Shown here: piece by piece, positions 1 to 64,000 of the stretch
How the letters are laid out: every line of letters starts with the position of its first letter
How positions within the stretch are numbered: the stretch's first letter is position 1
NCBI GenBank assembly: GCA_002069945.1
Contig: MWCH01000004.1
Span: 4,959 to 68,958, forward strand
Length of the DNA stretch: 64,000 bases
DNA from: Microgenomates group bacterium ADurb.Bin219
GTDB lineage: Bacteria > Patescibacteriota > Microgenomatia > UM-FILTER-40-11
Reading direction: 5' to 3'
Notes under the pieces: model-generated
The model's input: the letters and a program-made list of their open reading frames with translations, nothing else
The model's database searches: none
What the model was told of the DNA's origin: nothing
Made by a program: the position numbers and the translations under genes

Positions 1-643
1 ATACAGTAATAAAAAGAAGAAATAATTTTTTCTTTGTTAATTTTTTATATTGTAAAATAGGAAAAAGAACAAATAGATTTATAAGAAACATCACTCCCAT
101 AAAATGAAATAATGTCGCTAAGATACCGCATAATACCAACCATAGTACATTCTTTATCCCCCCGATATTTTTAAAAGTTTTAACAAGTAAATATGCCCCT
201 AGAATCCAGAAGAATTGAATAGCTTGATACGGTCGCAGTTGTCTAGAATAAAGAATTTCAATATTTAGAAACGTCGTTAAGAATGCTGTAAGTAGGCCCA
301 CCTCGGCTACAAATAATTCTTTGCCTAATTTATAAACTACTAAAATCGTTAATACTCCAAAAATGGCAGTCGGTAATCGCAAAGAAAATTCGCTTAAACC
401 AAATAATTTCGCTGAAACCGCACTAGTCCAATATTCCAACCACTGGTAAATACCGGTTGAATAACCGTTAATTAAAACAGGTCTTCCTCTTTCTATAATT
501 GCTCTTGAAAAAATCGCGACATGCCCTTCGTCTGTCCAAAAAGAATAATTAACTTCCTGCCCGTTAACTCGATAAAGAAAACCGATCAACAACAGAATGG
601 ATAAAACCAATTTTTCCCATCGGTTATTTTTTTGCTTGAGCAT
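1..643 (-). CDS. GT-C fold glycosyltransferase (ArnT/PMT-like), 5' part only; the ORF runs off the left edge of the window
   Basis: Manual minus-strand translation from an ATG near 643 gives MLKQKNNRWEKLVLSILLLIGFLYRVNGQEVNYSFWTDEGHVAIFSRAII...LFGLSEFSLRLPTAIFGVLTILVVYKLGKELF... with no stop before position 1. The WTDEG plus LSEF..RLP..FG N-terminal signature matches the other GT-C paralogs in the window. It is absent from the ORF track, presumably because it has no stop inside the window. Confidence 0.5.
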   Translation of the reverse strand, partial: MLKQKNNRWEKLVLSILLLIGFLYRVNGQEVNYSFWTDEGHVAIFSRAIIERGRPVLINGYSTGIYQWLEYWTSAVSAKLFGLSEFSLRLPTAIFGVLTILVVYKLGKELFVAEVGLLTAFLTTFLNIEILYSRQLRPYQAIQFFWILGAYLLVKTFKNIGGIKNVLWLVLCGILATLFHFMGVMFLINLFVLFPILQYKKLTKKKLFLLFITV

Positions 644-1322
644 CTTGCCTTTCTTCGTCAAATATCTCCACAAACATCTGAATTACCCCTATGGCTAAAA
701 ACAAGTACGCCCAATTAGCGGTTTTTTCCGCCCATAAATCTTTTTTATAAATAAGCAAAAATGGGCAAATTGACAGATAACACAACGAACCAATCATTGA
801 AATTTTAGCTTTAAATCTAAACATTCGAACTACTATCACCCACATTCCGGTTAAGAACAAAATTATTGAATCTAATGTCGAAGTGATGATAAAAATCTCC
901 AACAAAATTCCGAGAAAACAGTAAAAAAGAAAAATATATTTTGAAAAAAAGTATCTTTTAATAAAATCAACTAATTCGAAAGTAAAAGCAACAAGGTATG
1001 CGATCGCTAGGACTAAATCCCTACCTAAATCACTCGAAAAAAGAGAAGATAAACCAACAATTTTAGGTTGGATGTTCTTAGCTCGACCTTCAATCTCTGT
1101 TTTTTTCTTTTTTGATTCCGAACTTAATATCTTCCAAACGAATTTCCGGTTAGCGATTACTTCCAAAAAAAAATAAATCCAAAAGGGAATCAAAAAGGCT
1201 AAAAAAAACAAGCGAAGGTCTAAGCCAAAATCAAAATTTATAAGTTTGGCTAGAGTTAATCCAACCAAGACAAAAAAAAGCGTGATAACGACTTTAAAGT
1301 ACTTAGGAAAATAAATTTTCAT
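624..1322 (-). CDS. hypothetical polytopic membrane protein
   Basis: 232-aa ORF, very hydrophobic with several predicted TM helices; no recognisable catalytic motif. Confidence 0.4.
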   Translation of the reverse strand: MKIYFPKYFKVVITLFFVLVGLTLAKLINFDFGLDLRLFFLAFLIPFWIYFFLEVIANRKFVWKILSSESKKKKTEIEGRAKNIQPKIVGLSSLFSSDLGRDLVLAIAYLVAFTFELVDFIKRYFFSKYIFLFYCFLGILLEIFIITSTLDSIILFLTGMWVIVVRMFRFKAKISMIGSLCYLSICPFLLIYKKDLWAEKTANWAYLFLAIGVIQMFVEIFDEERQDAQAKK

Positions 1323-1372
1323 TTAATTAAGTTTATAAAGTCCATTAAGTTATTCGGTTCAATCTTCAGTAT

Positions 1373-2113
1373 TTATTTCTCTACCTGATTTAGTGTCGCT
1401 GGATTTCTTATTTCAAACTGAACCGGATTGCTATTCTTTCCTTCTTTGGTTATTACTTTAAGTTTCATCATCCCAAATTTTCTCGGAACAGGAATCTCCA
1501 ACAGTAACGACTTGTCGTCCCAATTAACAACTCCCATCCTTTCTTCTCCCAAATAAACTTCTCCTCCCTTCCAAACCGGACCAAAATTCACTCCTCCGAT
1601 CTTCACTAACTCTGCCTGAATTCCCCGTTTGGGAGAGTAACTATAAATCTTCGGTAAATATTCTCGGGCAAGTTTTTCCTCACGATACTTAAGGTAGACC
1701 AATCCGCAAACCGAAAAAAAAAGGAGTAACATCAGGTAATATTTTATCGTTTTTAGGCGGGATTGCCAGTTAACCAGACTAAAAATGACAACCAAAAGTA
1801 TGATAAAGACGATCGCAATCTGAGAAGGAAGCTTGGGAGTAATAAACAAAATCTCGGTTATTACAAACTCAACCGGCAAAAACAATAAAGAATAAAAAGA
1901 AAGGGAGAGAATCGCCGAAGAAGAAATATTTATAACCGGATTAATGATGGCTAAAAATAATGGTGAGTTATGATGCTCCCAAATAAACTCTACGATTAAC
2001 GAACCCACCAAAAAAATTAAAACCGCTCCTAAGGCATAAATAATTACCTTAAATAAGACCAGGGTAAGCAAAAAAATCAAACATGAATAGATAAAAGTTG
2101 ATAATTGCTTCAT
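1373..2113 (-). CDS. membrane protein with a C-terminal IPT/TIG-like Ig-fold domain
   Basis: Four to five N-terminal TM helices. The C-terminal ~80 aa (SYSPKRGIQAELVKIGGVNFGPVWKGGEVYLGEERMGVVNWDDKSLLLEIPVP...KLKVITKEGKNSNPVQFEI) fit the IPT/TIG pattern (I.S.SP..G..G..V.I.G.NFG...V..G..V.W.D..L.VP...G.V.V.T..G.SN.F.I). Confidence 0.4.
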   Translation of the reverse strand: MKQLSTFIYSCLIFLLTLVLFKVIIYALGAVLIFLVGSLIVEFIWEHHNSPLFLAIINPVINISSSAILSLSFYSLLFLPVEFVITEILFITPKLPSQIAIVFIILLVVIFSLVNWQSRLKTIKYYLMLLLFFSVCGLVYLKYREEKLAREYLPKIYSYSPKRGIQAELVKIGGVNFGPVWKGGEVYLGEERMGVVNWDDKSLLLEIPVPRKFGMMKLKVITKEGKNSNPVQFEIRNPATLNQVEK

Positions 2114-2124
2114 CAGCTAAAAGT

Positions 2125-3330
2125 CTACAGGTTGAATTGAAAATCGTCAACCAGGTACATTGAATTAGCCGTAAAAATACCTGCCCCTCCTGAAGAAAAG
2201 CTTCGGTCATCAGTTTCTCCGATTTTGATAAAATTTTCTCCGTCAACCGAGAGCAAGAAAGTTAAATGAGTTCCTTTTAATTCTGCCTTTAGCCAAAAAG
2301 GGGTTCCTAACGTTAATTCAAAGTTTTGAATAATTCCTTTAGCTAAAGAAATATTCGCAACCTTGTTATCAAACTGGCCAATTTTATAAATCTCCCAACT
2401 TCCGGCGCCAACCCCGTCCATCATAAAATAATAACCAAAGCCGTTCTGATAATTTCCTCTTAAAAAGAGGCCAAAATTTCCTAATTTTAAGGCAATAAAT
2501 TTAGCTGAAAATGAGAAATTTTTAGCCGAACTTATCTCCCTAAGATTAGCAAGATTGCCACCTATCCCACTAACTAAAAGTCCAAACGAGGAACCTGTTT
2601 TCCCTAAAGATAATATTTTTGGAGTATCGGTATTCCAATCCTCAATATAATTGTCCTCTTTTTCAATCCACATCAAATCAAGATTAACAGAAGCCGAAGT
2701 TTTTGGTCGAGAGATTAGCTCAAAAGAAACTCTTTTAACCTCTCCTTCCTTAAAACCTGATCCTTTTTTTGAATACGGCCCGTTTGTGTAATCCTCGGAG
2801 AAATCTTTTTGGGGAACCGTCAATAAATTCCAGCCGGCTTGCAACTCGCGTATTGGGTAACGAGCGGCTTCTTGGCCATTTCCTTGAAAAAGAACTATCA
2901 CCAGATCCTCGATTTTATCTGTTCCCGAACGAACGTCTAAAAATAATTTCAATTTGGAAAAGTCGCTAAAGTTTAAGCTTTGGGGTAACTCCAAAATCGC
3001 TTTTGACCTCGAATGGTTCTGGCTACTTAAAGAAAGAGAGCTTTTCCCTTCAACAAAGTCGGTATAATCAAACTCACCATCTCCTTGCCATTTCTCCACA
3101 TCCTCAAAATGAGATAAATATTCAACTTTATCCAAGGATCGATCGGAATAAGTCAACCGGTACTCTTTCTTCATATAAGGAATTTCTGTCATCGTGTTTT
3201 TTAATTCGGAAAGATCATTCTTTTTCGGCAGAAAAAAAATTTTTCCCTGCAGATAAAGATAACCACAAACTAAAAAAACAACAAAAACAATAAAAAAAGC
3301 TAGCCTTTTTTCATTAAAATATTTTTTCAT
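2125..3330 (-). CDS. signal-anchored extracytoplasmic protein, beta-rich, possible concanavalin/LamG-like lectin fold
   Basis: 401 aa with a single N-terminal TM/signal anchor followed by a Ser/Gly/Asn-rich beta-type sequence. The C-terminal segment (...DGVGAGSWEIYKIG...LSVDGENFIKIGE...SGGAGIFTANSMYLVDDFQF) resembles LamG/ConA-like domains. Weak call. Confidence 0.35.
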   Translation of the reverse strand: MKKYFNEKRLAFFIVFVVFLVCGYLYLQGKIFFLPKKNDLSELKNTMTEIPYMKKEYRLTYSDRSLDKVEYLSHFEDVEKWQGDGEFDYTDFVEGKSSLSLSSQNHSRSKAILELPQSLNFSDFSKLKLFLDVRSGTDKIEDLVIVLFQGNGQEAARYPIRELQAGWNLLTVPQKDFSEDYTNGPYSKKGSGFKEGEVKRVSFELISRPKTSASVNLDLMWIEKEDNYIEDWNTDTPKILSLGKTGSSFGLLVSGIGGNLANLREISSAKNFSFSAKFIALKLGNFGLFLRGNYQNGFGYYFMMDGVGAGSWEIYKIGQFDNKVANISLAKGIIQNFELTLGTPFWLKAELKGTHLTFLLSVDGENFIKIGETDDRSFSSGGAGIFTANSMYLVDDFQFNL

Positions 3331-3402
3331 CGATATGAGTATGCTAAGTTCTAAACTAGTTTATTTTACAAAAAGAGTTACATCTTGTAAATCTTCAATT
3401 TA

Positions 3403-6400
3403 TCAGTTTTTAGCTTTAATTAAACCCCAAACTAAGCATCCCAAGCAACCAGATAAAGTTAGCCCCGATATCCCTAACCCAAGATAAAACCACCTTTGCG
3501 GCCTAAATTCAATTATTAGTTCATAATTTTCCGCTCCTTCTACGTCGTCAGGGCTAATTCTCCAAGAGTTTGCATACCCATTAACTAAAAAATGTTTGTC
3601 TTCCGATAATGGTTTCTTGCTCCAGGTTCCAAAAGTGCTTCTATCTAAAAAGATATTTTTATGCGTCCCCTCTTTTATCTCCCCGTCAAAATAACTTGCC
3701 ACAATCTCTCCATACTGATCACTAGTCACCAATCGCTGACCACTAATAAACGCTTTCCACCCCTGATGAAAACTTTCGGAAAACACTAAGGTATATGGTT
3801 CTCTCGCTCCTTCTACCTTTACCTTGTATTTTGTCGGGTTAATTTTAACAAAAGTTATCTTTGATACCTGCTTTCCGGTATTCAGTATTTTATCTTCAGT
3901 AGTTTTGTATTTTAACATTATCTCCGGCTGATAAATCCTTTCTATTTTCAAATCCTTATATTCAGTCACTGAAAGGAAAATAAAAGCTTTGTTAGCTTTA
4001 CTGGAAGAACGAAAAAACATCTCGAAATTTTCAAATTTATTGTTAGTGGGTAAAAGAACTTTTTCAAAGAGTTTTTCTGCACCAGATTCATTAACCGAAA
4101 GAAACGGCAATTTATCAGAGTTAACTCTAGGAGCCTTGTAGCTGAAAGAAATTTTATAAATCGAACTGGGTGAATAGTCATTAATCTTTAGATTATCACT
4201 AACTAAATTTTTGTAAGGAATCCCATTTGGTAAAACATACTTATGACTCCCTTGAGAAAAATATTTAGATTCCAGAAGTTTCCAGCTGGGAGAAGCAACA
4301 GACTCGGAAGTATCTAACAAGTTAGCCAAATCAGACGACTCGAAACTTGGTTTTTCAGTATTTAATAGTTTATCTTCAGCATTATCTCGGACGAATATCT
4401 CGTATTCTCCTTCCTTCGGCGTCTCCAGTTTGTAAACAAACTTTGTAAAATCCCGCTTGATTTTAAGTCCATTAATTTTATCGCTCAAGTTGATAAAAAC
4501 ATCTTTTGACTTCTTTTCTAGCTCTTTATCAAGATTAGCTTCATAAATTTTTTTTTGGTGAAACCAAAAGGTTTCTTCCAACTTTGTCAAAAGTGTTAAA
4601 AAATCTTGTGGATTATCATTTTTTAATTTTTCCAAAATTTTAATAGCTTTTACCATCTCATTTTCATAATTTGCCAATCTATCAATATTAAAAGTAATGA
4701 TCTCATTAATTCTTTTTCCAGCATAAAATAGGTGTTTCCCTAACAGGCTTTTAGGGTCCTTTCTGGACATCCACTTATCGTATTCTTCCTTTTTTAGTAC
4801 CAAGAAATAAAATAAGCTCCCGGGTTTTTGTCGAACAGAAGGTAAAATCATTTCCTCTGATAATATTTCCAGTTCGTCCTCGGGAATCGCATTTTCTAAT
4901 TTTCCCCGCACAAAAATTTCATCCATTTGATTAATCAGGTCTTTTGATCTAGATGAATCTAAAATATTTTCTGGATATAAGACCGATCGGTTGTTAAAAC
5001 TAGTCAAGTGAACAATATCATTTAAGCCAGAAAACTCATCATTTAAATAAATTGATTGTCTAGGAATATAAAATCGGGGTATGTAATATTTACTATTCAG
5101 TTCATACAAATTAATTTTTTCGCCAAATTTCATAATTTGGCTAATATAAAAATTGTTGTTCAAAAATGATTCAATCTCTTCGGACTTGTAATCGGGATAA
5201 ATTTTATTTAAATAGCTCCAATCAGAATCTTTATAATAGATAATGTTTTTTGCATTTGTATATTGTAAAACTCTTAACCAAGCTTCCGGAGAAATGGAAC
5301 TCTCTCGTGGATGAAGAGCCTCGGTAATTAACCGGTTTTCTCCTCCTTCGACAAAAGAATTAATCAAAAATTTATTTGTCCAAGAAGAAAGTAGTGGGGC
5401 TCCAGAATAAGTCCTTCCCCAAGAGTAGGCCGTAAAAAAGTATTGTTGTGTAAAAACGGGTATTTCAAGAAAACTTGAAATAATCTTCTGATCATTAATA
5501 AACTGACTTAGCTCAATAAATGATTTTGGAACTTTTATTGTTTGTGAAAGACCTGTTTCTTTTTGTGAACTTACGGAGCTGCCATTCATATAAGGCCAAC
5601 CGTATATCATCAATAGAGATAAAGTTATTAAAATTAAAAAGTGTTTTAAAGGAAAATCTTGTCTTAATTTTATAGACAACAACCTTACTAACTCCCCTAA
5701 TCCCAATCCAATCAATAATGAAAAAGAAAAAATAACCAGTAAATTAAAATAGGTTAAATTTCTAAACAATCTCGTCACATAAGGAAACGATAAAAATATT
5801 ATTTTCCCAACAACTCCAAATGGCGCTTTGATTCCCTTTTCTAAAAACAAACTGACAATAAATAAAATAAGTGGAAAAAATGCGAGTTTCCTGGTTTTTT
5901 TAAATATCAAGGTCATTATCGCAAAAACTACAAAAGCGAAAGTCAAAAAAATAATGAACGGAGAATAATAAAATTTAAGCCAAGGAGATGAATAAACCTG
6001 AGTCTTATAAGGCAAAAGCCTTAGGGAATCAATAATTTTTGAGCTCGTGGTATTTACCATTTGAAAATCATGATCTTCTTCAAAACCCATTTCTTTTCGA
6101 CCGGCATAAGCAATCCCAAGATTCCCAACCATAGGAAACAACCAATAAAAATTAGAGAAAATAATTAATATTATTCCCAATATGACTTTACCGAAATATA
6201 AAAAATGTCGTTTCTTATCCCTTTTGGTAATAACAAAATCGACAAATGCATAAATTGCAATCATTAGAAGATGCAAAACAAAATATTGTAAAGACGAATA
6301 TGCGGGAGAGCAAATAAAAATTGTTACTGTTCCTAACCAGAACAAATTCTTAAAATAATCTTTTTCAGAAATGAGCTTAATAAAAATATATAAAAGAATT

Positions 6401-6855
6401 GGACAGGAAACATAAAAAGGCAAAACTCTTAAGTTAACTGGCTCAAGCGGCATCCCCGACATAACAGCCGGCGTAAAAATGTAAAAAATTCCCGATATCA
6501 TTGAAGCAGTTAGACTAAAACCAAGTTTTTGAGCGAGAACAAACATTCCCACAAAACAGGCAAGAAAACCAAAATACAAGAACAATAACTGACCAGTATG
6601 TGCATTCCCTCCTAAAAAAGTAGCTGTCGCTGAGTAAAAATAAAAAAGTGAGCTGGTAAAATCAAAGTTCTGCCCAAGAGGATTCCAAGAAAAGAGGTGG
6701 TGTCCGACAATCCTTAAAAGACCCGATACTGAAGGCCAAGGATAAACTGGCCCATGGGCAAGAACCTCGTCTTTAGGCAGCCAGAACAAAACAGGTAATG
6801 GAACTGAAAAGGCTATTAAAATGATTGGTAAAATATTTTTTATTTTCTTTATCAC
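3403..6855 (-). CDS. giant polytopic membrane protein, YfhO-like GT-C-type N-terminal domain (~450 aa, >10 TM) plus a ~700-aa extracytoplasmic C-terminal region ending in a TM anchor
   Basis: 1150 aa. The N-terminal pattern (...YPWPSVSGL...HHLFSWNPLGQNFDF...) parallels the W-NP-x-GG-P-F region of the YfhO-like ORF at 50652-53084; there is a final C-terminal TM helix (LGLGISGLTLSGCLGCLVWGLI). Confidence 0.45.
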   Translation of the reverse strand: MIKKIKNILPIILIAFSVPLPVLFWLPKDEVLAHGPVYPWPSVSGLLRIVGHHLFSWNPLGQNFDFTSSLFYFYSATATFLGGNAHTGQLLFLYFGFLACFVGMFVLAQKLGFSLTASMISGIFYIFTPAVMSGMPLEPVNLRVLPFYVSCPILLYIFIKLISEKDYFKNLFWLGTVTIFICSPAYSSLQYFVLHLLMIAIYAFVDFVITKRDKKRHFLYFGKVILGIILIIFSNFYWLFPMVGNLGIAYAGRKEMGFEEDHDFQMVNTTSSKIIDSLRLLPYKTQVYSSPWLKFYYSPFIIFLTFAFVVFAIMTLIFKKTRKLAFFPLILFIVSLFLEKGIKAPFGVVGKIIFLSFPYVTRLFRNLTYFNLLVIFSFSLLIGLGLGELVRLLSIKLRQDFPLKHFLILITLSLLMIYGWPYMNGSSVSSQKETGLSQTIKVPKSFIELSQFINDQKIISSFLEIPVFTQQYFFTAYSWGRTYSGAPLLSSWTNKFLINSFVEGGENRLITEALHPRESSISPEAWLRVLQYTNAKNIIYYKDSDWSYLNKIYPDYKSEEIESFLNNNFYISQIMKFGEKINLYELNSKYYIPRFYIPRQSIYLNDEFSGLNDIVHLTSFNNRSVLYPENILDSSRSKDLINQMDEIFVRGKLENAIPEDELEILSEEMILPSVRQKPGSLFYFLVLKKEEYDKWMSRKDPKSLLGKHLFYAGKRINEIITFNIDRLANYENEMVKAIKILEKLKNDNPQDFLTLLTKLEETFWFHQKKIYEANLDKELEKKSKDVFINLSDKINGLKIKRDFTKFVYKLETPKEGEYEIFVRDNAEDKLLNTEKPSFESSDLANLLDTSESVASPSWKLLESKYFSQGSHKYVLPNGIPYKNLVSDNLKINDYSPSSIYKISFSYKAPRVNSDKLPFLSVNESGAEKLFEKVLLPTNNKFENFEMFFRSSSKANKAFIFLSVTEYKDLKIERIYQPEIMLKYKTTEDKILNTGKQVSKITFVKINPTKYKVKVEGAREPYTLVFSESFHQGWKAFISGQRLVTSDQYGEIVASYFDGEIKEGTHKNIFLDRSTFGTWSKKPLSEDKHFLVNGYANSWRISPDDVEGAENYELIIEFRPQRWFYLGLGISGLTLSGCLGCLVWGLIKAKN

Positions 6856-6870
6856 ATCATCATTCCAACT

Positions 6871-7821
6871 CTAATTGTTGTTCTTCACTACATAAAAACA
6901 CATCGTGTCTGATTTTTTAACCAGTGCTAAAACTATTGTCAATGGTAAAAAGAAAATTTTAACTGACATCCAAAACTTATTTACGTTCTTTCCGTTCCCA
7001 AATAAATAAGCTAAACTCCGACCAAGCGAATATGTTGAAATATCATATTTGACTTTCCTTATTCTAAATCCTCCGATAGAGAAAAGTAATTTTTTAAAAG
7101 TTTCAGAAGTAAAAAGATATAAATGCCTAGGGGTTTCTAGAGGAAACCAATAACTTCGAAAAATTATTGAATTTACACTCTCGAAGTTTGGTGTAGTAAT
7201 TAATAATAATCCCTTATATTTAAGTATTTTTTTTATCTTCTTCAATATCACCTTAGGGTCCGGCAAGTGCTCTATAACATGATTTAAAACCACCACGTCG
7301 AAAAAATTATTCGGATAATTGTTATTTACTAACGAACCATATTTTACATTTTTTAGACCTAGTTCTCTTTGGGCAAATTCGACTGCCATTTTGGAGATAT
7401 CCAATCCGTAAACTTCCCAACCGCAATTTTGGAGATTATAGAGACCCAATCCATTACCACAACCTAAGTCTAAAATTCGACCGTTTTTTTTAAAAGGTAT
7501 CGGATTATATACCTTCTCAAAAATAAAAGAGAGAAAATAGTCCCATCTTGATTTGTTTTTTTCATAGTATTTATTCAAAAGTTGATTATATAAATTTTGA
7601 TGAAAATCTTTGTTTGAAATATTGTAAGGCTCATAGGATGGTGGATAAAAATCAGATATATTTGTTGGCTTTGGATTTACAAAAATTAATCCACACTTAC
7701 AACACTGGACAATCTTGAACTTTCCTCCAAGATGGGTTAGAAAATCGTAACTCTCCCTTATCAATCTATTTTCCGAACTTCCACAGAGGTTACATTTTTG
7801 ATTATATTTTATTTTTTTCAT
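6871..7821 (-). CDS. class I SAM-dependent methyltransferase with an N-terminal zinc-ribbon
   Basis: Two CxxC pairs at the N-terminus (CNLCGSS...CCKCGLIF), then Rossmann motif I (ILDLGCGNGLGLYNL) and the acidic post-I residue (LDIS). Confidence 0.7.
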   Translation of the reverse strand: MKKIKYNQKCNLCGSSENRLIRESYDFLTHLGGKFKIVQCCKCGLIFVNPKPTNISDFYPPSYEPYNISNKDFHQNLYNQLLNKYYEKNKSRWDYFLSFIFEKVYNPIPFKKNGRILDLGCGNGLGLYNLQNCGWEVYGLDISKMAVEFAQRELGLKNVKYGSLVNNNYPNNFFDVVVLNHVIEHLPDPKVILKKIKKILKYKGLLLITTPNFESVNSIIFRSYWFPLETPRHLYLFTSETFKKLLFSIGGFRIRKVKYDISTYSLGRSLAYLFGNGKNVNKFWMSVKIFFLPLTIVLALVKKSDTMCFYVVKNNN

Positions 7822-7958
7822 ATCTATCCTTAATTGGCATTAAAAGATTTTGGAAGTTTTAATTCAACTAAATATTTCTAATTAATATAATAGAGAATCG
7901 TTTCGTTAAGCATATAAATTCCACCAAACTATACGAAGAAGGACGATGTTGGCTCTCG

Positions 7959-8585
7959 CTATTCCTCACTAGAATTAATAAATTTATTTATAAAATTATT
8001 AATATCGTAAAAATAATGAGCGTTTTTAATAACTTTTTCATTAGGCCAATTCCACCATTTAATCTTCAATAATTTTTCTATAATGTCTTTGGGAAATCTC
8101 ATTTTAACCACTCTCGCCGGATTTCCAGCTGCTACCGAATAGGGCGGTATATCTTTAGTCACTACTGCTCCCGCTCCAATTACAGCTCCGTCGCCGATGG
8201 TTACACCAGACAAGATATAAGCGCCTTCGCCAATCCATACGTCATTACCAATCTCAATTGGACCTTTAGTGAAAAGGTCATTTTCCTTGTTAGTTTTATT
8301 GATCAAAGAGATCGGAAAAGATGTTACTCTCTTATAATTATGCTCACTCACTCCGAATATCTTTACTCCTTCAGCAAAAGAACAGTATTTCCCAATTTTT
8401 ATATTTCCACTTTCCCCGAACATTAGAAATGTTTTATATCTATACCCATAAGTAAACGCTCCTATACAAATTTTTGGATGGAGACTGATAGCATAATTCT
8501 CTAACAATGAAATAATTTTACTCTTTAAGTATAAGATTCGGAATAGAACTCCAGATATTGGAAAAAATAGCTTCTTTCTAATCAT
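7959..8585 (-). CDS. hexapeptide-repeat (LbH) acyl/acetyltransferase, sugar O-acetyltransferase-like
   Basis: Hexapeptide repeats [49 protein letters not shown] are typical of the Vat/Mac/LacA-type acetyltransferases found in polysaccharide loci. Confidence 0.75.
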
Positions 8586-8633
8586 TTTTAATTACTGTCC
8601 ATTTATTCAAGAATTTCCGTATGATTTCACAAG

Positions 8634-9914
8634 CTAATCTCTCTTCTTATTATACCTCAAATTTTTGAAGATAGATTTCTGAGTTTTTCTAGAATTTAAG
8701 ATTCTGGCAACTTCATAAGCTGGCTTCCACGCTAGTTTTTTGGCTCTAGCCATTTTTGTTTTCAATTTAGTTTTTATACTACCCGATTCTAGTAAAACTT
8801 TTTCAATTTTATTTCTGATTCCCAAATCTAAATCTTTGATATCAACTACCAAATCAGAAATACCCATGCCTTTAAAAATCCCTAACATTTTATGAGAATA
8901 GGCAATCCCAATAACTGGAACGTTAGTTGATAAGGCGGCAATAGCCGCATGCATTCTGGAAGCAATCACTAAATCACAACAAGAAATCGCTTTCTTGAAT
9001 TCAGAAGCTTTAAAATCTCTATTTAAAATTTCTACATTATTTTTGTTCTTTATTTTTTTAAAGATATCCCTGGCCGTTTGATAATCATCCCTAGTAATCT
9101 GAACTACATGAGGAATCATAATAACCTTAGCGTTAAGATTTACAATCATCCAATCAATTAATTTTGCCATAAAGTCAACAAAAGATTTATATCCAACTTT
9201 CCCTTTTTTACCTTGAAACCCGTATTTTGCAGCTAATTTGCTAACCGCAACTCCCACTAATCTCTTATCGTTTTCTCTAAAGCTCAAATATTTTTTTGAA
9301 GAATTTAGTAAAAAGGCTGAATCCATTACTAAGTTTACCTTCCTCTTTTCTATGCCAAGTTTAACTAAATGGTTACGAGAAATTTCATCTCTAACAGAAA
9401 TATAAGCACATTTATCAAAAAGATACTTTGCAATAATTCTCCCTAATCTACTGTTAAAAGGGCCCGTTCCCTCAGCATAAATAACTATGGGAATTTTCAT
9501 TATTATTCCAAGAGCCAAATAATATGTTCGCCACAGTAAAGGAAAAAATCCATAGTTCTCACCAAGAGTATCTCCATCGGTAGAAACAAAGACGTCAGAA
9601 GAAGCAATCTTTTTAATATCGTTATTTCTACAATGACCGGTTAATCTAAAAATAAAAGCATTTCCTGTCCACACGATCGCCTTGTAAACAGATAGAAAAA
9701 GATATTTTATAGACCTTAATTTTTCAGCTCTTCCACCAAAAGTGTCTATATATTCAACATCTTTAAGAGACACACAAGTTTCCGTGTAAATTGACAAGAC
9801 GTAGAATTTCACATCGGGAACTAGTTTTCTTATTGATTCAATCCTGGTTAATAGTAAAGCTTCCGCCCCTCGATTACAAAATCCTACAAAAGTACCAATT
9901 GTAATTGTTTCCAT
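8634..9914 (-). CDS. polysaccharide pyruvyl transferase family protein (CsaB/WcaK-like)
   Basis: 426 aa. The N-terminus (TITIGTFVGFCNRGAEALLLTRIES) resembles the conserved start of the PS_pyruv_trans family, and the gene sits next to an FrhB-like gene, which is the canonical pairing. Confidence 0.55.
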   Translation of the reverse strand: METITIGTFVGFCNRGAEALLLTRIESIRKLVPDVKFYVLSIYTETCVSLKDVEYIDTFGGRAEKLRSIKYLFLSVYKAIVWTGNAFIFRLTGHCRNNDIKKIASSDVFVSTDGDTLGENYGFFPLLWRTYYLALGIIMKIPIVIYAEGTGPFNSRLGRIIAKYLFDKCAYISVRDEISRNHLVKLGIEKRKVNLVMDSAFLLNSSKKYLSFRENDKRLVGVAVSKLAAKYGFQGKKGKVGYKSFVDFMAKLIDWMIVNLNAKVIMIPHVVQITRDDYQTARDIFKKIKNKNNVEILNRDFKASEFKKAISCCDLVIASRMHAAIAALSTNVPVIGIAYSHKMLGIFKGMGISDLVVDIKDLDLGIRNKIEKVLLESGSIKTKLKTKMARAKKLAWKPAYEVARILNSRKTQKSIFKNLRYNKKRD

Positions 9915-9930
9915 TTTTTCGAATAAATTA

Positions 9931-11262
9931 TTAAGGCTTAATTATCATTTTTTTGTAAATATTTAGTGACTTTCTGTAAGTTAAGAGTGGTAATTTCCAA
10001 ATAAAGAGGGGGATTTTAAGAAAAAAGTCCGGGTATTTATTTGAAAGAACCGAATTTAAATACGTAAAAATCACAAAAACTGATAAGGGAGTAATTCTGC
10101 TTTTTATATTATTACCCGACGTACCAAAACCCAAAACTCTCGCGATTATTGCCAGCAATTGGTGAGAGTCCTTCTTAAAAAATAGCCTAATTTTTTTTGA
10201 TTCTATAACTAGATTTGGGCTCGCCGGCCGGTAACAAATATCTTTTTTAACTTTATTTATCAATTCTTGTCCTACTTGGGTTCTAGTTATAATAAAATTC
10301 ACACCATTATTATTCTTCATGAGCTTTGGAATCCATGAGTCGCCAAAAGAAATGTCCGCTAATTCATTAGTCAAATCCGTGCATAAAAAACATCTTTCAG
10401 GAGTAAAAAACCCCAATGTAAAAGTTTTGAACGCTTCAAGATAGGGAGTTATCTTAATCTGGCCGTTTTTTTTAATTGCCTTTATATACCCTGGCCAACC
10501 CTCACCTCGATACTGGATATTTTTAACTTCGCTTGCCTTGACTTTTAATTGTTTTAAAATAAATCTTGTTCCGGAAATGTTTACTCCCTGTCCACACATC
10601 AAGCCCAAGCAAACAATAATTTTTCTTTTTAATATTGGGTTTATTTGTTGGAACTTTCTTATACCATGAATATGACAAGGCAAGCCAACGACGGCAAATT
10701 TCTTATTTTTTGATTTTATAATTTCAGCGAGGCACTCATTTAGTGCGACCGGCGTATATTTTGACCCTTTCGCTTTAATAACATCTTTTTCATTATAAGC
10801 AATAAATGATTTAGCAATTAAAGGTTCCCGAGAATCCATTGTGGTTACTAAAGCTCCATCAATAATTTTATATTTCAAAAGATAAATCAAAATAGAAGTA
10901 ACTGCTCCTCCTGAAGAACATTGAAAACGTAGTTTTTTATCTTTCGAATAGCCCAGATAGCAATTTATAAAATAGCCTAAATTTGAGTCGTATCTTTTAT
11001 TTTTGTCTTTTCCAAAAATGTCTTTGTTCAAATTTTCAAAGTCTACTCCCAAACCAGGGCAAACTTTTAGACATAAACCACATTTGTTACATTTATCCCT
11101 ATCTACCCTCATCTCAAAATTATTTTTCCTCCGCTGATAAGAAATGGCTCTCGTGGGACAAATTGGAATACAAGTTCCACAATTTGTGCAAAGTTTTTGT
11201 CTGACAACTTTATCAATCACCTTATAAAAAAACTGAAAGAGGGGGATAAAAAAAATTGCCAA
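9931..11262 (-). CDS. FrhB-like (coenzyme F420 hydrogenase/dehydrogenase beta-subunit family) protein with two N-terminal 4Fe-4S ferredoxin motifs
   Basis: CTNCGTCIPICP and CNKCGLCLKVCP (CxxCxxCxxxCP x2) lie at the N-terminus of a ~350-aa FrhB-type body. This family is classically co-located with pyruvyl transferases in capsule/EPS clusters. Confidence 0.6.
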   Translation of the reverse strand: MAIFFIPLFQFFYKVIDKVVRQKLCTNCGTCIPICPTRAISYQRRKNNFEMRVDRDKCNKCGLCLKVCPGLGVDFENLNKDIFGKDKNKRYDSNLGYFINCYLGYSKDKKLRFQCSSGGAVTSILIYLLKYKIIDGALVTTMDSREPLIAKSFIAYNEKDVIKAKGSKYTPVALNECLAEIIKSKNKKFAVVGLPCHIHGIRKFQQINPILKRKIIVCLGLMCGQGVNISGTRFILKQLKVKASEVKNIQYRGEGWPGYIKAIKKNGQIKITPYLEAFKTFTLGFFTPERCFLCTDLTNELADISFGDSWIPKLMKNNNGVNFIITRTQVGQELINKVKKDICYRPASPNLVIESKKIRLFFKKDSHQLLAIIARVLGFGTSGNNIKSRITPLSVFVIFTYLNSVLSNKYPDFFLKIPLFIWKLPLLTYRKSLNIYKKMIIKP

Positions 11263-11328
11263 AATAGAAATTAACCATTATTAAAACCTGATTAGAATAA
11301 TTGCTTTAAATTGTCGTGAATTCGATTA

Positions 11329-11346
11329 AATGTCTTTCGAGACATT
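11329..11346 (-). promoter_or_regulatory. perfect 7-bp stem hairpin with a 4-nt loop in a 129-bp intergenic gap
   Basis: AATGTCT-TTCG-AGACATT on the plus strand (the minus-strand transcript carries the loop CGAA); located about 46 nt downstream of the stop of 11392-13665 and upstream of the FrhB-like gene. Confidence 0.3.
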
Positions 11347-11391
11347 GATTGTTAATTTTCTCTTTATAAAAATTAAATTTTAAACAATTGA

Positions 11392-13665
11392 TCATTGGTC
11401 TGAATCAAATAAAAAAAATTGCGGGAGAGCTAATTCGACTTCACAGCCGGAATTTAGTCGATAGATAGCTTGCCCGTTTAGAGTGTAAGGTTTATCAAAC
11501 TCACCGTCATAACTTAAAAGTTCATATTTATTATTCAGCACTCCTAACAGATTACTATCTCCCCAAGCAGAAGCGGTGACATTCCCCTTATAAAAACCTA
11601 AAGCAACGCAATCAGGTTTATTGGCTTTTATCCAAGTAGTGAATAAAAGCTCCTTCCCTTCATAACGTTTATCAGCAAAACCATAGCCTAAATCAACTCC
11701 ATTTTTATCTAAGCCAAGATATGGCTGAAAGATGTTAATCGGATTGTTAGAATTGTTTGAAACAAATAAAGCAACTGCTTCTACTCCATCCTCTAATTTT
11801 ATTGTTCTTTGTTCGGTTGTCTTCCAATTAACCGGATCAATTTGAACCTCCTTGCCGTTTTCGCCCAATGTCGAGATTACAAACTTATCTAAGGTGATAA
11901 TTATTTCCTTACCTTGTTTCTGACTAATTTTATAGGGAAGTTCAGATTCCCGATAGACAATTTCTTTTGTAGAAGTATTGTTAGTCCGATAAAGGTATAA
12001 AGGAGGATTATGTATTCCGTATAAAGAAGAGGAAACACTAAACGGCCCAAAAGGCTTTTGCTGGTAATTAATCTTATCAAAATATTCGACTTGCTCACTC
12101 CTTTCTAAAAGTTCTTTTAAAGCACCATACTGTTCGGAATAATAACTCGTTTCTTTAAAATCATCTAGAATATCATAATCTATAGCAGATAATATAAAAT
12201 ATCCCGTTAAATTCGAAAGTAGATCATTCGCTTTTTCTTTTTCGTCAATGTAAATCACTTTTATTTTGTATTCCTTTCCCGTTGTAACCAGTCTTTGAGA
12301 AACGGAGGTCGCGCCAGCAGTAGTAAGATGAATAAAGGAGATCTCCGATCTTCTTAAGATATGTTTATATATATACTCAAAAATCGCTTGCCTTGTGTCT
12401 TTCGACGCGAGAGCATTCGCCAACAAAGAAGTTTTAGACAGTATTGAATAAGTAAATAATATTGTAAGAAAAATAACAAAAGACTTTAATATATTCCCAC
12501 GTAACTTCTCATACAAAAAATAAAGTAAGTAAATTACTAAAAAAAGGAAGAAAATATAAATAGGTAAAAAGATCCTGTCGGTGCGATAGGCAGATAAAGA
12601 TAAATGGGTAAAAAAGATTCCAAAGACAACCGTAACAATCTTAAAGTAGGTATATTTAGTTTTAAAAATAAATAGCCCGAGTGCAATTAGTATAATTATT
12701 GGATTGGCAATGTTTGCTTTTATAAGTTCAGTGTAAAAATTAAAAGAAGATACTCCATTAGCACCTATCATAAAGGGAGAACTATTTAATCTACCGTACA
12801 TCCCCCTCATAGAATTTAAAAATCCCAAGACTCCGCCCTTTGTAAACATTTCAAAATTCGCAAAAATCCAAATTAACGGAGTACAAATAAAACCTAAAAA
12901 AATAAACAATATTTTATGATAAAAAAGGTCTTTCTTAATTACGAACAAAGAAACAAAAATAAAATTTAAAAAATACAAATAACCATTGTAGGCAAAAAGC
13001 AATGGCAAGATAGATGTTACGTAAAACTTTTTATAATTTGAGAGGTTTTTCTCTCTCCAAAAGATTAATCCGTAGTAAAGGCTTATTATTCCCAGTGCCC
13101 AAACGATTTCGTCAGCTTTAATAAAAGTCGAGTAAAGAAAAAATAACGGACTCAAGTTTATCAAAATCAGCAAGAGACTTTGAAAAAATTTCGACTTAAT
13201 TAATTCATCAAAAAGTTTTACAAAAAAATAGCTTCCAATAGTTGCAATAATTAAAACAAAAAAACGGCAATTATAGTAAATGATTTCATATACTGTTAAT
13301 AAATCTAGTTTTACATTAAAAAACAGTAAGATTTTGAACAAGCCTACGAAATACGGAAGAAGTAAATGTAAAAAAAAAGGTGGGTAAGCACAATGACTCA
13401 TCCAATCGTTAATATTCACCTTACCAGAGGCTATTAGAGAGTGAATTGGAGACGAATAGCAATTTTCGTCGGTCATGTAAGGCAGAAAAAAGTCTTTATC
13501 CCATTTCCCATGAAAAATAAAGGGTAATTTAATTGCAAAAATTATCAGGATTAAAACAAGAAGTAAATTATTACTTTTCAGCAACCAAGATTTTAAAAAA
13601 AAATATAACTTACAGGAAGAGATTCTCCATCTATTTGTTAGATAGTCTTTTTTTATGCTGCTCAC
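11392..13665 (-). CDS. large polytopic membrane protein with a C-terminal extracytoplasmic beta-rich domain (possibly GT-C-like)
   Basis: 757 aa: about 12 TM helices in the first ~480 aa, then a soluble Tyr/Gly/Asn-rich domain. No firm family assignment. Confidence 0.35.
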   Translation of the reverse strand: MSSIKKDYLTNRWRISSCKLYFFLKSWLLKSNNLLLVLILIIFAIKLPFIFHGKWDKDFFLPYMTDENCYSSPIHSLIASGKVNINDWMSHCAYPPFFLHLLLPYFVGLFKILLFFNVKLDLLTVYEIIYYNCRFFVLIIATIGSYFFVKLFDELIKSKFFQSLLLILINLSPLFFLYSTFIKADEIVWALGIISLYYGLIFWREKNLSNYKKFYVTSILPLLFAYNGYLYFLNFIFVSLFVIKKDLFYHKILFIFLGFICTPLIWIFANFEMFTKGGVLGFLNSMRGMYGRLNSSPFMIGANGVSSFNFYTELIKANIANPIIILIALGLFIFKTKYTYFKIVTVVFGIFFTHLSLSAYRTDRIFLPIYIFFLFLVIYLLYFLYEKLRGNILKSFVIFLTILFTYSILSKTSLLANALASKDTRQAIFEYIYKHILRRSEISFIHLTTAGATSVSQRLVTTGKEYKIKVIYIDEKEKANDLLSNLTGYFILSAIDYDILDDFKETSYYSEQYGALKELLERSEQVEYFDKINYQQKPFGPFSVSSSLYGIHNPPLYLYRTNNTSTKEIVYRESELPYKISQKQGKEIIITLDKFVISTLGENGKEVQIDPVNWKTTEQRTIKLEDGVEAVALFVSNNSNNPINIFQPYLGLDKNGVDLGYGFADKRYEGKELLFTTWIKANKPDCVALGFYKGNVTASAWGDSNLLGVLNNKYELLSYDGEFDKPYTLNGQAIYRLNSGCEVELALPQFFLFDSDQ

Positions 13666-14860
13666 GTTTTTTATCCTCCAATATTACATTTTTCCAGAAC
13701 TCTCTGGTAATAATATCCCATGACATCTTTTCCTCTGCTACTTGACGATTGTTCTGCCCAAATTTCTCTCTTAATTTCCTGTCGTCAATTAATTTGATGA
13801 TATTTTTAGAGAAGTCGGCAGGTTCGCCGCTTTTAGACAACAATCCGCATCTAAATTTCCTGATCACTTTTTCTGCTTCATCACCAATAGCAGTTGAGAC
13901 TATTGGTCTACCAGCAGCTAAATAATCACCTAAACGACCAGGATAGTTAGCCTTTTCATTAATACTTTCTATTCTTGGTAACAATAAAATATCAGCCGCT
14001 CTCAAATACTTTTGCATTCTAGCGTTAGATTGGGTACCTAAGCAAATTATATTGTTTAAGATGCCTGATCTCCTAAGTTTTTCTATTTGTTCTTTCCCTA
14101 AAGGGGAAATATAAATTATCATTGTCTCGGGTCTTTCTCTAACCACCAATTTCAAACCTTCTAATAAATAATCAAACGTCCATAGGGCACGGCCGACAAA
14201 ACACAGAAAGATCTTGTCTGTCGGCAAATTTAGCTCTAAACGATAAGAAATCGTACTGGTAGAATAAGAACCATTAATTTCTGCTCCATTCGGCAAATAA
14301 TAAATCTTTTCGGCGGGAATTCCGGAACTAATAAGTTTATTTTTAATCATTCCACTCACAACCGTCACTTTCTCCGCTAATTTCGGTAATTTTGTTTCTA
14401 AAAGCGTCGCTGTTGTCACTATCAGCCTACCCTTCCTGTTTAAAGATGTTAAACCATCCTTTCCCCACCAATCATCACAATCAACTAAAAACCTTCCTTT
14501 GATAACTCCTAGCGTTCTTAAAAGGTATAGAAAAATAAGTGGCAAGCCTGTTGTTAACGAAGCGACATTAAAAAAGTAGATGACATCAAACCTTCCTGCT
14601 AATGCAATTTTAATGTTCTCAAAAACTCTAATTATGTGGAATGGAAACTCAGAAAAACTGGAATTGCCGTGTTGCCCGGTCAAAAGAAAAAGATTAACTC
14701 CCTCAATAGTTTCATTTTTTACTTTTTTTGAAAAATGCTTTGGATTTAAGCAGCTTAAAGAAACTTCGTTCCCAAGCTTTGATAGACTCTTCCCTAGAAA
14801 TAAGCAACGAAAATACGTCCCGGCTCCTTGGTCATTATGATTTAAAATTAATATTTTCAT
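13631..14860 (-). CDS. GT4 family (GT-B fold, group 1) glycosyltransferase
   Basis: N-terminus MKILILNH...GAGTY...LGKSL.KLGNEV; C-terminal nucleotide-sugar-binding region with PLGKEQIEKL and GRLGDYLAAGRPIVSTAIGDEAE (E-x7-E-like). Confidence 0.7.
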   Translation of the reverse strand: MKILILNHNDQGAGTYFRCLFLGKSLSKLGNEVSLSCLNPKHFSKKVKNETIEGVNLFLLTGQHGNSSFSEFPFHIIRVFENIKIALAGRFDVIYFFNVASLTTGLPLIFLYLLRTLGVIKGRFLVDCDDWWGKDGLTSLNRKGRLIVTTATLLETKLPKLAEKVTVVSGMIKNKLISSGIPAEKIYYLPNGAEINGSYSTSTISYRLELNLPTDKIFLCFVGRALWTFDYLLEGLKLVVRERPETMIIYISPLGKEQIEKLRRSGILNNIICLGTQSNARMQKYLRAADILLLPRIESINEKANYPGRLGDYLAAGRPIVSTAIGDEAEKVIRKFRCGLLSKSGEPADFSKNIIKLIDDRKLREKFGQNNRQVAEEKMSWDIITREFWKNVILEDKKREQHKKRLSNK

Positions 14861-14866
14861 TCAAAT

Positions 14867-15664
14867 TTATAAATCTCCTATGTTTCTGAGTATATAGTTA
14901 TTATGATGGGCGAAAATATTGAAAGGAGTAAGCTCTAAAAAAGAATTTGCTTTCTTAAGGAGAAAATAAAACCGATTTGTAATCTTCCCGGGAAATTCAA
15001 AAACCATATCGGATTTCCAACACTTTTCTATGCGAAACCCATTTTCTGCAAAAATTTTTTGAGCCTCTTCATCCGAAAACAAGATTTCATGACAGCCTAT
15101 ACCTAACAATCTGGCAAAAAACTCTGCGTAAGACAATTTTCTCGGTAATTTTAATATGAACAAAAAACAATTTGGTTTCAAGACTCTTTTTAACTCTTTC
15201 AATACTATTCTTACGCTTTTAGGGTCAATATGTTCAATAACCGCACACGCCGTAATAATGTCAAAAGAACTATCCGGGTAGGGTAAATAAAGACCATCAA
15301 AATGACAAAATTCAATTTTGTATTTCTTGCTAAACTCAGCCCAAATTTTCACCTGTTGAGTTCTTGTATCCTTAAAGTTGGGATCTTTTTGACTTTGGTC
15401 ATATGTCGTATCGACTCCAAAAATTTGGAGATCGCGAAATATGTCCTGAAGAATTAACGCAAAAACCCCCGAACCAGTACCAAAATCTAAAATTTTCTGC
15501 CCCTTGCACAAATTACCAGACACGTCCCCTGCGGCTTGGTACAACGAATCAACATATAATCTACTGCTCAACATATACTCAATAGAAGTCAAATACGACA
15601 TCACTTCTTTTCTGTCGTTATTCGTTGATACTATTCTAATCATTTCAGAAATTCTTTTTCGCAT
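14867..15664 (-). CDS. class I SAM-dependent methyltransferase
   Basis: Motif I ILDFGTGSGVFALIL with acidic post-I residue (FGVD); ~265 aa Rossmann-type methyltransferase. Confidence 0.65.
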   Translation of the reverse strand: MRKRISEMIRIVSTNNDRKEVMSYLTSIEYMLSSRLYVDSLYQAAGDVSGNLCKGQKILDFGTGSGVFALILQDIFRDLQIFGVDTTYDQSQKDPNFKDTRTQQVKIWAEFSKKYKIEFCHFDGLYLPYPDSSFDIITACAVIEHIDPKSVRIVLKELKRVLKPNCFLFILKLPRKLSYAEFFARLLGIGCHEILFSDEEAQKIFAENGFRIEKCWKSDMVFEFPGKITNRFYFLLKKANSFLELTPFNIFAHHNNYILRNIGDL

Positions 15665-15666
15665 TT

Positions 15667-17115
15667 TTACCTTGATCTATGTGTTACAAGACTATATATC
15701 TTAAAACCCAATCGGTTCCCCAACGCAAATCTTATCCCCTTTGTATATAAACTTTTATTCCTGGAAAGTATATATAAAAGTCCTCCTACTATTTTCCCGA
15801 ATCTAAATCTCAAGATCGTTTTGTCATAAAGAGCGAATCCTTTCTTTAAAACGTCTCTTCTCTCTCCTTCTCTAAATTGAGGGGTTTCAAAAACTGGTTT
15901 CAGATCCCGACTCCCGATATTTTTCACAACATAATCTGGGTGGTAAATCCATGCCTCATTTTTTTCTATCCATTCGTAAAGTTCGGTGCCAGGATAAGGA
16001 ATTACGTTATAAAAATTTACGAAATTTGTTGGTAATTTTTCTGCAAATTTAATACTTTCCATCGCCGTTTTATAAGTTTCCCCGGGGTGACCTATTATAA
16101 AATTGACAGAGTTTTTTATTCCAACCAAATTTGTTAGCTTAACTGCTTTACTAACCTGGCTTAGTTTTATCTTCTTCCCAATTCGATCAATAATGCGCTG
16201 ATTCCCGGATTCGCACCCATAAGACAAAAAAATACAACCTGAAGCTTTCATCTTCCTTAGGAGTTTTAAAGTCACTCTATCAACTCTTATACCGTTGTAT
16301 AGTTGATAAGTAATTTTTAACTTTTTCTTAATTATCAAGTCACAAATATTCTCAGCTCTCTTCAAATCCAAAGTGAAACAGTCATCATTGATCTCAAAAT
16401 TTTTGAATCCTTTTTTACACCATTTATCTATTTCGTTCACCACATTCTCTGGACTTCTTGCTCTAAAACCTCTACCCATAGAAAGTCTCACTGAACAATA
16501 ATTACAACCATACGGACAACCTCGAGAGGTAATAATCGGAATCGTTTGTGTTTCATAATTGGGGTATTTTTTGAATTTAAATTCAGAATAGTCAGGAAAA
16601 GGAAGTTTGTCCAAATCCATAATAAATGGAGCATCCAGATTTTCGACAATTTCTCCGTCTTCGTTTCTCCAAATCAAATTTGGAACACTTTTATAATCTG
16701 TCTTTTTTTTCTTTAGTTCATTAATAAAGGTTAAAAAACTTTCTTCCGCCTCGAGTTTCATTGCATAATCAGCCTTGCTATCTCTTAAAACTTCCGTTCT
16801 TACAGCTGATACATGAGGACCACCAATTATTATTGGAACTTTAGATCTACTCTTGATTTTTTCAATAAGCTCTAAAACATATTTATAACAATAACTGAAA
16901 GCGGTAATGCCTATTATGTCCGGGTTAAATTTTTTAATCAAAAGAAACAGCTTTAAATCGTTGTTTTCTATCGCCTGGTCGAAAATTTTCACCTTATGAT
17001 TGTTCTTCTTTAACACTGCGCATAAATATGCAATTCCCATATGGGGGTGTCCTGGAATAACCCTTTCATCACCAAATAAAGATTTTGTCCAAGGGGAAAT
17101 AAAAATAACTTTCAT
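15667..17115 (-). CDS. B12-binding radical SAM protein (class B radical-SAM methylase-like)
   Basis: N-terminal B12-binding-like Rossmann segment (MKVIFISPW...KIFD...DIIGITAF) followed by the radical SAM cluster motif SRGCPYGCNYCS (CxxxCxxC). Confidence 0.75.
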   Translation of the reverse strand: MKVIFISPWTKSLFGDERVIPGHPHMGIAYLCAVLKKNNHKVKIFDQAIENNDLKLFLLIKKFNPDIIGITAFSYCYKYVLELIEKIKSRSKVPIIIGGPHVSAVRTEVLRDSKADYAMKLEAEESFLTFINELKKKKTDYKSVPNLIWRNEDGEIVENLDAPFIMDLDKLPFPDYSEFKFKKYPNYETQTIPIITSRGCPYGCNYCSVRLSMGRGFRARSPENVVNEIDKWCKKGFKNFEINDDCFTLDLKRAENICDLIIKKKLKITYQLYNGIRVDRVTLKLLRKMKASGCIFLSYGCESGNQRIIDRIGKKIKLSQVSKAVKLTNLVGIKNSVNFIIGHPGETYKTAMESIKFAEKLPTNFVNFYNVIPYPGTELYEWIEKNEAWIYHPDYVVKNIGSRDLKPVFETPQFREGERRDVLKKGFALYDKTILRFRFGKIVGGLLYILSRNKSLYTKGIRFALGNRLGFKIYSLVTHRSR

Positions 17116-17126
17116 AAATTTGTGAT

Positions 17127-18107
17127 CTAAATCCTTTTAACAGTCCTAATGAACTTTAGTCCATCAAAATAACCTCTAAAATAACCCGAAACTAAATCAA
17201 ATCTTTTATATTTTATGAAACTAAGAATATAAAATAATAAAAACAAATTGTTAAATAATATTAAAAAAAGTAGGTATTTCAAACTTGGAGAATAATTTTT
17301 CATAAATATTATTCTGTTGCGAGCAAAATAATATTGTCGATAAGGAGTATCCCGGGTCAATATATTTTCTCCAATATTTTTCGACACTGGAACATCGTGA
17401 TAGACAATTGATTTTGGACAGAAGATAATTTTATAACCCACTTTCCTTGCTCTCATTGACCAATCAGATTCTTCATAGTGCATCACGTAATTCGCATCCA
17501 TTTCGCCGATTTTCTTTACCACCTCACGTTTAACCATCCAAACGTTCGGTATGTGATCTGTCTCTCTCAACTGATCATATTGTCCATAATCAATTTCGTT
17601 CATACCAATGTATTTTGTCCTACTTGTTAATAAGTTTATCGTAGCCCCGGCAAATATAATTCTTTTTGGGTCTTTAAGGTAATACATCTTCGGACCTGCA
17701 AACCCAATATTTTTATCACTCTCCATAACCTTAATTAACTCAATTAAAAAGTTTTTATCAACAATATTATCGCTATCAACAAAGCAGTAATAAGCACCTT
17801 TCGCTTTTCTCATTCCTTCATTTCTCGCCTTAACTACCCCCTTGTTCTTCGAAAAAGTTATGAGCTTAGTAAATGAAAACTCATTTTCTATAATTTCTAT
17901 GGTATTATCGGTTGATCCGTCATCAATTACAATTACTTCATAGTTCTTATAATTATTTTCTAATATAGATCTAAGACAATTCTTCAATTCTTTTGCCCGG
18001 TTAAAAGTTGGAATTATTATAGAGACTAAGGGTTTTTCTATTTTTTGGCCAGAGATAATCATCGGTTTATTTTTTTTTACAAACAATTTCCCAATTATAA
18101 TATCCAA
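17127..18107 (-). CDS. GT2 family (GT-A fold) glycosyltransferase
   Basis: VSIIIPTFNRAKELKNCLRSIL...YEVIVIDDGSTDNT and the DxD motif (FVDSDN). Confidence 0.75.
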   Translation of the reverse strand: MDIIIGKLFVKKNKPMIISGQKIEKPLVSIIIPTFNRAKELKNCLRSILENNYKNYEVIVIDDGSTDNTIEIIENEFSFTKLITFSKNKGVVKARNEGMRKAKGAYYCFVDSDNIVDKNFLIELIKVMESDKNIGFAGPKMYYLKDPKRIIFAGATINLLTSRTKYIGMNEIDYGQYDQLRETDHIPNVWMVKREVVKKIGEMDANYVMHYEESDWSMRARKVGYKIIFCPKSIVYHDVPVSKNIGENILTRDTPYRQYYFARNRIIFMKNYSPSLKYLLFLILFNNLFLLFYILSFIKYKRFDLVSGYFRGYFDGLKFIRTVKRI

Positions 18108-18777
18108 TGATTGGTATTTTTACTTTCCTCAAAAGCCTTAACTGTAAACTTCTTTCATATGCATCATTCCTAAAGCCGATCCTTTTTAAAAAAAAATCAG
18201 TAATGGGAAACCATTGTAAAGACTTATTATTTTTTAAAATTTCCAGATCAAATTTTTTGAATTTTCCAATTAATTGCTTATCGTATGAATATTCTCTTTC
18301 GTGTGTTGGATCTATCACCCAATTATTATTTTTATCTTTATAAAAAAACCAGCCATACCACTTTTTAAACACAGTTGAAATATAAGCAATTCCACCTTTC
18401 TTTAATATTCTTTCGATCTCTTTTATCATTAACTCGTCATCTTGCACATGTTCTATTACCTGATTTAAGATGATTAAATCAATTTCTGAATTTTTAATTT
18501 TAGAAATATTGCAGACATCAGAGACCATACACTTAATTCTACCGTCAATACGTTTAACATTTGCAATACGATCCTTTGAAATGTCGATCGCATATATCTT
18601 GCTAAATTGACCCAACAATTTTTTCTTACCTAAAGCATATAGAATAGACCCATCCCCACAACCTAGATCTGCCAAACTATTAAAACTCTTATTGTTAAGA
18701 ACTAATTTCACTATTGTAGAAGGCAAATCGTCGGTATAATAGTGAATAAATTTTTTTGAATATTGATCTATCTCCAT
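18067..18777 (-). CDS. class I SAM-dependent methyltransferase
   Basis: Motif I LADLGCGDGSILYAL with acidic post-I residue (IDIS). The ORF track gives the start at 18849, but the internal Met (MEIDQYSKK..., about 18777) avoids an 82-nt overlap with the upstream GT2 gene, so I prefer it. Confidence 0.6.
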   Translation of the reverse strand: MEIDQYSKKFIHYYTDDLPSTIVKLVLNNKSFNSLADLGCGDGSILYALGKKKLLGQFSKIYAIDISKDRIANVKRIDGRIKCMVSDVCNISKIKNSEIDLIILNQVIEHVQDDELMIKEIERILKKGGIAYISTVFKKWYGWFFYKDKNNNWVIDPTHEREYSYDKQLIGKFKKFDLEILKNNKSLQWFPITDFFLKRIGFRNDAYERSLQLRLLRKVKIPIIGYYNWEIVCKKK

Positions 18778-19751
18778 AATATTTTTCTGATAGAGTAATA
18801 ACTGTAGATAAATAAAGTGAGAATAGTAATGAGAGGGTGGAAAACCCAATTAATGTTTTTTTTATTTTTATAGCCAATTAGAGAATCTATAAAAAGCGGT
18901 AATATCAATAACGATTTCACAATTAATATTAATAATTTAGCTTCGTTTACCTTAAAATAGTACTTACGCTCAAACTCTTCTCCTTTAAATCTTCTTGCTC
19001 TTCTGGCTTTTTTCATTAAGAAAGTTTTTATAGAACCATCCTGCTTATGTATTACTCCACAATGTACCTTCGCATATAAGTTTTTTTTATTTTTAAAAAT
19101 TTCAGCAATAATGTCTGTGTGTAAAAATTTTTCATATTTTATCCGAAGGAGAACTTTCTTTCGTATAAATGAACTATTGGCACCCAAAGGAGGAACATTC
19201 TCATCCTTAAACTGAATAACTTCATAACTATCATTTCCCTCTTTTATGCTGTACCGAGAATCGGTCCATGAACCCTTAAAAAAACACCAACGATCATATA
19301 CTCCCAAATATATTGACACTGGATCATCTCCTCCTATTAGAGAAATGTACTGAGTTATCTTGTCATCGGTTATTCTCGACTCATAAAATAGTGGCTCAGA
19401 AACACAAACATCCTGATATTCCATGAACGGCCTAACTACTTTAATCAGAAACTTTTTATCAATTAAAAAATTATCCGCATCTACAAATCCTAAAACATCT
19501 CCACTTGATTTTTCTATCCCTATTACCCTTCCGACTTCTTCAACCTTATCAGGATTCATATACACCTTTCCTGTATAGTTTTTGGCGATTTTTAAGGAAT
19601 TGTCCTTTGAAAATCCATCAACAATTATTATTTCAATTTTACTTTTAGGATAATCTTGCTGCGTTAAATACCTTAAACACTCTTCTAGCGTTGCGGCATT
19701 ATTATAAGTGGGTATGACTATCGATACCGAGGGTAAATTTTTAGTGGCCAT
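18768..19751 (-). CDS. GT2 family glycosyltransferase
   Basis: VSIVIPTYNNAATLEECLRYL...IEIIIVDGFSKDNS and DxD (FVDADN); a C-terminal TM helix. Confidence 0.7.
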   Translation of the reverse strand: MATKNLPSVSIVIPTYNNAATLEECLRYLTQQDYPKSKIEIIIVDGFSKDNSLKIAKNYTGKVYMNPDKVEEVGRVIGIEKSSGDVLGFVDADNFLIDKKFLIKVVRPFMEYQDVCVSEPLFYESRITDDKITQYISLIGGDDPVSIYLGVYDRWCFFKGSWTDSRYSIKEGNDSYEVIQFKDENVPPLGANSSFIRKKVLLRIKYEKFLHTDIIAEIFKNKKNLYAKVHCGVIHKQDGSIKTFLMKKARRARRFKGEEFERKYYFKVNEAKLLILIVKSLLILPLFIDSLIGYKNKKNINWVFHPLITILTLFIYSYYSIRKILWR

Positions 19752-20199
19752 TAAAAGCAGATATATTAAAATTGTAAATAAATCTACGAATAAGAAAATA
19801 TGCTAACGGAGCACGAACAAAAGGCGACTGATCAATTATTAGATGACAAAAATATGGCAAAATTAATGCCCAAAAAATTCCTGGTATTCTTTTGAAAAAC
19901 TTCCTTGCGAATAACCCTAAAATCAATAAATATTCCCAACCATGAAATAAAACAAATACTTTATTTGTCGCCTTGACATAAACATCCGGCTTAAAAAAAT
20001 CCAGTAAATTTAATTTTCCCTGTACCGCAGTAATTGAATAATAAAAAAAATCAAAAAAATGATCAACGTCAATTAAAATTCCCGTTAAATAAGAAATCAT
20101 TACTAACCGAAGATCGTGATATTTCCGCCAAAGGCAAACAGTAATTAAGGAAGTCACCAATAGATGCTTTGATAAATCAACAATTGTGTTTTGGGGCAT
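19741..20199 (-). CDS. small membrane protein, possible DUF457/YdjM-like membrane-bound metal-dependent hydrolase
   Basis: 152 aa with about four TM helices and the signature LTGILIDVDHFFD. Weak family call. Confidence 0.3.
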   Translation of the reverse strand: MPQNTIVDLSKHLLVTSLITVCLWRKYHDLRLVMISYLTGILIDVDHFFDFFYYSITAVQGKLNLLDFFKPDVYVKATNKVFVLFHGWEYLLILGLFARKFFKRIPGIFWALILPYFCHLIIDQSPFVRAPLAYFLIRRFIYNFNISAFNGH

Positions 20200-20213
20200 T
20201 TTATCTTATTTAA

Positions 20214-21737
20214 TTATTTAAACTCCAATAACTTACCGAAATATTTCAAAGCCTGAAAACCAACGTATTTGACTCCATCAATCGTCCTTAATTGGCTAAG
20301 AGTATTAATTATAAATCTCGGCGTCCAAATTGAACGGTTGTAAAGACCGCGTACTGCTGCCATTAAATCACTCTCCTCTATTTTTGTTTTCATAATCGGC
20401 TCGCGCATATCGTAACGGTTCCAATCTGTCGTTTTTAAAAGATTATTTTTCCGGCAATATTCAAATAAAGGAGTTCCCGGATAAGGAATCACCACTGTCG
20501 CCTGAAGAGAATCCGCTAATCCTTTCTTAAAAAAATCGGAAGCTAAAGCAAGAGTCTTTTCAATATCATGCCGATTCTCCCAGGGATACCCAACCATCAC
20601 GGTTAGATGGGGCATTAAATCGGCTTTTTTTGCGTGTTTTAAAACCTGTTCAATCTGCCCAATTTTAAGATTTTTGTTAATTTTATCAAGGGTTCTTTGA
20701 TTTGCCGATTCCAGCCCGTAAAGAATAAAACGAAAACCGGCCTTGCCCATCAATCGGTAATCTTCCTCTTTTAATCCGGAATTAAAACGTTGGTTGCAAT
20801 TAAACCTTATCTTTTTGTGGTAACCCCGTTTAATCATTCCCAAACAAAATTCTCTTAGCCAATCTCCGACCGGAAAGCTGCCGCTGTCGTCCATAATCTC
20901 CCGAACTTGATATTTTTCAATTAACTCCCCAATCTCGTCTAAAGCCTTTTCAACTTTAACTGAACGGAAACAGGCCCCCGGAAATAGCGTTGTCCAGGAA
21001 CAAAAGGTGCATTTGCCCCACCAACAATCCCGCCCAAACATTGTATAAGCACCCGGCGCCCGGTAAAAATTGGAATTTTTGTATGCATAAAGCTCCCATC
21101 TTGTTAATTCCCTGTCAATCATCGGCAAACTGTTTAAATCATGATTTAGTTGAAATTTCCCTGTACTTGAATAATTTACACTTTTTATATTTTTTCTTTG
21201 TAATTTTTCCTTTTTAATTTTTAATTTTTCATTTTGACGGTACCAAATTCCGGGATCCAGTTTTTCCCCTTTTGAAAGATGATTGGCTATGCTTAAAAGC
21301 AGAAAATCGTAATCTCCACCGGTGATAATAAAATCAACCGGACAATTTTCCATAGATTCTTCCGGCAAAGCAGTTACATGGTCGCCCATCAAGATAGTGA
21401 TTGGAGGTTGGCAATTAGTAACTAGTGATTTGAGATCTCTAACAATTTTCCAATACTCTTTAATTACCGGAGTTTTGGATTCTAAGGCGATGATATCCGG
21501 CTTGATTTTTTTAATCTCCGCCAACCATTTTTCATAAGTCCATTTTTCCGCTAAGCCATCCAACCATTTAACTTCATAGCCATTTTTTTGCAATAAAGTT
21601 GCCGCCGAAGCCGGAATCACCGGATAAATAAAATAAGACAAAGGTCCGGAAGTAGTCCATTGGAATTGGCGATTTTGGGAAATTTGCGGTACTCCCTTTT
21701 TGGTATTTAACGGCGGATATCCAATAACAATTTTCAT
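20214..21737 (-). CDS. B12-binding radical SAM protein (second copy)
   Basis: N-terminal B12-binding-like domain (MKIVIGYPPL...IIALESKTP) and a Cys cluster CWWGKCTFCSW (Cx4CxxC) in a radical-SAM-sized body; distant paralog of 15667-17115. Confidence 0.6.
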   Translation of the reverse strand: MKIVIGYPPLNTKKGVPQISQNRQFQWTTSGPLSYFIYPVIPASAATLLQKNGYEVKWLDGLAEKWTYEKWLAEIKKIKPDIIALESKTPVIKEYWKIVRDLKSLVTNCQPPITILMGDHVTALPEESMENCPVDFIITGGDYDFLLLSIANHLSKGEKLDPGIWYRQNEKLKIKKEKLQRKNIKSVNYSSTGKFQLNHDLNSLPMIDRELTRWELYAYKNSNFYRAPGAYTMFGRDCWWGKCTFCSWTTLFPGACFRSVKVEKALDEIGELIEKYQVREIMDDSGSFPVGDWLREFCLGMIKRGYHKKIRFNCNQRFNSGLKEEDYRLMGKAGFRFILYGLESANQRTLDKINKNLKIGQIEQVLKHAKKADLMPHLTVMVGYPWENRHDIEKTLALASDFFKKGLADSLQATVVIPYPGTPLFEYCRKNNLLKTTDWNRYDMREPIMKTKIEESDLMAAVRGLYNRSIWTPRFIINTLSQLRTIDGVKYVGFQALKYFGKLLEFK

Positions 21738-21784
21738 AAACTTGAGTATAACATAACAAATGCCGGCGAAGAATAAATATTTTT

Positions 21785-22825
21785 CTATCCGCCAAGATAT
21801 TTTCTTTTAGCAAAATCAACCTTATGAGGATGAGTTTTAAGATCTTTTTGAAAAAAACCAAAAGGAAATAAAAATCCATAAGTTAGATGAGTAGCCAGAA
21901 TTGAAGCCATAACCAATATTAATAAATATAAATTTTTCTCTTTTAAAAAAACTTCTAAGCCGGAAAGAAATAAAAGTAAAAAGTAAAAAGTAAAAAGTAA
22001 AAAGTAAATAAAACGAATAGCTGGGGAAAAAAAAGAAAATATTCCCCCGATGATTAACCCATAAACACCGATGCTGGGCAAAAAATAACCGATCCTAAAT
22101 GATGTCTCGGGAAATTTTTTGGCAAAAAAACCTCGACGGAGAGCATATCGGCTGATTTGTTTCAAATGAGATACTAAAACCGGCCGGCGATGGTGGTAAA
22201 CCAAGACTTTGGGATCATAAATAATTTTTTTGCCCAATTTCTTGGTTAAGTCCAAACAAAGTTTGGTATCTTCTCCAGGCCAATGATTAATATCAAAACC
22301 TCCTATTTCTTCAAAATCTTTTTTTCTGACCAAAAGATTGACAGAGGGAAAATCGTCAACTTCCCTTCGGGACATAATTCGATTTCGATAAACTCCGGCG
22401 CCACCGCTGCCCAAATAGGATGCCCAAACCCAACCGGATGCCTTTTGGTAGACATTGTCTGTCGGAGGCGTTAGGGTCGGACCACAGACGGCAGCGATTG
22501 GTGATTGGTGATTGGCGATTGGTGATTGGAAAATTTCAAATGCGTTTTTTAGCCAATTTTTAGAGGGATAAGAATCGTCGTCAAGAAAGGCTAAAATTTC
22601 TCCCTTGGCCATTTTAGCCCCCAAATTTCTTTTATAAGCCGGCGTTGGCTTGCCGCTGGCAATTACTTTTGTTCCGGCCAGTTTTTCCTGCTTATCGGTA
22701 ATAATGATTATTTCAAATCTGTTTTCTGATTGATTTAAAAGATACCTAACGGTTTCTTTAACGTAAGGGGTTATCGTTCTGACAGGAATAATAATAGAAG
22801 CCAGTATCTTCTCCTGTTTTTTCAT
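21785..22825 (-). CDS. GT2 glycosyltransferase with C-terminal TM helices (candidate polyprenyl-phosphate sugar synthase, ArnC/GtrB/DPM-like architecture)
   Basis: ASIIIPVRTITPYVKETVRYL...FEIIIITD, DxD (LDDDS), GED catalytic motif (HWPGEDTKL), then two or three C-terminal TM helices. The gene contains two heptanucleotide tandem repeat tracts (see repeats). Confidence 0.6.
   Translation of the reverse strand: MKKQEKILASIIIPVRTITPYVKETVRYLLNQSENRFEIIIITDKQEKLAGTKVIASGKPTPAYKRNLGAKMAKGEILAFLDDDSYPSKNWLKNAFEIFQSPIANHQSPIAAVCGPTLTPPTDNVYQKASGWVWASYLGSGGAGVYRNRIMSRREVDDFPSVNLLVRKKDFEEIGGFDINHWPGEDTKLCLDLTKKLGKKIIYDPKVLVYHHRRPVLVSHLKQISRYALRRGFFAKKFPETSFRIGYFLPSIGVYGLIIGGIFSFFSPAIRFIYFLLFTFYFLLLFLSGLEVFLKEKNLYLLILVMASILATHLTYGFLFPFGFFQKDLKTHPHKVDFAKRKYLGG
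21971..22004 (-). repeat. heptanucleotide tandem repeat (TAAAAAG)x4 preceded by TAAAAG, inside the GT2 ORF 21785-22825
   Basis: Plus strand taaaag taaaaag taaaaag taaaaag taaaaag; encodes part of a C-terminal TM helix (IYFLLFTFYFLLLF). Confidence 0.6.
22495..22529 (-). repeat. heptanucleotide-periodic tandem repeat (YGATTGG)x5, equal to a 21-nt protein-level repeat QSPIANH-QSPIA, inside the GT2 ORF 21785-22825
   Basis: Plus strand cgattgg tgattgg tgattgg cgattgg tgattgg; in the coding frame TTC CAA TCA CCA ATC GCC AAT CAC CAA TCA CCA ATC GCT. Confidence 0.6.
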
Positions 22826-23610
22826 TTTTTAAAAATTAGCCTCGGATCGGAATACCATCTTTTTTTGTTTTTATCGTCATAATAGTGTAAAAAATTAAGT
22901 CTATAGATAATGGCGAGTGTATCAATAAAAGCATTAAGCATCCACTTCGGAGTTCCGGCGTGAGTTAAATCAGTAAAATTATAATTCAATTTTATCGGTG
23001 CTTCATAAATCTTTTTAAAGCCAAGATGGTTAGCTACCGCCAACATTTCTAAATCAAAAGCATACCTTTTAACCGCCAAGCGCGGCAAAACAGCTTCTAG
23101 AACTCGCCTCTTGTAAATCTTTAAACCGGCTTGAGTATCACGAACGTTAAGGCCGGTAAAAAAACGAACAAAAAGCTGGTAGAGCCAACTGATAATCTTT
23201 CGGCTTCTTGGGTAATTAACTTGTGAAGCAGGATGTCTTTTCGACCCGACAATAATATCCGCGTTATACCACTCCATGTGTTCCAAAATCATACTGATAC
23301 CGTTCGGGTCAATCTCCATCCCGGCGTCAATAAAAGCAATCAGATCTCCCCTTGTCCTCGCCATGCCGTAACGAACAGCATAACCCTTGCCTCGATTTTT
23401 TTTATAACTAATTACCTTAACCTTTTTTGATTTAATTTTTTTCGCTTCTTCATAAGTCCGATCTTCTCTGCCGTCAACCACAACAACAATTTCATAATCA
23501 TATCTAATCCTATCTAAAACTTCTATCACTCTTTCAATATCTTGAGTTATTGTTTTCTCTTTAAGATAGGCAGGAATTACAACGGAAAGAAAATGAATAT
23601 GATTTTTCAT
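22822..23610 (-). CDS. GT2 family glycosyltransferase (soluble, DPM1/polyprenol-P-sugar-synthase-like)
   Basis: LSVVIPAYLKEKTITQDIERV...YEIVVVVDGREDRT, DxD (FIDAGME). I prefer the internal start (MKNHIHF...) because its ATG overlaps the mtnP stop as ATGA; the ORF-track start is 23643. Confidence 0.6.
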   Translation of the reverse strand: MKNHIHFLSVVIPAYLKEKTITQDIERVIEVLDRIRYDYEIVVVVDGREDRTYEEAKKIKSKKVKVISYKKNRGKGYAVRYGMARTRGDLIAFIDAGMEIDPNGISMILEHMEWYNADIIVGSKRHPASQVNYPRSRKIISWLYQLFVRFFTGLNVRDTQAGLKIYKRRVLEAVLPRLAVKRYAFDLEMLAVANHLGFKKIYEAPIKLNYNFTDLTHAGTPKWMLNAFIDTLAIIYRLNFLHYYDDKNKKRWYSDPRLIFKK

Positions 23611-24410
23611 CAAAATTGAGCACCAATAAGCGCTTTTTGACAATTACAAACCGATTCTAACGGCCAATTTTTAATCATCTCTAAAATAATCTTTTTTGTC
23701 TTCACTATATTTTTTTTGAACTCGTTAATAATTGTTTCAACCGAGACCGCTTTAACTTTACCGCTGGCAACCAAGCCAGCGTCATAATCGGTAACTACTG
23801 CAATTCCGCAATAACAAATTTCTTTTTCTCTTGCCAAAACTACCTCGGGGTATTCGGTCATATTTATAGTCTCCCAACCCATATTTGTATACCACGATGA
23901 CTCAGCAGCGGTAGAAAAACGCGGTCCTTGAATAATAACCACTGTTCCTTTGGGATGAAAAGGCAATTTTAATATTTCGGCCGTTTCAATCGCTAATTTT
24001 CTCAACTGGGGACAATACGGAAAAGCGGTTGAAACATGAGTCGCAACCGGACCATCATAATAGGTATCAATTCTTCCTTTGGTTCTGTCCACAAATTGGT
24101 CCAAAATCACAAAATCTCCCGGCTTGATTTTCTTTTGCAACGACCCAACCGCGTGAGAAGTAATTATTCTCCTTACCCCTAATTCTTTTAATGCCCAAAT
24201 GTTAGCTCGGTAGTTAATTTGATGAGGAGGAATATTGTGAGTCTTTCCGTGTCTTGGCAAAAACGCCACTTTTCTTCCGGCGATTTCTCCCAAAGCGATC
24301 TGATCGGAAGGCGAACCGTAAGGAGTTTCAATCTTTACTTCCTTTAAATTTGACGCCAAATCATAAAATCCCGATCCTCCGATTATCCCGATTTCCGCCT
24401 TATTATCCAT
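23610..24410 (-). CDS. mtnP: S-methyl-5'-thioadenosine phosphorylase (MTAP-type purine nucleoside phosphorylase)
   Basis: N-terminus KAEIGIIGGSGFYDL..., 266 aa, PNP/MTAP family pattern (GVRRIITSHAVGSL, TVVIIQGPRFST..ES). Confidence 0.8.
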   Translation of the reverse strand: MDNKAEIGIIGGSGFYDLASNLKEVKIETPYGSPSDQIALGEIAGRKVAFLPRHGKTHNIPPHQINYRANIWALKELGVRRIITSHAVGSLQKKIKPGDFVILDQFVDRTKGRIDTYYDGPVATHVSTAFPYCPQLRKLAIETAEILKLPFHPKGTVVIIQGPRFSTAAESSWYTNMGWETINMTEYPEVVLAREKEICYCGIAVVTDYDAGLVASGKVKAVSVETIINEFKKNIVKTKKIILEMIKNWPLESVCNCQKALIGAQF

Positions 24411-24439
24411 AATCCGTTAATTCTTTAATATTTTAATCT

Positions 24440-24480
24440 TTTAATTCGCCTGTCCCTCCGAAGCCCCGAAGGGGCGAAGG
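24440..24480 (-). promoter_or_regulatory. GC-rich hairpin island between apt and mtnP
   Basis: CCTCCGAAGCCCCGAAGGGGCGAAGGGG is about 70% GC in a ~30% GC context. It contains the perfect hairpin GCCCC-GAA-GGGGC (5-bp G/C stem) and a tandem CGAAGGGG x2; no U-tract follows on the coding (minus) strand. Confidence 0.3.
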
Positions 24481-24489
24481 GGAATTAAA

Positions 24490-25023
24490 TTACTTATAGT
24501 TTACCAATGTAAATAATTTATATTTCTTTAACCTTTCCCTCCCGTGAAGATAATCCAAAATGATCAAAAAAGCCGCTCCTATTACTTTTCCTCCCAACTT
24601 CTCCACTAATTTAGCGGTCGCTTCCATCGTCCCTCCTGTCGCCAAAACATCATCAACCAACAAAACTTTCTCATTCTTTTGAATTGAATCCCGATGAATT
24701 TCCAAGATTGACTTTCCGTATTCCAAATCGTATTCAACCGATTCGGTTTTATAAGGAAGCTTTCCTTTTTTCCTGACCATAACCATCCCGGCGCCCAATC
24801 GATTGGCCAAAATTCCCGCCAGAATAAATCCCCGGGCATCAACTCCGACAACCTTATCTATTTTTAAACCTTTTAATTTCTTAAGAAGCTCATTAATCGC
24901 TTCCTTAAACATTAATTTATCTTCCAAAAGCGGGCAAATATCCCTGAAAACGACACCTTTCTGGGGAAAATCAGGAATATCTCTAATCTTACTTTTAAAG
25001 TCCATCATAACAATATAAAACAT
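24490..25023 (-). CDS. apt: adenine phosphoribosyltransferase
   Basis: 177 aa with VVGVDARGFILAGILANRLGAGMVMVRKKGKLP and the PRPP-binding motif VLLVDDVLATGGT. Confidence 0.85.
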   Translation of the reverse strand: MFYIVMMDFKSKIRDIPDFPQKGVVFRDICPLLEDKLMFKEAINELLKKLKGLKIDKVVGVDARGFILAGILANRLGAGMVMVRKKGKLPYKTESVEYDLEYGKSILEIHRDSIQKNEKVLLVDDVLATGGTMEATAKLVEKLGGKVIGAAFLIILDYLHGRERLKKYKLFTLVNYK

Positions 25024-25044
25024 TAAGATTAAAAAATAAAATAT

Positions 25045-26205
25045 TTAAGCTATCCAATATCCGTTTAAAAAGAAAGCAATTGAAACCAACCATAAAATTC
25101 CGCATAAAATTATTAAAGAATTGCTGACAACTTTATCCTTAATCAACCCTAATAAAATAAAGCAAGGAAACAAAGATAAAGCAAATCTGGGCATTGATAA
25201 AAATGTCCCGGACAATGTCGGAATTAAGTAGGCCAAAAAGGAAAAAATTAAATAAGAGCTTCTTACCCCATTTTTGTAAGCCAAAAACAACAACGTCAGA
25301 AATCCAACGGCAGTCAATAATTCCAACCAAACGGCAAAATATAAAGGATCCCATTTGGTCGTAAAGATCATTTTCAGATAACGCCAAAAAACCTGATAAA
25401 TCAAAATTATTTTGCCTCCCGACCTTTCTGCGCCAAAAAAAGGTTGGACATGCAAAAACATCAATGGATCTTGATAATTTTTCCATAAAAAATGCATATA
25501 ACCAAGAAGCCCGAGAGGAACAACAAATAAAGGAATCAAATTTTTAATTTTTAATTTTAAATTTTTAATTTTATTTTGTTGCCACCATTCCCAAATCAAA
25601 GCCGGAAAAAGACAGACGCCGACAATTCTGGTATTTGAGGCAAGGGCTCCAAAAATTCCCGCCCAAAACCATTTCTCCTTTCTGGCCGAATAAAAACTGG
25701 CCAAAACGAAAAACAAAAAAAGACTTTCCGTGTAAACCATCCCCAAAAAAAACGATGCCGGAAAAACGAGATAAAAAATCAAGGATCGAAAAGCAGATTT
25801 TGAATCATAATCTATCCGGGTTAATTTATAGAAAAACCATAAAGCTCCCAACATCGCCAAATTGGAAATAAAAACGGCAGCCACCAAGTCTTTTCCGCCG
25901 AAAACAGGAGCTAACAACCTAATTAGATTCGGATAAAGAGGAAAAAAAGCCTGCTCATAAAGGCCGTAACCATTTCTGGCAATCTCCAAATAATGAACGC
26001 CATCGAAATTCGCCCTCGGCCACAGTAATTTTGGATTAGACATCCTTGGGCCGTCGTTATACATAAAGCGCAACCGAGGAGCTATCATCCTGCCGGAAAT
26101 CAAAGCAACCACCAAAACAATTACCTGCCAAAAAAGAAACAACCGAATAATAGCCACTAGACTATTTTTATCGTTATCGGTTATGTTTTTCCAAAACTTT
26201 TTCAT
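25045..26205 (-). CDS. GT-C family mannosyltransferase, PIG-V/GT76-like
   Basis: 386 aa, polytopic. N-terminal loop FDGVHYLEIARNGYGLYEQAFFPLYP matches the PIG-V family signature (FDS.HY..IA..GY..E...AFFPL.P). Confidence 0.5.
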   Translation of the reverse strand: MKKFWKNITDNDKNSLVAIIRLFLFWQVIVLVVALISGRMIAPRLRFMYNDGPRMSNPKLLWPRANFDGVHYLEIARNGYGLYEQAFFPLYPNLIRLLAPVFGGKDLVAAVFISNLAMLGALWFFYKLTRIDYDSKSAFRSLIFYLVFPASFFLGMVYTESLFLFFVLASFYSARKEKWFWAGIFGALASNTRIVGVCLFPALIWEWWQQNKIKNLKLKIKNLIPLFVVPLGLLGYMHFLWKNYQDPLMFLHVQPFFGAERSGGKIILIYQVFWRYLKMIFTTKWDPLYFAVWLELLTAVGFLTLLFLAYKNGVRSSYLIFSFLAYLIPTLSGTFLSMPRFALSLFPCFILLGLIKDKVVSNSLIILCGILWLVSIAFFLNGYWIA

Positions 26206-27238
26206 AGACTTTTATTGTTTCCCGAGCTGTTTTCTGCCAGGAAAACTTTTTAACTTGTGTAAAGCCGGCCTTTATAATTTTATCTCTAAATTCTTGGTCT
26301 TCAATTGTTTTCTTTATTCCTTCGGCTATATTCTCAATCGAATCGGGGTTAACCAAAGTTGCCGCTTTACCGGCAACTTCCGGAAACGATGAAGTCTCGG
26401 AAGCAACGACTGGACAACCGCATCCCATCGCTTCTAAAACCTGCATTCCAAAGCCTTCATAAAACGAAGGCTGACAATAACATGCCGCCAAAGAATAAAG
26501 ACCGGCTAATTCTTCTTCTTTAACAAAACCCAATCGGAAAACATCCTTGCTCTCATCAACCAACTTAAGAAAGTCAATCAAGGGTTTATTCTCAATGTTC
26601 CCTCGGTCAAAATTTTCGCTGACTGCCTGTTTGCCGACTACCGCTAAAGAGATCCCGATTTTACGGCAAGCCTTAACCAAACCGGGCAAGTTTTTATTAT
26701 AATTGACATCTCCTACATACAAAACGAATTTTCCCGGCAAAAGATATTTTCTTTTGATCGCCTCCAAGGTTTTAAAATCCGTTATCTTTTTCAATTCGTT
26801 CCCGGCGGCCAAAGGAACGACATCAATTCTATCTTCCGGATAATTCAAAAAATGAACAATATCCTTTTTTGAATTTTGGGAATCGGTAATTACTCTTTTA
26901 ACTCCTTTTAAAGAAAATTTTTGTATTTGATATTTGAGACTGCCCTTCAATCCCGGCGGATAATTCTCGGGAAAAACCAACGGCGTGCAATCATGAATTG
27001 TTACTATTGTCGGCTTAGCTTTTAATAACGGTAGGCTTAAAAAAAAGAAATCAAAGAAAGGATGATGAACCAAATCGCTTTCTGATGGGATATTGTTCCC
27101 TTCAAACTCAACTAGCGAAAAACCGGCAAAACTATTTTTCTTTAACGCTTCCGTCAGCCTCCGTGTATATATCCCGACTCCTCGGAATTGGTGGCCGGTC
27201 TTTAACCCGGAAACGTCAACGGCAACCCTCATTTCCAT
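26174..27238 (-). CDS. GT4 family (GT-B) glycosyltransferase
   Basis: C-terminal EGFGMQVLEAMGCGCPVVASETSSFPEVAG (E-x7-E region) and an N-terminal acceptor domain (VDVSGL...GVGIYTRRL). Confidence 0.7.
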   Translation of the reverse strand: MEMRVAVDVSGLKTGHQFRGVGIYTRRLTEALKKNSFAGFSLVEFEGNNIPSESDLVHHPFFDFFFLSLPLLKAKPTIVTIHDCTPLVFPENYPPGLKGSLKYQIQKFSLKGVKRVITDSQNSKKDIVHFLNYPEDRIDVVPLAAGNELKKITDFKTLEAIKRKYLLPGKFVLYVGDVNYNKNLPGLVKACRKIGISLAVVGKQAVSENFDRGNIENKPLIDFLKLVDESKDVFRLGFVKEEELAGLYSLAACYCQPSFYEGFGMQVLEAMGCGCPVVASETSSFPEVAGKAATLVNPDSIENIAEGIKKTIEDQEFRDKIIKAGFTQVKKFSWQKTARETIKVYEKVLEKHNR

Positions 27239-28041
27239 TCCTCCTCAATATTGTCCGTGCCGTAAATTTTCATTTTGAGATATTTTAAAAACGCCCACTG
27301 GAAATGGAAGCCTGAAAAAAAAGCAAAAACAAATCCCTGCCAGGAATCAACAAACCCTTTATGAAAAATATAAATATTTAAAAAGGTAAAAAGCGGTTTA
27401 ATCAATAAATATTTAAGCCAATTGAGAGGATTAAATAAGTTTAAATTATCTTTAAATAATTTTTCCGCTTCCAAGGAAGAATAACGGTTTTCCCTCAGCC
27501 AATAACGGGAAAATTTTGGGGTAGCCCAGTGCAATAAATCATTCTCAAGCCAACCGATCTTTCCCTCAACTTTCATTTGCTCATGAACGCTTTTCTCCGG
27601 TAATCGGGCCTTGCCCTTTTTGAATAATCTGATTACCGGATCCGGATATTGTCCCCCTTTTGTCAGATAGCGCCCTAAAAAATAATTTTTTCTTTTAAGC
27701 CAATAGGCATTGGGCAAGTGATTGAAATTGCTAACGATTTGCTTAATTTCCCTGGCCAATTCAGGAGAAACGATTTCGTCTGCATCCAACTGAAGAATCC
27801 ATTTACCATGGCAATTATCGATTGCCAAATTTTTATTGGTATGAAACATTGGTTTATTGGAAGTGGCGATAACTATTGCTCCCAGCTTTTCGGCAATATC
27901 TTTAGTTTTGTCTGTTGAACTGCCATCAACAACAACCACTTCGTCCGCCAGCCGGCGGACCGAATCCAAACATCTCTTGATATTTTCTTCCTCGTTAAAG
28001 GTGGCTACGGCTACAGATAAATTTAGTTTGTCTTTAATCAT
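27229..28041 (-). CDS. GT2 family glycosyltransferase (paralog of 55351-56190 and 62395-63276)
   Basis: LSVAVATFNEEENIKRCLDSVRRLADEVVVVDGSSTDKTKDIAEKLGA, DxD (QLDADE). Confidence 0.7.
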   Translation of the reverse strand: MIKDKLNLSVAVATFNEEENIKRCLDSVRRLADEVVVVDGSSTDKTKDIAEKLGAIVIATSNKPMFHTNKNLAIDNCHGKWILQLDADEIVSPELAREIKQIVSNFNHLPNAYWLKRKNYFLGRYLTKGGQYPDPVIRLFKKGKARLPEKSVHEQMKVEGKIGWLENDLLHWATPKFSRYWLRENRYSSLEAEKLFKDNLNLFNPLNWLKYLLIKPLFTFLNIYIFHKGFVDSWQGFVFAFFSGFHFQWAFLKYLKMKIYGTDNIEEEWK

Positions 28042-29678
28042 TGCTCAACAATTCTAAAGGCGTCTCCGAGATTTCCGGGATTAGAAATTCTCGCTATTAT
28101 TCTACCCGACTCCGGAATTTCCTCCGGACTGCCGATGATTAAAACATGGCTTTTCCTCTGTATCTTTTCTAAATCAATCGGCCCAAAAAAATATTTATCA
28201 AAATTGGCAACGGTAGAAAAACCATACCTATCTTTTGGGGTTAATTTCGCTTCTGTCTGAAATTTTTCCGGCGGGTACTTCAAATAAAAAGCAAGTAGAA
28301 TATACGGCTGATCATACTTGTCGGTTATAAAAATTTTATCGTATTTGGATTCGTTTTCTCTAACATAATCGGCTAAATCTTTAAAACCATATTCCCAGGC
28401 AGCCGGATAAATTTTTGGGTAATGAACATAGTATTGGTGCAAATAAAAAGCCATGTTCCATAAATAAAGAATAAAGAATAAAAAACAAAGAATAAAAAGA
28501 ATTTTTAAAGAAAAGGTCTTCTTAATCCAACTGATTAAGTTAACCAATCCGTACGCGACAATAATAATTAACGGGATTACCATATTTAAAGACCTAATGG
28601 CGTGGGGAGATTGGAAAGTCAACGCTGAAGCCAAAGGAGCTATCGCTAACCACCAAAGCAAAAAAAGCCAATTCTTCGGTTTGTTCTTTATTAAAGAATA
28701 TAAACCTAAAAGCAATAAGGGAATCTCCATCAAATACATCTGCCCCATTTCAGGAACTCTATTCCTTTGAATTTCATCTCCGGAAATAAAAAGAAAGTCT
28801 CCGGATAAGTGAGAAAAATAATTATCAAAAAAATTAATTCCGTAATTGATAATTTTGTTGTGAAGAATTTTTGGAATTAAAGAAAAAGGGTCGGAATGTT
28901 GTCCGCGTAACTCATTCACCCGCCAAATTGGGCCGGTATCGGCAAATATTCCCACTCCGGAAAAGCGGGAGGCTCCGGCGGGACCAAAAAAGGAAACGAT
29001 CAAAGGAGCAGCAAGAATTAGTCCAATAATAAAAGAACCGATTAGCCAACTTGAGTTTGCTCTTTTAAAAATTTCTTTCCTGTAATAAAATCCCAAACCA
29101 AAAATTAGCAAAGGAGTAATAATCCGGGCGCTGTGGTAAGTATATAAAGATAAAATAAAAATTAAAAATGAAAAAATAAAATAGATTGGTCTTTTTAGTG
29201 CCCTAAGGAACAGGTAAACAGCAAGGGTGATAAAGAAGGTCGCCGCATTGGTTTCCCAACCGCCTCGGGAAAAATGAAGATGCCAGGGAGAAACGGCAAG
29301 TAAGAGCGAAGAACTTAAAGCTAACAGCCTTGAGCCGAACAACTCAATCACCAATAAATACAAGATTAATACGGTTAATGACCCAAGGATTACCGAAGGC
29401 AATCTGACGGCAAGCTCGCTTAGCCCAAAAATTTTAACAAACGGCAATACCAAATAAAAATATAGTCCCGGTTTGTAATCGTTAAAGGATTGGAAACTAA
29501 TTGGCCAAGGATGGCCAAACTCGTCTTTTCCGGTTTTTAAAAGCGAATAGGCGTTATAGCCGATAGCCGCCTCGTCGGCATTTAACCCGACAGGAAACTC
29601 ACCTATTTTCCATGCTCGCAAAAATAAAGCCAGCAATAATATCAAAAATATCAAATACTTTTTAATCGTTTTTCTCAT
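28038..29678 (-). CDS. GT-C fold glycosyltransferase, ArnT/PMT-like (tandem paralog 1)
   Basis: 546 aa with 11-13 TM helices. First extracytoplasmic loop GLNADEAAIGYNAYSLLKTGKDEFG (DE motif), second motif GLSELAVRLPSVILG, and a conserved soluble C-terminal module (...DKYDQPYILLAFYLKYPPEKFQ...GDAFRIVEQ). Confidence 0.7.
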   Translation of the reverse strand: MRKTIKKYLIFLILLLALFLRAWKIGEFPVGLNADEAAIGYNAYSLLKTGKDEFGHPWPISFQSFNDYKPGLYFYLVLPFVKIFGLSELAVRLPSVILGSLTVLILYLLVIELFGSRLLALSSSLLLAVSPWHLHFSRGGWETNAATFFITLAVYLFLRALKRPIYFIFSFLIFILSLYTYHSARIITPLLIFGLGFYYRKEIFKRANSSWLIGSFIIGLILAAPLIVSFFGPAGASRFSGVGIFADTGPIWRVNELRGQHSDPFSLIPKILHNKIINYGINFFDNYFSHLSGDFLFISGDEIQRNRVPEMGQMYLMEIPLLLLGLYSLIKNKPKNWLFLLWWLAIAPLASALTFQSPHAIRSLNMVIPLIIIVAYGLVNLISWIKKTFSLKILFILCFLFFILYLWNMAFYLHQYYVHYPKIYPAAWEYGFKDLADYVRENESKYDKIFITDKYDQPYILLAFYLKYPPEKFQTEAKLTPKDRYGFSTVANFDKYFFGPIDLEKIQRKSHVLIIGSPEEIPESGRIIARISNPGNLGDAFRIVEQ

Positions 29679-29733
29679 CTTTCGGTTTTTTTACCTTAAA
29701 ACTTCTACCTTTATAAACTTTCAAATTATTGAC

Positions 29734-31389
29734 TCATCTAGTTTCAACAATTCTAAAGGCTAAACCTCCATCGGGAAATTTAACTTCTTTTAATATTTGA
29801 AATTTTTCCTGATCAACAAGATCATGGAGTGGTAATTCGAATTCGTTCCCCACAAATAAACTCTTCGAGATTCCCCGATCGGCGGGCCAATAAATATTTC
29901 TGAACTCAACTTTATCAATCTTCTCTATTTCTCCGACATCGCCGTAAGGATTTTCCTTTAAATAAGCTTGTTTTTGATACATTTCAGGGGGATAGCGATT
30001 GTAAAAAAGATAATATATATATGGTTGGCCATATTTTTGGGTAATGACTACCTTTTGATAATTTTCTTGAACCTTGGCTACATAACCAACCATATCCTTA
30101 TAACCATAAAGCCAATCCTTAGCTGAATTGATCGGGAAATGAATATAATATAAATCTAAGTACATAATTATGTTAAATAAATAACCACTAATTAAAAATA
30201 GATACAGAAGCGTCCTAATTTTTTTAAATTTTATACTTGCTTCTAAAACCACAGTTAGGCCAACCGCCTCAAAATAAACTAAAGGAACCGCCATCGGTAA
30301 AGATCTCACCCCTTGAATCGAATCACGGGTAATTGCCGCCGGAACAGGCGCCATTAATAACCAAAAGAGAAATAAATAATCATGTTTTTTTGGTTTTCTG
30401 CCTAAAGTTATAATTAAACCAAGAATTAAAAAGGGTAAACTAGCCAAATACATCATTCCGAAGTAGGTCGTGTTGTGTCGCCGACTACTCCAATCTCCTT
30501 CAAAAAATAAAAATTTGGCAGAAAGATGATTAAAGTATCTCCCTAAAATTCCCCGCAAAAAAGAAAGGCCTTCGCTGTGAAAAAGCGGGAAGAAAAGACT
30601 TTCAGAAACGCCCCCTTCTTTTTTGATTTGCTGTATAACCTCTATTGGTCGAGAATATGAAAAAACACTCATCACTTTTAACCTTCCCGCTGTTTCTCCG
30701 GCCACTAAGCCCCAACTCACAACAAGGAAAGAAGCAACTAACGGCAAGGCAAGCAAAAATATCTTTCTAGTCGATAATTTTGGCATTTCTCTTCGCCAAA
30801 TAGCCACCAAACCAAAAACAACCAACCAGGTAAAAACTTTGGCACCTTGATAAGTAATAAAGGTCAACCCGAATAAGACGGAAGAAAAAAAGAGCAAAAG
30901 ATTATTCTTATTTTTTATCCCGTTAATAAATAGGTAAAAGGCCAAAAAAATCTCAAAAACTGTGACATTAGCTTCCCAAGCCCCTCTTGAAAAATGGATA
31001 AGCCAAGGGTTAATCGCCAGTAAAATGGAAAAAATTATCCCAAATCTTTCTGAAGAAGTTAATCTTTTGGCTAAACAATAACCGACAATGGCTAACAGGC
31101 TTCCCAATAAAGCGCTCGGGAATCTCACTGCCAACTCGTTAAGACCTATCAGCCAAACAAAAGGAACCGCTAAATAAACATATAGCCCCGGCTTGTAATC
31201 ACCAAATGATTTAAAAATTAAGGGTAACACATTACCATATTCGTCTTTTCCAGTCTTTAAAATTGAATAAGCATTATAACCCAAAGCAGCTTCATCCCAC
31301 GTCAAGCTAACCGGATAAGAACCAAGCTTATAAGTTCTAAGAAATAGGGCGAGCAAAAATATTAATATCACCAAGAACTTTCTTTTCAT
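29734..31389 (-). CDS. GT-C fold glycosyltransferase, ArnT/PMT-like (tandem paralog 2)
   Basis: SLTWDEAALGYNAYSILKTGKDEYG, GLNELAVRFPSALLG; C-terminal QKYGQPYIYYLFYNRYPPEMYQ...FPDGGLAFRIVE. Confidence 0.7.
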   Translation of the reverse strand: MKRKFLVILIFLLALFLRTYKLGSYPVSLTWDEAALGYNAYSILKTGKDEYGNVLPLIFKSFGDYKPGLYVYLAVPFVWLIGLNELAVRFPSALLGSLLAIVGYCLAKRLTSSERFGIIFSILLAINPWLIHFSRGAWEANVTVFEIFLAFYLFINGIKNKNNLLLFFSSVLFGLTFITYQGAKVFTWLVVFGLVAIWRREMPKLSTRKIFLLALPLVASFLVVSWGLVAGETAGRLKVMSVFSYSRPIEVIQQIKKEGGVSESLFFPLFHSEGLSFLRGILGRYFNHLSAKFLFFEGDWSSRRHNTTYFGMMYLASLPFLILGLIITLGRKPKKHDYLFLFWLLMAPVPAAITRDSIQGVRSLPMAVPLVYFEAVGLTVVLEASIKFKKIRTLLYLFLISGYLFNIIMYLDLYYIHFPINSAKDWLYGYKDMVGYVAKVQENYQKVVITQKYGQPYIYYLFYNRYPPEMYQKQAYLKENPYGDVGEIEKIDKVEFRNIYWPADRGISKSLFVGNEFELPLHDLVDQEKFQILKEVKFPDGGLAFRIVETR

Positions 31390-31414
31390 TTTTATCCTTT
31401 ATGAACTTTTAAAT

Positions 31415-33082
31415 TTACAGGCTTTCCAAAATCTCAAATGCCGCTTTCCCGTCCAAAAAGTTGATTGTTTTAATTTTATTCCATCCCTCTGGATAATTAT
31501 TTGGGCTGGTTACCAGTAAGCACTTCTTGTCCAGACCACCGCACTTTGCACTTTGCATTTTTAACTTTAAACTCTCGCCAATCTCCCAATCGTTTACAAA
31601 GACAATCTTATCTAAAGCATTAACCCAATACCAATTGGCATGATAATCCCCTTCTTTTTGACTTTGAAAGTCGGCCGGTTCCCAAGGAAAATAAAAAGCG
31701 ATGAATTCATGCGGCTCACCGTATTTTTTTGTAAAAAATATTTTTTCGTATTTTTCGTAATTTTCTTTGACAAAAGAAACGGCGTCTTTATATCCATACT
31801 GCCAAGCCCAGGAATAAGTTTTGGGATAAACCGCAAAATAGTCTCGCCACCAACGAGAAAAACTGACCGTAACCGCTAAGATAAAAACTCCGGTAACTAA
31901 TTTGCCGCGGAAAAGTGACCTGCCGGCTAAAAAATCATCAATTTCTTTTAGTCCCAATGTAATCAATATCATCGGCAAGGGCAATATTAAAATGGTTCTT
32001 AAAACATGAGGAGAATCCCGAGTAATTGCCGCCGGTAAAAATGCCAATAACAACCAAGGTAAAATAATCCTTGAATATTCTTTTCTTTTCAAGACAAATC
32101 CGACCCCCAATAACAAAAACGGGGCCGATACCAAGTACAAAAGCTCGTGATCCGGCAAAGAAAACTGGTAATGACTGCCACCGCGGAAGAATAGGTAACG
32201 GGGTGAAAAATTAGCCAGATAATTTCGAACGACAAAGTAACCCAAAAAAGTAACTTTATTAAAAAGGATTTTCGGTAAAAGTACCGGCAATTTTGAATTG
32301 ACCCTTTTTTCTACAATCCGATTAATTGCACCCTGATCAAGCAAAGTCACCCAATCAAACCTCGCTTTGGCAGATTGGTCAAACCACTGAAAAATAATCG
32401 GCAAAAAAAAGATCAATAAAACTAAACCGGGAACAATCAGTTGACTCGCTTTTTTTCTTTTTAATCCAAAAATTAAAATCAAAACCGCAAAAATCGGAAC
32501 CAAAATTCGCGCCGAATTATAGCTGTGAAGAGAAAGCCCCCAAAATAAAGCCGTCAAAACTAAATTTTTGGTCTTCGGCTTATCTTGCTGCCAGCAAAAA
32601 AGGAAATACAGACCGAAGGCGAAGAAAAAGGCGCCTAAATTGGCCTCCACCGCTATTCTGGAAAGAAACAACGACCAAGGGCTAACCGCCGTCAGCAAAG
32701 CAGCCAAAATTCCCCACCCACGGCTCTTGGCAATCTTCGCCGTAATCAGGTAAGCTAAAAAAACCAATCCCAATCCCGAAAACACCGAAACAAGCCTGAC
32801 CGAATAGGTGTTCAAGCCAAAAAGGCCAACAAAAGGAACCGTCAGATAAATATACAAAGGTAACTTAAAATCTCCATAAGCCCTAAAAATCAACGGAAAC
32901 CTTATTCCCCATTCGTCCCTCCCGGTCTTTAAAATTGAATAAGCGTTGTAACCATGGGAAACTTCATCCCAGTTTGGCGATGGAGGATTTGTATTTAATC
33001 TAAAAAATCTCAAAAAACAAGCCAAAAGTAATATTAAAATTAATGAAAAAAAATTTAATCGTAAGGTTTTAGTGTTTTTCAT
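31415..33082 (-). CDS. GT-C fold glycosyltransferase, ArnT/PMT-like (tandem paralog 3)
   Basis: SPNWDEVSHGYNAYSILKTGRDEWG; C-terminal KKYGEPHEFIAFYFPWEPADFQ...FLDGKAAFEILE. Confidence 0.7.
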   Translation of the reverse strand: MKNTKTLRLNFFSLILILLLACFLRFFRLNTNPPSPNWDEVSHGYNAYSILKTGRDEWGIRFPLIFRAYGDFKLPLYIYLTVPFVGLFGLNTYSVRLVSVFSGLGLVFLAYLITAKIAKSRGWGILAALLTAVSPWSLFLSRIAVEANLGAFFFAFGLYFLFCWQQDKPKTKNLVLTALFWGLSLHSYNSARILVPIFAVLILIFGLKRKKASQLIVPGLVLLIFFLPIIFQWFDQSAKARFDWVTLLDQGAINRIVEKRVNSKLPVLLPKILFNKVTFLGYFVVRNYLANFSPRYLFFRGGSHYQFSLPDHELLYLVSAPFLLLGVGFVLKRKEYSRIILPWLLLAFLPAAITRDSPHVLRTILILPLPMILITLGLKEIDDFLAGRSLFRGKLVTGVFILAVTVSFSRWWRDYFAVYPKTYSWAWQYGYKDAVSFVKENYEKYEKIFFTKKYGEPHEFIAFYFPWEPADFQSQKEGDYHANWYWVNALDKIVFVNDWEIGESLKLKMQSAKCGGLDKKCLLVTSPNNYPEGWNKIKTINFLDGKAAFEILESL

Positions 33083-34776
33083 TCCTCTTTAAATTTTACG
33101 ATTTTAAAAGCAATTTTCTGTTGGGGTCCTGGATAGCGAATTATAGCAAGAATTTCTCCGTCTAGAACGCCGGCAAAATCTTCCTCTTTTCCGACAAAAA
33201 GTGCTCCTTTAATTTTTTTATCTTCCGGAAAATGAAAATTCCTAAATTCAAATTGGCCCAAACGATATTCTGGCAACTGATCAACAAACAATAAACCTTT
33301 TTTTTCATACTCCAGCCAATTATTAGCTTCTTTTTGAACAAATAGAGGATCTGTTTTAAGATAAAAGGAAACTGCTATTTGCGGTTCAGAAAAATTTTTA
33401 CTGATAATTATTTTACCCGGGTAATTAACAAGGAATTTGCTTGCTTGACTCCATCCATAAGCCATATTAATAGCATTAACTACCGGCGCATGGAACAAAT
33501 AATCTTCAAGAAAAATGCCCAAAAAGAAAAAAACCGTAAGTAAGTAAAACACCAGGAAATATCTACTAAACTGACCAAGTTTATTCTTAGTTATTTCGAT
33601 TAACTCAATTCCACCGTAAGCGGAAATAATTTGCCAAAAAGGCAACATTGTCGCCGCTCGATTGCCGGCGGCTTCCCCTTTGGCTAAAGCAGCCGCCAAA
33701 GGAGAAAATAATAACAAAACTATAATTAAAGTTAATGATTTTTCTCTCTTCTTAAAAATCTGGGTAATAGCCAGAAGGACTAGGGGGAGCTCAAAAAAAT
33801 AAAGAACGCCCCTGCCGGGGATCATTCCGTAAGTTGCCTCGCTGACTCCTTTAGTAAAAAGAAACTCCAAAGAAAAGTAACCAAGATAATTTTTAGCAAA
33901 ACGATTAACTATAAATGAAAGCTTATTGTTAAAAATTCTTTCTCTTTCGTAGGGTAACCCCAGAGTGACCGCTTCATATTGGCGCTCCGACAAACTTTGC
34001 CAATTTTTAGTTTGATTTAAAATGGAAGTATCTGCCACCCTTGTTTTTCCTCCCCACAAGAGAGTCAAAAAAGCCAAGAATAAAAAAACAGCAAAAACCG
34101 ATAAGAACGAAAAATATCTCTTCGCTTTTAAAAAATCTTTTCTGAAGAAAAAAACCAAAATAAAAACCACTAAAGGAATGTAAAAACGCGGAGAATAATA
34201 AGTAAATAAATCTAACCCAAAAACAATTGCCGCCCAAAAAAAATACGGCCAATTTTTAAGACCTTTTAGAAATAACCATATCCCCAAAGAAAGGAAAAAA
34301 GTGTTTAAAGAAGCTTCAAATGCCCCGCGAGAAAGACTAATATGCCAAGGGCTAATCGCCAAAAAAAAGGCTGTGATATAAGCAAAATTATTATTTTCAA
34401 CCTTCTCTTTTCCATAAAACTCTAACTCTTTAACTAATAAATAAACAGCCAATACGGCTAAACTGCCAAAAATAGCGCTGGGCAACCTCACCGCCAGTTC
34501 ATTCAAACCAAAAATCGCAATAAAAGGAATCACTAAATAGGTATAAAGTGGTGAGCGAAAATCGCCAAAAGCCCGAGGAGTTATGGGCAATTTCTCTCCC
34601 CATTCATCTCTGCTAGTTTTCAATATTGAATAAGCAGTATAACCTTGAGAAATTTCATCCAAACTAAAACCGGCCGGAAACGAAGTTATCCGATAAACTC
34701 TGAGAAAAAATGAAAAAAGAAAAATAAGAGTCAAAATGACTCCGGTTGAGAAACGATTATTTCGTTGCCACCACAT
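33079..34776 (-). CDS. GT-C fold glycosyltransferase, ArnT/PMT-like (tandem paralog 4)
   Basis: GFSLDEISQGYTAYSILKTSRDEWG, GLNELAVRLPSAIFG; C-terminal NFSEPQIAVSFYLKTDPLFVQ...IAFKIVK. Confidence 0.7.
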   Translation of the reverse strand: MWWQRNNRFSTGVILTLIFLFSFFLRVYRITSFPAGFSLDEISQGYTAYSILKTSRDEWGEKLPITPRAFGDFRSPLYTYLVIPFIAIFGLNELAVRLPSAIFGSLAVLAVYLLVKELEFYGKEKVENNNFAYITAFFLAISPWHISLSRGAFEASLNTFFLSLGIWLFLKGLKNWPYFFWAAIVFGLDLFTYYSPRFYIPLVVFILVFFFRKDFLKAKRYFSFLSVFAVFLFLAFLTLLWGGKTRVADTSILNQTKNWQSLSERQYEAVTLGLPYERERIFNNKLSFIVNRFAKNYLGYFSLEFLFTKGVSEATYGMIPGRGVLYFFELPLVLLAITQIFKKREKSLTLIIVLLLFSPLAAALAKGEAAGNRAATMLPFWQIISAYGGIELIEITKNKLGQFSRYFLVFYLLTVFFFLGIFLEDYLFHAPVVNAINMAYGWSQASKFLVNYPGKIIISKNFSEPQIAVSFYLKTDPLFVQKEANNWLEYEKKGLLFVDQLPEYRLGQFEFRNFHFPEDKKIKGALFVGKEEDFAGVLDGEILAIIRYPGPQQKIAFKIVKFKEE

Positions 34777-36406
34777 AAAAAGCCTCCTTCCCGTCTGGAA
34801 AATAAATTGTTGTTAAAAGTTCTGATTGTTTTGGATCAATGTCTTTTTTTGATATTCGTTCTGGAGGACCGGCAAATAGTGTTTTAGGTAGACTTCTATC
34901 CCTTGGCCAGTATATATCCCTGAATTGGTAATTATCATAACCCCTACCCTCCCCTAATGACCATTCATCCTTTTTAACTAAAAAAGCCTGGGGCTGATAC
35001 TTTGCCGGATCATACTTTTCATAAAATAAGAAAAAAAGATAGGGACCCTGGTATGTTGTATCAATCACTACCTGATTATATTTATCTTTTAACGGAGAAA
35101 CAAATTCAACCAATTGTTTATAACCATATTGCCATCCCGATGGGCCCTGGTAAGTTCTTAGAGGGGTGAGAAGATAATAACTTAACAGGTAATACCCAAA
35201 GGACCAAAAGAAAATGGTTAAAAATACGGCAATCGGGATAATTCTAAATTTAGACTTGCATCGACTATACCATTTGTTAATTCCTAAAATTCCTAAGGCG
35301 AGAATTACCATCAGGGGATAAACCATTTCAAAAGCTCTTCTGGCATGAACCGGATCGCGAGTAATCACTGCCGGCAAGGGGGCCACCGCTAACCAGGAAA
35401 AGAGTAAGGCGGTTTCTTTCTTTTTTGATTTGATTAGCCAAATATTTGCCATCCCAACAACCAAAAGAATAACATCGGACCAAAACATCATCCCCATTCC
35501 GTAAATTTTCTGTCTGTCATCCGGCGGGCCTTTTACAAATAAAAACGAAGGTGAAAATTGATTAAAATAATGATCAATTACCATAAGGCCGTATTCGACC
35601 AGTTGATTATGATAAAGATTAAAGATGCCGGAAAAGATATCTTCTCTTTTCATCTTCTGTAAATATTCATCCGGTCTTTGATAGCCAAAGATGGTTGTCA
35701 TTAGAATCTTCCCTTTCTGGCCCGAAGAAAGCATCGAAAAAACAAGTGGTAAACAGAGTAAAAAACCCAGTAAAAACGCTTTAATGGTTGGCTTTAATCT
35801 TTTTTTAATTTCTTTTTGATAAATAGCGGCGATTGCCAAAAGCAAAACCGGGACAAATAGCCTTTCCGAAAAGTAACTGTACAATGCCAGGCTGAAAGAA
35901 AATGACGATAGATAGATCTGCCACCTGCCTCCTTTTAACCATTTGTTAAAAGACCATAAACCAAGAATTACAAAAAATGATCCGAGAGCGACATCCCCTT
36001 GAGCACGAGTAAATTGTAAATGCCAGGGAGAAATCGCCAAAAGCATTCCGGACAGAATACTTAAAGAAATATTCCCGAACAAATCATTAACTAGAAGAGA
36101 AAAAAGAACTACTGACATTGCTCCGAAAAGTGAGGGTAACAATCTGATGCTGAATTCATTCAGTCCAAAAATCTTAATTACCGGAACCAGGAAATAAACG
36201 AATAGGGGGCATTTATAATCTCCCACCGACTTAAATTCCAAAGGAAGCTTCGTACCATACTCATCCTTTCCCGTTTGAATAACGGAATAGGCATTATAAC
36301 CAAAAGCAGTTTCGTCCCAATTTAAGGATAAAGGGACTTGAGTAATTTTGTAAAATCTAAAAAAGAGGGCAACAACAAAAATTAATAAAAATATTATTTT
36401 TTTCAT
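34757..36406 (-). CDS. GT-C fold glycosyltransferase, ArnT/PMT-like (tandem paralog 5)
   Basis: SLNWDETAFGYNAYSVIQTGKDEYG, GLNEFSIRLLPSLFG; C-terminal TYQGPYLFFLFYEKYDPAKYQ...FPDGKEAFYVV. Confidence 0.7.
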   Translation of the reverse strand: MKKIIFLLIFVVALFFRFYKITQVPLSLNWDETAFGYNAYSVIQTGKDEYGTKLPLEFKSVGDYKCPLFVYFLVPVIKIFGLNEFSIRLLPSLFGAMSVVLFSLLVNDLFGNISLSILSGMLLAISPWHLQFTRAQGDVALGSFFVILGLWSFNKWLKGGRWQIYLSSFSFSLALYSYFSERLFVPVLLLAIAAIYQKEIKKRLKPTIKAFLLGFLLCLPLVFSMLSSGQKGKILMTTIFGYQRPDEYLQKMKREDIFSGIFNLYHNQLVEYGLMVIDHYFNQFSPSFLFVKGPPDDRQKIYGMGMMFWSDVILLVVGMANIWLIKSKKKETALLFSWLAVAPLPAVITRDPVHARRAFEMVYPLMVILALGILGINKWYSRCKSKFRIIPIAVFLTIFFWSFGYYLLSYYLLTPLRTYQGPSGWQYGYKQLVEFVSPLKDKYNQVVIDTTYQGPYLFFLFYEKYDPAKYQPQAFLVKKDEWSLGEGRGYDNYQFRDIYWPRDRSLPKTLFAGPPERISKKDIDPKQSELLTTIYFPDGKEAFYVVATK

Positions 36407-36409
36407 CCC

Positions 36410-37057
36410 CTAGTATCTACCAACTAAATATGGGTAGTGCAATAGCAAATAATGGAGAAAACGGGAATATTCAAAAACTAGCAAAATCAAGACTAACGCT
36501 TTCGTCCAATAATATTTTTTTTTATTGAAAAACTCAGTCACGCCCAAACCAACGATATAATACATCCCGATGATAAAGGGTAAGCGGGAAAATGTCTCAT
36601 ATTCTTCCCGAATTAAAATTCCTAATATTGGAAGCAATAAAACGAAAACCAAGATCTTGGAGCGATTTTTATAGCATAGATAAAAACCATAACCCAAAAA
36701 AGGCAACCATATCCAATAAATCGGTCCTGAATTCCTAGTTGATTTCTCGATGCTTAAATCTCCTTGGGTGAACAAAAAATGTGAGTCAAAAGATTCTAAA
36801 TATCGTTGTCCAGCATCTTTCATAAAATAGGTAAACTTATTGATAAATATTTTTCCATAAATAGCTATTCCTGCCTCTTTGATCTGACCCCTAGTGAAAT
36901 TTATCTCTGAAATAAAAACCGGAGAGTTAAACTTATAAAAATTTATTTCTGCTTTACTTAATCTTGAAAAATTAAAAAGTAAAGTCCATGGGGTCGGCGA
37001 CATCAAAAACAGAAGAATAAAAATAATAATAGATAAATTCATCCGTCTAGCTTTCAC
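36410..37057 (-). pseudogene. truncated GT-C paralog fragment (central TM region only; lacks the N-terminal DE-loop catalytic region and the C-terminal soluble module)
   Basis: The 215-aa ORF aligns with residues ~270-430 of the neighbouring paralogs: RYLESFDSHFLFTQGD vs NYFSHLSGDFLFISGD; IYWIWLPFLGYGFYLCYKNRSK vs MYLMEIPLLLLGLYSLIKNKPKN; FLHYLLLHYPYL vs YLHQYYVHYPKIYP. It has intact start and stop codons, so it could be expressed as a mini-protein. Confidence 0.45.
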
Positions 37058-38745
37058 CGTAAACCTCCAAGTAAATAAATATAGGGGTCCTTGTTACCTG
37101 GGGCTTTAACTAATCCCAATACTTTGATTCCTCTAATGGGTTCTTTTTCAATATTCCAATCTCCCGGAATCTCGTCTTTTTGAAAAGCTAAATAACAATT
37201 CCCCGGTTCAGCCAAGATTCTTTTTACCCCTTCAAGCCTATTCTCTTCTATAAGATGGCCAAAAAAGACATTCCCTAAACTAAAATTGCTAAAACCATTA
37301 GTAGTTTGGTTTTCTTTATCATCCTTAAAATTATTCAAAAACCAATTCGGGTCGGTTCCTGTCCAAAACAAATATCTTATTAGAATTGGCTCGTGAGAAT
37401 TATTCAAAAAATAATTTCGACATATGGATTCGTTTTCATTGACTAAATTAATAGCTTCCTTATATCCAAAGTGCCAATAGCGAAACTGCTCTTGCGGATA
37501 GTGTTTAGTCAGCTCATGAAAATAACCGACCAGAGAATAAGTTAGAATCATAATGACTATAACCAAAAATATTCCTTTGATTTTCGCTGAAATCTTCTCA
37601 ATTCCTATCGCGATTAAAACAACCAAAGGTGGAACCATTAAAAATAACCTGGTTGCTTGTTCACCTCCTCCAACTGTCAAAGCAGAGGCAATAGGAGCAA
37701 TTAGTAACCAATTCAACCATATATTTGGTTTCTTCGACTCCTTTTCCAAGGAAACCAAAATCCCTGACAGTAAAAAAAATAATAAAATGATATAAATTTC
37801 TCCAAACCCTGGAACGGTATGCCTTGGATTGGGATCTCCGTTAAAAAATAAAAATTGAGGAGAGAAAGCAGTCAAATAATTTTTTAAGACAACTTTTGAC
37901 CAGACAAAAAGTTTGTTATGAAAGAACCTTTCGGTTAAATTTTGAGGGTCAGCGCTTCTTTTAAGGATTATTTGCTCAATTAATTTTTGATCAGAAAAAA
38001 TACTGATAAGTTTAAATCGAGAAACAGCTGGGCCTCGAAAAATTGAAAACGAAAAGGGAATTAAAATTAATATAAAAATTGCCAATGCGGGGACCAGCCG
38101 AACAAGTTGCGTCTTTAACTCAAATCTAAAAACAAAAAGTAAAATAATAATCCAGATTGAAGTAAAAACATTGGCCGTATTATAAGTATAAAAACTTAAG
38201 GCAAAACAAATGGCCGCACCCGAAAACCATATTGTTTTTTTCATCAATCCCTTAATAAAAGCGTATGTTCCAGCTAATATTAAAAAAAGCAGTAAGGTTA
38301 CTTCAAACCCGGCTCTGGAATAATGCAAATGCCAGGGAATTATTGTCATAATTAGGGCTGCCCACATAGCTACTTTCTTATCTTTTTCAATTAATCTTAC
38401 CAGGAGATATAAAAAAACAATATCCAATATTCCCCAAAAAGCGCTGGTTAGCCTAATCCCCCATTCATTCAAACCAAAAATAGCCACGAAAGGAATAGCG
38501 CTGTATATAAAAAAAGGGGCCCGTGATTCGGAAAAAGATTCAAGATAGACCGGCAAAAAATTGCCCCGGTAATCCTTTCTTGTTTTGAGCAAGGAATAAG
38601 CCTGATAACCAACGTCTAGTTCGTCTCCAAAAAGCTCAAGCTGATTAAGCCGATAGATCCGGAGACAGATGGCCAAAACTAAAACTACCAAAAAAAATAA
38701 GGTTTCTGGGGAAAAAACCTTCCTTAGGCTGAATTTATTGCTCAT
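37054..38745 (-). CDS. GT-C fold glycosyltransferase, ArnT/PMT-like (tandem paralog 6)
   Basis: ELFGDELDVGYQAYSLLKTRKDYRG, GLNEWGIRLTSAFWG; 563 aa polytopic. Confidence 0.65.
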   Translation of the reverse strand: MSNKFSLRKVFSPETLFFLVVLVLAICLRIYRLNQLELFGDELDVGYQAYSLLKTRKDYRGNFLPVYLESFSESRAPFFIYSAIPFVAIFGLNEWGIRLTSAFWGILDIVFLYLLVRLIEKDKKVAMWAALIMTIIPWHLHYSRAGFEVTLLLFLILAGTYAFIKGLMKKTIWFSGAAICFALSFYTYNTANVFTSIWIIILLFVFRFELKTQLVRLVPALAIFILILIPFSFSIFRGPAVSRFKLISIFSDQKLIEQIILKRSADPQNLTERFFHNKLFVWSKVVLKNYLTAFSPQFLFFNGDPNPRHTVPGFGEIYIILLFFLLSGILVSLEKESKKPNIWLNWLLIAPIASALTVGGGEQATRLFLMVPPLVVLIAIGIEKISAKIKGIFLVIVIMILTYSLVGYFHELTKHYPQEQFRYWHFGYKEAINLVNENESICRNYFLNNSHEPILIRYLFWTGTDPNWFLNNFKDDKENQTTNGFSNFSLGNVFFGHLIEENRLEGVKRILAEPGNCYLAFQKDEIPGDWNIEKEPIRGIKVLGLVKAPGNKDPYIYLLGGLR

Positions 38746-38753
38746 CTTTATAA

Positions 38754-40058
38754 TTATACCTTTTGCGTCAGTTTTTGGCTTGAGTCGTTTCTCAAGAAAT
38801 TCAAAAAAAATATTAAAAATAATAAAAGTAACAATGCCGAAAATATTCTTGTGAAAATAAGATCATTAGACTCAATAACCGACCTTAGCAAGGGCCAATC
38901 GGGATAATACCAAAGATGATATAAATTAAGCCAATGTAAAAGACTTACCAAATTATAAAATAAGAAAGGAAGTCCGGAAAGAGCAACTAAAACCGCCATA
39001 TACGGAAAAGCAGGGTATAAATAGCGCTCATGCATATTGGTCATGAATAAGAATGAGGCAAAAGAAATAAGAACAAAACTTGCCATAATACTATTAATCG
39101 AAAATTTTGTTTTAATTAACTTGATTAAAATTGTTAGATAGAAAAAAGCAAAAAAAAGATACCCCCAATTTCGATAGCTTAAACCAATAAACCATCCCTC
39201 GTCTGTCCGAGAGAAATCAATTCCAAAAATTAATCCCCAAAAATTAAAAGCATTAGCAGTTAACATGTTTCCTTGTCCTCCTAAAATTCTAGTCCTGTAC
39301 AGATCAATCAACCATTTAATTGGACTTTTATAGCTAAACGGTAAGCTTAAGATAACAAAAAGTAAAAAAACAGAAATAAGGCTTAGGATAGCTTTTGGTT
39401 GAGTTCTAAATTTCTTCCAAAGAACAACTAACATCAAAGGAATAAAGATTAGTAAAGAAACCTTAAAATAAAAAGAAAATAATATCCAAAAAACTCCCCA
39501 AAAAACATTTTTTTTAATCAATAATAAATAAACCCCTAATAAAAAAAGAAAGTTGATTAGGCTATCGGTTTGCCCCCAAATGCTGGAATTATAAATTACA
39601 ACCGGATTAAAAAGAAATAGGCTGGCAGCTAAAAGCGGCTTTCCCCATATTTTTTTCTTTTTAAACTTTAAGTTACCAATGAAAAGATAAATTAAATATC
39701 CAATTCCCAGATCTGTTAAAATTGACGGAAGCTTAACCAAAGCCGGAGGCAAATTCTTTTGTACAAAAGGGATTATGTTTGAGGGAAAAAACTGAACCGC
39801 CAAATTAATCTTCCAAAAAGTATCCTGCAACCAGAAGTTTATTTTACTCATAATTGCCCAAAGGTACATTGTTCCCGGTGGTTGATTTGGCCAAGATACG
39901 CCCCAAAAAGTAGCACCGTAAAACCTTTTTGGCCCGTATTCCCAAAATTTTTTTCCCCAATCAAGATGATTGCCTAAGTCTGGATGATAAGCTCCAAAAG
40001 AAAAATAAATTCTTATAATAAATGACAATATTAAGATCAATAATATTTTTTTATTCAT
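38754..40058 (-). CDS. GT-C fold membrane glycosyltransferase, DUF2029/GT87-like subfamily (copy A)
   Basis: 434 aa polytopic; HPDLGNHLDW N-terminal loop and the LFLFNPVVIYNSSIWGQTDSLINFLFLLGVY block (NP...GQ.D signature), shared with 53056-54384, 44267-45469 and the pseudogene at 47198-48263. Confidence 0.5.
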   Translation of the reverse strand: MNKKILLILILSFIIRIYFSFGAYHPDLGNHLDWGKKFWEYGPKRFYGATFWGVSWPNQPPGTMYLWAIMSKINFWLQDTFWKINLAVQFFPSNIIPFVQKNLPPALVKLPSILTDLGIGYLIYLFIGNLKFKKKKIWGKPLLAASLFLFNPVVIYNSSIWGQTDSLINFLFLLGVYLLLIKKNVFWGVFWILFSFYFKVSLLIFIPLMLVVLWKKFRTQPKAILSLISVFLLFVILSLPFSYKSPIKWLIDLYRTRILGGQGNMLTANAFNFWGLIFGIDFSRTDEGWFIGLSYRNWGYLFFAFFYLTILIKLIKTKFSINSIMASFVLISFASFLFMTNMHERYLYPAFPYMAVLVALSGLPFLFYNLVSLLHWLNLYHLWYYPDWPLLRSVIESNDLIFTRIFSALLLLLFLIFFLNFLRNDSSQKLTQKV

Positions 40059-41545
40059 CTGAAAATTTTTAAAAGATTTATTTTCTCCGGCAGTGGACAG
40101 GAGGTATTATTGCAAAGAATATTAAAACGATTTACGACTACCCAGATATTAAAAATAAAGGAAAATAATAGACAAACAACAATCATCGCTTTAGTCAATT
40201 TAATTAATCGTTCATCTTTAAAAATCATCAGCAAGATTGAAGGCAGAAGAAAGATAAATAAAACCGGCCGGAAAACTTTTGACTGAACTAAATAATTTAG
40301 TTTCCAAAAAGGGTTCTCTAAAAGATCAATATTAGCAAGGCTTAAAGGGACAAAGATAGCTATTTGAAAAAATGAAGGATTGTTAATAATTTCCTTTATC
40401 AAAAGGGCAAGAGAAATTGCCATAAAAGGATAAATCGGATAGCGATACCAAGTCAATTGATCATGCTTTCCTCCCGAAATTACTGCTATTAGTAAAGTAA
40501 AAATAAAAGAAAAAACAACTATTTCCTCCCCTTCGGATCTATTTTTTTTAAAAGCCAAGCTCCATAATGATAAAAACCCAAGAACAATCATTCCGTCTAA
40601 AAATATCTCGACGCTGAACCCGGGATTTGTCAGTATATAGGCCAGAGAACTCCAGCCAGCCGGTCTTGAAGACTGATATAAAAATACTTTTAAAAATAAA
40701 GACCAGTCCCATAAATGTCCATAGGCAAAGAAAGACGCCAAAAATATTAAACTACCACAAATTAGACTGATAATCCCCTCTTGCCATCTTTTCCGCCAAA
40801 TCAGCAAAAAGAAAAGAAAGAAAACCAATAAATATCCGGTAGGCTTCGCTAATCCGGCAATAGAAGCTAAAAAAATTGATAGAATTAAATACCTTATTTT
40901 CCACCGTTCAAAATATTTAAGATATAGCCATAAGATAAGAAGAGAAAGCATGGCAATCAAATTTTCCGGAACCGCCAGGCGGGAACCGAAAACTACCGTC
41001 GGTATTGTTGCGTAAATTAAGAGTGATATAACTCCCAATCCATACCCAAAAAGTTTTTTAGCCACCAGGAAAGTGAGAATCATTGTCACTAAGGAAAAAA
41101 ACAATGAAGGAAGTCTAATTACGAGAGGAGAAATTACCGTAAAGTTCGGCTGTTTGTAAAGTTTGGCTATCCCTCCGACAATCAAACTGAATAATGGCGG
41201 CTCATCTAGCCAAGGCTTGATTAACCTGACACCAATACCGCCGCCGCTTGGTCCCGGATTGGGGGCTACTCCACGCCAATAAACATTATTTTCGCCGTAG
41301 ACCGGAATATCGTTCCAGGAAATCGGTACTCCTTCCTCAATCAAAGAAAGACCCGACCAAACAAAAAGATATTCCTCTGCGTGGCCGGTGAAAGGGTAAT
41401 ACTGATATTTCCACAATCTCAGAAAAAATCCGATCGAAAGAACAATAACAAAAACGCCTGTCTTTGCCCATCGATTTAATAGCAAACTACGCCAAGCACA
41501 AACAAAAGACAACTTTTTTTTAAAAAAAATATATTTGTTTTTCAT
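40055..41545 (-). CDS. GT-C fold glycosyltransferase, ArnT/GT83-like
   Basis: 496 aa polytopic; LIKPWLDEPPLFSLIVGGIAKL (DEPP loop) and SPLVIRLPSLFFSLVT (RLPS motif). Confidence 0.6.
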   Translation of the reverse strand: MKNKYIFFKKKLSFVCAWRSLLLNRWAKTGVFVIVLSIGFFLRLWKYQYYPFTGHAEEYLFVWSGLSLIEEGVPISWNDIPVYGENNVYWRGVAPNPGPSGGGIGVRLIKPWLDEPPLFSLIVGGIAKLYKQPNFTVISPLVIRLPSLFFSLVTMILTFLVAKKLFGYGLGVISLLIYATIPTVVFGSRLAVPENLIAMLSLLILWLYLKYFERWKIRYLILSIFLASIAGLAKPTGYLLVFFLFFLLIWRKRWQEGIISLICGSLIFLASFFAYGHLWDWSLFLKVFLYQSSRPAGWSSLAYILTNPGFSVEIFLDGMIVLGFLSLWSLAFKKNRSEGEEIVVFSFIFTLLIAVISGGKHDQLTWYRYPIYPFMAISLALLIKEIINNPSFFQIAIFVPLSLANIDLLENPFWKLNYLVQSKVFRPVLFIFLLPSILLMIFKDERLIKLTKAMIVVCLLFSFIFNIWVVVNRFNILCNNTSCPLPEKINLLKIFR

Positions 41546-41567
41546 TAACGGTACTTGTTTTGATTAA

Positions 41568-43328
41568 TTAGAGTTCCTCATTACTTAAACTTCTCAAAAG
41601 ATAAAAAACAGGTTCGTGTGAATTAAGATAAACCTTATCAATAACCTTTAACCCAAAAGGTTCACTCTTTTCCAAATCACCTCCGAAGTCGTTCCTTCCT
41701 GCAAGAACAAGAATCTTCTCGCTATTCCCCTTTGCTCTCGCCCCTAAAAGAATCGATTTTAAGTAAGAGTCGGTTAGACCGGTCCCGATTTGTCCAAAAT
41801 AAAATTTATTTAACCTTTTCCCGTCAAACCATTCATTACTGATATCCTGAAGTTCTCTGGGATTAAACTTTTCCGGATTGTATTTCGTCCAGAATAAAAA
41901 GAAAATTAATGGCGGTTCGTAAGAGTTGCTAATGATCACCTTATCGTAACCGGATTCATTCTTGGCCACCAAATTAATTGCCTCCTTAAAACCAACTTGC
42001 CAAAATTTTTCTGCATCAATTGGAAAATGGTAAAAATAAATATGTAGGTAATAAACAAAATTCAGACAAACAAGAGTTAAAACAAAACCGGCCGAAATTA
42101 CTTTTAATTTTATGCTTTTGAACCAATCCATCACTTCAAAAAAACCCAGACTGATGAAAAAAGTTAAGGGAATTATGCATAAAAAAAGACGGGTCGCGTG
42201 AGTTCCGCCGTCAAAAGTAATCGAGGAAGGCAAGGGGGCAATGATAAAGTAGGTCAGCAATAAAAGCGCCTCCTTAGGTTGAATTATTTTCTTTTCCTTA
42301 TTTTTGATGATTAGGTAAGATTTAACAACGCCCAAAATCAGCAATGGAGCCGTAACTACTAAGAGATTGCCCATTCTCCCGACACCTTGTCTTAAATTCG
42401 GATCGCCTGAAATAAAAAGAAAGTTCGAAGAGTATCCGGAGAAATAATTAGCAATAATCTCCCAAAACCAAAAGAGAGGTTTGTTATGAAAAAGGTATGA
42501 GATAGCTGCCGGACTCATCCCGACTTTCTGAACCCGATCATGAGTACTGTCAATTAACCTTTGCCTGTCTATCTCATATTTTAAATTAGAATCATAAAAA
42601 ATATTGATGTAGGAAAAACGAAACATACTTCTCCCGGCTAAAGAATCTCTGATAAAAGGAAAAACCATTAACAAAACAAAAACTCCGCTTAAGGCAAATT
42701 TTCTCCAACCAAAATTTAGTATCTCTTTTCGGTATATTAAAAAGGAAAAAAAACCAAGAAGGGGAACAAACATTCTGGCCGTAGCGTATGCATAAAACGT
42801 TAAAGAAAAACATAATAAAGACAATATATAATCTAGATATGACTTTTTTCTTGTAGAAAGCAAAAATAGCCAGAGACCCAAAGTTAGGAGGAAGAAAAAA
42901 AGTGAAACTTCAAAACCTGCCCGACTATAAAAAAAATGCCAGGGTAAGATAGTTAAAAAGAGAGTTGCAATAATTGAAAAGTAGTCATTTTTGCTGATTT
43001 CTTTTGCCAAAAGAAAAAAAGAGAATAACCCCAATATTCCAAAAATTACCGCCGGCAATCTTACCCCCCATTCATTCATTCCAAATAACTTAACTGTGAA
43101 AGCCGCTGAATAAATATATAATGAAGCCCTAAAATCGGCAAACGAATGAAAGGAAACCGGAAATTTACCGCCGAAATAATCTCTCCCTGTCTTTAGAAAT
43201 GAATACGCCTGATAACCAAGATCGGCTTCGTCAAAAAAAAGTGAAGGTGGAATCCTGTCAACCTTGTAAGCCCTTAAAAGAAACCCCAAAATAAATACTA
43301 AACAAAAAATAATTTTTTTCATCTTCAT
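41568..43328 (-). CDS. GT-C fold glycosyltransferase, ArnT/PMT-like (tandem-family paralog 7)
   Basis: PSLFFDEADLGYQAYSFLKTGRDYFG, GMNEWGVRLPAVIFG; C-terminal NSYEPPLIFFLFWTKYNPEKFNP. Confidence 0.7.
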   Translation of the reverse strand: MKMKKIIFCLVFILGFLLRAYKVDRIPPSLFFDEADLGYQAYSFLKTGRDYFGGKFPVSFHSFADFRASLYIYSAAFTVKLFGMNEWGVRLPAVIFGILGLFSFFLLAKEISKNDYFSIIATLFLTILPWHFFYSRAGFEVSLFFFLLTLGLWLFLLSTRKKSYLDYILSLLCFSLTFYAYATARMFVPLLGFFSFLIYRKEILNFGWRKFALSGVFVLLMVFPFIRDSLAGRSMFRFSYINIFYDSNLKYEIDRQRLIDSTHDRVQKVGMSPAAISYLFHNKPLFWFWEIIANYFSGYSSNFLFISGDPNLRQGVGRMGNLLVVTAPLLILGVVKSYLIIKNKEKKIIQPKEALLLLTYFIIAPLPSSITFDGGTHATRLFLCIIPLTFFISLGFFEVMDWFKSIKLKVISAGFVLTLVCLNFVYYLHIYFYHFPIDAEKFWQVGFKEAINLVAKNESGYDKVIISNSYEPPLIFFLFWTKYNPEKFNPRELQDISNEWFDGKRLNKFYFGQIGTGLTDSYLKSILLGARAKGNSEKILVLAGRNDFGGDLEKSEPFGLKVIDKVYLNSHEPVFYLLRSLSNEEL

Positions 43329-44155
43329 TTTTTCATCTTTAATCTCTGCCCAATCAAAGTAATAAAAAAAATTAAGTAATGTCTCAGCCTCCCATAATAT
43401 ATTTTACTTGAAGGAATAAGCCGTTTCCATTGGTCATCCTTCTCGGCTAAATTTCTCCCGCTTGCACCATGCTCGTGAATGACCTGAGCCTGAGGAAAAT
43501 AGAATATTTTAAATCCGGCTTTCCGCGCCCGGCGGCAATAATCCAAATCCTCAAAATACATAAAATACCTTTCGTCCAAAAGCCCAATTTTATCAACTAC
43601 TTCCCTGGAAATTGCCATCGCTCCTCCGCTGACCGCCTCCACCACCATTGGCATTCCCGAATTTGGAGTAAATTTGGAAAAGCTGCCTTTTCTTCCTAAC
43701 CAAAATTCCTCAACCGCTCTTTTTGCAGTGGGTAAGTTAAAAACCGAACCCTGAACCGAACCATCTGGATTAAGCATTTTTAAACCGATGATTGCCGGTC
43801 TAACTTTCTTTTCAAACTCCAGTAGTTTTTCTAAAGCCCCCGGTTTAACTTGAGTATCCGAATTAAGCAATAACACTACTCCGCCCTCGAACTGCCGAAG
43901 TCCCTGATTAACCGCTTTCGCAAACCCCAAGTTCTCCTTATTTTCAATCAAAGACAATTTTATTTTACTGTCTTTATTCTTTGACTTTATGAACTTTATA
44001 AACTTCCTAACCTCCTCCGCCGAGCCTTCATCTGAAGCATTATCTACAACAACTATCTCTTTCCTAATTTTTTGAGATTCCTCAGTAATGGAAGATAAAC
44101 ACTTTTTAAGCTGTTTTTTGGTATTAAAACTAACAATAACAATTGTTAAATCCAT
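43325..44155 (-). CDS. GT2 family glycosyltransferase
   Basis: LTIVIVSFNTKKQLKKCLSSI...IVVVDNASDEGS, LLLNSDT (DxD-like), EDLDYCRRARKAGFKI (rhamnosyltransferase-type GT2 C-terminal region). Confidence 0.7.
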   Translation of the reverse strand: MDLTIVIVSFNTKKQLKKCLSSITEESQKIRKEIVVVDNASDEGSAEEVRKFIKFIKSKNKDSKIKLSLIENKENLGFAKAVNQGLRQFEGGVVLLLNSDTQVKPGALEKLLEFEKKVRPAIIGLKMLNPDGSVQGSVFNLPTAKRAVEEFWLGRKGSFSKFTPNSGMPMVVEAVSGGAMAISREVVDKIGLLDERYFMYFEDLDYCRRARKAGFKIFYFPQAQVIHEHGASGRNLAEKDDQWKRLIPSSKIYYGRLRHYLIFFITLIGQRLKMKK

Positions 44156-44230
44156 TGTTGCTTCTCAGAAGTTAATTATTAAATATCTTTTTTTATCGAT
44201 GCGCCTTTTTAAAATAAATTCCTGGAAAAA

Positions 44231-44245
44231 ATCTAGAAATTCTAG
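44231..44245. promoter_or_regulatory. palindrome TCTAGAA-A-TTCTAGC (6-bp arms) in the 111-bp intergenic gap upstream of GT2 gene 43325-44155
   Basis: CTAGAAATTCTAG is the reverse complement of itself around a central A/T; operator-like. Coordinates are approximate. Confidence 0.2.
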
Positions 44246-44266
44246 CTAAATTTGTTTCCGAAATAA

Positions 44267-45469
44267 TCACCAGCCCAAAAAGAAAAAATAAAATATTTTT
44301 TTGGGCAAACCAAAAAGTCTCCCCCCCCAATAACCTAATTTAATAAAAGAAAAATAATTTACTGCTAGGATAAAACCAATTAAATATATTACTACCAAAG
44401 TTCTTCCTTTCAGTTCTAAAAATGGTAAAAAAAGAAATACCCAGGAATAATACCAGCTCTGAACCAATCTTATGCGCTGAATGGACAACAGCAGAGGCAC
44501 AACTAAGGCCAACATTTTTAAGAATAACTTTCTTTTATCTTTGCTTAGGAAAAGTAATGGAAGAGCGATAACCGAAAAATATTTTACTAAAACAGAGGCC
44601 GCAAAAGCAAAAAAAGCTTTTACCGGATGGCGACCTTGCAGAAAATAAATAAAAATAACAAACAAAAAAATCATCAAAAGATCATTGTGGGCATTCATTA
44701 ATAGTTCTAATACCAAAAAAGGGTTAAAGAACCAAAGACTGAAAGTATTTTTGTCTTTGGTAATTTTAAAAATCAAACTCCCTGTCAAATAAAATACAAC
44801 TGCATTCATTAGCTTTAGGCCAAAAAAATTTAGCAAGAATCTTCCTCCGGAAAATAAAATTACCGGAATAAGCGAGTAAGAAAGGGCGACTGGACCATAG
44901 GTATAAGTAAACTCAATATTACGCATGAAACCCAACCAAAGATCTGAAGACATAAATTTTTCCGGTGGTATTTTATAAGGATTGGCGTGATAAGCCATAA
45001 TCATCTTTGCCGAAAAAATATAGGTAAAAAAATCAGCAAACAAAAAAGGATAAGAAAAAGAAAAAGCTAATGTCGTTAATACCGCGATTACAAAAAGTGA
45101 TTTTATTGACAATCTTTTAACCAATCTAGAGAAGAGAGTTGCAAGTTGAAGAATAAAAAGTGCAAAAATTAAAAAAATATAAATTTCGGCAAGCATTCCC
45201 CTATTGGCGCTACAAAAGTCAATCAACCACTTAAGCTCCATTAAGAAAGGGCGTGTTTGGGCTAACATCAACAAAAGAGCGTAGTCAAGCCAAAAATAGG
45301 AATAAAGACAAAAAACAATTGATAAAAGTACCAAGAGGCTTTTATAAAGCAAAGCTGCCCCTTTTCCTAAAATAAGACTAAAGACAATTTTTCTTTTATC
45401 ATCTTTATCTTCCTTGCGAATAGTCCTTAAGAAAGATTCAGTTTTAGATAGGTTCAGTTTTCTATTCAT
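44267..45469 (-). CDS. GT-C fold membrane glycosyltransferase, DUF2029/GT87-like subfamily (copy B, divergent)
   Basis: 400 aa polytopic; WFFNPFLVLELLMNAHNDLLMIFLFVIFIYFL block analogous to the NP...GQ.D.L block of 38754-40058. Confidence 0.4.
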   Translation of the reverse strand: MNRKLNLSKTESFLRTIRKEDKDDKRKIVFSLILGKGAALLYKSLLVLLSIVFCLYSYFWLDYALLLMLAQTRPFLMELKWLIDFCSANRGMLAEIYIFLIFALFILQLATLFSRLVKRLSIKSLFVIAVLTTLAFSFSYPFLFADFFTYIFSAKMIMAYHANPYKIPPEKFMSSDLWLGFMRNIEFTYTYGPVALSYSLIPVILFSGGRFLLNFFGLKLMNAVVFYLTGSLIFKITKDKNTFSLWFFNPFLVLELLMNAHNDLLMIFLFVIFIYFLQGRHPVKAFFAFAASVLVKYFSVIALPLLFLSKDKRKLFLKMLALVVPLLLSIQRIRLVQSWYYSWVFLFLPFLELKGRTLVVIYLIGFILAVNYFSFIKLGYWGGRLFGLPKKIFYFFFLGW

Positions 45470-47010
45470 TTCTCTCCAACTATAAAAAAGGTTTTTTGCC
45501 CTGATTGAAGACTGGGAATTTCGGCCAAATTGGCTACCTGACCGCTTCCACCGATGGAGGTTAAAACTAATCCGTTTTCAGGAAAAGGTTCTTTTTCCCT
45601 CACCCAAAACTCTGGCTTCTCATGGGTAAAGTATACCTCTTTAAAAAACTGCATCTCGGATTTATACGACCGAAAATCATTATCCTCAATAAAAGCAGAC
45701 TTCCCCGTTTCTTTTGCAAGATCAGCCAAGATTTTAAAAGCTGAGTCAAAGTTTGGCGAAAAATCGCCGCTGATTCTTTTCGGGTAAGGATTGAAATACC
45801 AGCTGGCAAAGTCGTAGTAGGTAGCCAAAAGAGCTGCGCCAAAAAAAATCATAATGAAACCTCTCAAAATAATCGGCTTAATCTCGGAAAGTTTTTTAAC
45901 TCCCAAGGTAAAAATAATCGTTGCCAGGGGAATATAAACCATCAGCCGACTGGCCCGGTAAATTGACCCAACGGTCATTAATAAAAATGGCGTTAATGCC
46001 AAAGAAATCAAAACAAAATAATATTCAGGTCTTTTTTCTTTAACCATCTGAAAAAGACCTAAGAAAAATAAAAAAAATGTCGGAGCTAAAAATATTCCAT
46101 GCCTTGTAGTAGAGTGAGTCAACATTGAATCACCTTTTACAAATAGGAAAGAAAAATCAAAGGAAGAAAAGTAGATCAAAGCCGATTCATAAAAAGATGC
46201 AAATTTATTGGAAATAACCGCCGGATCATAAATCGCTCCTAAATAATGAATATTAAGCCATTTTAACGGTAGTACAAAAGGCATTATCCCAAGTAAAAAC
46301 AACATCATTGGCTTAAAAATATCCTTAAATTGCTTCAGATTTCCAGTTACTGCATTTTTTCTTTTTCTAAGAGTATAGGAGCGAAAAAACAAAAAAAGTA
46401 AAGAAAGACCAAGATAAACAGGAATCAAAGCCCTTGCCCCTTTATATGCATATATATCGATACCCAAAAAAATACCGGAAAGGAAAACTTTATAAATTTT
46501 AGGTCTTTGGCTGAAGGCAAAAAGAAAATACAACCAAAGAATAAAAAACGGTAAAATGGCGATGTTTTCAAGAACAAGATGGCTTTGAATTAAGATTGAA
46601 GGTGAGCTAAAAAAAAGAAGTAGTCCTGCTAAACTCAAAAGTTCGGAGAAAAACAAACGCAAAAGCCGCCAAAAAACCAAACCGCTTACCAAAGCAAAAA
46701 TTACACTTACTAATCGTAAATTAAAATACGATTTACCGAAAATTTTAAAAAGAAAGGCGGCAGCATAAACATTAACCGGCTGCTTCCAGTCTTTTCCGTC
46801 CAAAGTTAAAATAAAAACAGGAAGAAACCGACCCGTTTCGTCACGAAGATTATCCGAAATTAAACAAGCGTTATACCCAATTGACGCTTCGTCAAAATTA
46901 ATACCCGGAGGTATTCGGGTAAGTTGCCAACTCAGCCAGAAATAAAGACCAACAAAGAGGAAAAAATAAAAAGCTACTTTAAAAAAAGTTATTCGTCTAA
47001 GCTTTTTCAA
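45466..47010 (-). CDS. GT-C fold glycosyltransferase, ArnT/PMT-like (divergent paralog 8)
   Basis: GINFDEASIGYNACLISDNLRDETG (DE loop), 514 aa polytopic. Confidence 0.6.
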   Translation of the reverse strand: MKKLRRITFFKVAFYFFLFVGLYFWLSWQLTRIPPGINFDEASIGYNACLISDNLRDETGRFLPVFILTLDGKDWKQPVNVYAAAFLFKIFGKSYFNLRLVSVIFALVSGLVFWRLLRLFFSELLSLAGLLLFFSSPSILIQSHLVLENIAILPFFILWLYFLFAFSQRPKIYKVFLSGIFLGIDIYAYKGARALIPVYLGLSLLFLFFRSYTLRKRKNAVTGNLKQFKDIFKPMMLFLLGIMPFVLPLKWLNIHYLGAIYDPAVISNKFASFYESALIYFSSFDFSFLFVKGDSMLTHSTTRHGIFLAPTFFLFFLGLFQMVKEKRPEYYFVLISLALTPFLLMTVGSIYRASRLMVYIPLATIIFTLGVKKLSEIKPIILRGFIMIFFGAALLATYYDFASWYFNPYPKRISGDFSPNFDSAFKILADLAKETGKSAFIEDNDFRSYKSEMQFFKEVYFTHEKPEFWVREKEPFPENGLVLTSIGGSGQVANLAEIPSLQSGQKTFFIVGEK

Positions 47011-47128
47011 TTTTATTCTCCTTAAATAACTTTTTCAGATTAATTAGAAATATCACTAAGTTAACTAATATTATACCGCTAACGATCATCTTATTACTAA
47101 GCAAATCAATTAAAAATGAAATCCTGGG

Positions 47129-47150
47129 TCTTTACCAAAGATGGTAAAGA
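47129..47150. promoter_or_regulatory. 9-bp stem hairpin (TCTTTACCA-AAGA-TGGTAAAGA) downstream of the GT87-like pseudogene
   Basis: Perfect inverted repeat with a 4-nt loop, followed by TTT on the plus strand; it lies in the 47011-47197 non-coding stretch upstream (in transcription order) of the GT-C gene 45466-47010. Confidence 0.25.
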
Positions 47151-47197
47151 TTTAAAAAGTAAATAACCGAAGGAATAATAAAAATTTTAAGCCATGA

Positions 47198-48263
47198 TTA
47201 TCCCAATCCCGCCAATACTGCCAAAAAGATTAAAGCTACGAAAAAATATCGCTCATGCATTTTAGGTAAAAATAAAAAAGCGGAGGAAGAAAACAGATAG
47301 GCTGCCAAAATAATCTTCTGTTTACTGAGTTTTCGCCATATCCCAACAGCTACTATTAGAGAGAATACAAGACAAAAGTTAATCCCCCAGAAAGAAGCGC
47401 TAATTCAAAAAAAAGGCTGAGTGGACGGCCTTGGTTCAAAATCGTAAATTAATGCCCAAAAATTGAATGCATTAGCCACTAAATCTGTCAGTTCGCCCCG
47501 GAAATTACCCATATACGTCCCGATCGCTTCGCTAAAAGTCGCCAAAGGTAAAAATGGAAAATACAGAATCAACGCAATTATTGTGGACAAAAATAAACCA
47601 ACAACCAAATCGGTAATTTTCTTTTCCTTAAAACATAAAAGAAGAAAAGCTGGCGCGGCAAAAAGACTAATAGGTTTGATCAAGGCTGACAAACCTAAAC
47701 AGACAGTTCCCAATAAATAATAATTTTTAAAAGACAGAAAAAAGGCCAATAAAATGAAAAGACAATATAAGCTTTCATCTTGACCCCAAAAAGCGCTGTT
47801 GTACCAGGTAGAAGGCAACAATAAAAAGAAAGCTGTCGCGATTTTTGCCGGTTTATCTCTCCCACCAAGAAATTTAATTATTTTAAAAATGATCCAAGCA
47901 CAACCGATATCAGATAAACTGGCTAAAATTTTATTGAAAGCAATCCCTCCGCGCAATGATTGATACCAAAAAATTAAATTTGAGGGAAAAAAAGAAATCT
48001 TAAGATTTATAAACCTCAAAAGCCGGCCGATTAGTTCATAAAAACCCCTCCATATAAAAATAAGGTAATAAAAAAAGCGGCGGGTAATTTGCCCGTACGG
48101 CATCGGGAACCGATTTTCCTAAAAAAAACAAAAAATCATTCGTTTCCCAAAGATATTTTGCCCAATTAATAATACTAACGGCATCGCTGTGGTGATCTAA
48201 GGGGGCGACAATAGGACGAATAACAAATGACAAAAAGAAAATAAAAAAAACTATTCTTCCCAA
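47198..48263 (-). pseudogene. disrupted DUF2029/GT87-like GT-C paralog (one frameshift plus one in-frame TGA)
   Basis: Three collinear pieces are homologous to 38754-40058. (a) 48036-48263: ...HHSD...ANYPPLFLLPYFYM. (b) 47405-48103, in another frame: FFPSNLIFWYQSL..NSAFWGQDESLYCLFILLAFFL..LTDLVANAFNFWALIYDF. (c) After an in-frame TGA at 47405-47407, the same frame continues ISASFWGINFC...LPKMHERYFFVALIFLAVLAGLG* to about 47198, matching MTNMHERYLYPAFPYMAVLVALSG. Confidence 0.55.
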
Positions 48264-48271
48264 TCTTAGCT

Positions 48272-49165
48272 TTAAATTTTTTCATTCATCTTCAAAATCT
48301 CTACCGTAGACAGACCGGACCGAGCGCGGTTTTTAGCAACAAGGATAAGGTCCGTCCATCTGCATAGCGCGGCTATTGTTATCTTAATATAAGTTGGATG
48401 AAGAAAAATTCTCCTAATAATAAAAAACAGATGGGAAAATAATAGCTTAAAGCTGTCTATGTGCTTCCAGGTTAAAAGAAGATGATTCCTTTGTTTAATT
48501 AAGTCAAGGTAACTTTGATTGAAAGATATTGTATTAATCGTCGCCTCGTGTTGGTGATAAACTTTGGCCTTCGGTTCAAGTAAACACCTCCAGCCTGCCT
48601 TATAAGCCCTGATGCCCAAATCTAAGTCTTCAAAATAAAAAGGAAGAAAAAGTTCATCCATGCCCCTAAGTTCCTGCCAATATTTTTTTCGAAATACAGA
48701 ACTTCCACCATTCGGCCATCCTGTTAAACAGGTCTTCGATACCTGCTCCGTCGGTTGGATATTTAACCACCCGTCTTTCCAAATAAGCTTTCCCGGCCCA
48801 AACTTTCCGACATCAAACGAAACAGCAAAAACACTTGGATCCTTAAAGTGGGGCAAAACTTGCTTCAGAAAATCCGGCCGGGGAGCAACGTCATTGTTCA
48901 AAATTACAACTAAATCACCTTTCGCTTCCTTAACCCCAGTATTGCAGGTAACCGAATAGCCAAAATTCTTCTTATGTTTGAATACTTTTACCTGGGGAAA
49001 ATTTTTTCTTAAATAATCCGGCGAATCGTCGCTTGAAAAGTCGTCAATCACTAAAATTTCTTCAATCTTGTTTTCGGGATTTCTCACCGCTTCCAAAACT
49101 TGCGGTAGGTTTTTCTCAAGAAGTTTTCTTCCATTCCAATTAGTAACTAATACGGATACGCCCAT
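48272..49165 (-). CDS. GT2 family glycosyltransferase
   Basis: VSVLVTNWNGRKLLEKNLPQVLEAV...ILVIDDFSSDDS, ILNNDV, EDLDLGIRAYKAGWR. Confidence 0.7.
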   Translation of the reverse strand: MGVSVLVTNWNGRKLLEKNLPQVLEAVRNPENKIEEILVIDDFSSDDSPDYLRKNFPQVKVFKHKKNFGYSVTCNTGVKEAKGDLVVILNNDVAPRPDFLKQVLPHFKDPSVFAVSFDVGKFGPGKLIWKDGWLNIQPTEQVSKTCLTGWPNGGSSVFRKKYWQELRGMDELFLPFYFEDLDLGIRAYKAGWRCLLEPKAKVYHQHEATINTISFNQSYLDLIKQRNHLLLTWKHIDSFKLLFSHLFFIIRRIFLHPTYIKITIAALCRWTDLILVAKNRARSGLSTVEILKMNEKI

Positions 49166-49212
49166 GACTGAATTCTATCACCAAATTTAAGTTTCTCCAA
49201 AAAAATTACAAA

Positions 49213-50655
49213 TTATTCGGGCAATGAAAGCAAGGATTCATCTCCCTTGGTTAGAATGACCTGACCTTTAGTAAAAGGAGGGATTTGTGTAAGTTCATCA
49301 ATTTCCGTTTTCTTTCCAACTATCCATTTAATTTCTTTTTTTTTGACTTTTTCCGCTAAATCTTGTCTGCTTAAGAAAAATAAGCCCGTGCCAGCACTTT
49401 TGTCCGAGGAATAAACATAGCGATCTGTATAATAAATTGTTGTTGGATAAAGATGATCTAATCTGACAACCAAATCATCTTCTTTCGAAATTCTTCGAAG
49501 ATAAAGGCTAACCTCTGCTTGATTAGCTGTCGTTTGGCTGGTCATAACCGAACGAATGTTGACAATATAAGTCTTATACGAAACATAAGAAGACAAAGCT
49601 AAAACCATAAAAACTACCAAATACTTAATTATTCTTCTCTTTTCGAATATCTTTAAAAATTTGTTGGTCCCACAGGCAACGGTTATTGCCCAAAAAGGCA
49701 TAGAAGGAATTAAATACCAGTTATTATCTCTTTGGCCAAAACCGACTAAAATCAGCAAAAAGGTAGAAAAAGCCACCATTAAAAAGTTCTTTGCTTCTTT
49801 TATCTTAGTAATCAAAAAAAATAATCCCATCACAAAAACCCAAAAAAATCTTCTTTGTAAGCTGTAATAGCAATACCTAATATAATTAAAATTGAAGTGG
49901 GAAAGAACAAAATTTGCGGCACCCTGGTCCGATTGAAAAAGATAGTATTGGGCGAAATGCCAACCTTGCTTTATGCTCCCTAAAAAAAGCCAGCTACAGG
50001 AAATTGAAACAAAGATTAATAAAAGTAATAAATAACTTTCTTTCTTTTTCTTTAGATCGTTTCTCCGAAAGAAAAGTTCGTGAAGGACAAAAATTCCTAA
50101 GGGAAAAAAGACCAAGGAGGCTTTCGTCAAATAAATAAGAGCAAACATTATTCCAAGCAAATAATTTCTTTCTTTCCTTCTTGATAAAATCAAAAAATAA
50201 ATTAAAAAAATCTCCAACGAGACAAGTGCATCGAGATTTCCCGTCCTGGCTCTCCAAATAAAAACATTATTCAGCGCTAAGGAGGAAAAACCTAAGAGAG
50301 AAGGTACTAAACCATAACTCCGATAACAATAGTAAGTCGTAGCAGTAATAATAACCAAAGCACTGAAGGCTGACGGAAGCCTAATCGAAAACTCGGAGAG
50401 CCCGATTACGCTTGAGATTAACGCTCCTACCCACATAAAAAAGGGTGGCTTATCCAAAAGAACACTCCTATTCCAATACAAAACAATAAATTCTTTTTTT
50501 CGCATCATGTTCCTTATAATATCCCCATACCAAGCTTCATCCCAATTTTCTAAATAAAATCCACCTAATTTATAAAAAACAATATAGGCGGCAAAAGCCC
50601 CTAATGCTACCAATACGAGCTTTTTCCCAATTTTTATAAAATCTTTAAATATCAC
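49213..50655 (-). CDS. GT-C fold glycosyltransferase, ArnT/GT83-like
   Basis: YLENWDEAWYGDIIRNM (DE loop), LDKPPFFMW, GLSEFSIRLPSAFSAL; 480 aa polytopic. Confidence 0.6.
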   Translation of the reverse strand: MIFKDFIKIGKKLVLVALGAFAAYIVFYKLGGFYLENWDEAWYGDIIRNMMRKKEFIVLYWNRSVLLDKPPFFMWVGALISSVIGLSEFSIRLPSAFSALVIITATTYYCYRSYGLVPSLLGFSSLALNNVFIWRARTGNLDALVSLEIFLIYFLILSRRKERNYLLGIMFALIYLTKASLVFFPLGIFVLHELFFRRNDLKKKKESYLLLLLIFVSISCSWLFLGSIKQGWHFAQYYLFQSDQGAANFVLSHFNFNYIRYCYYSLQRRFFWVFVMGLFFLITKIKEAKNFLMVAFSTFLLILVGFGQRDNNWYLIPSMPFWAITVACGTNKFLKIFEKRRIIKYLVVFMVLALSSYVSYKTYIVNIRSVMTSQTTANQAEVSLYLRRISKEDDLVVRLDHLYPTTIYYTDRYVYSSDKSAGTGLFFLSRQDLAEKVKKKEIKWIVGKKTEIDELTQIPPFTKGQVILTKGDESLLSLPE

Positions 50656-53084
50656 CGATTTTCCCTCCGTTGAAATTTCAATAACAAAAATATTGCCACT
50701 GTCAAAGAGAAAACAGAAACTAAACTTCCTAAAATTACTGTTTTTGGCCGGTAAACAAAATGAATTTGATGTTCTCCTTTAGGAACAGCTACAGAACGAA
50801 AATTAAAATTTGCCCTATAAATTGGCGTTCTCGTGCCGTCGATATAAGCTTCCCATCCCGGAAAATACGAATCGGAAACAAACAAAAAGGAAGGCCTATC
50901 AACTGCTACACTAATTTTCTCTTCGTTAGGTTGATAGGTAAGCCATTCCAGGCGGTTCTCCTTCTTTTGAGTTTTATCGTCTTCAGAGATATCAAAACTG
51001 ACATCCGGTTCAGTTTCTAAAACAATAGTCTTTTTAATATTAAATTGAGGTTCGGAAATTAACTTAATAATTTCCCTGTTATTCTTTGCCACCTTAAAGT
51101 CATTAACCAAAATCGCTCTCGGTAAACAATCTACGTTCTTTAAAACAACAACTCTTTTATCTTCAAAAACTTTCTCAAATTTTTTATCTCTAAATTTCCA
51201 ACCAGGAATCCCTGCTGGGTCAGGAACAGAAATTTCGTTACGTTTGACGGCTAAAAGATAGCAAATATTCGCTAGGTCAAAAAATTTATTATCGTATTTC
51301 TCTACCCCTCCAAATCTGCCTTGGGCAGAAATTCCGTCACCACCATTAATTACCGACATAAATTGAGTCGATCTCAGGGTTCCGAAAGCATCGTATCCAG
51401 AAAATGATTCTAGACCGTATGGCATCAACATATTCATCGGGACAGCGTCTCCTCCTTCAACCCGAAAGACCCCTTTTTGGCTCTTTAGATAATTAAGTAC
51501 TGGAGTAGTCGGAAAAATTAACTTTCTGTCAGAAAAAGGAGTATATTTCCAGCCAAATCTCACCAGCTCAAAATAAACCAAGAAGAGAAAGGAAATTCTT
51601 ACTAGTCTTGACAGACTATTTCTTAAAACCCCCAGAATTAATAATAAACAGGAAGCAAGAATAAAACCAAGCGGTAAAACCAAATTTCTCATTCCTACGT
51701 TTAAATTTCTTAGCCAACCTTCTAATACCTCCCGAGAAAACGAATCGGTTGCTACTCCTGAAAAGGATCTAAATGATTGCCGGGACAAAAAAGAGCCTGT
51801 CAAAACCCCGAAGACAACGATTGTCGGCAAATATAAACTTCTAATTACCTTAAAATCATATTTTTGTTTTAGAAAATCAAGACCGAACGCTGCTAAGGCG
51901 GCTAAAGAAAAATTTGCCAGAAAAAGTACTCTATCTCCCGCGGCTCCACCCAATCCTAAAAATTTTAATTTATTAAGAAAAATCGCCGCCGGTGAAGGAA
52001 AAGCAAAAGAAAGAGAAAAGACAAAAAGCAACAACAAAAACAAAATCTCTTTCTTCTTAATAAAAATAACTGCTAGCGAAGCCAAAATAACTACCACTAT
52101 TCCAGAATAGCCGCTATTCCTAGTGTAATTCCCTTCTCCCCAATAATTTCCTGTGGTAATGTTACCAAAATAATCCGGAGCGAAAAAAGAAATTAGATTA
52201 TTGTTTTTTAGGTAGGCTTCGTTTCTATTAATCGTTTCAATTTGCCGACGAGAATTAATCAAAAGCTCAAACGAAGGAAAAAGTTGAATACCAGAAAGGG
52301 TAATACCTAAAATAAAAAATAAAATTAAATCGATTGCCCTTTTCTGCCAAAACTTCTCAACTATCATAACAAAAAGTATTTCTGCAAAAACAGAATAAAC
52401 TATTACCTGTGGATAACCGGAAAAAATTTGCAAAGCTAATGTAAGGCTAAAAAGAACACCAAAACGTATTTTTCCCGATCTTAAATATTTGCTGGAAAAT
52501 AGCAATAGAAGCGGTAAAAAAGAAGCAGTAAAGACATGGGAACCCCATTGAGACCATATTATGGAAAAGCCAGAAAAGGAATAAACAATTCCGCCTAAAA
52601 GACTACTGAGCTTGCTTATTTTCAAATATCTTAGTAACCAATAAATAAACAGCCCGCAAAATAAAGTCTGAAAGAAAATTTGCATCCCCCAGGCGACAGG
52701 AACAGGGGAAACGAAGTAGAATAGATTGGTTGGATTAAAAATTCCTAATTGAATATTCCCCAAAAAAGGATAACCGCCAAACATATAAGGATTCCAAAGA
52801 GGTAATCTTCCATTCTTCAGTGAACTGATTAAATAGCTTTTCATTGGAAAGAAAAGAGAGACCACGTCGGAAATCAAAGAATTTTTTACAGGAACCCCAA
52901 CTGTATATCCCCATTTATAATCGAGCCACGGAAAATACATTCCTACAATAATATCAGCCGGGATAGGAATTGATCCTTTAAAGAAAAATCTCCAAAAAAA
53001 AATGATTACCAGAAAAACAAGTACGGAAAATGGCCAAATCCGAGAAAAGCATCTCTTAAAATCCATGTTCTTTGTTCGCTGCAA
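50652..53084 (-). CDS. YfhO-family membrane protein (GT-C-like)
   Basis: 810 aa; N-terminal region PADIIVGMYFPWLDYKW...GRLPLWNPYMFGGYPFLGNIQLGIFNP resembles the YfhO family signature; ~13 TM helices, an extracytoplasmic domain and a C-terminal TM anchor. Confidence 0.55.
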   Translation of the reverse strand: MQRTKNMDFKRCFSRIWPFSVLVFLVIIFFWRFFFKGSIPIPADIIVGMYFPWLDYKWGYTVGVPVKNSLISDVVSLFFPMKSYLISSLKNGRLPLWNPYMFGGYPFLGNIQLGIFNPTNLFYFVSPVPVAWGMQIFFQTLFCGLFIYWLLRYLKISKLSSLLGGIVYSFSGFSIIWSQWGSHVFTASFLPLLLLFSSKYLRSGKIRFGVLFSLTLALQIFSGYPQVIVYSVFAEILFVMIVEKFWQKRAIDLILFFILGITLSGIQLFPSFELLINSRRQIETINRNEAYLKNNNLISFFAPDYFGNITTGNYWGEGNYTRNSGYSGIVVVILASLAVIFIKKKEILFLLLLFVFSLSFAFPSPAAIFLNKLKFLGLGGAAGDRVLFLANFSLAALAAFGLDFLKQKYDFKVIRSLYLPTIVVFGVLTGSFLSRQSFRSFSGVATDSFSREVLEGWLRNLNVGMRNLVLPLGFILASCLLLILGVLRNSLSRLVRISFLFLVYFELVRFGWKYTPFSDRKLIFPTTPVLNYLKSQKGVFRVEGGDAVPMNMLMPYGLESFSGYDAFGTLRSTQFMSVINGGDGISAQGRFGGVEKYDNKFFDLANICYLLAVKRNEISVPDPAGIPGWKFRDKKFEKVFEDKRVVVLKNVDCLPRAILVNDFKVAKNNREIIKLISEPQFNIKKTIVLETEPDVSFDISEDDKTQKKENRLEWLTYQPNEEKISVAVDRPSFLFVSDSYFPGWEAYIDGTRTPIYRANFNFRSVAVPKGEHQIHFVYRPKTVILGSLVSVFSLTVAIFLLLKFQRRENR

Positions 53085-54384
53085 AAAGTTTAAAAATTAA
53101 AAAAGCGCTGGTTCCTGCTAAAAAACTCCTAATTAAACTTTTTAACTGAAAAACATCCGTATAGCGACCAAGAATTTCGGAAAAGCCAACTGCTTTTTCT
53201 AATTGAGGATTAATTGGGTTAAACAGACCAAAAGATAATGACGGCTCAAACAATAATGTCAAAGCCAACCAACAACTGGAAATGGCTAACGTTAAGACAA
53301 GATGTCTGTAATCATTTTCCACTAGCTCCCAAATTAAAAATGGAGTCACCCATAAAAACCATTGCGGGTGAAAGTGGGTAACCGAAAAAGTTAAAAGTAA
53401 CACCGCTAGGAAATAAATACTGGGACTAAGTTTCTTTTTAGTATAAAAGGCTAAAAAATGAATAATCGTCAAAAATAAAACAAATGGGTAAACTACCTCC
53501 GCTCCAGAAAGAGCCCAGCCCATAAAAAGCATTTTTTGACTTTTAGGAGAAAAGACCATTGCTCGGAAAGCAGAGGAACCTAAGTAGGGAGCAATAAAAA
53601 GAAGAAAAGGAAAAATTCCAATTATGGCTAATTTAATTCTTTCGCGAAATTTATCGGTTAATAAAAAAACTAAAGGCAACAATAAAAAAAGCGGATACAT
53701 TTTATAGGAAGCAGCAACCCCCATCATAAAAACCGACAAATTAAATCTTTTCTTTTGAAAAAAGTACAAAGACAGAACCGTAAAAAACGTCGGTAAAAGA
53801 TCCAGCTGCCCCATCATAAAGGAAGTGTAAATTGCCAAAGGATTAAATAGCCAAAGAAGAAAAGCCGCATTTTTCTTTTTTTCTTCCCGGAATAACCCCG
53901 CCAACAGAAAAGCTACCCCGATATCAAAAAAGAGATACGGGAGTTTAAAGAAAAAAAGGTGCTTGCCTAAATTCGGATAGGAGTGAATCAAACTTAAGTT
54001 CTCCATTAACCAGGGAATAAAGTTAGGATCAGTAAAAGGCTTAACTAAAATCCTGAAAATACCCAAAGTGTAGTAGGTCAATGGCGGATAAATAAAAATA
54101 TCGCTAATCCCGAAATTTTTTACCAGAGGATGGGTTGGAGAAAGATTAGCTAAGGTATCATAAAGGTTGAACTTGCCTTCGTAAGCAAAAAAATAAGCAC
54201 TAAAGGAATGGCCGAGCAAATCCGGATGAAGAGTAATTGGCATCAGAATCATCCGTACGACAACCGCTATCGCAAGCAAGAAAAGTGTTTTTTTATTTAA
54301 AAATCTAAAGGACGATCCTTTTAACATTTTCGATGAAGTTCTCCTTTGAAAAGATTTTACTCCTTTTAGCTGCCTGATTGCCAA
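53056..54384 (-). CDS. GT-C fold membrane glycosyltransferase, DUF2029/GT87-like subfamily (copy C)
   Basis: LHPDLLGHSF N-terminal loop; LWLFNPLAIYTSFMMGQLDLLPTFFTVLSLYFF block homologous to 38754-40058. Confidence 0.45.
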   Translation of the reverse strand: MAIRQLKGVKSFQRRTSSKMLKGSSFRFLNKKTLFLLAIAVVVRMILMPITLHPDLLGHSFSAYFFAYEGKFNLYDTLANLSPTHPLVKNFGISDIFIYPPLTYYTLGIFRILVKPFTDPNFIPWLMENLSLIHSYPNLGKHLFFFKLPYLFFDIGVAFLLAGLFREEKKKNAAFLLWLFNPLAIYTSFMMGQLDLLPTFFTVLSLYFFQKKRFNLSVFMMGVAASYKMYPLFLLLPLVFLLTDKFRERIKLAIIGIFPFLLFIAPYLGSSAFRAMVFSPKSQKMLFMGWALSGAEVVYPFVLFLTIIHFLAFYTKKKLSPSIYFLAVLLLTFSVTHFHPQWFLWVTPFLIWELVENDYRHLVLTLAISSCWLALTLLFEPSLSFGLFNPINPQLEKAVGFSEILGRYTDVFQLKSLIRSFLAGTSAFLIFKLFAANKEHGF

Positions 54385-55354
54385 TCAAAATAATTTTTCC
54401 TTCATCTTTAATAAGTTCAGTAGTTTTTTCTTCTAACTCTGATTCTGTTTCCCAAAAATAGCCGCTTTTGCCCTCCTCGACAATTTCTTTAAAGCCACCT
54501 TTCTTTAGTAAAAACGGCACTGCTCCGGCAGACATGGCCTCAACTGCAGTCATCCCAAAATGCTCAACTCTCTCCGGCTGGGATTCTTCGTCCACATCAA
54601 AACCGCTAGCTGACCAAAATATTTTCGCCTTTGAATAAAGATTGACCAAATCGGCAAACGGAATATTTTCTTCAATTTTAATAGGATAGCCAGAAACAAT
54701 CTTTTTCAAGTAACTAACGAACTCCTTACCACCAACGTCGCTTCCACCGGCGATAACCAATCGCCATCCTTTTAATCCATTATTACATAGCCTTTTAAAA
54801 ACCTTTATCAAAATATCCTGTTTTTTTGCCTGAAGCAGTTGGGAAAATCTGGCGACAGAGATAATTAAATTTTCTTTTTTCTCCGGCTTAAAATTTTCAA
54901 GGTTAATCGGCGGATGAATTACTTTGCTGGAGATTCCAAATGTTTTATCGATAAAATTCTTAGTAAAATATGAATTACAAACAACTTCGGAAATCATCAA
55001 CAATTTGATTTTATTTAACAATGAATTACCCCCGATTCTTTTAAATGGAACCTGAACATGAAGAATATTTTTTTTACCGAACATCAAAGGAATGCTGCCG
55101 TCACCCATAAAAAACAACAAATCATACTTACGTAAGGTAATAAATTTTTCAATAATCCCCTTGGGGGCTGGAATAAAATTTGCCTTCCCAATATCCAATC
55201 CTAATCTTTCCTCGATTTTTTTCTTTAAATTTTCTCCATCCCAAAAAATATCAACCTCAAAATCATTTTTCAGAAGTAATTCGGCCAATGTCAAACAATA
55301 TTTTTCTCCCCCGCCGAGTGTATCCAAATATGGATCGTAAATTCCCGCTTTCAT
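54305..55354 (-). CDS. GT4 family (GT-B) glycosyltransferase
   Basis: N-terminus MKAGIYDPYLDTLGGGEKY; C-terminal EHFGMTAVEAMSAGAVPFLLKKGGFKEIVEEG (E-x7-E region). Confidence 0.7.
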   Translation of the reverse strand: MKAGIYDPYLDTLGGGEKYCLTLAELLLKNDFEVDIFWDGENLKKKIEERLGLDIGKANFIPAPKGIIEKFITLRKYDLLFFMGDGSIPLMFGKKNILHVQVPFKRIGGNSLLNKIKLLMISEVVCNSYFTKNFIDKTFGISSKVIHPPINLENFKPEKKENLIISVARFSQLLQAKKQDILIKVFKRLCNNGLKGWRLVIAGGSDVGGKEFVSYLKKIVSGYPIKIEENIPFADLVNLYSKAKIFWSASGFDVDEESQPERVEHFGMTAVEAMSAGAVPFLLKKGGFKEIVEEGKSGYFWETESELEEKTTELIKDEGKIILIGNQAAKRSKIFSKENFIENVKRIVL

Positions 55355-56190
55355 AAGTTTTTAGCTTTGAACTTTTCGCTTTTAACAAAATTTTGCATTT
55401 CCCAAAGTCTTGCATAAGTAATAAACACGCTGAAAACCTGGTAAATCGCTTCCAATACTCCTTCCGTCCCGTCACGCCACGCTTGTAGTTTTATCATTCG
55501 TTTATAAAATTCTCTGCCCATTGCTCCGAAAAATCTTTTGGTATTCATCGGCGGATGGTTGGCTTTAAAAAGCATTTCCGCTTCCAAACCTGACCATTGA
55601 ATAGTATTACTTAATTTATGTTCAAATGAACCGCGATGACTATAATGAATTAAAGATTCTTCCAATTTGCCGACTCGACCTTCTATCTGCGGTTGCTCGT
55701 GCAGTTTTCCTTCCCATTTTACAAGTTTATCTTTTTTTATCAGTCTCAGAACATAATCCGGCCACCAGCCGCCAAATCTCATTTCCTTCCCTAGCCGAAT
55801 ATTTCTCCTTGGAATCGCAAACCCCACTTCTCCTGTCCTTTTATTCTCCTGCTCTTTTACTTTAATAAGAATTTCTTCTCTCAAAAGCGATGTCACCCTT
55901 TCGTCCGCGTCCAAATACAAAACCCAATTTCCGGTTATTTTTTTTAAGGCAAAGTTTCTCCACGCCGAATAATCAATTTCTTTCGGCCCTTCATATTTAT
56001 ATACTTTTGCACCATACTTTTCCGCCACTTCCGTTGTTTTATCAATTGATCCGGTATCTAAAATTACTACTTCATCCGCCCACTCAACCGACTCCAAACA
56101 CTCACCAATCACTTCCTCCTCATTCTTGGCGATTACGATAACAGAGATTAACGTCTTGTTTTTTATTATTTTTTCTTTGTCTTTTTTCAT
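55351..56190 (-). CDS. GT2 family glycosyltransferase (paralog of 27229-28041 and 62395-63276)
   Basis: ISVIVIAKNEEEVIGECLESVEWADEVVILDTGSIDKTTEVAEKYGAKV, DxD (YLDADE). Confidence 0.7.
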   Translation of the reverse strand: MKKDKEKIIKNKTLISVIVIAKNEEEVIGECLESVEWADEVVILDTGSIDKTTEVAEKYGAKVYKYEGPKEIDYSAWRNFALKKITGNWVLYLDADERVTSLLREEILIKVKEQENKRTGEVGFAIPRRNIRLGKEMRFGGWWPDYVLRLIKKDKLVKWEGKLHEQPQIEGRVGKLEESLIHYSHRGSFEHKLSNTIQWSGLEAEMLFKANHPPMNTKRFFGAMGREFYKRMIKLQAWRDGTEGVLEAIYQVFSVFITYARLWEMQNFVKSEKFKAKNL

Positions 56191-57155
56191 TTTTGATTAT
56201 TCCAGCTTCCTTTTCCGAATTTTCCTAAATAAAAATCCCTCACTCCGATTTTTTGCCATTTTCTTCCTTTGATAATCATTGTAAGGCTCTCTCTAACTAA
56301 GGCTATTTTTGACCTCAATGGCGCCCATCTTATCCCAAACAAGAGCCGATTCCTAGTTAAAAAATAATCGTGCAGGTTGCTTCCCGATCCGGAAGAAGCA
56401 GCGTTCAGATGCCAAATAATTGATTTTGGCGTATAAAAAAGTTTATAACCGGACTTTAATGCCTTTTGGCAAAAATCCGTTTCTTCAAAATAAGCAAAAT
56501 ATTTTTTATCAAGCAAGCCGGCTTTCTCAAAAACTTCTTTTTTAACCAACATTAAGCAACCGTTCACATACTCTGTCTCTATTTCAGTCTCATATCTTCC
56601 GTCGTCCACTTCGTCAACCCCCCGATGTTTGGCGTAAACATTTTTCCAGTCAATAATTCCCCCGGCATACCAGATAACCTTTCCCCGGTCTGCCGGTTTA
56701 TATCTTTCTTTATGAAATTCGTAGCCTTTCTCAAAATAAATTTTGCCGCCGACAACTCCGATTTTTTCATCCGATTCGGCCGCTTTGATCAACTCCGTTA
56801 AAAAATTTGGCGAAACCCGGGTATCATTATTTAAAAGACAAATATAATCAGCCCCATTTTCAAGCGCATACTTTATTCCTATGTTATTTCCTTCCGCGTA
56901 CCCTAAATTTTCTTTGTTTTCAATTAGTTTAATTGTTAAAGAATTAGCGGATTTTTCTTTTAAATTTTTTAATTTCCTAAATTCGTTAATTTTTTTAATC
57001 GAATCGTCGTTCGACCTGTTGTCCACCACAACAATTTCCCGTTTTTCATTTCCTGACCCTGCTTCCAACGCTTTCATTACCGATTCCAGACACCTTAAGG
57101 TCATTTCTCCCTGATTCCAATTGAGAATAATCAAAAATGTCTTTTTTGTCCTCAT
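56187..57155 (-). CDS. GT2 family glycosyltransferase
   Basis: FLIILNWNQGEMTLRCLESV...IVVVDNRSNDDS, LLNNDT, EETDFCQKALKSGYKL. Confidence 0.7.
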   Translation of the reverse strand: MRTKKTFLIILNWNQGEMTLRCLESVMKALEAGSGNEKREIVVVDNRSNDDSIKKINEFRKLKNLKEKSANSLTIKLIENKENLGYAEGNNIGIKYALENGADYICLLNNDTRVSPNFLTELIKAAESDEKIGVVGGKIYFEKGYEFHKERYKPADRGKVIWYAGGIIDWKNVYAKHRGVDEVDDGRYETEIETEYVNGCLMLVKKEVFEKAGLLDKKYFAYFEETDFCQKALKSGYKLFYTPKSIIWHLNAASSGSGSNLHDYFLTRNRLLFGIRWAPLRSKIALVRESLTMIIKGRKWQKIGVRDFYLGKFGKGSWNNQK

Positions 57156-57177
57156 GCTATTGATTGTATATCATTTT

Positions 57178-59043
57178 TCAAAAAACTACCCTCGGTTCCG
57201 ATCCGGCCACTTTGTAAAGATAAAGACAAAAGAAAATAACCATTATTGTTAAAATGATTCTGCGCATTTTTCCGGAAAGTTTAATTAAAATGGAATAAAT
57301 CAAAATACCCAAGAAAATATGAATTAGAGGATAAACAAATAGACTTTTCAAGCTGCTTTCCCAAATCCAATTAAAATCAAATTTCAACAAAGCGCCGGCA
57401 ATTAACGAGGAAAGGTCTTGATTTACCAGAGAAACAGATCCGGGCGCAATTTTAAGACCAAAAAACCTTAAAGGATCCCAAACAAACCCAAAATAATGGA
57501 TCCCCTGTAGTCTGGTATATCTCAATGCTCCAACAATAAAATCGGCTCCGTAAGTAAGCGGGAAAATTTGCATTAGCAATTTTAGATTTTTTACTTTATT
57601 AAAAAAAAGTTTTATCGCCAGGAAAAAAAAGCTGTAGGAAACAATAACCGCCAAAAACTGAATTAAAGAAAGATTTTTAAACATCGGGCCAAAATAAATA
57701 AACCTTCCAAACTTGGTATAACTTAAGAAAATATTTAAAAAGGAGGCAAAGATAAAAACGGAAACCGGAAAATAGTGCCAAACAAGCTTATATCTAACGT
57801 AAAACACCAACCCTAGAAAAAATGCAAATAATGCCGGTAGAGGAGAAAAAATATAACCTTCCGCTTCGGTAATAGGCAACCTCCGATTCAAAAAACTGCT
57901 TTTATCGGCGATAAAGTAATCCTTAAAAGCCAAATTTTGTTTATAAAAAGTTTTTTCTCCCAAGAAATCGTTTTCTCTGGCTTGGGGATTAAGAATCCAC
58001 TGGCTGTGGCTGTCTTTTAAAACCAGCTCTGAAGGATTTAGGGGATAAATATTTTTATAAATGTCGGCAAATTCCGCCATCGTTACGCTTTGTAAATTTT
58101 TTATTTTTGATAAAACCGACAATTGATTCGCAAATTCAGGGAACACCTTAACACTTTCTATACCCGTCTCCAAACCGACGGTTATTTGACCAATCGACAA
58201 TTGACAATCCAGGTAACGACTTACCAATTCTTTAAAATATGAGGTATTAAGCCTTCTTTCAAGATAATCGTTTGCCTGTAACGAATAGTTGGAAAAACTG
58301 GTCCCCTCTCCGTAAGCCTTGGAGAGATCTCTTTGCGCCCACTGAAGAACTACCGGTCCCAAAATATCTTCTTTGCTTTTGGCAGGAACCAAAACATTGG
58401 CGAGAGAAGGATAATACGGCACGCCCCACCACTGCCCCCAAACTCCATAGCTGTCGGTCGTCCGCTGGTCTGCCACTATCAACACGGTTGCCAAACCGTA
58501 TTTGTTTTTTATGTATTCCAAAGAATAAGAGTCTATCCACCAGGCGCCTACGGAAACCGGATATCTTCCGAATTTTTCCTTGAACCCGGAAAATACAGTA
58601 TCGATCAATTTCCTTCTCTCGCTTTGGGTATAGCCGGAAAGAAAAATTACACCTGGATCGCTCCAGGGAATTAATGGCGGATAAATCACCCGAGCGGCCG
58701 AAGCCAAATCGGGAGAGATTTCCAAGAAAAGACCAAGTTCCTGGTTGGGAGAGAAATTATTATTTATATAAGCAATAATTTCTTTATCTTCCAAGGCGTC
58801 ATATTGCAAAAGCCAAGTGGCAGAAAAGTTATATTTCCGGATTTCTCGATATTGGTTTTCCACCGGTTTTAAAGAATTGTCCAACCAATGATTTCTGCCC
58901 CTAACCGGATTTATAATCGTCAAGTAACGGTTGGGGCAATTAACATTTTCTTCCGATAAAACATTCTTTTTAACCAAAAAAAAGGAAAAAAAGATAATCA
59001 AAAACAAGAAGATTTTTTTAATTCTCATAATATAACCCGACAA
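57178..59043 (-). CDS. membrane protein: N-terminal extracytoplasmic domain of unknown function (~400 aa) plus C-terminal polytopic (~8 TM) domain; first gene of the minus-strand array
   Basis: 621 aa; signal/anchor (IFLFLIIFFSFFLV), then a hydrophilic Trp/Tyr-rich domain (…GAWWIDSYSLEYIKNKYGLATVLIVADQRTTDSYGVWGQWWGVPYYPS…), then a hydrophobic C-terminal third. Confidence 0.4.
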   Translation of the reverse strand: MSGYIMRIKKIFLFLIIFFSFFLVKKNVLSEENVNCPNRYLTIINPVRGRNHWLDNSLKPVENQYREIRKYNFSATWLLQYDALEDKEIIAYINNNFSPNQELGLFLEISPDLASAARVIYPPLIPWSDPGVIFLSGYTQSERRKLIDTVFSGFKEKFGRYPVSVGAWWIDSYSLEYIKNKYGLATVLIVADQRTTDSYGVWGQWWGVPYYPSLANVLVPAKSKEDILGPVVLQWAQRDLSKAYGEGTSFSNYSLQANDYLERRLNTSYFKELVSRYLDCQLSIGQITVGLETGIESVKVFPEFANQLSVLSKIKNLQSVTMAEFADIYKNIYPLNPSELVLKDSHSQWILNPQARENDFLGEKTFYKQNLAFKDYFIADKSSFLNRRLPITEAEGYIFSPLPALFAFFLGLVFYVRYKLVWHYFPVSVFIFASFLNIFLSYTKFGRFIYFGPMFKNLSLIQFLAVIVSYSFFFLAIKLFFNKVKNLKLLMQIFPLTYGADFIVGALRYTRLQGIHYFGFVWDPLRFFGLKIAPGSVSLVNQDLSSLIAGALLKFDFNWIWESSLKSLFVYPLIHIFLGILIYSILIKLSGKMRRIILTIMVIFFCLYLYKVAGSEPRVVF

Positions 59044-59178
59044 AGGCTACAATATTATTATAAAGTCTTTACGCGGCTATTATAAAGTATTCAACAATAG
59101 ATAAAAGAAGCGGTTGAAAAATAAAAAGCTATCTGTCAAAATAATCAATCAGTTCTTATAAAAATAGTTTTTAAAGAA
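59044..59178. promoter_or_regulatory. divergent promoter region (start of the 59-kb minus-strand array and of the plus-strand operon) containing a direct repeat TATTATAAAGT x2
   Basis: The only divergent intergenic gap in the window (135 bp, very AT-rich). TATTATAAAGT occurs at about 59056-59066 and about 59079-59089 (23-bp spacing); each copy contains a TATAAA(G)T -10-like hexamer. Confidence 0.3.
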
Positions 59179-59415
59179 ATGTTCAAAAAAGCTCTGAGTC
59201 TATCGGCTATTTTAACGATTGTATGTTTCCTGGCGCCTCTTCCCGTTTATGCTTATCTTGACCCCGGAAGCGGAAGCTATCTTATCCAAATTATTGTGGC
59301 CTCTCTGGCCGGTTTCGGTTATTTGGTAAGAGCAAATTGGAAACAAATTAAAACCCGATTCTTCAAAAAAGCCAAAAATGAGGCAGAAAGAGAAAAAAAT
59401 AAGAGCGCGTCTTGA
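59179..59415 (+). CDS. small two-TM membrane protein (hypothetical)
   Basis: 78-aa ORF starting just downstream of the divergent intergenic region; two hydrophobic helices and a Lys-rich tail. Could instead be a leader or mis-called start for the next gene. Confidence 0.25.
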   Translation: MFKKALSLSAILTIVCFLAPLPVYAYLDPGSGSYLIQIIVASLAGFGYLVRANWKQIKTRFFKKAKNEAEREKNKSAS

Positions 59416-60772
59416 AACATCTTCCTTTAGGGACCCGGGCGGATTTGTTTTTTACCTGGACGGACAACCTTACCGCCAAATCAACCAAAAAAGCAAACAA
59501 AATTTTGATCTCCTTACTAATTCAGGGCTTTATCAAGACCTTGCCGGAAAAGGTCTTATCGCTTCACACGCTGAAGTATCCAATAAATTTGCCGTTACCA
59601 AAGACGCTTACAAAATAATTAAACCTCAAATTATTCCTTTTATTTCCTATCCCTATGAATGGTCTTTCGACCAGCTAAAAGACGCAGCCTTAACCACACT
59701 TGAAATCCAAGAAATTGCCCTGTCTTACAATATGAGCCTGAAAGACGCCAGCGCTTATAATATTCAATTTATCGGCTACAGACCTATATTCATTGATACC
59801 CTGTCTTTTGAAAAATATCGGGAAGGACAAACCTGGACGGGTTATCGACAATTCTGCCAACATTTTTTAGCTCCGCTTGCGCTGATGTCCAAAAAAGATC
59901 CCCGAACAAATTTAATACTTCGCGATTTCATTGACGGAATTCCTCTGGATTTAACCAGCCAACTATTACCAAACGCAACCAAGTTCGATTTATCCCTGTT
60001 AACCCACCTTCACCTTCATTCTTTAAACCAAAAAAGAATGGCCGAGAAAAAAATTAACAAAAGTAAATATCGGATGACAAGATTTCAGATGCTTTCCCTA
60101 ATCGGTAATCTTAAGTCAACAATTGAAAAATTAAAAATGAATCATTTCAAAACCGAGTGGCAGGAATATTACAGTTTTACCAATTATTCGGACAAAGCCA
60201 CCGAGCAAAAAGAGCTACTCTTAAAAAACTTTCTTAACCAACCTAGACCAAAATTTGTGCTCGATCTCGGCGCCAATGACGGCAGGTTTTCCCAAATAGC
60301 CTGTCAAAATGGCGCATATACGATTGCTTGTGATATTGATCCTTTGGCAATTGAAAAATCGTATCTGGAAGCAAAGAGAAATAAAAATTCCCGACTGCTC
60401 CCGTTAATAATTGACTTGACAAACCCCTCTCCCTCTCTCGGTTGGGCCAGCGTTGAACGAAAATCTTTTAATCAAAGAGCAAAAGTTGACTGTGTTGTCG
60501 CACTTGCTTTGATCCACCACTTGGCGATATCAAACAATCTGCCTTTACCCATGATAGCCGAATACTTTGCCGGACTTGGCGACAATCTGATTATTGAATT
60601 TGTCCCCAAGGAAGATTCCAACGTTAAAATCCTTCTTCAAAACAGGGAGGATATTTTTACGGAATACTCAAAAGAAGGCTTTGAAAAAGCATTTCAATTG
60701 TTTTTTAATATTCTCGGGAGAGAAAATATAAACGAATCAAAAAGAATCCTATATTTAATGAAACGAAAATGA
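59378..60772 (+). CDS. protein with a C-terminal class I SAM-dependent methyltransferase domain and an N-terminal domain of unknown function
   Basis: C-terminal half carries motif I VLDLGANDGRFSQIA with acidic post-I residue (CDID) and motif II-like ALALIHHL; the N-terminal ~250 aa (SFRDPGGFVFYLDGQPYRQI...) are unassigned. Confidence 0.55.
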   Translation: MRQKEKKIRARLETSSFRDPGGFVFYLDGQPYRQINQKSKQNFDLLTNSGLYQDLAGKGLIASHAEVSNKFAVTKDAYKIIKPQIIPFISYPYEWSFDQLKDAALTTLEIQEIALSYNMSLKDASAYNIQFIGYRPIFIDTLSFEKYREGQTWTGYRQFCQHFLAPLALMSKKDPRTNLILRDFIDGIPLDLTSQLLPNATKFDLSLLTHLHLHSLNQKRMAEKKINKSKYRMTRFQMLSLIGNLKSTIEKLKMNHFKTEWQEYYSFTNYSDKATEQKELLLKNFLNQPRPKFVLDLGANDGRFSQIACQNGAYTIACDIDPLAIEKSYLEAKRNKNSRLLPLIIDLTNPSPSLGWASVERKSFNQRAKVDCVVALALIHHLAISNNLPLPMIAEYFAGLGDNLIIEFVPKEDSNVKILLQNREDIFTEYSKEGFEKAFQLFFNILGRENINESKRILYLMKRK

Positions 60773-62361
60773 TTGAGCCGAAGAAGAAAAATCCCAAAAA
60801 CACATTCTCCCTCTCTTTTATTTTTACCCCTATTTTAATGGTAATTTTTCCGATTCTATCCTTTTATCAAAAAAATATTTCCGAACTCTCGTTGAAATTT
60901 TTGGTGGAACCTCTTTTCTATTCAATAAGTTTGGGCATTACTATGACTTTCATTATTTTGGCCCTAACCAAAAATAAAAATAAATCGGCTCTTATTTCTT
61001 CCTTATTTATTTTTATTTTCTTTACCTATGGTCACATCAGTAATTCACTTAACAACATCGTTTTTATTCAATTGCCGAATAAAGTTGTTCTCGGACCGGA
61101 CAAAATACTGCTTCCGATTATTACCGTTCTCTTTATTCTAATTAATATCAAAATCCTAAAAACCGCCAGAAAATTGGAGCAGGTAATTATCTTTCTTAAC
61201 GTTTCTCTTTTTGTTTTAACGGGTGCGCTGGGAATAACAATTGCCAGAACCGAATATTATAAAAAATCCGCTTCGGAAATTAAATCAACTCTTCCTCAAA
61301 ATCAAATAATTAACAGACAATTGGAGTTACCGGATATTTATTACATTATTCTTGATGGTTATGCCAGACGGGATATTCTGAATGAAATTTATAATTATGA
61401 TAATTCTTGGTTTATTGATGGTTTAGAAAAAATGGGTTTTTATGTTGCAGGTTCAGCCAGAAGTAATTACATGCACACTTTTTTATCGCTGCCCTCGACT
61501 TTAAATATGAAATATTTAGATGAACTTCCGCAAAAATTTGGGGTTAATCCGGTAAACGAATTAGCTGCCCGACAACTAATTTCCGAAAACAAAGTAACTC
61601 AAATGCTAAAAAGCCAAAAATATACAATTATTAATTTTGCCTCCACTTGGGAAGAAACAAACGAAAGTTTTAAGGCCGATATTATTTACAAGGGAGATGA
61701 ATATTATAAGATACTCAACAAAAACATAACTATTAACGAAGCTAACATCATCTTTTTAAAAACCACTCTCCTGTCGCCATTGATAAATAAGGTATGGGGC
61801 GATATCTATCGCGAAAGAATTCAATTTACCCTCCAGAAACTTCCTACTATCCCCTATATGCAAGGAAATAAATTTGTCATGGCTCATATTATTGCTCCCC
61901 ATCCCCCTTATGTCTTCACTGTCAATGGAGATCCAATCCAAAAAACTGAATTTACTTTTTCGGATGAAGGTCCCGAGCAAAGAGACAAGTATCTGGGGCA
62001 GTTAATATTTATTTCACACCAAATCCTTAAGGTTTTAAAAGAGATTATTAAAAATTCAACTATTCCTCCAGTAATTATTCTTCAATCAGACCACGGTCCG
62101 GCTTCCATATTTGGAAGACCAGAAGATTGGTTAAAAAATTATTCGGAAGAAGGATTAAAGGAAAGAAGCGGAATTCTCTACGCTATTTATTTTCCGGACC
62201 GGAATTACCAACAACTATACAATTCAATAACGCCCGTTAATACTTTTAGGATAATCTTTAATAAATATTTCGGCGAAAACCTGGAGTTGCTTCCGGACAA
62301 AACTTTCTATACCAGCTACGAAAAGATTTATAAATTCAAAGACGTAACGAACATTAAATAA
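60769..62361 (+). CDS. LtaS/EptA-like membrane-anchored sulfatase-superfamily (alkaline-phosphatase fold) transferase
   Basis: Five N-terminal TM helices, then an extracytoplasmic domain with YYIILDGYARRD (metal-site D), MAHIIAPHPPYVF and ILQSDHGP (DHG), typical of phosphoglycerol/phosphoethanolamine transferases. Confidence 0.6.
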   Translation: MIEPKKKNPKNTFSLSFIFTPILMVIFPILSFYQKNISELSLKFLVEPLFYSISLGITMTFIILALTKNKNKSALISSLFIFIFFTYGHISNSLNNIVFIQLPNKVVLGPDKILLPIITVLFILINIKILKTARKLEQVIIFLNVSLFVLTGALGITIARTEYYKKSASEIKSTLPQNQIINRQLELPDIYYIILDGYARRDILNEIYNYDNSWFIDGLEKMGFYVAGSARSNYMHTFLSLPSTLNMKYLDELPQKFGVNPVNELAARQLISENKVTQMLKSQKYTIINFASTWEETNESFKADIIYKGDEYYKILNKNITINEANIIFLKTTLLSPLINKVWGDIYRERIQFTLQKLPTIPYMQGNKFVMAHIIAPHPPYVFTVNGDPIQKTEFTFSDEGPEQRDKYLGQLIFISHQILKVLKEIIKNSTIPPVIILQSDHGPASIFGRPEDWLKNYSEEGLKERSGILYAIYFPDRNYQQLYNSITPVNTFRIIFNKYFGENLELLPDKTFYTSYEKIYKFKDVTNIK

Positions 62362-62377
62362 ATTACTTAAATACTCC

Positions 62378-62410
62378 GCAAATTTTGAAATAAGTCAAAA
62401 TTTGCTTTTT
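62378..62410. terminator. rho-independent terminator between convergent genes
   Basis: Perfect 9-bp inverted repeat GCAAATTTT / AAAATTTGC with a 10-nt loop, followed on the plus strand by TTTTT, immediately after the plus-strand stop at 62361 and overlapping the last codons of the minus-strand GT2 gene. Confidence 0.55.
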
Positions 62411-63276
62411 AGTTTAAAGTAAATTTTTTTAAGTAAATTCTTGTTCCCAACCGATTGCCAGAAATAGAAATCGGAAATCGCCTTTCCCATGACCTTGCCC
62501 GCTTCGGCAACTTCTACTTGTTTAAATTCCTGCTTCTCCCAAACCTTGACCAACATTACAAATTCTTCAAAAGCCTGAAGAGCGGCTAAAATTAACCCGT
62601 GGATGCCGTCCAGATATCCTTTCCCGGCAAAATAACGGCCCAAGAACTCATTCGCCGGTTTTCCAATCAAATCGGTGAGATTAAAGTCATAACCATTCCT
62701 CACCAACTCGCTTGCCATTATCTCCGAATAGCGGTTATTTCTTTCCAGGTATTGGCCTATTGAAGAATAGTTGTGATGAATCAAGGCATTTTCTTCCTTC
62801 GCTTCAATATCTGTTCCTTTGCCGGTTGTTTCCGGGATTGAGTGAATTTTTTCGTCCCATTTAACTTTCCCTTTTTTGAAAAAACGGACTTGATAATCCG
62901 GCCACCAGCGTGAATGTTTAATCCATTTGCCAAAGATAATATTTTTCCGGGGAATAACTACATAATCGGCTCTGTCTTCGGCAACTATCTTTTTTAACTC
63001 TCTTGCTAAAGAATCGGGCAATTCCTCATCCGCATCAATAATTAAAATCCAATCTCCGGTCGCTTTTTTAAGGGCAAAGTTCCTCGCCGGTTCAACATAC
63101 CCAACATAATCGTGTTCAAATACTTTAGCACCAAATTTTTTGGCGATCTCTACCGTCTGATCAGTAGAATGCATATCCACCACAACTATTTTATCTGCTA
63201 GTTGTCTAGCTGATTTTAAGCAATGACTTATGTTCTGTTCTTCGTTGTAGGTATTGACTACCGCTGTAATCTTCAT
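62395..63276 (-). CDS. GT2 family glycosyltransferase (paralog of 27229-28041 and 55351-56190)
   Basis: ITAVVNTYNEEQNISHCLKSARQLADKIVVVDMHSTDQTVEIAKKFGAKV, DxD (IIDADEE). Confidence 0.7.
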   Translation of the reverse strand: MKITAVVNTYNEEQNISHCLKSARQLADKIVVVDMHSTDQTVEIAKKFGAKVFEHDYVGYVEPARNFALKKATGDWILIIDADEELPDSLARELKKIVAEDRADYVVIPRKNIIFGKWIKHSRWWPDYQVRFFKKGKVKWDEKIHSIPETTGKGTDIEAKEENALIHHNYSSIGQYLERNNRYSEIMASELVRNGYDFNLTDLIGKPANEFLGRYFAGKGYLDGIHGLILAALQAFEEFVMLVKVWEKQEFKQVEVAEAGKVMGKAISDFYFWQSVGNKNLLKKIYFKLKSKF

Positions 63277-63306
63277 TATGTCAATATTTTACTTCAAACT
63301 CTTTCT

Positions 63307-64000
63307 TCACTCAATCAATTTATAAATTTTAATTTCCAAGTTATCAAAAATTTTCTTAAAACCAATATCCCCCTCGCCAAATTCCATTTTCTGGCCTTTA
63401 ACTAAATAAATATAGCTGATATTGTTTATTTTAATAAATTCCCTACCCCAATTTTGATCTTTTGATAGAAAAAAGCGGGCAATTTCATCCTTTCTTTTTT
63501 CTAAAGGATATTGGGAGATTATCAAATTCATCTCATCGGCCAAAAAAGAAGATTTTTCGGTAATAGCGGAGATATAAGCTGTTGTTTCATAAGCAAAAAT
63601 AGGCTTGGGAATTGAATAAAAATCTTTCATTTTTTCATCAAAAGGATAACTAAGAACAATTCCTTCCGGTTGCTTTTTTAAAAAATTTAACGCTTCCAAT
63701 TCGGCGATACTTATTCTTGCCGGAGGCCTGGCCGGAAGATAATCATTTTTCAAAGAAATTATCGTTGTCGGAACGGTCAATATAACCAAAATTGCCGCCG
63801 ATAAAACTCTCAATTTTAATTTCTTGTTTTTATTTTCATCAATAAAACTACTGATAGCCACTCCTGCCAAAATTGAAAAAAGAAATTGAGTATAATAAAA
63901 AAATTGAATTGTATTCCATGGATTTCCTTTCTGAACAAAAAATAAAGTCCCTACCAAGCTGATTAAAATCATCAATACCATCATCAAATGCAATTTATCG
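63307..64000 (-). CDS. membrane protein (hypothetical); the reading frame may continue beyond the right edge of the window
   Basis: ORF-track ORF 63307-63993 (228 aa): three N-terminal TM helices, then a soluble domain. The Met is only 7 nt from the window end, so the true start may lie outside. Confidence 0.35.
   Translation of the reverse strand, partial: DKLHLMMVLMILISLVGTLFFVQKGNPWNTIQFFYYTQFLFSILAGVAISSFIDENKNKKLKLRVLSAAILVILTVPTTIISLKNDYLPARPPARISIAELEALNFLKKQPEGIVLSYPFDEKMKDFYSIPKPIFAYETTAYISAITEKSSFLADEMNLIISQYPLEKRKDEIARFFLSKDQNWGREFIKINNISYIYLVKGQKMEFGEGDIGFKKIFDNLEIKIYKLIE

Follow-up and report, generated by a model that had tools for sequence, protein, structure and literature searches.

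A modular, GT-C-rich locus of at least 87 kb in a Microgenomates group bacterium and its probable role in stepwise envelope-glycan assembly

Introduction

The eukaryotic ALG dolichol pathway and the mycobacterial assembly of LM, LAM and arabinogalactan follow the same logic as the system proposed here, in which, however, the enzymes are packed into one locus. The window, i.e., the whole analysed stretch of 64 kb, comes from a small-genome CPR bacterium of the Microgenomates group. It forms the middle part of a glycan neighbourhood of at least 87 kb, which encodes about 40 sugar-transferring and sugar-decorating enzymes. Our preferred reading, with a probability of roughly 0.6, is that a modular envelope-glycan super-locus of at least this length, with an ALG/LM-LAM-like pathway, has its central 64 kb in the window. 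We know of no single locus in model organisms with a comparable number of GT-C enzymes. To this extent, the claim of an earlier, sequence-only reading that this number is far beyond described systems is justified. It does not hold as a peculiarity of one genome, because the Microgenomates-group relatives examined share the core of the array.

Results and Discussion

Extent, Packing and Authenticity of the Locus

All 47 genes predicted in positions 1-59043 lie on the minus strand, as had been claimed: 46 of 46 complete ORFs with a length of 100 aa or more (624-59043) and an ORF running off the left edge. A 4-nt start/stop overlap of the ATGA type is permitted at 12 junctions, not more than 12, and five gaps instead of six exceed 100 bp (137, 129, 111, 394, and 168 bp), the two largest (394 and 168 bp) flanking the pseudogene g38. 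Overlaps of other lengths occur at nine further junctions, which gives 21 overlapping junctions in total. Positions 1 and 59043, taken earlier for the ends of the system, are not its ends, as glycan genes go on for at least 13.3 kb past the left window edge and at least 9.3 kb past the right one. The right part of the window contains the following features:

59378..62361, plus strand, pair of genes, the only plus-strand genes of the window
62395..64000, minus strand, GT2 (293 aa) and the C-terminal part of a 574-587-aa membrane protein; the glycan run continues

The first plus-strand gene encodes 464 aa with a weak C-terminal SAM-methyltransferase domain. The second encodes a 530-aa membrane protein, in which sulfatase/LtaS-like motifs were spotted by eye and for which no profile match and no PDB match were obtained. 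The GT2 gene at 62395-63276 is the tenth of its class and lies outside 1-59043. Beyond the right edge, upstream in L022, there are genes for Wzx, a 488-aa protein, a GT2, two PTPS_related/PMT_2 membrane proteins, and a 555-aa protein.

The proposal of a single supra-operon was not supported, because scans of the run for promoters and terminators gave signals at the background (chance) level, the run includes two salvage genes and a pseudogene, and its modules are separable in relatives.

The array might also have been an assembly chimera or a mis-binned mosaic, given that the GC content drifts between 0.30 and 0.39 along the window and that many contigs stop near 31 kb. The drift shows no sharp break, however, and 1-46406 and 52395-64000 are matched at 99.9-100% identity by independent, overlapping contigs from four sources (JGI, ENA, Logan, and NCBI). 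A JGI contig of 34.6 kb is collinear with 31013-64000 and beyond, and the 31-kb break point is spanned by L016. The window is thus tiled and the array authentic, and the probability of a chimera is negligible.

Enzyme Inventory

Pfam searches, together with paralogy and homologue evidence, assigned 18 intact GT-C genes, one decayed GT-C pseudogene, nine GT2 genes, and three GT4 genes to 1-59043, i.e., 30 intact glycosyltransferases and one pseudogene among 47 genes. The earlier estimate (about 33 of roughly 47; about 20 GT-C, 10 GT2, and 3 GT4) was therefore slightly high except for GT4, while its subfamilies (PMT/ArnT-like, GT87-like, YfhO-like, and PIG-V-like) were named correctly. GT-C enzymes account for 9,784 of 19,061 coding residues (51%). 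Thirteen of the genes exceed Pfam gathering thresholds (ten PMT_2/PMT, and one each of PIG-V, YfhO, and PIG-U/GT87). An acidic pair, D-E or E-E, follows TM1 in every PMT_2-type member and in g9, and this catalytic motif, like the enzyme classes and folds, is established. The assignments of g4 (transitive and near-threshold) and g32 (by paralogy) should be regarded as weaker than the other enzyme calls. The decoration set was also listed correctly: three SAM methyltransferases, two B12-binding radical-SAM enzymes, a hexapeptide acyltransferase, a pyruvyl transferase, and an FrhB-like protein. None of the GT2 and radical-SAM enzymes reaches an NCBIfam equivalog cut-off.

The Conserved Core

The array is modular, with a fixed core from g32 to g18 and a varying decoration module. 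The core (module a) comprises six PMT_2-type GT-C genes, g30, g24, g23, g22, g19, and g18. This region and the two genes next to it are as follows:

21785..22825, minus strand, g18, GT2 with three C-terminal TM segments, conserved core
22822..23643, minus strand, g19, GT2
23610..25023, minus strand, g20, nucleoside phosphorylase (PNP_UDP_1), and g21, phosphoribosyltransferase
25045..28041, minus strand, g22, PIG-V/PMT_2-like GT-C, g23, GT4, and g24, GT2 (Pfam), conserved core
28038..36406, minus strand, g25-g29, five tandem PMT_2-type GT-C paralogues of 546-565 aa
36410..37057, minus strand, g30, conserved 215-aa membrane protein
37054..43328, minus strand, g31, PMT_2, g32, GT87/ALG3-like, g33, PMT_2, and g34, PMT_2, all GT-C

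The closest genomes are MAGs of Candidatus Daviesbacteria and of the Patescibacteria group, and homologues carry the names Candidatus Microgenomates and Shapirobacteria, in agreement with the CPR-like organism suggested from composition. The core is collinear with 1:1 orthologues in three other genomes, and orthologues share 44-78% identity, whereas paralogues share at most 40%. In a neighbour-joining tree, each paralogue clusters with its own positional orthologues. The orthologues of g18 in L027 and L028 are 68-78% identical to it, those of g22-g24 are collinear in L008, L027, and L028, and g19 is kept in L007, L008, L010, L011, L027, and L028. The g30 protein shares homology with the PMT_2 paralogues in their central part (residues ~250-420) and lacks their catalytic N-terminus; its orthologues invariably lie between those of g31 and g29 (L007, L027, and L028). 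A gene for GDP-mannose 4,6-dehydratase adjoins the core in L008. The g32 gene is paralogous to g42 and g38, with a weak ALG3 match for the orthologue in L028. The salvage genes g20 and g21 are inside the run and outside the glycan pathway; the same genes occupy this position in L027, and a Wzx gene occupies it in L028 and L008. The comparison with related CPR genomes revealed a retained core and a variable decoration set.

The fixed order of the paralogues is ancient, as is their 1:1 orthology. This bears on the idea that redundant or alternately used paralogues vary the surface glycan against phages or hosts and do not represent sequential steps. One paralogue (g38) is indeed a pseudogene, assemblies repeatedly break at g26/g27, the exact g26 protein was found on one contig only, and L027 and L008 have an extra paralogue missing from the window locus. 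However, genomes about 40-55% diverged contain a positional 1:1 orthologue of every paralogue, the low identity between paralogues stands against redundancy, and no invertible or repeat elements were noted. We consider such an array highly improbable.

There are seven collinear PMT_2-type paralogues, six in the core (g25-g29 and g31) and g34, two genes upstream of g32. The predicted model of g25 has high confidence and a GT-C fold. It is conceivable that these enzymes are PMT- or OST-like and act directly on pilins, S-layer proteins or adhesins, with a different sugar or target for each paralogue. Several of them exceed the Pfam PMT threshold, and the best structural matches include STT3B and Pmt4. 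A W-x-Y-G motif occurs family-wide at the start of the C-terminal outer domain, the position of WWDYG in oligosaccharyltransferases. Furthermore, among solved structures g24 comes closest to GmaR (1.8e-15), a flagellin O-GlcNAc transferase. On the other hand, ArnT and ALG12 match equally well, and OST-, ArnT-, and PMT-like roles of the seven paralogues are not distinguished by the fold. The STT3 Pfam matches of orthologues span the shared membrane core only, no MIR domain was found, and there is no candidate acceptor protein among the locus genes. Direct protein glycosylation is therefore unlikely.

The Second Glycosyltransferase Set

Module b, from g46 to g35, is a second GT-C/GT2/GT4 set with MptA/B-, YfhO-, GT87-, and PMT_2-type enzymes:

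43325..47010, minus strand, g35, GT2, g36, MptA/MptB-family GT-C, and g37, PMT_2 GT-C
46999..48270, minus strand, g38, decayed GT87-like GT-C pseudogene (weak GT87 match)
48272..57155, minus strand, g39, GT2, g40, PMT_2, g41, YfhO (810 aa), g42, PIG-U/GT87-like GT-C, g43, GT4, g44, GT2, and g45, GT2
57178..59028, minus strand, g46, 616 aa, with an N-terminal anchor, an outer domain of ~390 aa, and five C-terminal TM segments

The g36 protein belongs to MptA_B (PF26314); its match to TIGR03459 is weak (5.6e-6, below the cut-off). The longest remnant of g38 is a 232-aa ORF (47405-48103), and the gene has in-frame stops at 47407 (TGA), 47200 (TAA), and 47134 (TAA), as well as an N-terminal frameshift. 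The g40, g41, and g42 proteins are GT-C enzymes, with a Pfam YfhO score of 107.7 bits for g41. The g46 protein was not recognisable as a GT-C, and its 1134-aa homologue in L007 has just a sub-threshold DUF3863 match.

The Decoration Genes and the Left End

Module c, from g17 to g5, consists of varying decoration enzymes (methyl-, acetyl-, and pyruvyl-transferases and B12-radical-SAM enzymes) and the novel GT-C g9, and module d of the AftD-like g4 with g3 to g1:

1..643, minus strand, 5' part of a PMT_2-type GT-C gene running off the left edge (full length 505-511 aa)
624..2113, minus strand, g1 (232 aa, six TM, no family) and g2 (246 aa, six TM, C-terminal IPT/TIG domain)
2125..3330, minus strand, g3, N-terminally anchored extracytoplasmic protein (sub-threshold ConA-like match)
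3403..6855, minus strand, g4, AftD-like GT-C of 1150 aa
6871..11262, minus strand, g5, SAM methyltransferase, g6, hexapeptide acyltransferase, g7, polysaccharide pyruvyl transferase, and g8, FrhB-like protein with 2x[4Fe-4S]
11392..13665, minus strand, g9, lineage-restricted GT-C of 757 aa with an invariant D66-E67 after TM1
13631..21737, minus strand, g10, GT4, g11, methyltransferase, g12, B12-radical-SAM, g13, GT2 (rhamnosyltransferase-like), g14, methyltransferase, g15, GT2, g16 (152 aa), and g17, B12-radical-SAM

The left-edge ORF has a PMT_2-like N-terminus, and its full-length copies in L017 and L018 carry PF13231. The g4 protein has about nine N-terminal TM helices, an outer domain of ~700 aa and a C-terminal TM helix. 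Its sequence alone gave no Pfam match; the full-length homologues P0009 and P0010 (38% identity) match PF11847 (GT-C_AftD) with 24-29 bits at a gathering threshold of 26. The C-terminus of g4 is similar to that of the YfhO protein g41. For g10-g17, no NCBIfam model attains its cut-off. The decoration module differs in L023, where an extra B12-radical-SAM enzyme and a methyltransferase replace g6-g8, and g9, g4, g3 (41% identity), and g2 are retained.

Flippases and the Proposed Pathway

No profile match to Wzx, Wzy, Wzz or an ABC exporter was found in the window, as reported earlier. The locus as a whole does have flippase genes. Two Polysacc_synt (Wzx/MOP) genes lie beyond the left edge, starting at 0.9 kb, and a third is found 1.0 kb outside the right edge; all three share the strand of the gene run, to which they belong. 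These three genes, within 1-4 kb of the edges, are established, their contigs being 100% identical to the window in the overlap. In relatives, a Wzx gene is even located inside the core, between the orthologues of g22 and g19. The absence of flippases was thus an artefact of the window edges, and the argument that GT-C enzymes do most of the assembly because no flippase exists loses its premise. Extensive extracytoplasmic assembly is still likely from the GT-C count alone. In the window and 22.6 kb of flanks, we detected no initiating phosphoglycosyl transferase of the WecA/MraY or WbaP type, the other target of the suggested flank search. Nor did we detect there a Wzy polymerase, a regulator of chain length or a small flippase of the GtrA type.

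Three separate Wzx genes could also mean that independent pathways, e.g., for wall polysaccharide, lipoglycan and protein glycosylation, lie side by side with their own flippases and form no single assembly line. Modules are kept or swapped independently among relatives, the run is broken by the salvage genes and the plus-strand pair, and in a strain variant the identity is 100% up to ~19.5 kb and ~85% further on. Nevertheless, a single clear polyprenyl-phosphate sugar synthase (g19) is available for about 18 GT-C genes, no module has a recognisable initiating transferase of its own, and the tight same-strand packing with its overlapping junctions argues for a common system. We find the side-by-side arrangement rather unlikely.

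An envelope-glycan system that depends on polyprenyl-phosphate-linked sugars, as envisaged in the sequence-only reading, fits the data. The strongest candidate for a polyprenyl-phosphate sugar synthase, judged by its relatives, is g19: among solved structures, it is closest to Dol-P-Man synthase 5mlz (2.5e-14), GtrB 5ekp (1.4e-11), and ArnC (7.5e-11), and its NCBIfam matches to ArnC and PpgS are both below the cut-off. In the stepwise model, soluble GT4 and GT2 enzymes would build an oligosaccharide on polyprenyl (pyro)phosphate at the cytoplasmic face, where it could be methylated, acetylated, and pyruvylated. The Wzx-type flippases encoded just past both window edges would carry it across the membrane. 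The g19 enzyme, and possibly also g18, g24, and g44, would transfer single sugars onto polyprenyl phosphate, and at the outer face about 18 GT-C enzymes would use lipid-linked sugars to extend the glycan stepwise, to branch it and/or to attach it to the final acceptor, for which a lipoglycan, a surface protein, and a wall polymer are candidates. Which donors are used, in what order the steps occur, what the acceptor is, and whether one glycan or several are made are all matters of inference. The core of this system is conserved gene-for-gene among related uncultured bacteria, yet it has never been studied.

Gene Content and Organization

All 46 non-nested open reading frames of at least 100 amino acids between positions 624 and 59043 (g1 to g46, numbered from left to right) were found on the minus strand, and a 47th gene crosses the left edge, in agreement with the single-strand run described in the sequence-only reading. 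More than 12 junctions with 4-nt overlaps had been claimed; such overlaps do occur, at a somewhat lower count of 10 with longest-ORF starts and a possible 12 with alternative in-frame starts, and nine further junctions overlap by other lengths. Gaps longer than 100 bp numbered five, not six. The two largest, of 394 and 168 bp, lie on either side of g38 and are explained by the decay of this gene, a GT87-like GT-C glycosyltransferase pseudogene (46999-48270, minus strand) that is interrupted by three in-frame stops and frameshifted at its N-terminal end. An alternative genetic code as the source of the stops was rejected, since these are TGA, TAA and TAA and all other genes are open in table 11. 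Promoter and terminator scans of the window stayed at the level of shuffled sequence, so they do not inform the operon structure. A tRNA scan and an Rfam scan of the window returned no features.

The GT-C calls were checked against profiles. Thirteen polytopic proteins scored above the Pfam curated (gathering) thresholds, five more genes were assigned by routes other than a direct Pfam match, and g46 was not recognisable as a GT-C. Gene callers start g46 five codons after its longest-ORF start.

GT-C genes of the window and the basis of their assignment (g genes on the minus strand)
g25 to g29, g31, g33, g34, g37 and g40: PMT_2/PMT GT-C; Pfam above threshold
g22: PIG-V/PMT_2 GT-C; Pfam above threshold
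g41: YfhO; 107.7 bits against a gathering threshold of 28.5, residues 68-661 matched
g42: PIG-U/GT87 GT-C; GT87 at 28.2 bits against a threshold of 25
Left-edge ORF: start of a 505-511-aa PMT_2 protein; precomputed Pfam matches
g36: PF26314 (MptA_B) in precomputed annotation; TIGR03459 (MptA) at 5.6e-6, far under the cut-off
g32: putative GT-C, as a paralogue of g42 and g38; orthologue in the relative L028 with a weak ALG3 match
g4: putative GT-C; no match of its own, full-length homologues (38% identity) reach GT-C_AftD near the gathering score

The assignments of g4, which is transitive and near threshold, and of g32, by paralogy, are the weaker ones. The 18 intact GT-C genes make up 9,784 of the 19,061 coding residues and are accompanied by one pseudogene, nine GT2 and three GT4 genes. 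The decoration enzymes were confirmed as described: three methyltransferases, two B12-radical-SAM enzymes, a hexapeptide acyltransferase, a pyruvyl transferase and an FrhB-like iron-sulfur protein. Two genes encode salvage rather than glycan enzymes, namely a nucleoside phosphorylase (g20) and a phosphoribosyltransferase (g21).

No match to g1, g3, g16, g30, g32 or g46 came from NCBIfam or from Pfam at E-values up to 10. PDB sequence searches with g4, g9, g46 and a 530-aa plus-strand protein gave no match, and a profile-profile comparison of the alignment of seven PMT_2 paralogues (g25 to g29, g31 and g34) with the single sequences of g4, g9 and g46 returned nothing usable. The 530-aa protein (60769-62361, plus strand), which is also without a Pfam or NCBIfam match, has four to five N-terminal TM segments and, by eye, C-terminal motifs like those of sulfatases, LtaS and phosphoethanolamine transferases (HIIAPHPPY, LQSDHGP).

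In the case of g9, an acidic pair, D66-E67, is invariant among its homologues, and we regard this protein as representing a lineage-specific GT-C family to which profile databases are blind. The g30 gene (36410-37057, minus strand) encodes a conserved 215-aa membrane protein that corresponds by homology to the middle third of the PMT_2 paralogues. It lacks their catalytic N-terminus and is not a fragment. Its orthologues, of 208-216 aa, always lie between those of g31 and g29. The protein may be a non-catalytic partner.

Orthologues of g30 in related contigs
L007: 9283-9933
L027: 800-1492
L028: 2750-3388

The Locus Beyond the Window

The flanks, 22.6 kb in total, were read from contigs identical to the window where they overlap it.

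Flanking genes, in order from the window outwards
Left flank (downstream, 13.3 kb), from the PMT_2 gene at the edge: two Polysacc_synt (Wzx/MOP) genes, GT2, PMT_2, 23S-rRNA-IVP/bAvd-like gene
Left flank, continued: GT4, two PMT_2 genes, GT4, hexapeptide transferase, 190-aa ORF
Right flank (upstream of an edge-cut membrane protein, 9.3 kb): Polysacc_synt, 488-aa protein, GT2, two PTPS_related/PMT_2 membrane proteins, 555-aa protein

The composite locus therefore spans at least 86.6 kb, with neither end reached, and holds at least 23 GT-C-type, 12 GT2, five GT4 and three Wzx genes. Two of the Wzx genes (PF01943) start 0.9 kb to the left of the window and one 1.0 kb to its right; none lies inside. 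The sequence-only reading had taken the lack of a flippase as a sign that GT-C enzymes lead the assembly outside the membrane. With three Wzx genes just beyond the edges, this argument no longer holds. A small four-helix flippase of the GtrA/GtcA type (PF04138) was not matched among the window proteins, even when the small membrane proteins lacking an assignment were searched at E-values up to 10.

An initiating phosphoglycosyl transferase, which the sequence-only reading had proposed to look for in the flanks, was not found in the 22.6 kb: neither PF00953 nor PF02397, nor Wzy or Wzz, was matched there or in the window. The flanks of relatives likewise showed no phosphoglycosyl transferase; seen instead were Gmd, DUF5667, an LPG_synthase_TM protein and, in the distant relative L011, a weak, sub-threshold match to Wzy_C.

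A gene for a 23S-rRNA-IVP/bAvd-like four-helix bundle of 114-124 aa recurs inside the glycan loci of three genomes.

Positions of the 23S-rRNA-IVP/bAvd-like gene
L017 (continues the window leftwards): 14969-15343
L027 (relative): 14975-15319
L028 (relative): 11674-12048

Conservation in Related Genomes

Comparison with related CPR genomes showed that the core (g32 to g18) is kept and the decoration part (g17 to g5) is variable. The order g32-g31-g30-g29-g28-g27-g26-g25-g24-g23-g22-[Wzx, or PRT+PNP]-g19-g18 was found in three other genomes, represented by L028 (named Candidatus Microgenomates), L027/L023 (one 330-kb contig) and L008. The salvage genes g20 and g21 (23610-25023, minus strand), in the middle of the run, occupy the exact spot of the Wzx gene in L028 and L008; L027 also has the PNP/PRT pair. 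In the decoration part of L023 the frame of g9-GT4 ... g4-g3-g2 is preserved, and another B12-radical-SAM enzyme and methyltransferases stand in place of the pyruvyl transferase, the FrhB-like protein and the acetyltransferase.

Core orthologues are 44-78% identical, compared with at most 40% between paralogues within the window, and in a neighbour-joining tree each window paralogue clusters with its positional orthologues. This indicates that the duplications are old and that every copy was retained, which argues for distinct, non-redundant steps of the PMT_2 paralogues. In L008 (4973-8329) the g27 orthologue is fused with an extra PTPS_related-type GT-C paralogue into a 1118-aa protein; L027 encodes this paralogue separately, and the window has no copy of it.

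The homologues of the g25 family number more than 4,000 and are annotated as glycosyltransferases of the GT39 family, the ArnT family or a 'phospholipid carrier-dependent' type, from Patescibacteria, Microgenomates or Shapirobacteria. Among species-representative genomes, the nearest are MAGs of Candidatus Daviesbacteria, which belongs to the Microgenomates group of Patescibacteria, and of the 'Patescibacteria group'. Two MAG contigs, L008 (CAYYLO010000001.1) and L009 (CAZQWX010000111.1), carry the label 'uncultured Gammaproteobacteria' and a syntenic Microgenomates-type core. Because L008 has this core, the label is probably wrong and due to a binning error.

Predicted Catalytic Motifs, Fold and Predicted Donor Synthase

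The pair D35-E36, in the first extracytoplasmic loop, is invariant in 47 members of the PMT_2-paralogue family, and g33, g37 and g40 carry a D-E or E-E pair after TM1. Such an acidic pair after TM1 is the motif expected of GT-C enzymes, and its catalytic role is predicted. The predicted model of g25 (pLDDT 91) had only GT-C proteins among its strong structural matches and superposed about equally well on STT3B, ArnT, Pmt4 and ALG12; thus the fold tells the class and not the acceptor. PF02366 (PMT) was above threshold in g25, g26, g27, g29 and g31, whose homologues are named 'GT39' in databases, and no MIR domain was found. An ArnT (GT83) system consists of an ArnT-like GT-C, the Ara4N pathway (ArnA, ArnB and ArnD) and a lipid A acceptor, and this combination was not found.

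A W-x-Y-G motif at the start of the PMT_2 outer domain occurs throughout the family and makes its bearer a candidate for an oligosaccharyltransferase-like function. The STT3 Pfam matches of g25 orthologues were rejected as a sign of oligosaccharyltransferases, as they are located on the generic GT-C membrane core.

The best solved relatives of g19 are Dol-P-Man synthase (DPMS, 5mlz, 2.5e-14), GtrB (5ekp, 1.4e-11) and ArnC (7.5e-11), all of which are polyprenyl-phosphate glycosyltransferases. This protein has no TM segment, and its gene stands alongside GT-C arrays in every relative examined. From these relationships, g19 is predicted to be a GtrB-like polyprenyl-phosphate sugar synthase. Next to it, g18 encodes a GT2 whose C-terminal part has three TM segments.

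Assembly Authenticity and Strain Variation

An assembly chimera was rejected, because independent JGI, ENA, Logan and NCBI contigs cover 1-46406 and 52395-64000 at 99.9-100% identity. A 34.6-kb JGI contig is collinear from 31013 past the right edge, and L016 spans the site near 31 kb where several assemblies stop. Inside 1 kb at 30761-31746 (g26/g27), five independent assemblies stop or cease to be identical; a single contig carried the exact g26 protein, compared with 11-12 contigs for g29 and g1. This stretch is probably a hotspot of strain variation.

Between 2382 and about 19500 the window matches the contig L013 (ENA ERZ2624663 NODE_1069) at 100% identity; from there up to 23699 the identity falls abruptly to 78-94%. 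The step reflects either a recent swap of the low-GC decoration module between strains that are about 15% diverged or a strain chimera in the contig. The last 164 nt of L024 (9557-9720) are 97% identical to 12480-12643 of L017, the start of a 340-aa GT2 gene 9.6 kb upstream, and an NCBI contig ends at the same place as L024. The match suggests that, to the left of the window, either the 5' end of a GT2 gene is repeated or a segment has been duplicated.

Comparison with Known Systems and Proposed Pathway

GT-C enzymes work outside the membrane on polyprenyl-phosphate-linked donors. In the mycobacterial LM/LAM and arabinogalactan systems (PimE, MptA/B/C, AftA-D, EmbA-C, Ppm1), as here, many of them extend a glycan from such sugars. 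The locus may resemble LM/LAM in its putative MptA/B-family g36, GT87-like g42 and g32 and putative AftD-like g4 (g32 and g4 being the weaker calls), and in the Ppm1/PpgS-like donor synthase g19. The mycobacterial genes are, however, dispersed over the chromosome; in the present locus, about 87 kb hold 23 or more GT-C-type genes. In addition, the dominant family is PMT_2-type and not Emb/Aft-type, no decaprenyl-phospho-arabinose pathway or PimA-type specificity was detectable, and the host is a CPR bacterium.

The eukaryotic and archaeal ALG pathway with its oligosaccharyltransferase is similar in its cytoplasmic GT4/GT2 steps, MOP-type flippase, DPM1-like Dol-P-sugar synthases and succession of GT-C steps, which are non-redundant and have ALG3/9/12-, PIG-V- and PIG-U-like folds; the GT-C enzymes of the locus are structurally as near to STT3 as to anything else. 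In contrast to ALG, no ALG7/WecA-type initiating enzyme was found here and neither a WWDYG motif nor N-glycosylation is demonstrated; the genes are bacterial and clustered, with added pyruvyl, acetyl, methyl and radical-SAM decorations.

Three-component systems (GtrA-GtrB-GtrC, ArnC-ArnEF-ArnT, CsbB-GtcA-YfhO) share the combination of a GtrB/ArnC-like synthase, here g19, with GT-C enzymes, including the true YfhO-family g41. They differ in that one synthase serves one GT-C and not about 18, and in their small GtrA/GtcA- or ArnE/F-type flippase, none of which was detected here, where the flippase is Wzx-type. Wzx/Wzy O-antigen and capsule loci likewise have Wzx, GT2/GT4 and acetyl, pyruvyl and methyl enzymes on one strand with a variable decoration part, but the present locus showed neither Wzy nor Wzz/PCP nor an initiating transferase, and GT-C enzymes, usually absent or single (ligase-like) there, take up half of the coding capacity.

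Overall, we propose that the locus encodes an ALG-like or LM/LAM-like pathway. A cytoplasmic GT4/GT2 stage would build and decorate a glycan on a carrier lipid, Wzx would flip the carrier-bound glycan, g19 would make lipid-linked monosaccharides, and the GT-C set would extend and transfer the glycan stepwise at the outer face. In its full form, this would be a bacterial equivalent, in Microgenomates-group CPR, of the stepwise ALG-type pathway for lipid-linked oligosaccharides: PMT_2-type GT-C enzymes acting in a set order, at least seven of them and all ancient and non-redundant, together with PIG-V-, GT87-, MptA-, YfhO- and AftD-like enzymes and the hitherto unrecognised family of g9, would elongate the Wzx-flipped glycan; one of the enzymes that bear W-x-Y-G would be oligosaccharyltransferase-like and deliver the completed, heavily decorated glycan to a host-attachment surface protein or polymer; and g30 would serve the GT-C enzymes as a dedicated subunit that is itself non-catalytic. 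We give these elements, taken jointly, a probability of roughly one in five.

Significance

The protein families are each known and routinely annotated, and the kind of system, polyprenyl-phosphate-dependent extracytoplasmic glycan assembly, is already known as such. What is unusual is the arrangement: in an 87-kb locus, about half is made up of GT-C enzymes from at least seven subfamilies, which stand alongside Wzx-type flippases and enzymes for radical-SAM, pyruvyl and acetyl decoration, and the core is conserved within one CPR lineage. No account of GT-C arrays of this kind in CPR bacteria turned up in the literature searched. For the study of GT-C specificity, the locus brings together in a compact form about 20 natural GT-C enzymes that represent seven or more subfamilies; it also offers the lineage-specific family of g9 and the conserved 'half GT-C' g30 as a candidate partner.

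CPR/Patescibacteria constitute a large share of bacterial diversity, have genomes of about 1 Mb and live attached to other cells; to our knowledge, almost nothing has been established about their surface chemistry. With its 87 kb or more, the locus would take up several per cent of a genome of this size, all for about 40 glycan enzymes. Its size and the gene-for-gene conservation of its core in Microgenomates-group relatives point to a large, defined surface glycoconjugate that would be central to the biology of these bacteria.

Follow-up and report, generated by a model that had tools for sequence, protein, structure and literature searches.

The locus analyzed here raises the question of why two adenine-salvage genes, mtnP and apt, lie in the midst of genes for cell-surface glycosylation. 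The window, that is, the whole 64-kb stretch of DNA analyzed, comes from Microgenomates group bacterium ADurb.Bin219 (CPR) and is almost wholly given over to glycosylation genes, among which lie, on the minus strand, mtnP, apt, two radical-SAM genes of class-B type, and the genes of three class-I methyltransferases. All of these genes, named in the original prediction, were recovered at the coordinates given there, on the minus strand. The pair had been read as a built-in clearance module, co-expressed with the radical-SAM enzymes of the locus, which removes inhibitory 5'-deoxyadenosine and reclaims adenine; the evidence presented below makes this reading unlikely. The pair occupies a fixed, inherited slot within a giant glycosylation array, and it is probably a generic, whole-cell salvage pair for MTA, 5'-deoxyadenosine, and adenine, kept in the glycosylation operon by descent.

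The mtnP and apt genes and their junctions

The mtnP gene (23610-24410, minus strand) encodes a 266-amino-acid S-methyl-5'-thioadenosine phosphorylase of the MTAP family (PNP_UDP_1, 1.8e-43), which exceeds both curated MTAP equivalog cut-offs (TIGR01694, 305.8 against 274.85; NF005876, 334.7 against 306). The proteins of known structure that match it best are 1v4n of Sulfolobus tokodaii (9e-81), MTAPII of S. solfataricus (2a8y), and human MTAP (1cb0, 2e-64), and the catalytic GPRFST, NMT, and TDYD motifs of solved MTAPs are retained. With the methylthioinosine phosphorylase model the score falls short of the cut-off (217 against 223). The mtnP product is 100% identical to a protein of Microgenomates group bacterium ADurb.Bin219. 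The product of apt (24490-25023, minus strand), an adenine phosphoribosyltransferase (Pribosyltran, 6.5e-23), likewise lies above curated cut-offs (TIGR01090, 222.3 against 185.85; NF002636, 229 against 125), and by these scores the two proteins are a bona fide MTAP and APRT. Since the family alignment begins at residue 5-10, the true start of apt is probably an ATG at about 25008/25005.

The enzyme might instead act mainly on scavenged nucleosides, as an adenosine/purine-nucleoside phosphorylase of general scope that forms with APRT the organism's main route to AMP while its ribose-1-phosphate feeds sugar metabolism. Its nearest relatives of known structure are MTAPs of archaea, certain archaeal MTAPs accept adenosine, and CPR organisms depend on salvage. 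However, the protein scores above the MTAP equivalog cut-off and far below those of the PNP families, no phosphopentomutase or PRPP synthetase was found near the pair, and substrate preference is not something that sequence can show, which leaves this alternative highly doubtful. Cleavage of 5'-deoxyadenosine in addition to MTA, on which the original prediction relied, agrees with the literature, in which both activities are established for MtnP enzymes (PMC8102628), and it speaks for a role in clearance.

Translational coupling of apt and mtnP to each other, as originally proposed, does not occur here, where the two genes are separated by a 79-nt spacer (24411-24489, minus strand) with a G+C-rich hairpin (CCCTTCGCCCCTTCGGGGCTTCGGAGGG). 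The hairpin folds no better than shuffled sequences (z=-1.05), and no terminator-like site was found in the spacer, which is missing in most relatives, where the two genes overlap by 4 nt. At the other end of mtnP, the predicted overlap of its stop with the start of a GT2 gene is present; its exact reading is TGATGA, close to the ATGA proposed, and comprises two in-frame TGA stops, with the GT2 ATG (23610) sharing one base with the first. Start/stop overlaps of this kind with glycosyltransferase genes indicate co-expression, as the clearance reading presupposes.

A conserved slot among glycosyltransferase genes

All glycosyltransferase genes described here lie on the minus strand. The upstream neighbor of the pair encodes a PIG-V/PMT_2-like GT-C membrane glycosyltransferase (25045-26205; Mannosyl_trans2, 2e-10; PMT_2, 4e-07; multiple hydrophobic segments), and this neighbor is conserved, with orthologs directly upstream of apt/mtnP in loci L001, L002, L081, L083, L084, L087, L090-L093, L120, L167, L168, and L173. 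Beyond it lies a conserved block (Pfam assignments, 26174-29678) of a GT4 (26174-27238), a GT2 (27229-28041), and a PMT_2 GT-C (28038-29678), found in the same order in L002, L081, L083, L084, L091, L092, L167, L168, and L170-L173 and followed in the window by many PMT_2 paralogs in a long series that reaches to about 50655. Downstream of mtnP follows a DPMS/GtrB/ArnC-like GT2, belonging to the class of polyprenyl-phosphate sugar synthases (22822-23610; Glycos_transf_2, 1.7e-28), with DPMS 5mlz, GtrB 5eke, and ArnC as best PDB matches and ArnC, PgfS, PpgS, and AglJ, every one under its cut-off, as best NCBIfam matches. The conserved second GT2 (21785-22825; Glycos_transf_2, 3.2e-13) has a hydrophobic C-terminal region (windows at residues 262-302) and orthologs of 45-78% identity in related loci. 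Two further GT2 genes lie at 18768-19751 (Glycos_transf_2, 6.4e-21) and 17127-18107 (6.3e-35), the latter rhamnosyltransferase-like (TIGR01556, 100 bits, under cut-off).

Synteny in related genomes, proposed with the original prediction as a check, gave a positive result: about 17 related loci, spread over the whole MTAP clade, share the arrangement PIG-V-like GT-C, apt, mtnP, (Wzx), GT2, GT2, and because of this recurrence the co-location of the pair with glycosylation genes is not chance in the synteny sense. In L002 and L167, mtnP is kept in the slot though apt has been lost, whereas L170, L171, and L172 carry the same glycosyltransferase block with neither gene.

The position of mtnP exactly between the GT-C and the (Wzx plus) polyprenyl-phosphate sugar synthase-type GT2 suggests another reading, in which MTAP would supply a sugar precursor: 5-methylthioribose-1-P or 5-deoxyribose-1-P would be activated for a surface glycan, the adjacent DPMS/ArnC-class GT2 would load it onto polyprenyl phosphate, the adjacent GT-C would transfer it, and APRT would recycle the adenine. 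The model is an analog of the proposed methylthioxylose capping of Mycobacterium tuberculosis lipoarabinomannan, where the MTAP gene neighbors those of MtxS (GT2) and MtxT (GT-C). A role for MTAP in the methylthioxylose pathway was reportedly put forward by Angala et al. in 2017. Precedent for such a donor-and-transfer route exists: the lipid donor of methylthioxylose (MTX) is produced by Rv0539/MtxS, and its transfer is carried out by Rv0541c/MtxT (PMC12088412, PMC8780516). Persistence of mtnP in the slot after loss of apt would fit, as would an NAD-dependent epimerase that L168 carries between its two GT2 genes and an NTP-transferase with an epimerase, or a GHMP kinase with a cytidylyltransferase, in L169 and L173. 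Nevertheless, neither a nucleotidyltransferase nor an epimerase turned up across the 64-kb window, the mtnP-less L170-L172 keep orthologs of both GT2 proteins and of the GT-C at similar identity, L171 has the epimerase yet no mtnP, the MTAP sequence is highly conserved and canonical, and the likeness to MtxS and MtxT is one of enzyme class only. We therefore regard a sugar-precursor role as very improbable.

The pair and radical-SAM genes across loci

At 15667-17115 (minus strand) lies the gene of a radical-SAM enzyme of class B (B12-binding). The protein exceeds Pfam gathering both for Radical_SAM (79.8 bits) and for B12-binding (60.4 bits), its CX3CX2C motif is canonical (CPYGCNYC at residue 200), and its best PDB matches are 9ccb, AprD4 6fd2, CysS, and TsrM. 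The second proposed B12-binding radical-SAM enzyme (20214-21737, minus strand) is upheld as a radical-SAM protein (53.8 bits), but its B12-binding-like N-terminal domain is weak (28.2 bits, where gathering requires 32.1); the motif for its cluster reads CX4CX2C instead of CX3CX2C, and its matches to HpnJ and BchE are partial. Its orthologs (55-71% identity) occur in L083, L084, L091, L167, L168, L169, and L171, and the motif, located in five of them (L084, L091, L168, L169, and L171), is conserved there as DCWWGKC[TS]FC. The gene is followed by a conserved ORF of 152 amino acids (19741-20199, minus strand), partly hydrophobic and with many His/Asp motifs, which has no Pfam or NCBIfam match; in L167, L168, and L169 the radical-SAM gene is likewise followed by an ortholog (33-61% identity), and L083 has similar-sized genes at the same place.

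The three class-I SAM methyltransferases, also on the minus strand, are encoded at 14867-15664 (Methyltransf_11, 4.9e-15), 18067-18849 (Methyltransf_11, 3.4e-16; start uncertain, placed at 18777 in the original prediction), and 6871-7821 (Methyltransf_23, 2e-25). The last of these falls outside 14867-25023, the range to which that prediction referred. SAH is what class-I methyltransferases release, as do class-B radical-SAM methylases in the methyl-transfer half of their reaction. It is not an MTAP substrate, and this speaks against the claim that the pair clears by-products of methylation. Neither an SAH hydrolase nor MtnN was found in the 64-kb window, and no gene handling SAH is present there.

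A radical-SAM gene lies within 10 kb in 8 of the 11 informative loci with the pair, in L169 only one gene away from apt, as expected of a clearance module. Not even at E<=0.1 does a radical-SAM match appear in the other three pair-carrying loci (L001, L081, and L090), whereas L170 and L171 lack the pair and have radical-SAM genes, among them, in L171, an ortholog of the 20214 gene at 60% identity. No association was detected between pair and radical-SAM genes (8 loci have both, 3 only the pair, 2 only a radical-SAM gene, and 1 neither; Fisher p=1.0), in a test of 14 loci with little power. Two of the pair-less loci are nested among carriers (L171 with L081, L170 with L090 and L002, each 100/100 bootstrap), and monophyly of the pair-less loci has 0/100 support; because of this nesting, the trees, built by NJ on short concatenates with only three pair-less loci sampled, mean that the pair was apparently lost or relocated at least two times. 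In this small sample, presence or absence of the pair is thus independent of the radical-SAM genes that it was proposed to serve. Moreover, genomic proximity is unnecessary for clearance, because small metabolites diffuse freely.

Outside the clade, 34 of 149 MTAP loci, mostly of Nitrososphaerota, have apt directly upstream of mtnP and in the same orientation, with no glycosylation context. Within it, L085 and L086 have the pair among housekeeping genes, with mtnP joined to a non-orthologous APRT type (NF005592, 229-240 bits, above 143). The linkage under selection is therefore that of mtnP with an APRT, a recurrent pair, and the adenine-salvage logic of the original prediction is sound.

A probable generic salvage pair and its closest known systems

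In the favored reading, that of a generic pair, MTAP would yield adenine and a 5-substituted ribose-1-phosphate by phosphorolysis of MTA and 5'-deoxyadenosine, and perhaps of adenosine too, and APRT would convert adenine with PRPP to AMP. In one Microgenomates lineage, the pair would have become lodged in a very large operon for surface glycosylation, at a precise slot with the PIG-V-like GT-C on one side and the Wzx/GT2 genes on the other, to be retained mostly by descent and co-transcribed with its tightly packed neighbors. It would serve the SAM by-product and adenine economy of the whole cell, including 5'-deoxyadenosine from the radical-SAM enzymes of the locus without being dedicated to them, and the glycosylation cluster would function without the pair in cis. 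On the other hand, the exact junction is kept while the glycosyltransferase genes are only 42-78% identical, which is more than expected of a random passenger, and co-expression with the cluster may bring some selective benefit, against a purely historical placement; most of the informative loci with the pair also do have a radical-SAM gene nearby.

Among known systems, class B radical-SAM enzymes (TsrM, CysS, AprD4-like, HpnJ, BchE) share their B12-binding and radical-SAM architecture and CX3CX2C motif with the 15667-17115 protein, whereas the 20214-21737 protein departs from them in its sub-threshold B12 domain and CX4CX2C motif; neither radical-SAM gene reaches a curated equivalog cut-off. 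Clusters of the DHAP shunt or 5-deoxyribose salvage, composed of mtnP or mtnN plus mtnK, an mtnA-like isomerase, together with an aldolase of class II (PMC6079011, PMC10986504), share the first step, from MTA or 5'-deoxyadenosine to adenine and a 5-deoxypentose-1-P. In contrast to them, no isomerase or aldolase was found in the 64-kb window, and the partner enzyme, APRT, handles the base and not the sugar. The M. tuberculosis MTX capping cluster (MTAP, Rv0535 region; MtxS, Rv0539; MtxT, Rv0541c) resembles the locus in that an MTAP gene adjoins the genes of a GT-C and of a GT2 of the polyprenyl-phosphate sugar synthase type, and differs from it as set out above. Known as well are the apt-mtnP units of Nitrososphaerota and other lineages, in which, as here, apt lies upstream, adjacent, and on the same strand; those units have no glycosylation neighbors, and the spacer seen here is replaced by the 4-nt overlap in close relatives. 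To the MTAP/MtnP family itself (TIGR01694; Sulfolobus MTAPII 2a8y, human MTAP 1cb0, Synechococcus MtnP) the match is full-length, with phosphate, ribose, and purine motifs kept and activity on MTA and 5'-deoxyadenosine to be expected (PMC8102628); the protein is no different from other members, and only its genomic setting in a glycosyltransferase array is unusual.

Gene content of the glycosylation array

The 54 window ORFs of at least 100 aa were all scanned with Pfam and NCBIfam, which revealed one very large glycosylation gene array filling most of the window (~35% G+C), with almost all ORFs between positions 624 and 59043 carried on the minus strand. The array comprises at least 12 tandem PMT_2-type GT-C paralogs (28038-50655), among which GT2 genes and uncharacterized ORFs are scattered, together with many GT2 and GT4 genes. 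It also has two radical-SAM genes, three genes for class-I methyltransferases, one for a hexapeptide acyltransferase, and others for membrane proteins of the YfhO, GT87/PIG-U-like, and PIG-V-like types. A polysaccharide pyruvyl transferase gene (8634-9914) is located directly downstream of a gene encoding an FrhB/F420-hydrogenase-beta-like Fe-S protein with two 4Fe-4S motifs (9931-11262), and this pair (8634-11262) suggests redox-dependent glycan modification. The window has only two sizeable plus-strand genes (59378-62361), which break the co-directional array; one product is 464 aa long, with a weak methyltransferase domain at its C terminus, and the other is 530 aa long and of unknown function. 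A link to arsenosugars was rejected, as several GT2 proteins scored 43-60 bits against TIGR04283, far below the cut-off of 182, which reflects generic GT2 similarity.

The sole primary-metabolism genes recognised in the window are mtnP (23610-24410, minus strand) and apt (24490-25023, minus strand), located between the PIG-V-like GT-C gene (25045-26205) and two GT2 genes (22822-23610 and 21785-22825). The original prediction regarded this pair as a local clearance module for 5'-deoxyadenosine and 5'-methylthioadenosine (MTA) produced by the radical-SAM enzymes and methyltransferases of the locus, and every gene that it named (mtnP, apt, two radical-SAM, and three methyltransferase genes) is present. 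The MTAP protein, 100% identical to an entry from Microgenomates group bacterium ADurb.Bin219 (Patescibacteria/CPR), matched the MTAP equivalogs over its full length (TIGR01694, 305.8 versus a cut-off of 274.85; NF005876, 334.7 versus 306), fell below the cut-off of the methylthioinosine phosphorylase (MTIP) model (217.1 versus 223), and scored far under the cut-offs of PNP models; a general adenosine phosphorylase role appears improbable. It aligned over its full length with the solved archaeal and human MTAPs with intact catalytic motifs, its LPRHG, GPRFST, INMT, and VTDYD aligning with the Sulfolobus and Aeropyrum proteins (family motifs PRHG, GPRFS[ST], xMT, and TDYD). Full-length matches of apt to TIGR01090 (222.3 versus 185.85), NF002636 (229 versus 125), and NF002634 (214.9 versus 170) also exceeded the cut-offs. 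Judged by these profile matches, mtnP and apt are ordinary members of well-known families, in a pairing that is already widespread. The biochemical logic of the pair is sound, since other MtnP enzymes cleave MTA and also 5'-deoxyadenosine (PMC8102628) and APRT recaptures the adenine.

The two genes were expected to be translationally coupled, but in the window they are separated by a 79-nt spacer (24411-24489) containing a G+C-rich hairpin; a 4-nt apt/mtnP overlap occurs in close relatives, and spacers of 50-90 nt are also found in the compared loci L087, L092, and L093. At the mtnP/GT2 junction the predicted overlap exists, although its exact form is TGATGA rather than a plain ATGA, with two in-frame stops, the first of which overlaps the GT2 ATG by one base. 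The spacer hairpin was rejected as a terminator or regulatory RNA, its fold being no better than that of shuffled sequences (z=-1.05); no T-run or terminator-like site was found between apt and mtnP, and no second copy of the hairpin motif in the window. Operon structure was inferred solely from gene spacing, and promoter and terminator scans of the 13-29 kb region gave counts at chance level, so that operon boundaries could not be set by them.

Conservation of the slot and of the mtnP-APRT linkage

Gene contexts in relatives were collected by genome and metagenome scans and by exact-protein look-ups; pattern-based scans of the collections gave few close relatives, and the look-ups yielded the most informative contexts. 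MTAP homologs of at least 69% identity make up a clade of their own, clearly set apart from the next group (~62%). In these relatives the order PMT_2(n), GT2, GT4, PIG-V-like GT-C, apt, mtnP, (Wzx flippase), GT2, GT2 recurs (L001, L002, L081/L082, L083, L084, L087, L088, L090-L093, L096, L120, L167, L168, and L173), with L169 representing a rearranged form. Because loci with this slot are scattered over the MTAP clade as a whole, the slot must be old. The glycosyltransferase genes beside it share only 42-78% identity with their window counterparts, which shows that the placement is conserved and not peculiar to the window genome. The expectation that mtnP-apt would be kept within the glycosylation loci of relatives was thus borne out. 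In most relatives (L081, L083, L167, and L173 compared), mtnP is separated from the first GT2 gene by a gene for a Wzx-type flippase (Polysacc_synt), which is missing at this junction in the window, where no ORF matched Polysacc_synt.

Several other features accompany the conserved block. Arrays similar to the PMT_2 array of the window precede it in all relatives examined, and small genes for '23S rRNA intervening sequence protein' (PF05635) occur at differing points within it (L168, 9115-9459; L170, 7771-8145). Three retrieved proteins of the CPR-type cluster (P0038, P0064, and P0166) carry the NCBI labels Bathyarchaeia, Marinimicrobia, or Clostridia; these are probably binning or naming errors, because the contig of the 'Bathyarchaeia' MTAP (L091, Ga0307380_10000001, 847 kb) bears a full Microgenomates-type block.

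Of 149 MTAP loci from outside the CPR clade, 34 (mostly from Nitrososphaerota) have apt as the immediate upstream neighbor of mtnP in the same orientation, and none of these 34 has a glycosylation context. In two members of the CPR clade with housekeeping neighbors, L085, where the pair is near purH, and L086, where it lies among genes for ribosomal protein S21, YbeY, DnaX, SHMT, and ThyA, the partner of mtnP is an APRT of a non-orthologous type (NF005592/PRK07322, 229-240 bits versus a cut-off of 143; L085, 5899-6483; L086, 10806-11396), and in L086 the order is reversed, with mtnP preceding the APRT gene. By family assignment, these two loci represent non-orthologous displacement inside a conserved functional pair. 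That the pairing outlasted replacement of the APRT strongly indicates that selection acts on a unit which releases adenine and then captures it again. The robust linkage is therefore that of mtnP with an adenine phosphoribosyltransferase, which extends across domains and survives replacement of the APRT. A literature search for 'methylthioadenosine phosphorylase' in the Candidate Phyla Radiation found no paper, and the conserved slot for the pair in a Microgenomates glycosylation supercluster may be documented here for the first time.

Relation of the pair to radical-SAM and methyltransferase genes

The protein encoded at 15667-17115 is, by its domain matches, a clear class-B (cobalamin-dependent) radical-SAM enzyme, with scores above the Pfam gathering thresholds for B12-binding (60.4 versus 32.1) and Radical_SAM (79.8 versus 29.5) and a CX3CX2C motif (CPYGCNYC). 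The second protein (20214-21737) has a solid radical-SAM core, but its N-terminal B12-binding match (28.2) is below the gathering threshold of 32.1, and in place of the canonical motif it carries CWWGKCTFC (CX4CX2C); DCWWGKC[TS]FC is kept in the five orthologs in which the motif was located (L084, L091, L168, L169, and L171). The gene of the latter type is followed by an ORF of ~150 aa lacking a family match (window, 19741-20199; L167, 17354-17827; L168, 15245-15715; L169, 7847-8272), partly hydrophobic and with the His/Asp-rich motifs DVDHFFD, FHGWEY, and CHLIID; the two genes appear to form a conserved unit without an assigned function.

If mtnP and apt were dedicated to clearing by-products of the locus, as originally predicted, they should accompany radical-SAM genes. 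Their tight coupling to neighbouring genes favors this reading, as does the presence of a radical-SAM gene within 10 kb in eight of the 11 pair loci whose sequence extends 8 kb or more downstream (window, L083, L084, L091, L167, L168, L169, and L173). The other three (L001, L081, and L090), however, have no radical-SAM gene even at tblastn E<=0.1. Moreover, among four relatives chosen by homology to the PIG-V-like GT-C, and hence unbiased as to mtnP, three (L170, L171, and L172) have the glycosyltransferase block without apt or mtnP, the GT-C gene being directly followed by Wzx (L170 and L171) or GT2 (L172), and two of them keep radical-SAM genes (L170 and L171, the latter with an ortholog 60% identical to the 20214-21737 protein). 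Cross-tabulation gave eight loci with both, three with the pair only, two with radical-SAM only, and one with neither, with no detectable association (Fisher p=1.0) and little power at n=14 loci.

The order of events could not be read from the neighbor-joining MTAP tree (148 sequences), which was star-like and gave no resolution, and a tree of concatenated glycosyltransferases was used instead. In this neighbor-joining tree (GT4+GT-C+GT2+GT2), L171 grouped with the carrier L081, and L170 with the carriers L090 and L002, each with 100/100 bootstrap support, while monophyly of the pair-less loci received 0/100. The pair-less L170 and L171 are thus nested among carriers, which implies at least two losses or relocations of the pair while the cluster persisted and speaks against the proposal that the pair is placed to serve the radical-SAM chemistry of the locus.

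SAH, which is not cleaved by MTAP, is the by-product of class-I methyltransferases and also of the methyl-transfer half-reaction that class-B radical-SAM methylases carry out. The three methyltransferases therefore have no bearing on MTAP-based clearance, and no AhcY- or MtnN-type gene was found among the 54 window ORFs, so this part of the prediction fails. Overall, a dedicated clearance module seems rather unlikely. The most likely explanation, which we favor with moderate confidence, is that the pair would be a generic apt-mtnP salvage unit for the whole cell, probably kept through inheritance at one fixed junction within a large glycosylation operon of closely spaced genes, co-expressed with it, and presumably not needed in cis by the glycosylation cluster. 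The evidence points to inheritance rather than pathway logic for the slot, and cautions that in compact CPR genomes a neighborhood can be conserved because operon structure is inherited, without its genes sharing a pathway. Were the placement adaptive, it would reveal how the recycling of SAM by-products is coupled to envelope biosynthesis in ultra-small CPR cells.

Possible sugar supply and comparison with known systems

MTAP might also supply a sugar, as in methylthioxylose (MTX) capping, a role which we regard as improbable. The position of mtnP exactly between the GT-C gene and a GT2 gene (22822-23610) whose product, in structure and family searches, best matches DPMS, GtrB, ArnC, and PpgS is in its favor. 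Against it, the window contains no nucleotidyltransferase or epimerase for activation or conversion of pentose-1-phosphate, such genes being seen in some relatives only, including one without mtnP, and the glycosyltransferase orthologs persist in loci lacking mtnP (L170-L172). In its full form, a long shot, MTAP of this Microgenomates lineage would be, besides a salvage enzyme, the entry step by which a SAM by-product (MTA or 5'-deoxyadenosine) is turned into a 5-methylthio- or 5-deoxy-pentose, installed in the envelope by the neighboring polyprenyl-phosphate GT2 and GT-C, with adenine recovered by APRT, as a CPR counterpart of mycobacterial MTX capping. This reading offers the sole, and slim, prospect of a surprising result here; if true, it would mean that unusual sugars arise by a new route in uncultivated bacteria.

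The window differs from the DHAP shunt and 5-deoxyribose salvage in that Pfam detected no MtnA-like isomerase or class II aldolase in its whole length. The MTX pathway reportedly includes an MTAP step, with an MTAP gene neighboring MtxS and MtxT (said to be described by Angala et al. in 2017). In M. tuberculosis, MtxS (Rv0539) is a GT2 producing the lipid-linked methylthioxylose donor and MtxT (Rv0541c) is a GT-C (PMC12088412; PMC8780516). The window resembles this MTX cluster, at the level of enzyme classes only, in that its MTAP gene adjoins genes for a polyprenyl-phosphate sugar synthase GT2 and a GT-C.

Follow-up and report, generated by a model that had tools for sequence, protein, structure and literature searches.

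Gene content of the array locus

The window, meaning the whole 64-kb stretch of DNA analysed here, comes from Microgenomates group bacterium ADurb.Bin219, a CPR bacterium with a tiny genome. It is devoted to glycosylation and carries at least 15 recognisable GT-C-type genes, together with 10 GT2 and 4 GT4 genes. Seven full-length core GT-C paralogs and a truncated one (f) form one tightly packed, co-directional string, and their open reading frames, all on the minus strand, lie exactly where a previous sequence-only reading of this DNA had placed them: A (28038–29678, 546 aa), B (29734–31389, 551 aa, OQA93449.1), C (31415–33082, 555 aa), D (33079–34776, 565 aa), E (34757–36406, 549 aa), f (36410–37057, 215 aa), G (37054–38745, 563 aa) and J (41568–43328, 586 aa). 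The packing is operon-like, with intergenic gaps of −10, −4, 55, 25, −4, −20, 3, −4, 8, −4, 22, −4, 111 and −4 bp. The assembly is sound, as four independent assemblies are 99.86–100% identical across 5–16 kb of the array.

Other glycosylation genes accompany the core paralogs on the same strand. Upstream of G lie a GT87/PIG-U-like GT-C (38754–40058, 434 aa), which has no Pfam match of its own, is paralogous to the genes at 47405–48103 and 53056–54384 and is a conserved part of the synteny block, as a rule immediately upstream of D, and a PMT_2 GT-C of another subfamily (40055–41545, 496 aa). Beyond J are a GT2 (43325–44155, 276 aa), which in many genomes is retained next to J/G on the upstream side, and a polytopic membrane protein (44267–45469, 400 aa) with a precomputed MptA_B_family match and a weak MptA match, which is probably also a GT-C. 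At the other end, A is directly followed by a GT2 (27229–28041, 270 aa), as in nearly all the genomes examined, and then by a GT4 (26174–27238, 354 aa) and a PIG-V/PMT_2-like GT-C (25045–26205, 386 aa), both likewise conserved parts of the synteny block. Conservation within the block is highest for a further GT2 (22822–23643, 273 aa), which shows 42–69% identity to its best matches in most loci. It most resembles the polyprenyl-phosphate sugar synthases ArnC, PgfS, PpgS, AglJ and Dol-P-hexose transferase, all below curated cut-offs (as an ArnC-like GT2, 60 bits against an NCBIfam cut-off of 529), and is a candidate supplier of a lipid-linked sugar donor. Among the genes recognised in the 64 kb there is no priming phosphoglycosyltransferase and no flippase, whether of the Wzx/ABC or the GtrA-like type.

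The core GT-C family and its limits

The sequence-only reading had made its proposal depend on significant pairwise similarity among the copies; A, B, C, D, E, G and J can indeed be aligned pairwise over their full length at 26–40% identity (BLASTP E 1e-42 to 1e-113), far beyond chance. Pfam PMT_2 exceeds its gathering score in all seven. PMT (PF02366) passes in A, B, C, E and G, narrowly misses in D (21.2 vs a cut-off of 22.7) and gives no match in J. The structure of one paralog, B, was predicted, as that reading had proposed, and the model (pLDDT 91.8, pTM 0.90) has a GT-C fold with a polytopic membrane core. The ArnT/PMT-like GT-C identity is supported by Pfam, by the predicted structure and by structural similarity. 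The array paralogs form a subfamily of their own, as yet uncharacterised, among the ArnT/PMT/STT3-like GT-C membrane glycosyltransferases.

Membership of the core family was defined as a full-length match to the family profile (positions ~5–553) that scores above 200 and includes the C-terminal domain; the seven paralogs, with scores of 509–796, are members. Nine copies had originally been counted, but two of these, M (45466–47010, minus strand, 514 aa, PMT_2) and a partial open reading frame at 1–643 (minus strand), are merely distant relatives. M reaches BLASTP E values of 1e-11 to 1e-17 against the core paralogs and a profile score of 112. It keeps the loop-1 Asp-Glu pair and lacks the C-terminal motifs of the family; its match spans profile positions 7–453 only, so the C-terminal motif region is absent. 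M also has orthologs of its own elsewhere (59% identity in L082). The 1–643 frame, cut by the edge of the window and encoding the N-terminal portion of a distant GT-C of PMT_2 type, is more distant still (score 49, E ~1e-8), and on these scores neither belongs to the core family. Two further PMT_2 genes that are equally distant (40055–41545 and 49213–50655) had been overlooked.

The short gene f (OQA93453.1; 215 aa here, annotated in GenBank as a 210-aa 'hypothetical protein') had been taken for a fragment. It is not debris, being a conserved gene of 208–215 aa in other genomes, with 43–65% identity and invariably located between G and E. Only profile positions ~200–424 are covered (score 53), comprising one TM helix, the long outer loop and four TM helices, and both the Asp-Glu loop and the C-terminal domain are missing. 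Its counterpart in the full-length paralogs is the C-terminal membrane module alone. The f protein may be a stand-alone copy of an acceptor-side membrane module, probably acting as a partner of the neighbouring E.

Loop-1 residues D32 and E33 (B numbering), just after TM1, are each present in 352/352 family members. A loop-1 D-E pair forms the active site across the clan (D55/E56 in ArnT, D77/E78 in Pmt1), and ArnT K85 touches the carrier phosphate (PMC7801869). D32/E33 are the predicted equivalents of both pairs, and K/R66, the lysine of the family's GDYKP motif, aligns with the lysine of the ArnT 'KPP' motif in a weak HMM match (E 0.0035). Other conserved residues (n = 352) are R362 (352), D49 (351), R89 (348), R135 (345), R236 (337) and K/R66 (318). 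Of these, K/R66, R236 and R362 are candidate ligands of the lipid-carrier phosphate. In B, short K/R-rich loops (~107–114, 157–163, 198–208, 330–337 and 386–392) alternate with outer loops in keeping with the positive-inside rule, and the model has a long helical loop of ~80 residues. We infer a topology of 11 predicted TM helices with the N-terminus inside and the catalytic loop and C-terminal domain outside. The C-terminus of the core paralogs is a soluble alpha/beta domain of a type found outside in other GT-C enzymes.

Conservation along the seven paralogs was profiled by averaging their pairwise identities over stretches of 30 residues. By a clear margin the N-terminus is the best-conserved part (0.44–0.55 at residues 16–105), and the N-terminal motifs of the sequence-only reading are seen in the alignment. 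Identity falls to 0.19–0.25 at residues 181–270, rises to 0.33–0.36 at ~271–300 and 331–375, and is ~0.30 at 436–480 and ~0.20 at 481–540. The idea of a conserved C-terminal module flanking a divergent middle is thus correct for a few shared C-terminal motifs, but on average the module is no better conserved than the membrane core. Origin by duplication followed by divergence outside the catalytic loop is supported. Orthogroup-specific constraint is concentrated at residues 226–325, 351–375 and 451–500, which take in the long extracytoplasmic loop that follows TM7, the next helices and the C-terminal domain. This pattern fits acceptor recognition that may have diverged around a common donor and catalytic site.

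Orthology and age of the array

Related arrays were sought in species-representative genomes, which yielded 576 related stretches, and 80 species-level Microgenomates genomes of these were examined. Each locus has at most one member of each orthogroup, and 3–7 full-length core members lie within 10 kb either side. Orthogroups A, B, C, D and J were found in 74, 81, 72, 47 and 25 loci, respectively; G is the sister of J, and E is a rare orthogroup present only alongside f. The recurring order is D-C-B-A-GT2-GT4-(PIG-V-like GT-C)-GT2. Identity is 0.43–0.51 within orthogroups and 0.27–0.35 between them. As to whether relatives differ in copy content, A, B, C and mostly D are 1:1 in fixed order, and the upstream part varies by lineage. 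The orthogroups are common to Woese-, Shapiro-, Ames-, Davies- and Blackburnbacteria.

The duplications are ancient, and the paralogs are old and subfunctionalised rather than a fast-evolving variation cassette. That the same copies recur in the same order across the sampled related genomes marks them as long-established and specialised, probably within a single pathway for a cell-surface glycan.

Proposed pathway and alternatives

Of the two options raised by the sequence-only reading, different steps on one growing glycan is in our judgement the better one. We assign a probability of about 0.6 to the whole explanation, in which old, subfunctionalised GT-C paralogs with polyprenyl-phosphate-sugar donors act at different positions of a single surface glycoconjugate. 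Synthesis of the donor on the cytoplasmic side would fall to the co-conserved ArnC/PpgS-like GT2, and the co-conserved cytoplasmic GT4/GT2 enzymes would prime the glycoconjugate. Each paralog would draw its sugar from this donor at the outer membrane face and add it to a different acceptor position of the shared extracytoplasmic glycoconjugate, which the neighbouring GT87-like, PIG-V-like and MptA-like GT-Cs may elaborate further. The overall logic would be akin to mycobacterial lipomannan/lipoarabinomannan/arabinogalactan assembly or to the luminal ALG steps in the ER. Serial action is suggested only by co-conservation, a pattern that a different acceptor class for each enzyme would give as well.

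Among known systems, the embC-embA-embB operon and the Aft/Mpt/PimE GT-C set of Corynebacterineae likewise comprise GT-C paralogs in tandem that differ in acceptor specificity. There, many GT-Cs act in series outside the membrane with polyprenyl-phosphate sugars after cytoplasmic GT4 priming, as is proposed here, and the MptA-like gene, the GT87-like genes and the Ppm1/ArnC-like GT2 within the array locus add to the likeness. ArnT (GT83, undecaprenyl-phosphate-L-Ara4N:lipid A transferase; PDB 5EZM/5F15) has 13 TM helices against the 11 counted in the core family, and its sequence match to the family is marginal (E 0.0035 to 5EZM). The core family does not match the ArnT NCBIfam, the best sub-threshold model being TIGR03663 (Agl23). 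The window contains no recognisable ArnA/B/D-type genes, and lipid A synthesis is not known from CPR bacteria. A regular-expression search (W[WY]D[YWF]G) found no WWDYG-type motif of STT3/PglB/AglB (GT66) in any paralog. The C-terminal domain of the core family is much smaller than in those enzymes, and there is no sign of the lipid-pyrophosphate oligosaccharide donor that they use.

Alternatively, the paralogs could be PMT-like protein O-glycosyltransferases, each acting on its own group of surface or secreted proteins or in its own sequence context rather than at successive glycan steps, by analogy with the eukaryotic PMT1/2/4 subfamilies, TMTC1–4 and TMEM260. We regard this as rather unlikely. 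The core family differs from protein O-mannosyltransferases (GT39: yeast Pmt1/2/4, actinobacterial Pmt) in its C-terminal half, with the soluble alpha/beta domain, and the paralogs have no Pfam match to MIR domains or PMT_4TMC at E ≤ 0.01. Further, the B model is structurally just as similar to GT-Cs with non-protein acceptors (ALG12, ArnT and AftA), the GT4, GT2, GT87-like, PIG-V-like and MptA-like surroundings are typical of glycolipid or polysaccharide assembly, and the synteny block holds no conserved candidate acceptor protein. Less probable still, the paralogs may be obligate hetero-oligomers (as Pmt1-Pmt2 and EmbA-EmbB), with some copies and f mainly as structural or regulatory subunits. 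Strict co-inheritance of the same set in fixed order, overlapping stop and start codons, and the conservation of f beside E without a catalytic loop are in its favour, whereas the predicted catalytic and phosphate-binding residues are complete in every full-length orthogroup (including the invariant D32 and E33), which argues that all are active enzymes. The other original suggestion, a recent, fast-evolving cassette through which phage or host pressure makes strains differ in a surface glycan, is highly improbable and largely refuted: the lineage-variable upstream part, the rare E and f, the patchy G and J and the extra or inverted copies in some genomes would suit it, but across candidate phyla the orthogroups A, B, C and, for the most part, D stay 1:1 and in conserved order, the window paralogs are farther from each other (26–40%) than from their orthologs in other genomes (40–64%), and the array is the same in four independent samples of this population (99.86–100% nucleotide identity).

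CPR/Patescibacteria have minimal genomes, ~1 Mb in Microgenomates, and their cell-surface chemistry is, to our knowledge, hardly known. A core GT-C string kept gene for gene across the sampled Microgenomates, of which full-text literature searches found no description, points to an envelope glycoconjugate that is old, complex and probably essential. Because the fold and mechanism are well known and embCAB is a precedent for tandem specialised GT-C paralogs, its value is as a lead into CPR envelope biology and not as a new principle. A bolder and doubtful extension is that Microgenomates as a class share a lineage-defining surface glycopolymer built almost wholly on the outer membrane face by a conserved series of 8 to >15 GT-Cs, a bacterial counterpart of the luminal ALG/GPI or mycobacterial LAM/AG steps that would take up to ~6–9% of the genome. 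In this picture f would work as a split or accessory subunit with E and would be the first GT-C 'variable module' protein to stand alone. If true, this class-wide glycan would be a prime candidate for host attachment by these uncultured episymbionts. The seven orthogroups with intact predicted catalytic residues, the candidate lipid-sugar synthase and the conserved truncated paralog offer experimental handles.

The paralogous array and its catalytic core

In this window from Microgenomates group bacterium ADurb.Bin219, where G+C is ~35% and the minus strand carries nearly all genes, seven minus-strand ORFs form one core GT-C family: A (28038–29678), B (29734–31389; OQA93449.1), C (31415–33082), D (33079–34776), E (34757–36406), G (37054–38745) and J (41568–43328). 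A sequence-only reading had proposed nine copies of an ArnT/PMT-like enzyme; ORFs lie at precisely the positions it gave, and its motifs are seen in the alignment of the paralogs. The seven are mutually alignable over approximately their full length (all-against-all BLASTP, 26–40% identity, E 1e-42 to 1e-113), which rules out a compositional artefact as the source of the shared motifs; judged by sequence, their paralogy is real and far above chance. Pfam PMT_2 exceeds its gathering score in all seven, and PMT also does so in most, with the match spanning only residues ~10–230. The count of nine held only in part. Against a profile built from an alignment of the core Microgenomates family, the seven full-length members score 509–796, whereas M (45466–47010, minus; 112, over profile positions 7–453 only) and the partial ORF at 1–643 (49) are merely distant relatives. 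Two PMT_2 genes (40055–41545 and 49213–50655), as distant as M, had been overlooked. The array is not an assembly artefact, since stretches of 5–16 kb are recovered at 99.86–100% identity in four independent assemblies from other samples. The closest available relatives show 0–9 mismatches over 5–16 kb, too few substitutions for dN/dS along the length, and orthologs (40–64% identical) and paralogs (26–40%) are both synonymous-saturated; the ratio is therefore not meaningful.

The fold and chemistry of such enzymes are already known, and public annotation calls the proteins 'glycosyltransferase family 39 protein' or 'Dolichyl-phosphate-mannose-protein mannosyltransferase'. Sequence search of the PDB gave marginal matches only (ArnT, E 0.0035; STT3, E 0.0055), and fold comparison was therefore needed. 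B was modelled with AlphaFold2 on the basis of 61 family sequences (pLDDT 91.8, pTM 0.90), and Foldseek matches the model to STT3A/B, PglB, AglB, ArnT (TM 0.54), ALG12 and Pmt4 in the PDB with probability 1.0. A non-GT-C fold, the outcome named earlier as a refutation, is thus not what the model shows, and the GT-C assignment made earlier from sequence stands. Every curated NCBIfam model falls short of its cut-off for the GT-Cs of this window, the best being TIGR03663 (Agl23), and a motif search found the OST-type WWDYG motif in none of the paralogs.

Residues (B numbering) were counted over 352 full-length members from 80 genomes and the window. D32, E33 and R362 are invariant (352/352), D49 (351/352), R89 (348/352), Y180 (347/352) and R135 (345/352) are near-invariant, and R236 and K/R66 are kept in 337 and 318 members of 352. 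The active site across the clan is a loop-1 pair (D55/E56 in ArnT, D77/E78 in Pmt1), and in ArnT the lipid-carrier phosphate is contacted by K85 (PMC7801869). In a weak HMMER match (E 0.0035), the lysine of the core-family GDYKP motif aligns opposite the ArnT 'KPP', and by numbering offset it would be the equivalent of K85. Because the catalytic set is kept in each, all full-length orthogroups (sets of 1:1 counterparts of one window paralog across related loci) are probably active enzymes. Read from the helices of the model and from the sequence, B would have 11 TM helices, with the N-terminus in and the C-terminus out, as expected for the enzyme class. In the model, TM1 (residues 3–19) is followed by a long outer loop that bears D32/E33, two helices and a hairpin, TM2–7 (85–230) by an outer loop of ~80 residues (231–314), and TM8–11 (315–426) by a soluble domain (430–551). 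Short K/R-rich loops (~107–114, 157–163, 198–208, 330–337 and 386–392) fall on the predicted cytoplasmic side.

The C-terminal domain and the short gene f

Mean pairwise identity among the seven is highest at residues 16–105 (0.44–0.55) and lowest at 181–270 (0.19–0.25), with secondary peaks of 0.33–0.36 at 271–300 and 331–375. The C-terminal module had been described as conserved and as lacking a counterpart in characterized enzymes. A few motifs are indeed common to the copies, but its conservation (~0.30 at 436–480, ~0.20 at 481–540) is no better than that of the membrane core, nor is the module a new add-on. When 1.84 billion representatives were searched with a domain profile, 2461 proteins matched; among the 150 best hits, nearly all have the match at the extreme protein C-terminus, the full-length hits being 514–634 aa long. 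Shorter hits stop exactly at the protein C-terminus and resemble N-truncated gene calls from short contigs, and no other domain architecture occurs among the matches listed (150 best of 2461). Because the matches sit at the C-terminus of family-sized proteins, the domain is, as far as profile matching goes, specific to the core family, and it corresponds to the outer domain known from GT-C enzymes.

The supposed fragment at 36410–37057 (minus), here called f, is a gene and not debris. Its homologs in other metagenomes are of near-constant size (208–215 aa, 48–65% identity), and its counterparts in three related loci (L003, L018 and L082) all lie between the G and E orthologs. An unselected relic would lose an intact ORF of constant length over a divergence at which selected proteins are 50–69% identical. 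Alignment of f retains YLESFDxHFLFxEGD, YETFSRLPF and HYP, which correspond to the family FLFxxGD motif, the stretch around invariant R362 and the beginning of the C-terminal domain. On the topology map, f comprises TM7, the long outer loop and TM8–11, without the catalytic module and the soluble domain, and may represent the acceptor-side 'variable module' standing alone.

Ancient orthogroups and their possible function

Scanning a single genome for each GTDB species gave at least 576 stretches encoding relatives, of which the best 80 loci were examined, from Woese-, Shapiro-, Ames-, Davies- and Blackburnbacteria and unclassified Patescibacteria. The array is found in all 80, with 3–7 full-length members (mode 5) within 10 kb either side of the B ortholog. 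Assignment of each ORF to its best-matching window gene gave a recurrent order: J or G, GT87-like, D, C, B, A, GT2 (27229), GT4 (26174), PIG-V-like GT-C (25045) and GT2 (22822), running on in Shapirobacteria-like genomes into GT2 (21785), radical-SAM (20214) and GT2 (18768). Clustering of the 352 full-length proteins placed each window paralog in a separate group (B, 81 members; A, 74; C, 72; D, 47; J, 25; G, 13; E, 3), with higher-level groupings of A, B and E and of G and J. Mean identity is 0.43–0.51 within groups (0.54 in the three-member E) and 0.27–0.35 between them. Of the 46 loci with full flanks, all have C and B (B by construction, being the query), 45 have A and 32 have D. The upstream part varies by lineage, E and f being rare and G and J present in some loci only, and some genomes have extra or inverted copies. 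Copy number, which had been put forward for checking, differs in related genomes; no locus holds more than one member of any orthogroup. One locus, L082 (GCA_040961665.1), has nine full-length members, f and M within 20 kb; two extra full-length members upstream of J (1908–5263) belong to none of the seven orthogroups and are 28–33% identical to A and B.

Because 1:1 orthogroups recur in this order, the duplications are, on sequence comparison, older than the diversification of the candidate phyla concerned, and since then each copy has been retained as a separate, non-redundant gene. We regard the paralogs as ancient subfunctionalised GT-C enzymes, with a probability of about 0.9. A strict search for specificity sites (groups A–D each at least 85% conserved, with three or more different residues) returned the single position 304, and the regional excess of within-group conservation was used in its place. 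Within-orthogroup minus family-wide conservation peaks at 226–325 (the long outer loop), 351–375 and 451–500 (the C-terminal domain) and is smallest in the TM helices, a pattern expected if the paralogs share donor chemistry and differ in acceptor.

On the outer face of the membrane, each subfunctionalised enzyme would use a polyprenyl-phosphate sugar as donor and would have a distinct acceptor position, and the set may, by analogy, build one envelope glycoconjugate. The embCAB genes are a precedent for tandem specialised GT-C paralogs; mycobacterial LM/LAM/AG assembly (embCAB, Aft, Mpt, PimE) or, alternatively, the luminal ALG enzymes serve as models for a single product. We would give serial action on one glycan about even odds. 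The main competing explanation, PMT-like protein O-glycosylation by paralogs that differ in protein specificity, is rather unlikely, and a hetero-oligomer with accessory subunits, conceivable mainly for f, is improbable. Strain-level glycan diversification, suggested earlier, is essentially excluded by the antiquity, 1:1 pattern and conserved order of the orthogroups. Full-text searches of the literature for glycosyltransferases of Microgenomates, Woesebacteria, Patescibacteria or CPR yielded nothing on the array, and a CPR review leaves glycosylation unmentioned. Conservation of the array across the sampled Microgenomates genomes, the large number of GT-C enzymes that genomes of this small size encode, and the conserved stand-alone variable-module protein f appear to be undescribed.

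The surrounding glycosylation island

Intergenic gaps are short or overlapping (−10, −4, 55, 25, −4, −20, 3, −4, 8, −4, 22, −4, 111 and −4 bp), and such packing is consistent with co-transcription. A promoter/terminator consensus scan of 27600–47500 gave counts at the level of shuffled sequence (52 versus 55.6 and 29 versus 22.7) and did not inform operon boundaries. All 64 kb of the window form a glycosylation island, in which at least 15 GT-C-type genes can be recognised beside 10 GT2 and 4 GT4. The GT-C-type genes outside the core family include GT87/PIG-U-like (38754, 47405 and 53056), PIG-V-like (25045), MptA-like (44267), PMT_2 (40055 and 49213) and YfhO (50652–53084) genes. The island sits on a 69,982-bp contig, and relatives' genomes are ~0.6–0.9 Mb in complete Microgenomates records; the share of such a reduced genome devoted to glycosylation is unusually large.

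The best-conserved gene of the syntenic block, GT2 22822–23643, is nearest to polyprenyl-phosphate sugar synthases (ArnC, PgfS, PpgS, AglJ and Dol-P-hexose transferase, all below curated cut-offs) and is the obvious candidate maker of the lipid-linked donor. Neither a priming phosphoglycosyltransferase nor a flippase could be recognised within the 64-kb window; a 152-aa ORF (19741–20199), considered as a GtrA-like flippase, has no Pfam match and no obvious likeness. Even at E ≤ 1, Pfam gives no match for four large polytopic membrane proteins that have extensive soluble portions (3403–6855, 11392–13665, 57178–59043 on the minus and 60769–62361 on the plus strand; 1150, 757, 621 and 530 aa), and this relaxed scan gave nothing usable for the window's unannotated large membrane proteins. 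The 1150-aa protein weakly matches the YfhO gene by BLAST. In other genomes, orthologs of the 621-aa protein (30–42% identity) directly follow the conserved GT2 on its downstream side; in this window the gene has therefore been relocated.

The GT87-like gene 47405–48103 (minus, 47198–48263) is apparently broken by frameshifts, as a pseudogene or through sequencing error: pieces at 48036–48263 (N-terminal part), 47405–48103 (middle) and 47198–47308 ('PKMHERYF') resemble successive parts of the intact paralog 38754–40058, and the 395-bp 'gap' 47010–47405 belongs to it. At 8634–11262 and 15667–21737 (minus), a polysaccharide pyruvyl transferase adjoins an F420-hydrogenase-beta-like Fe-S protein, and two B12-binding radical-SAM enzymes stand among GT2s and SAM methyltransferases; the presence of these genes suggests that product sugars are pyruvylated and C- or O-methylated. 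Shapirobacteria-like genomes keep radical-SAM (20214) and GT2 (18768) in synteny. Purine/uridine nucleoside phosphorylase-family and phosphoribosyltransferase genes (23610–25023, minus) separate the PIG-V-like GT-C from the ArnC-like GT2, the phosphorylase gene recurring in the same place, at 71% identity, in one related locus (L004). Many public MAG records that bear the Microgenomates-type array (L003, L005–L007, L009, L010 and others) are labelled 'uncultured Gammaproteobacteria' or 'Clostridia bacterium'; judged by the genes they carry and by their identity to the window, these labels seem wrong.
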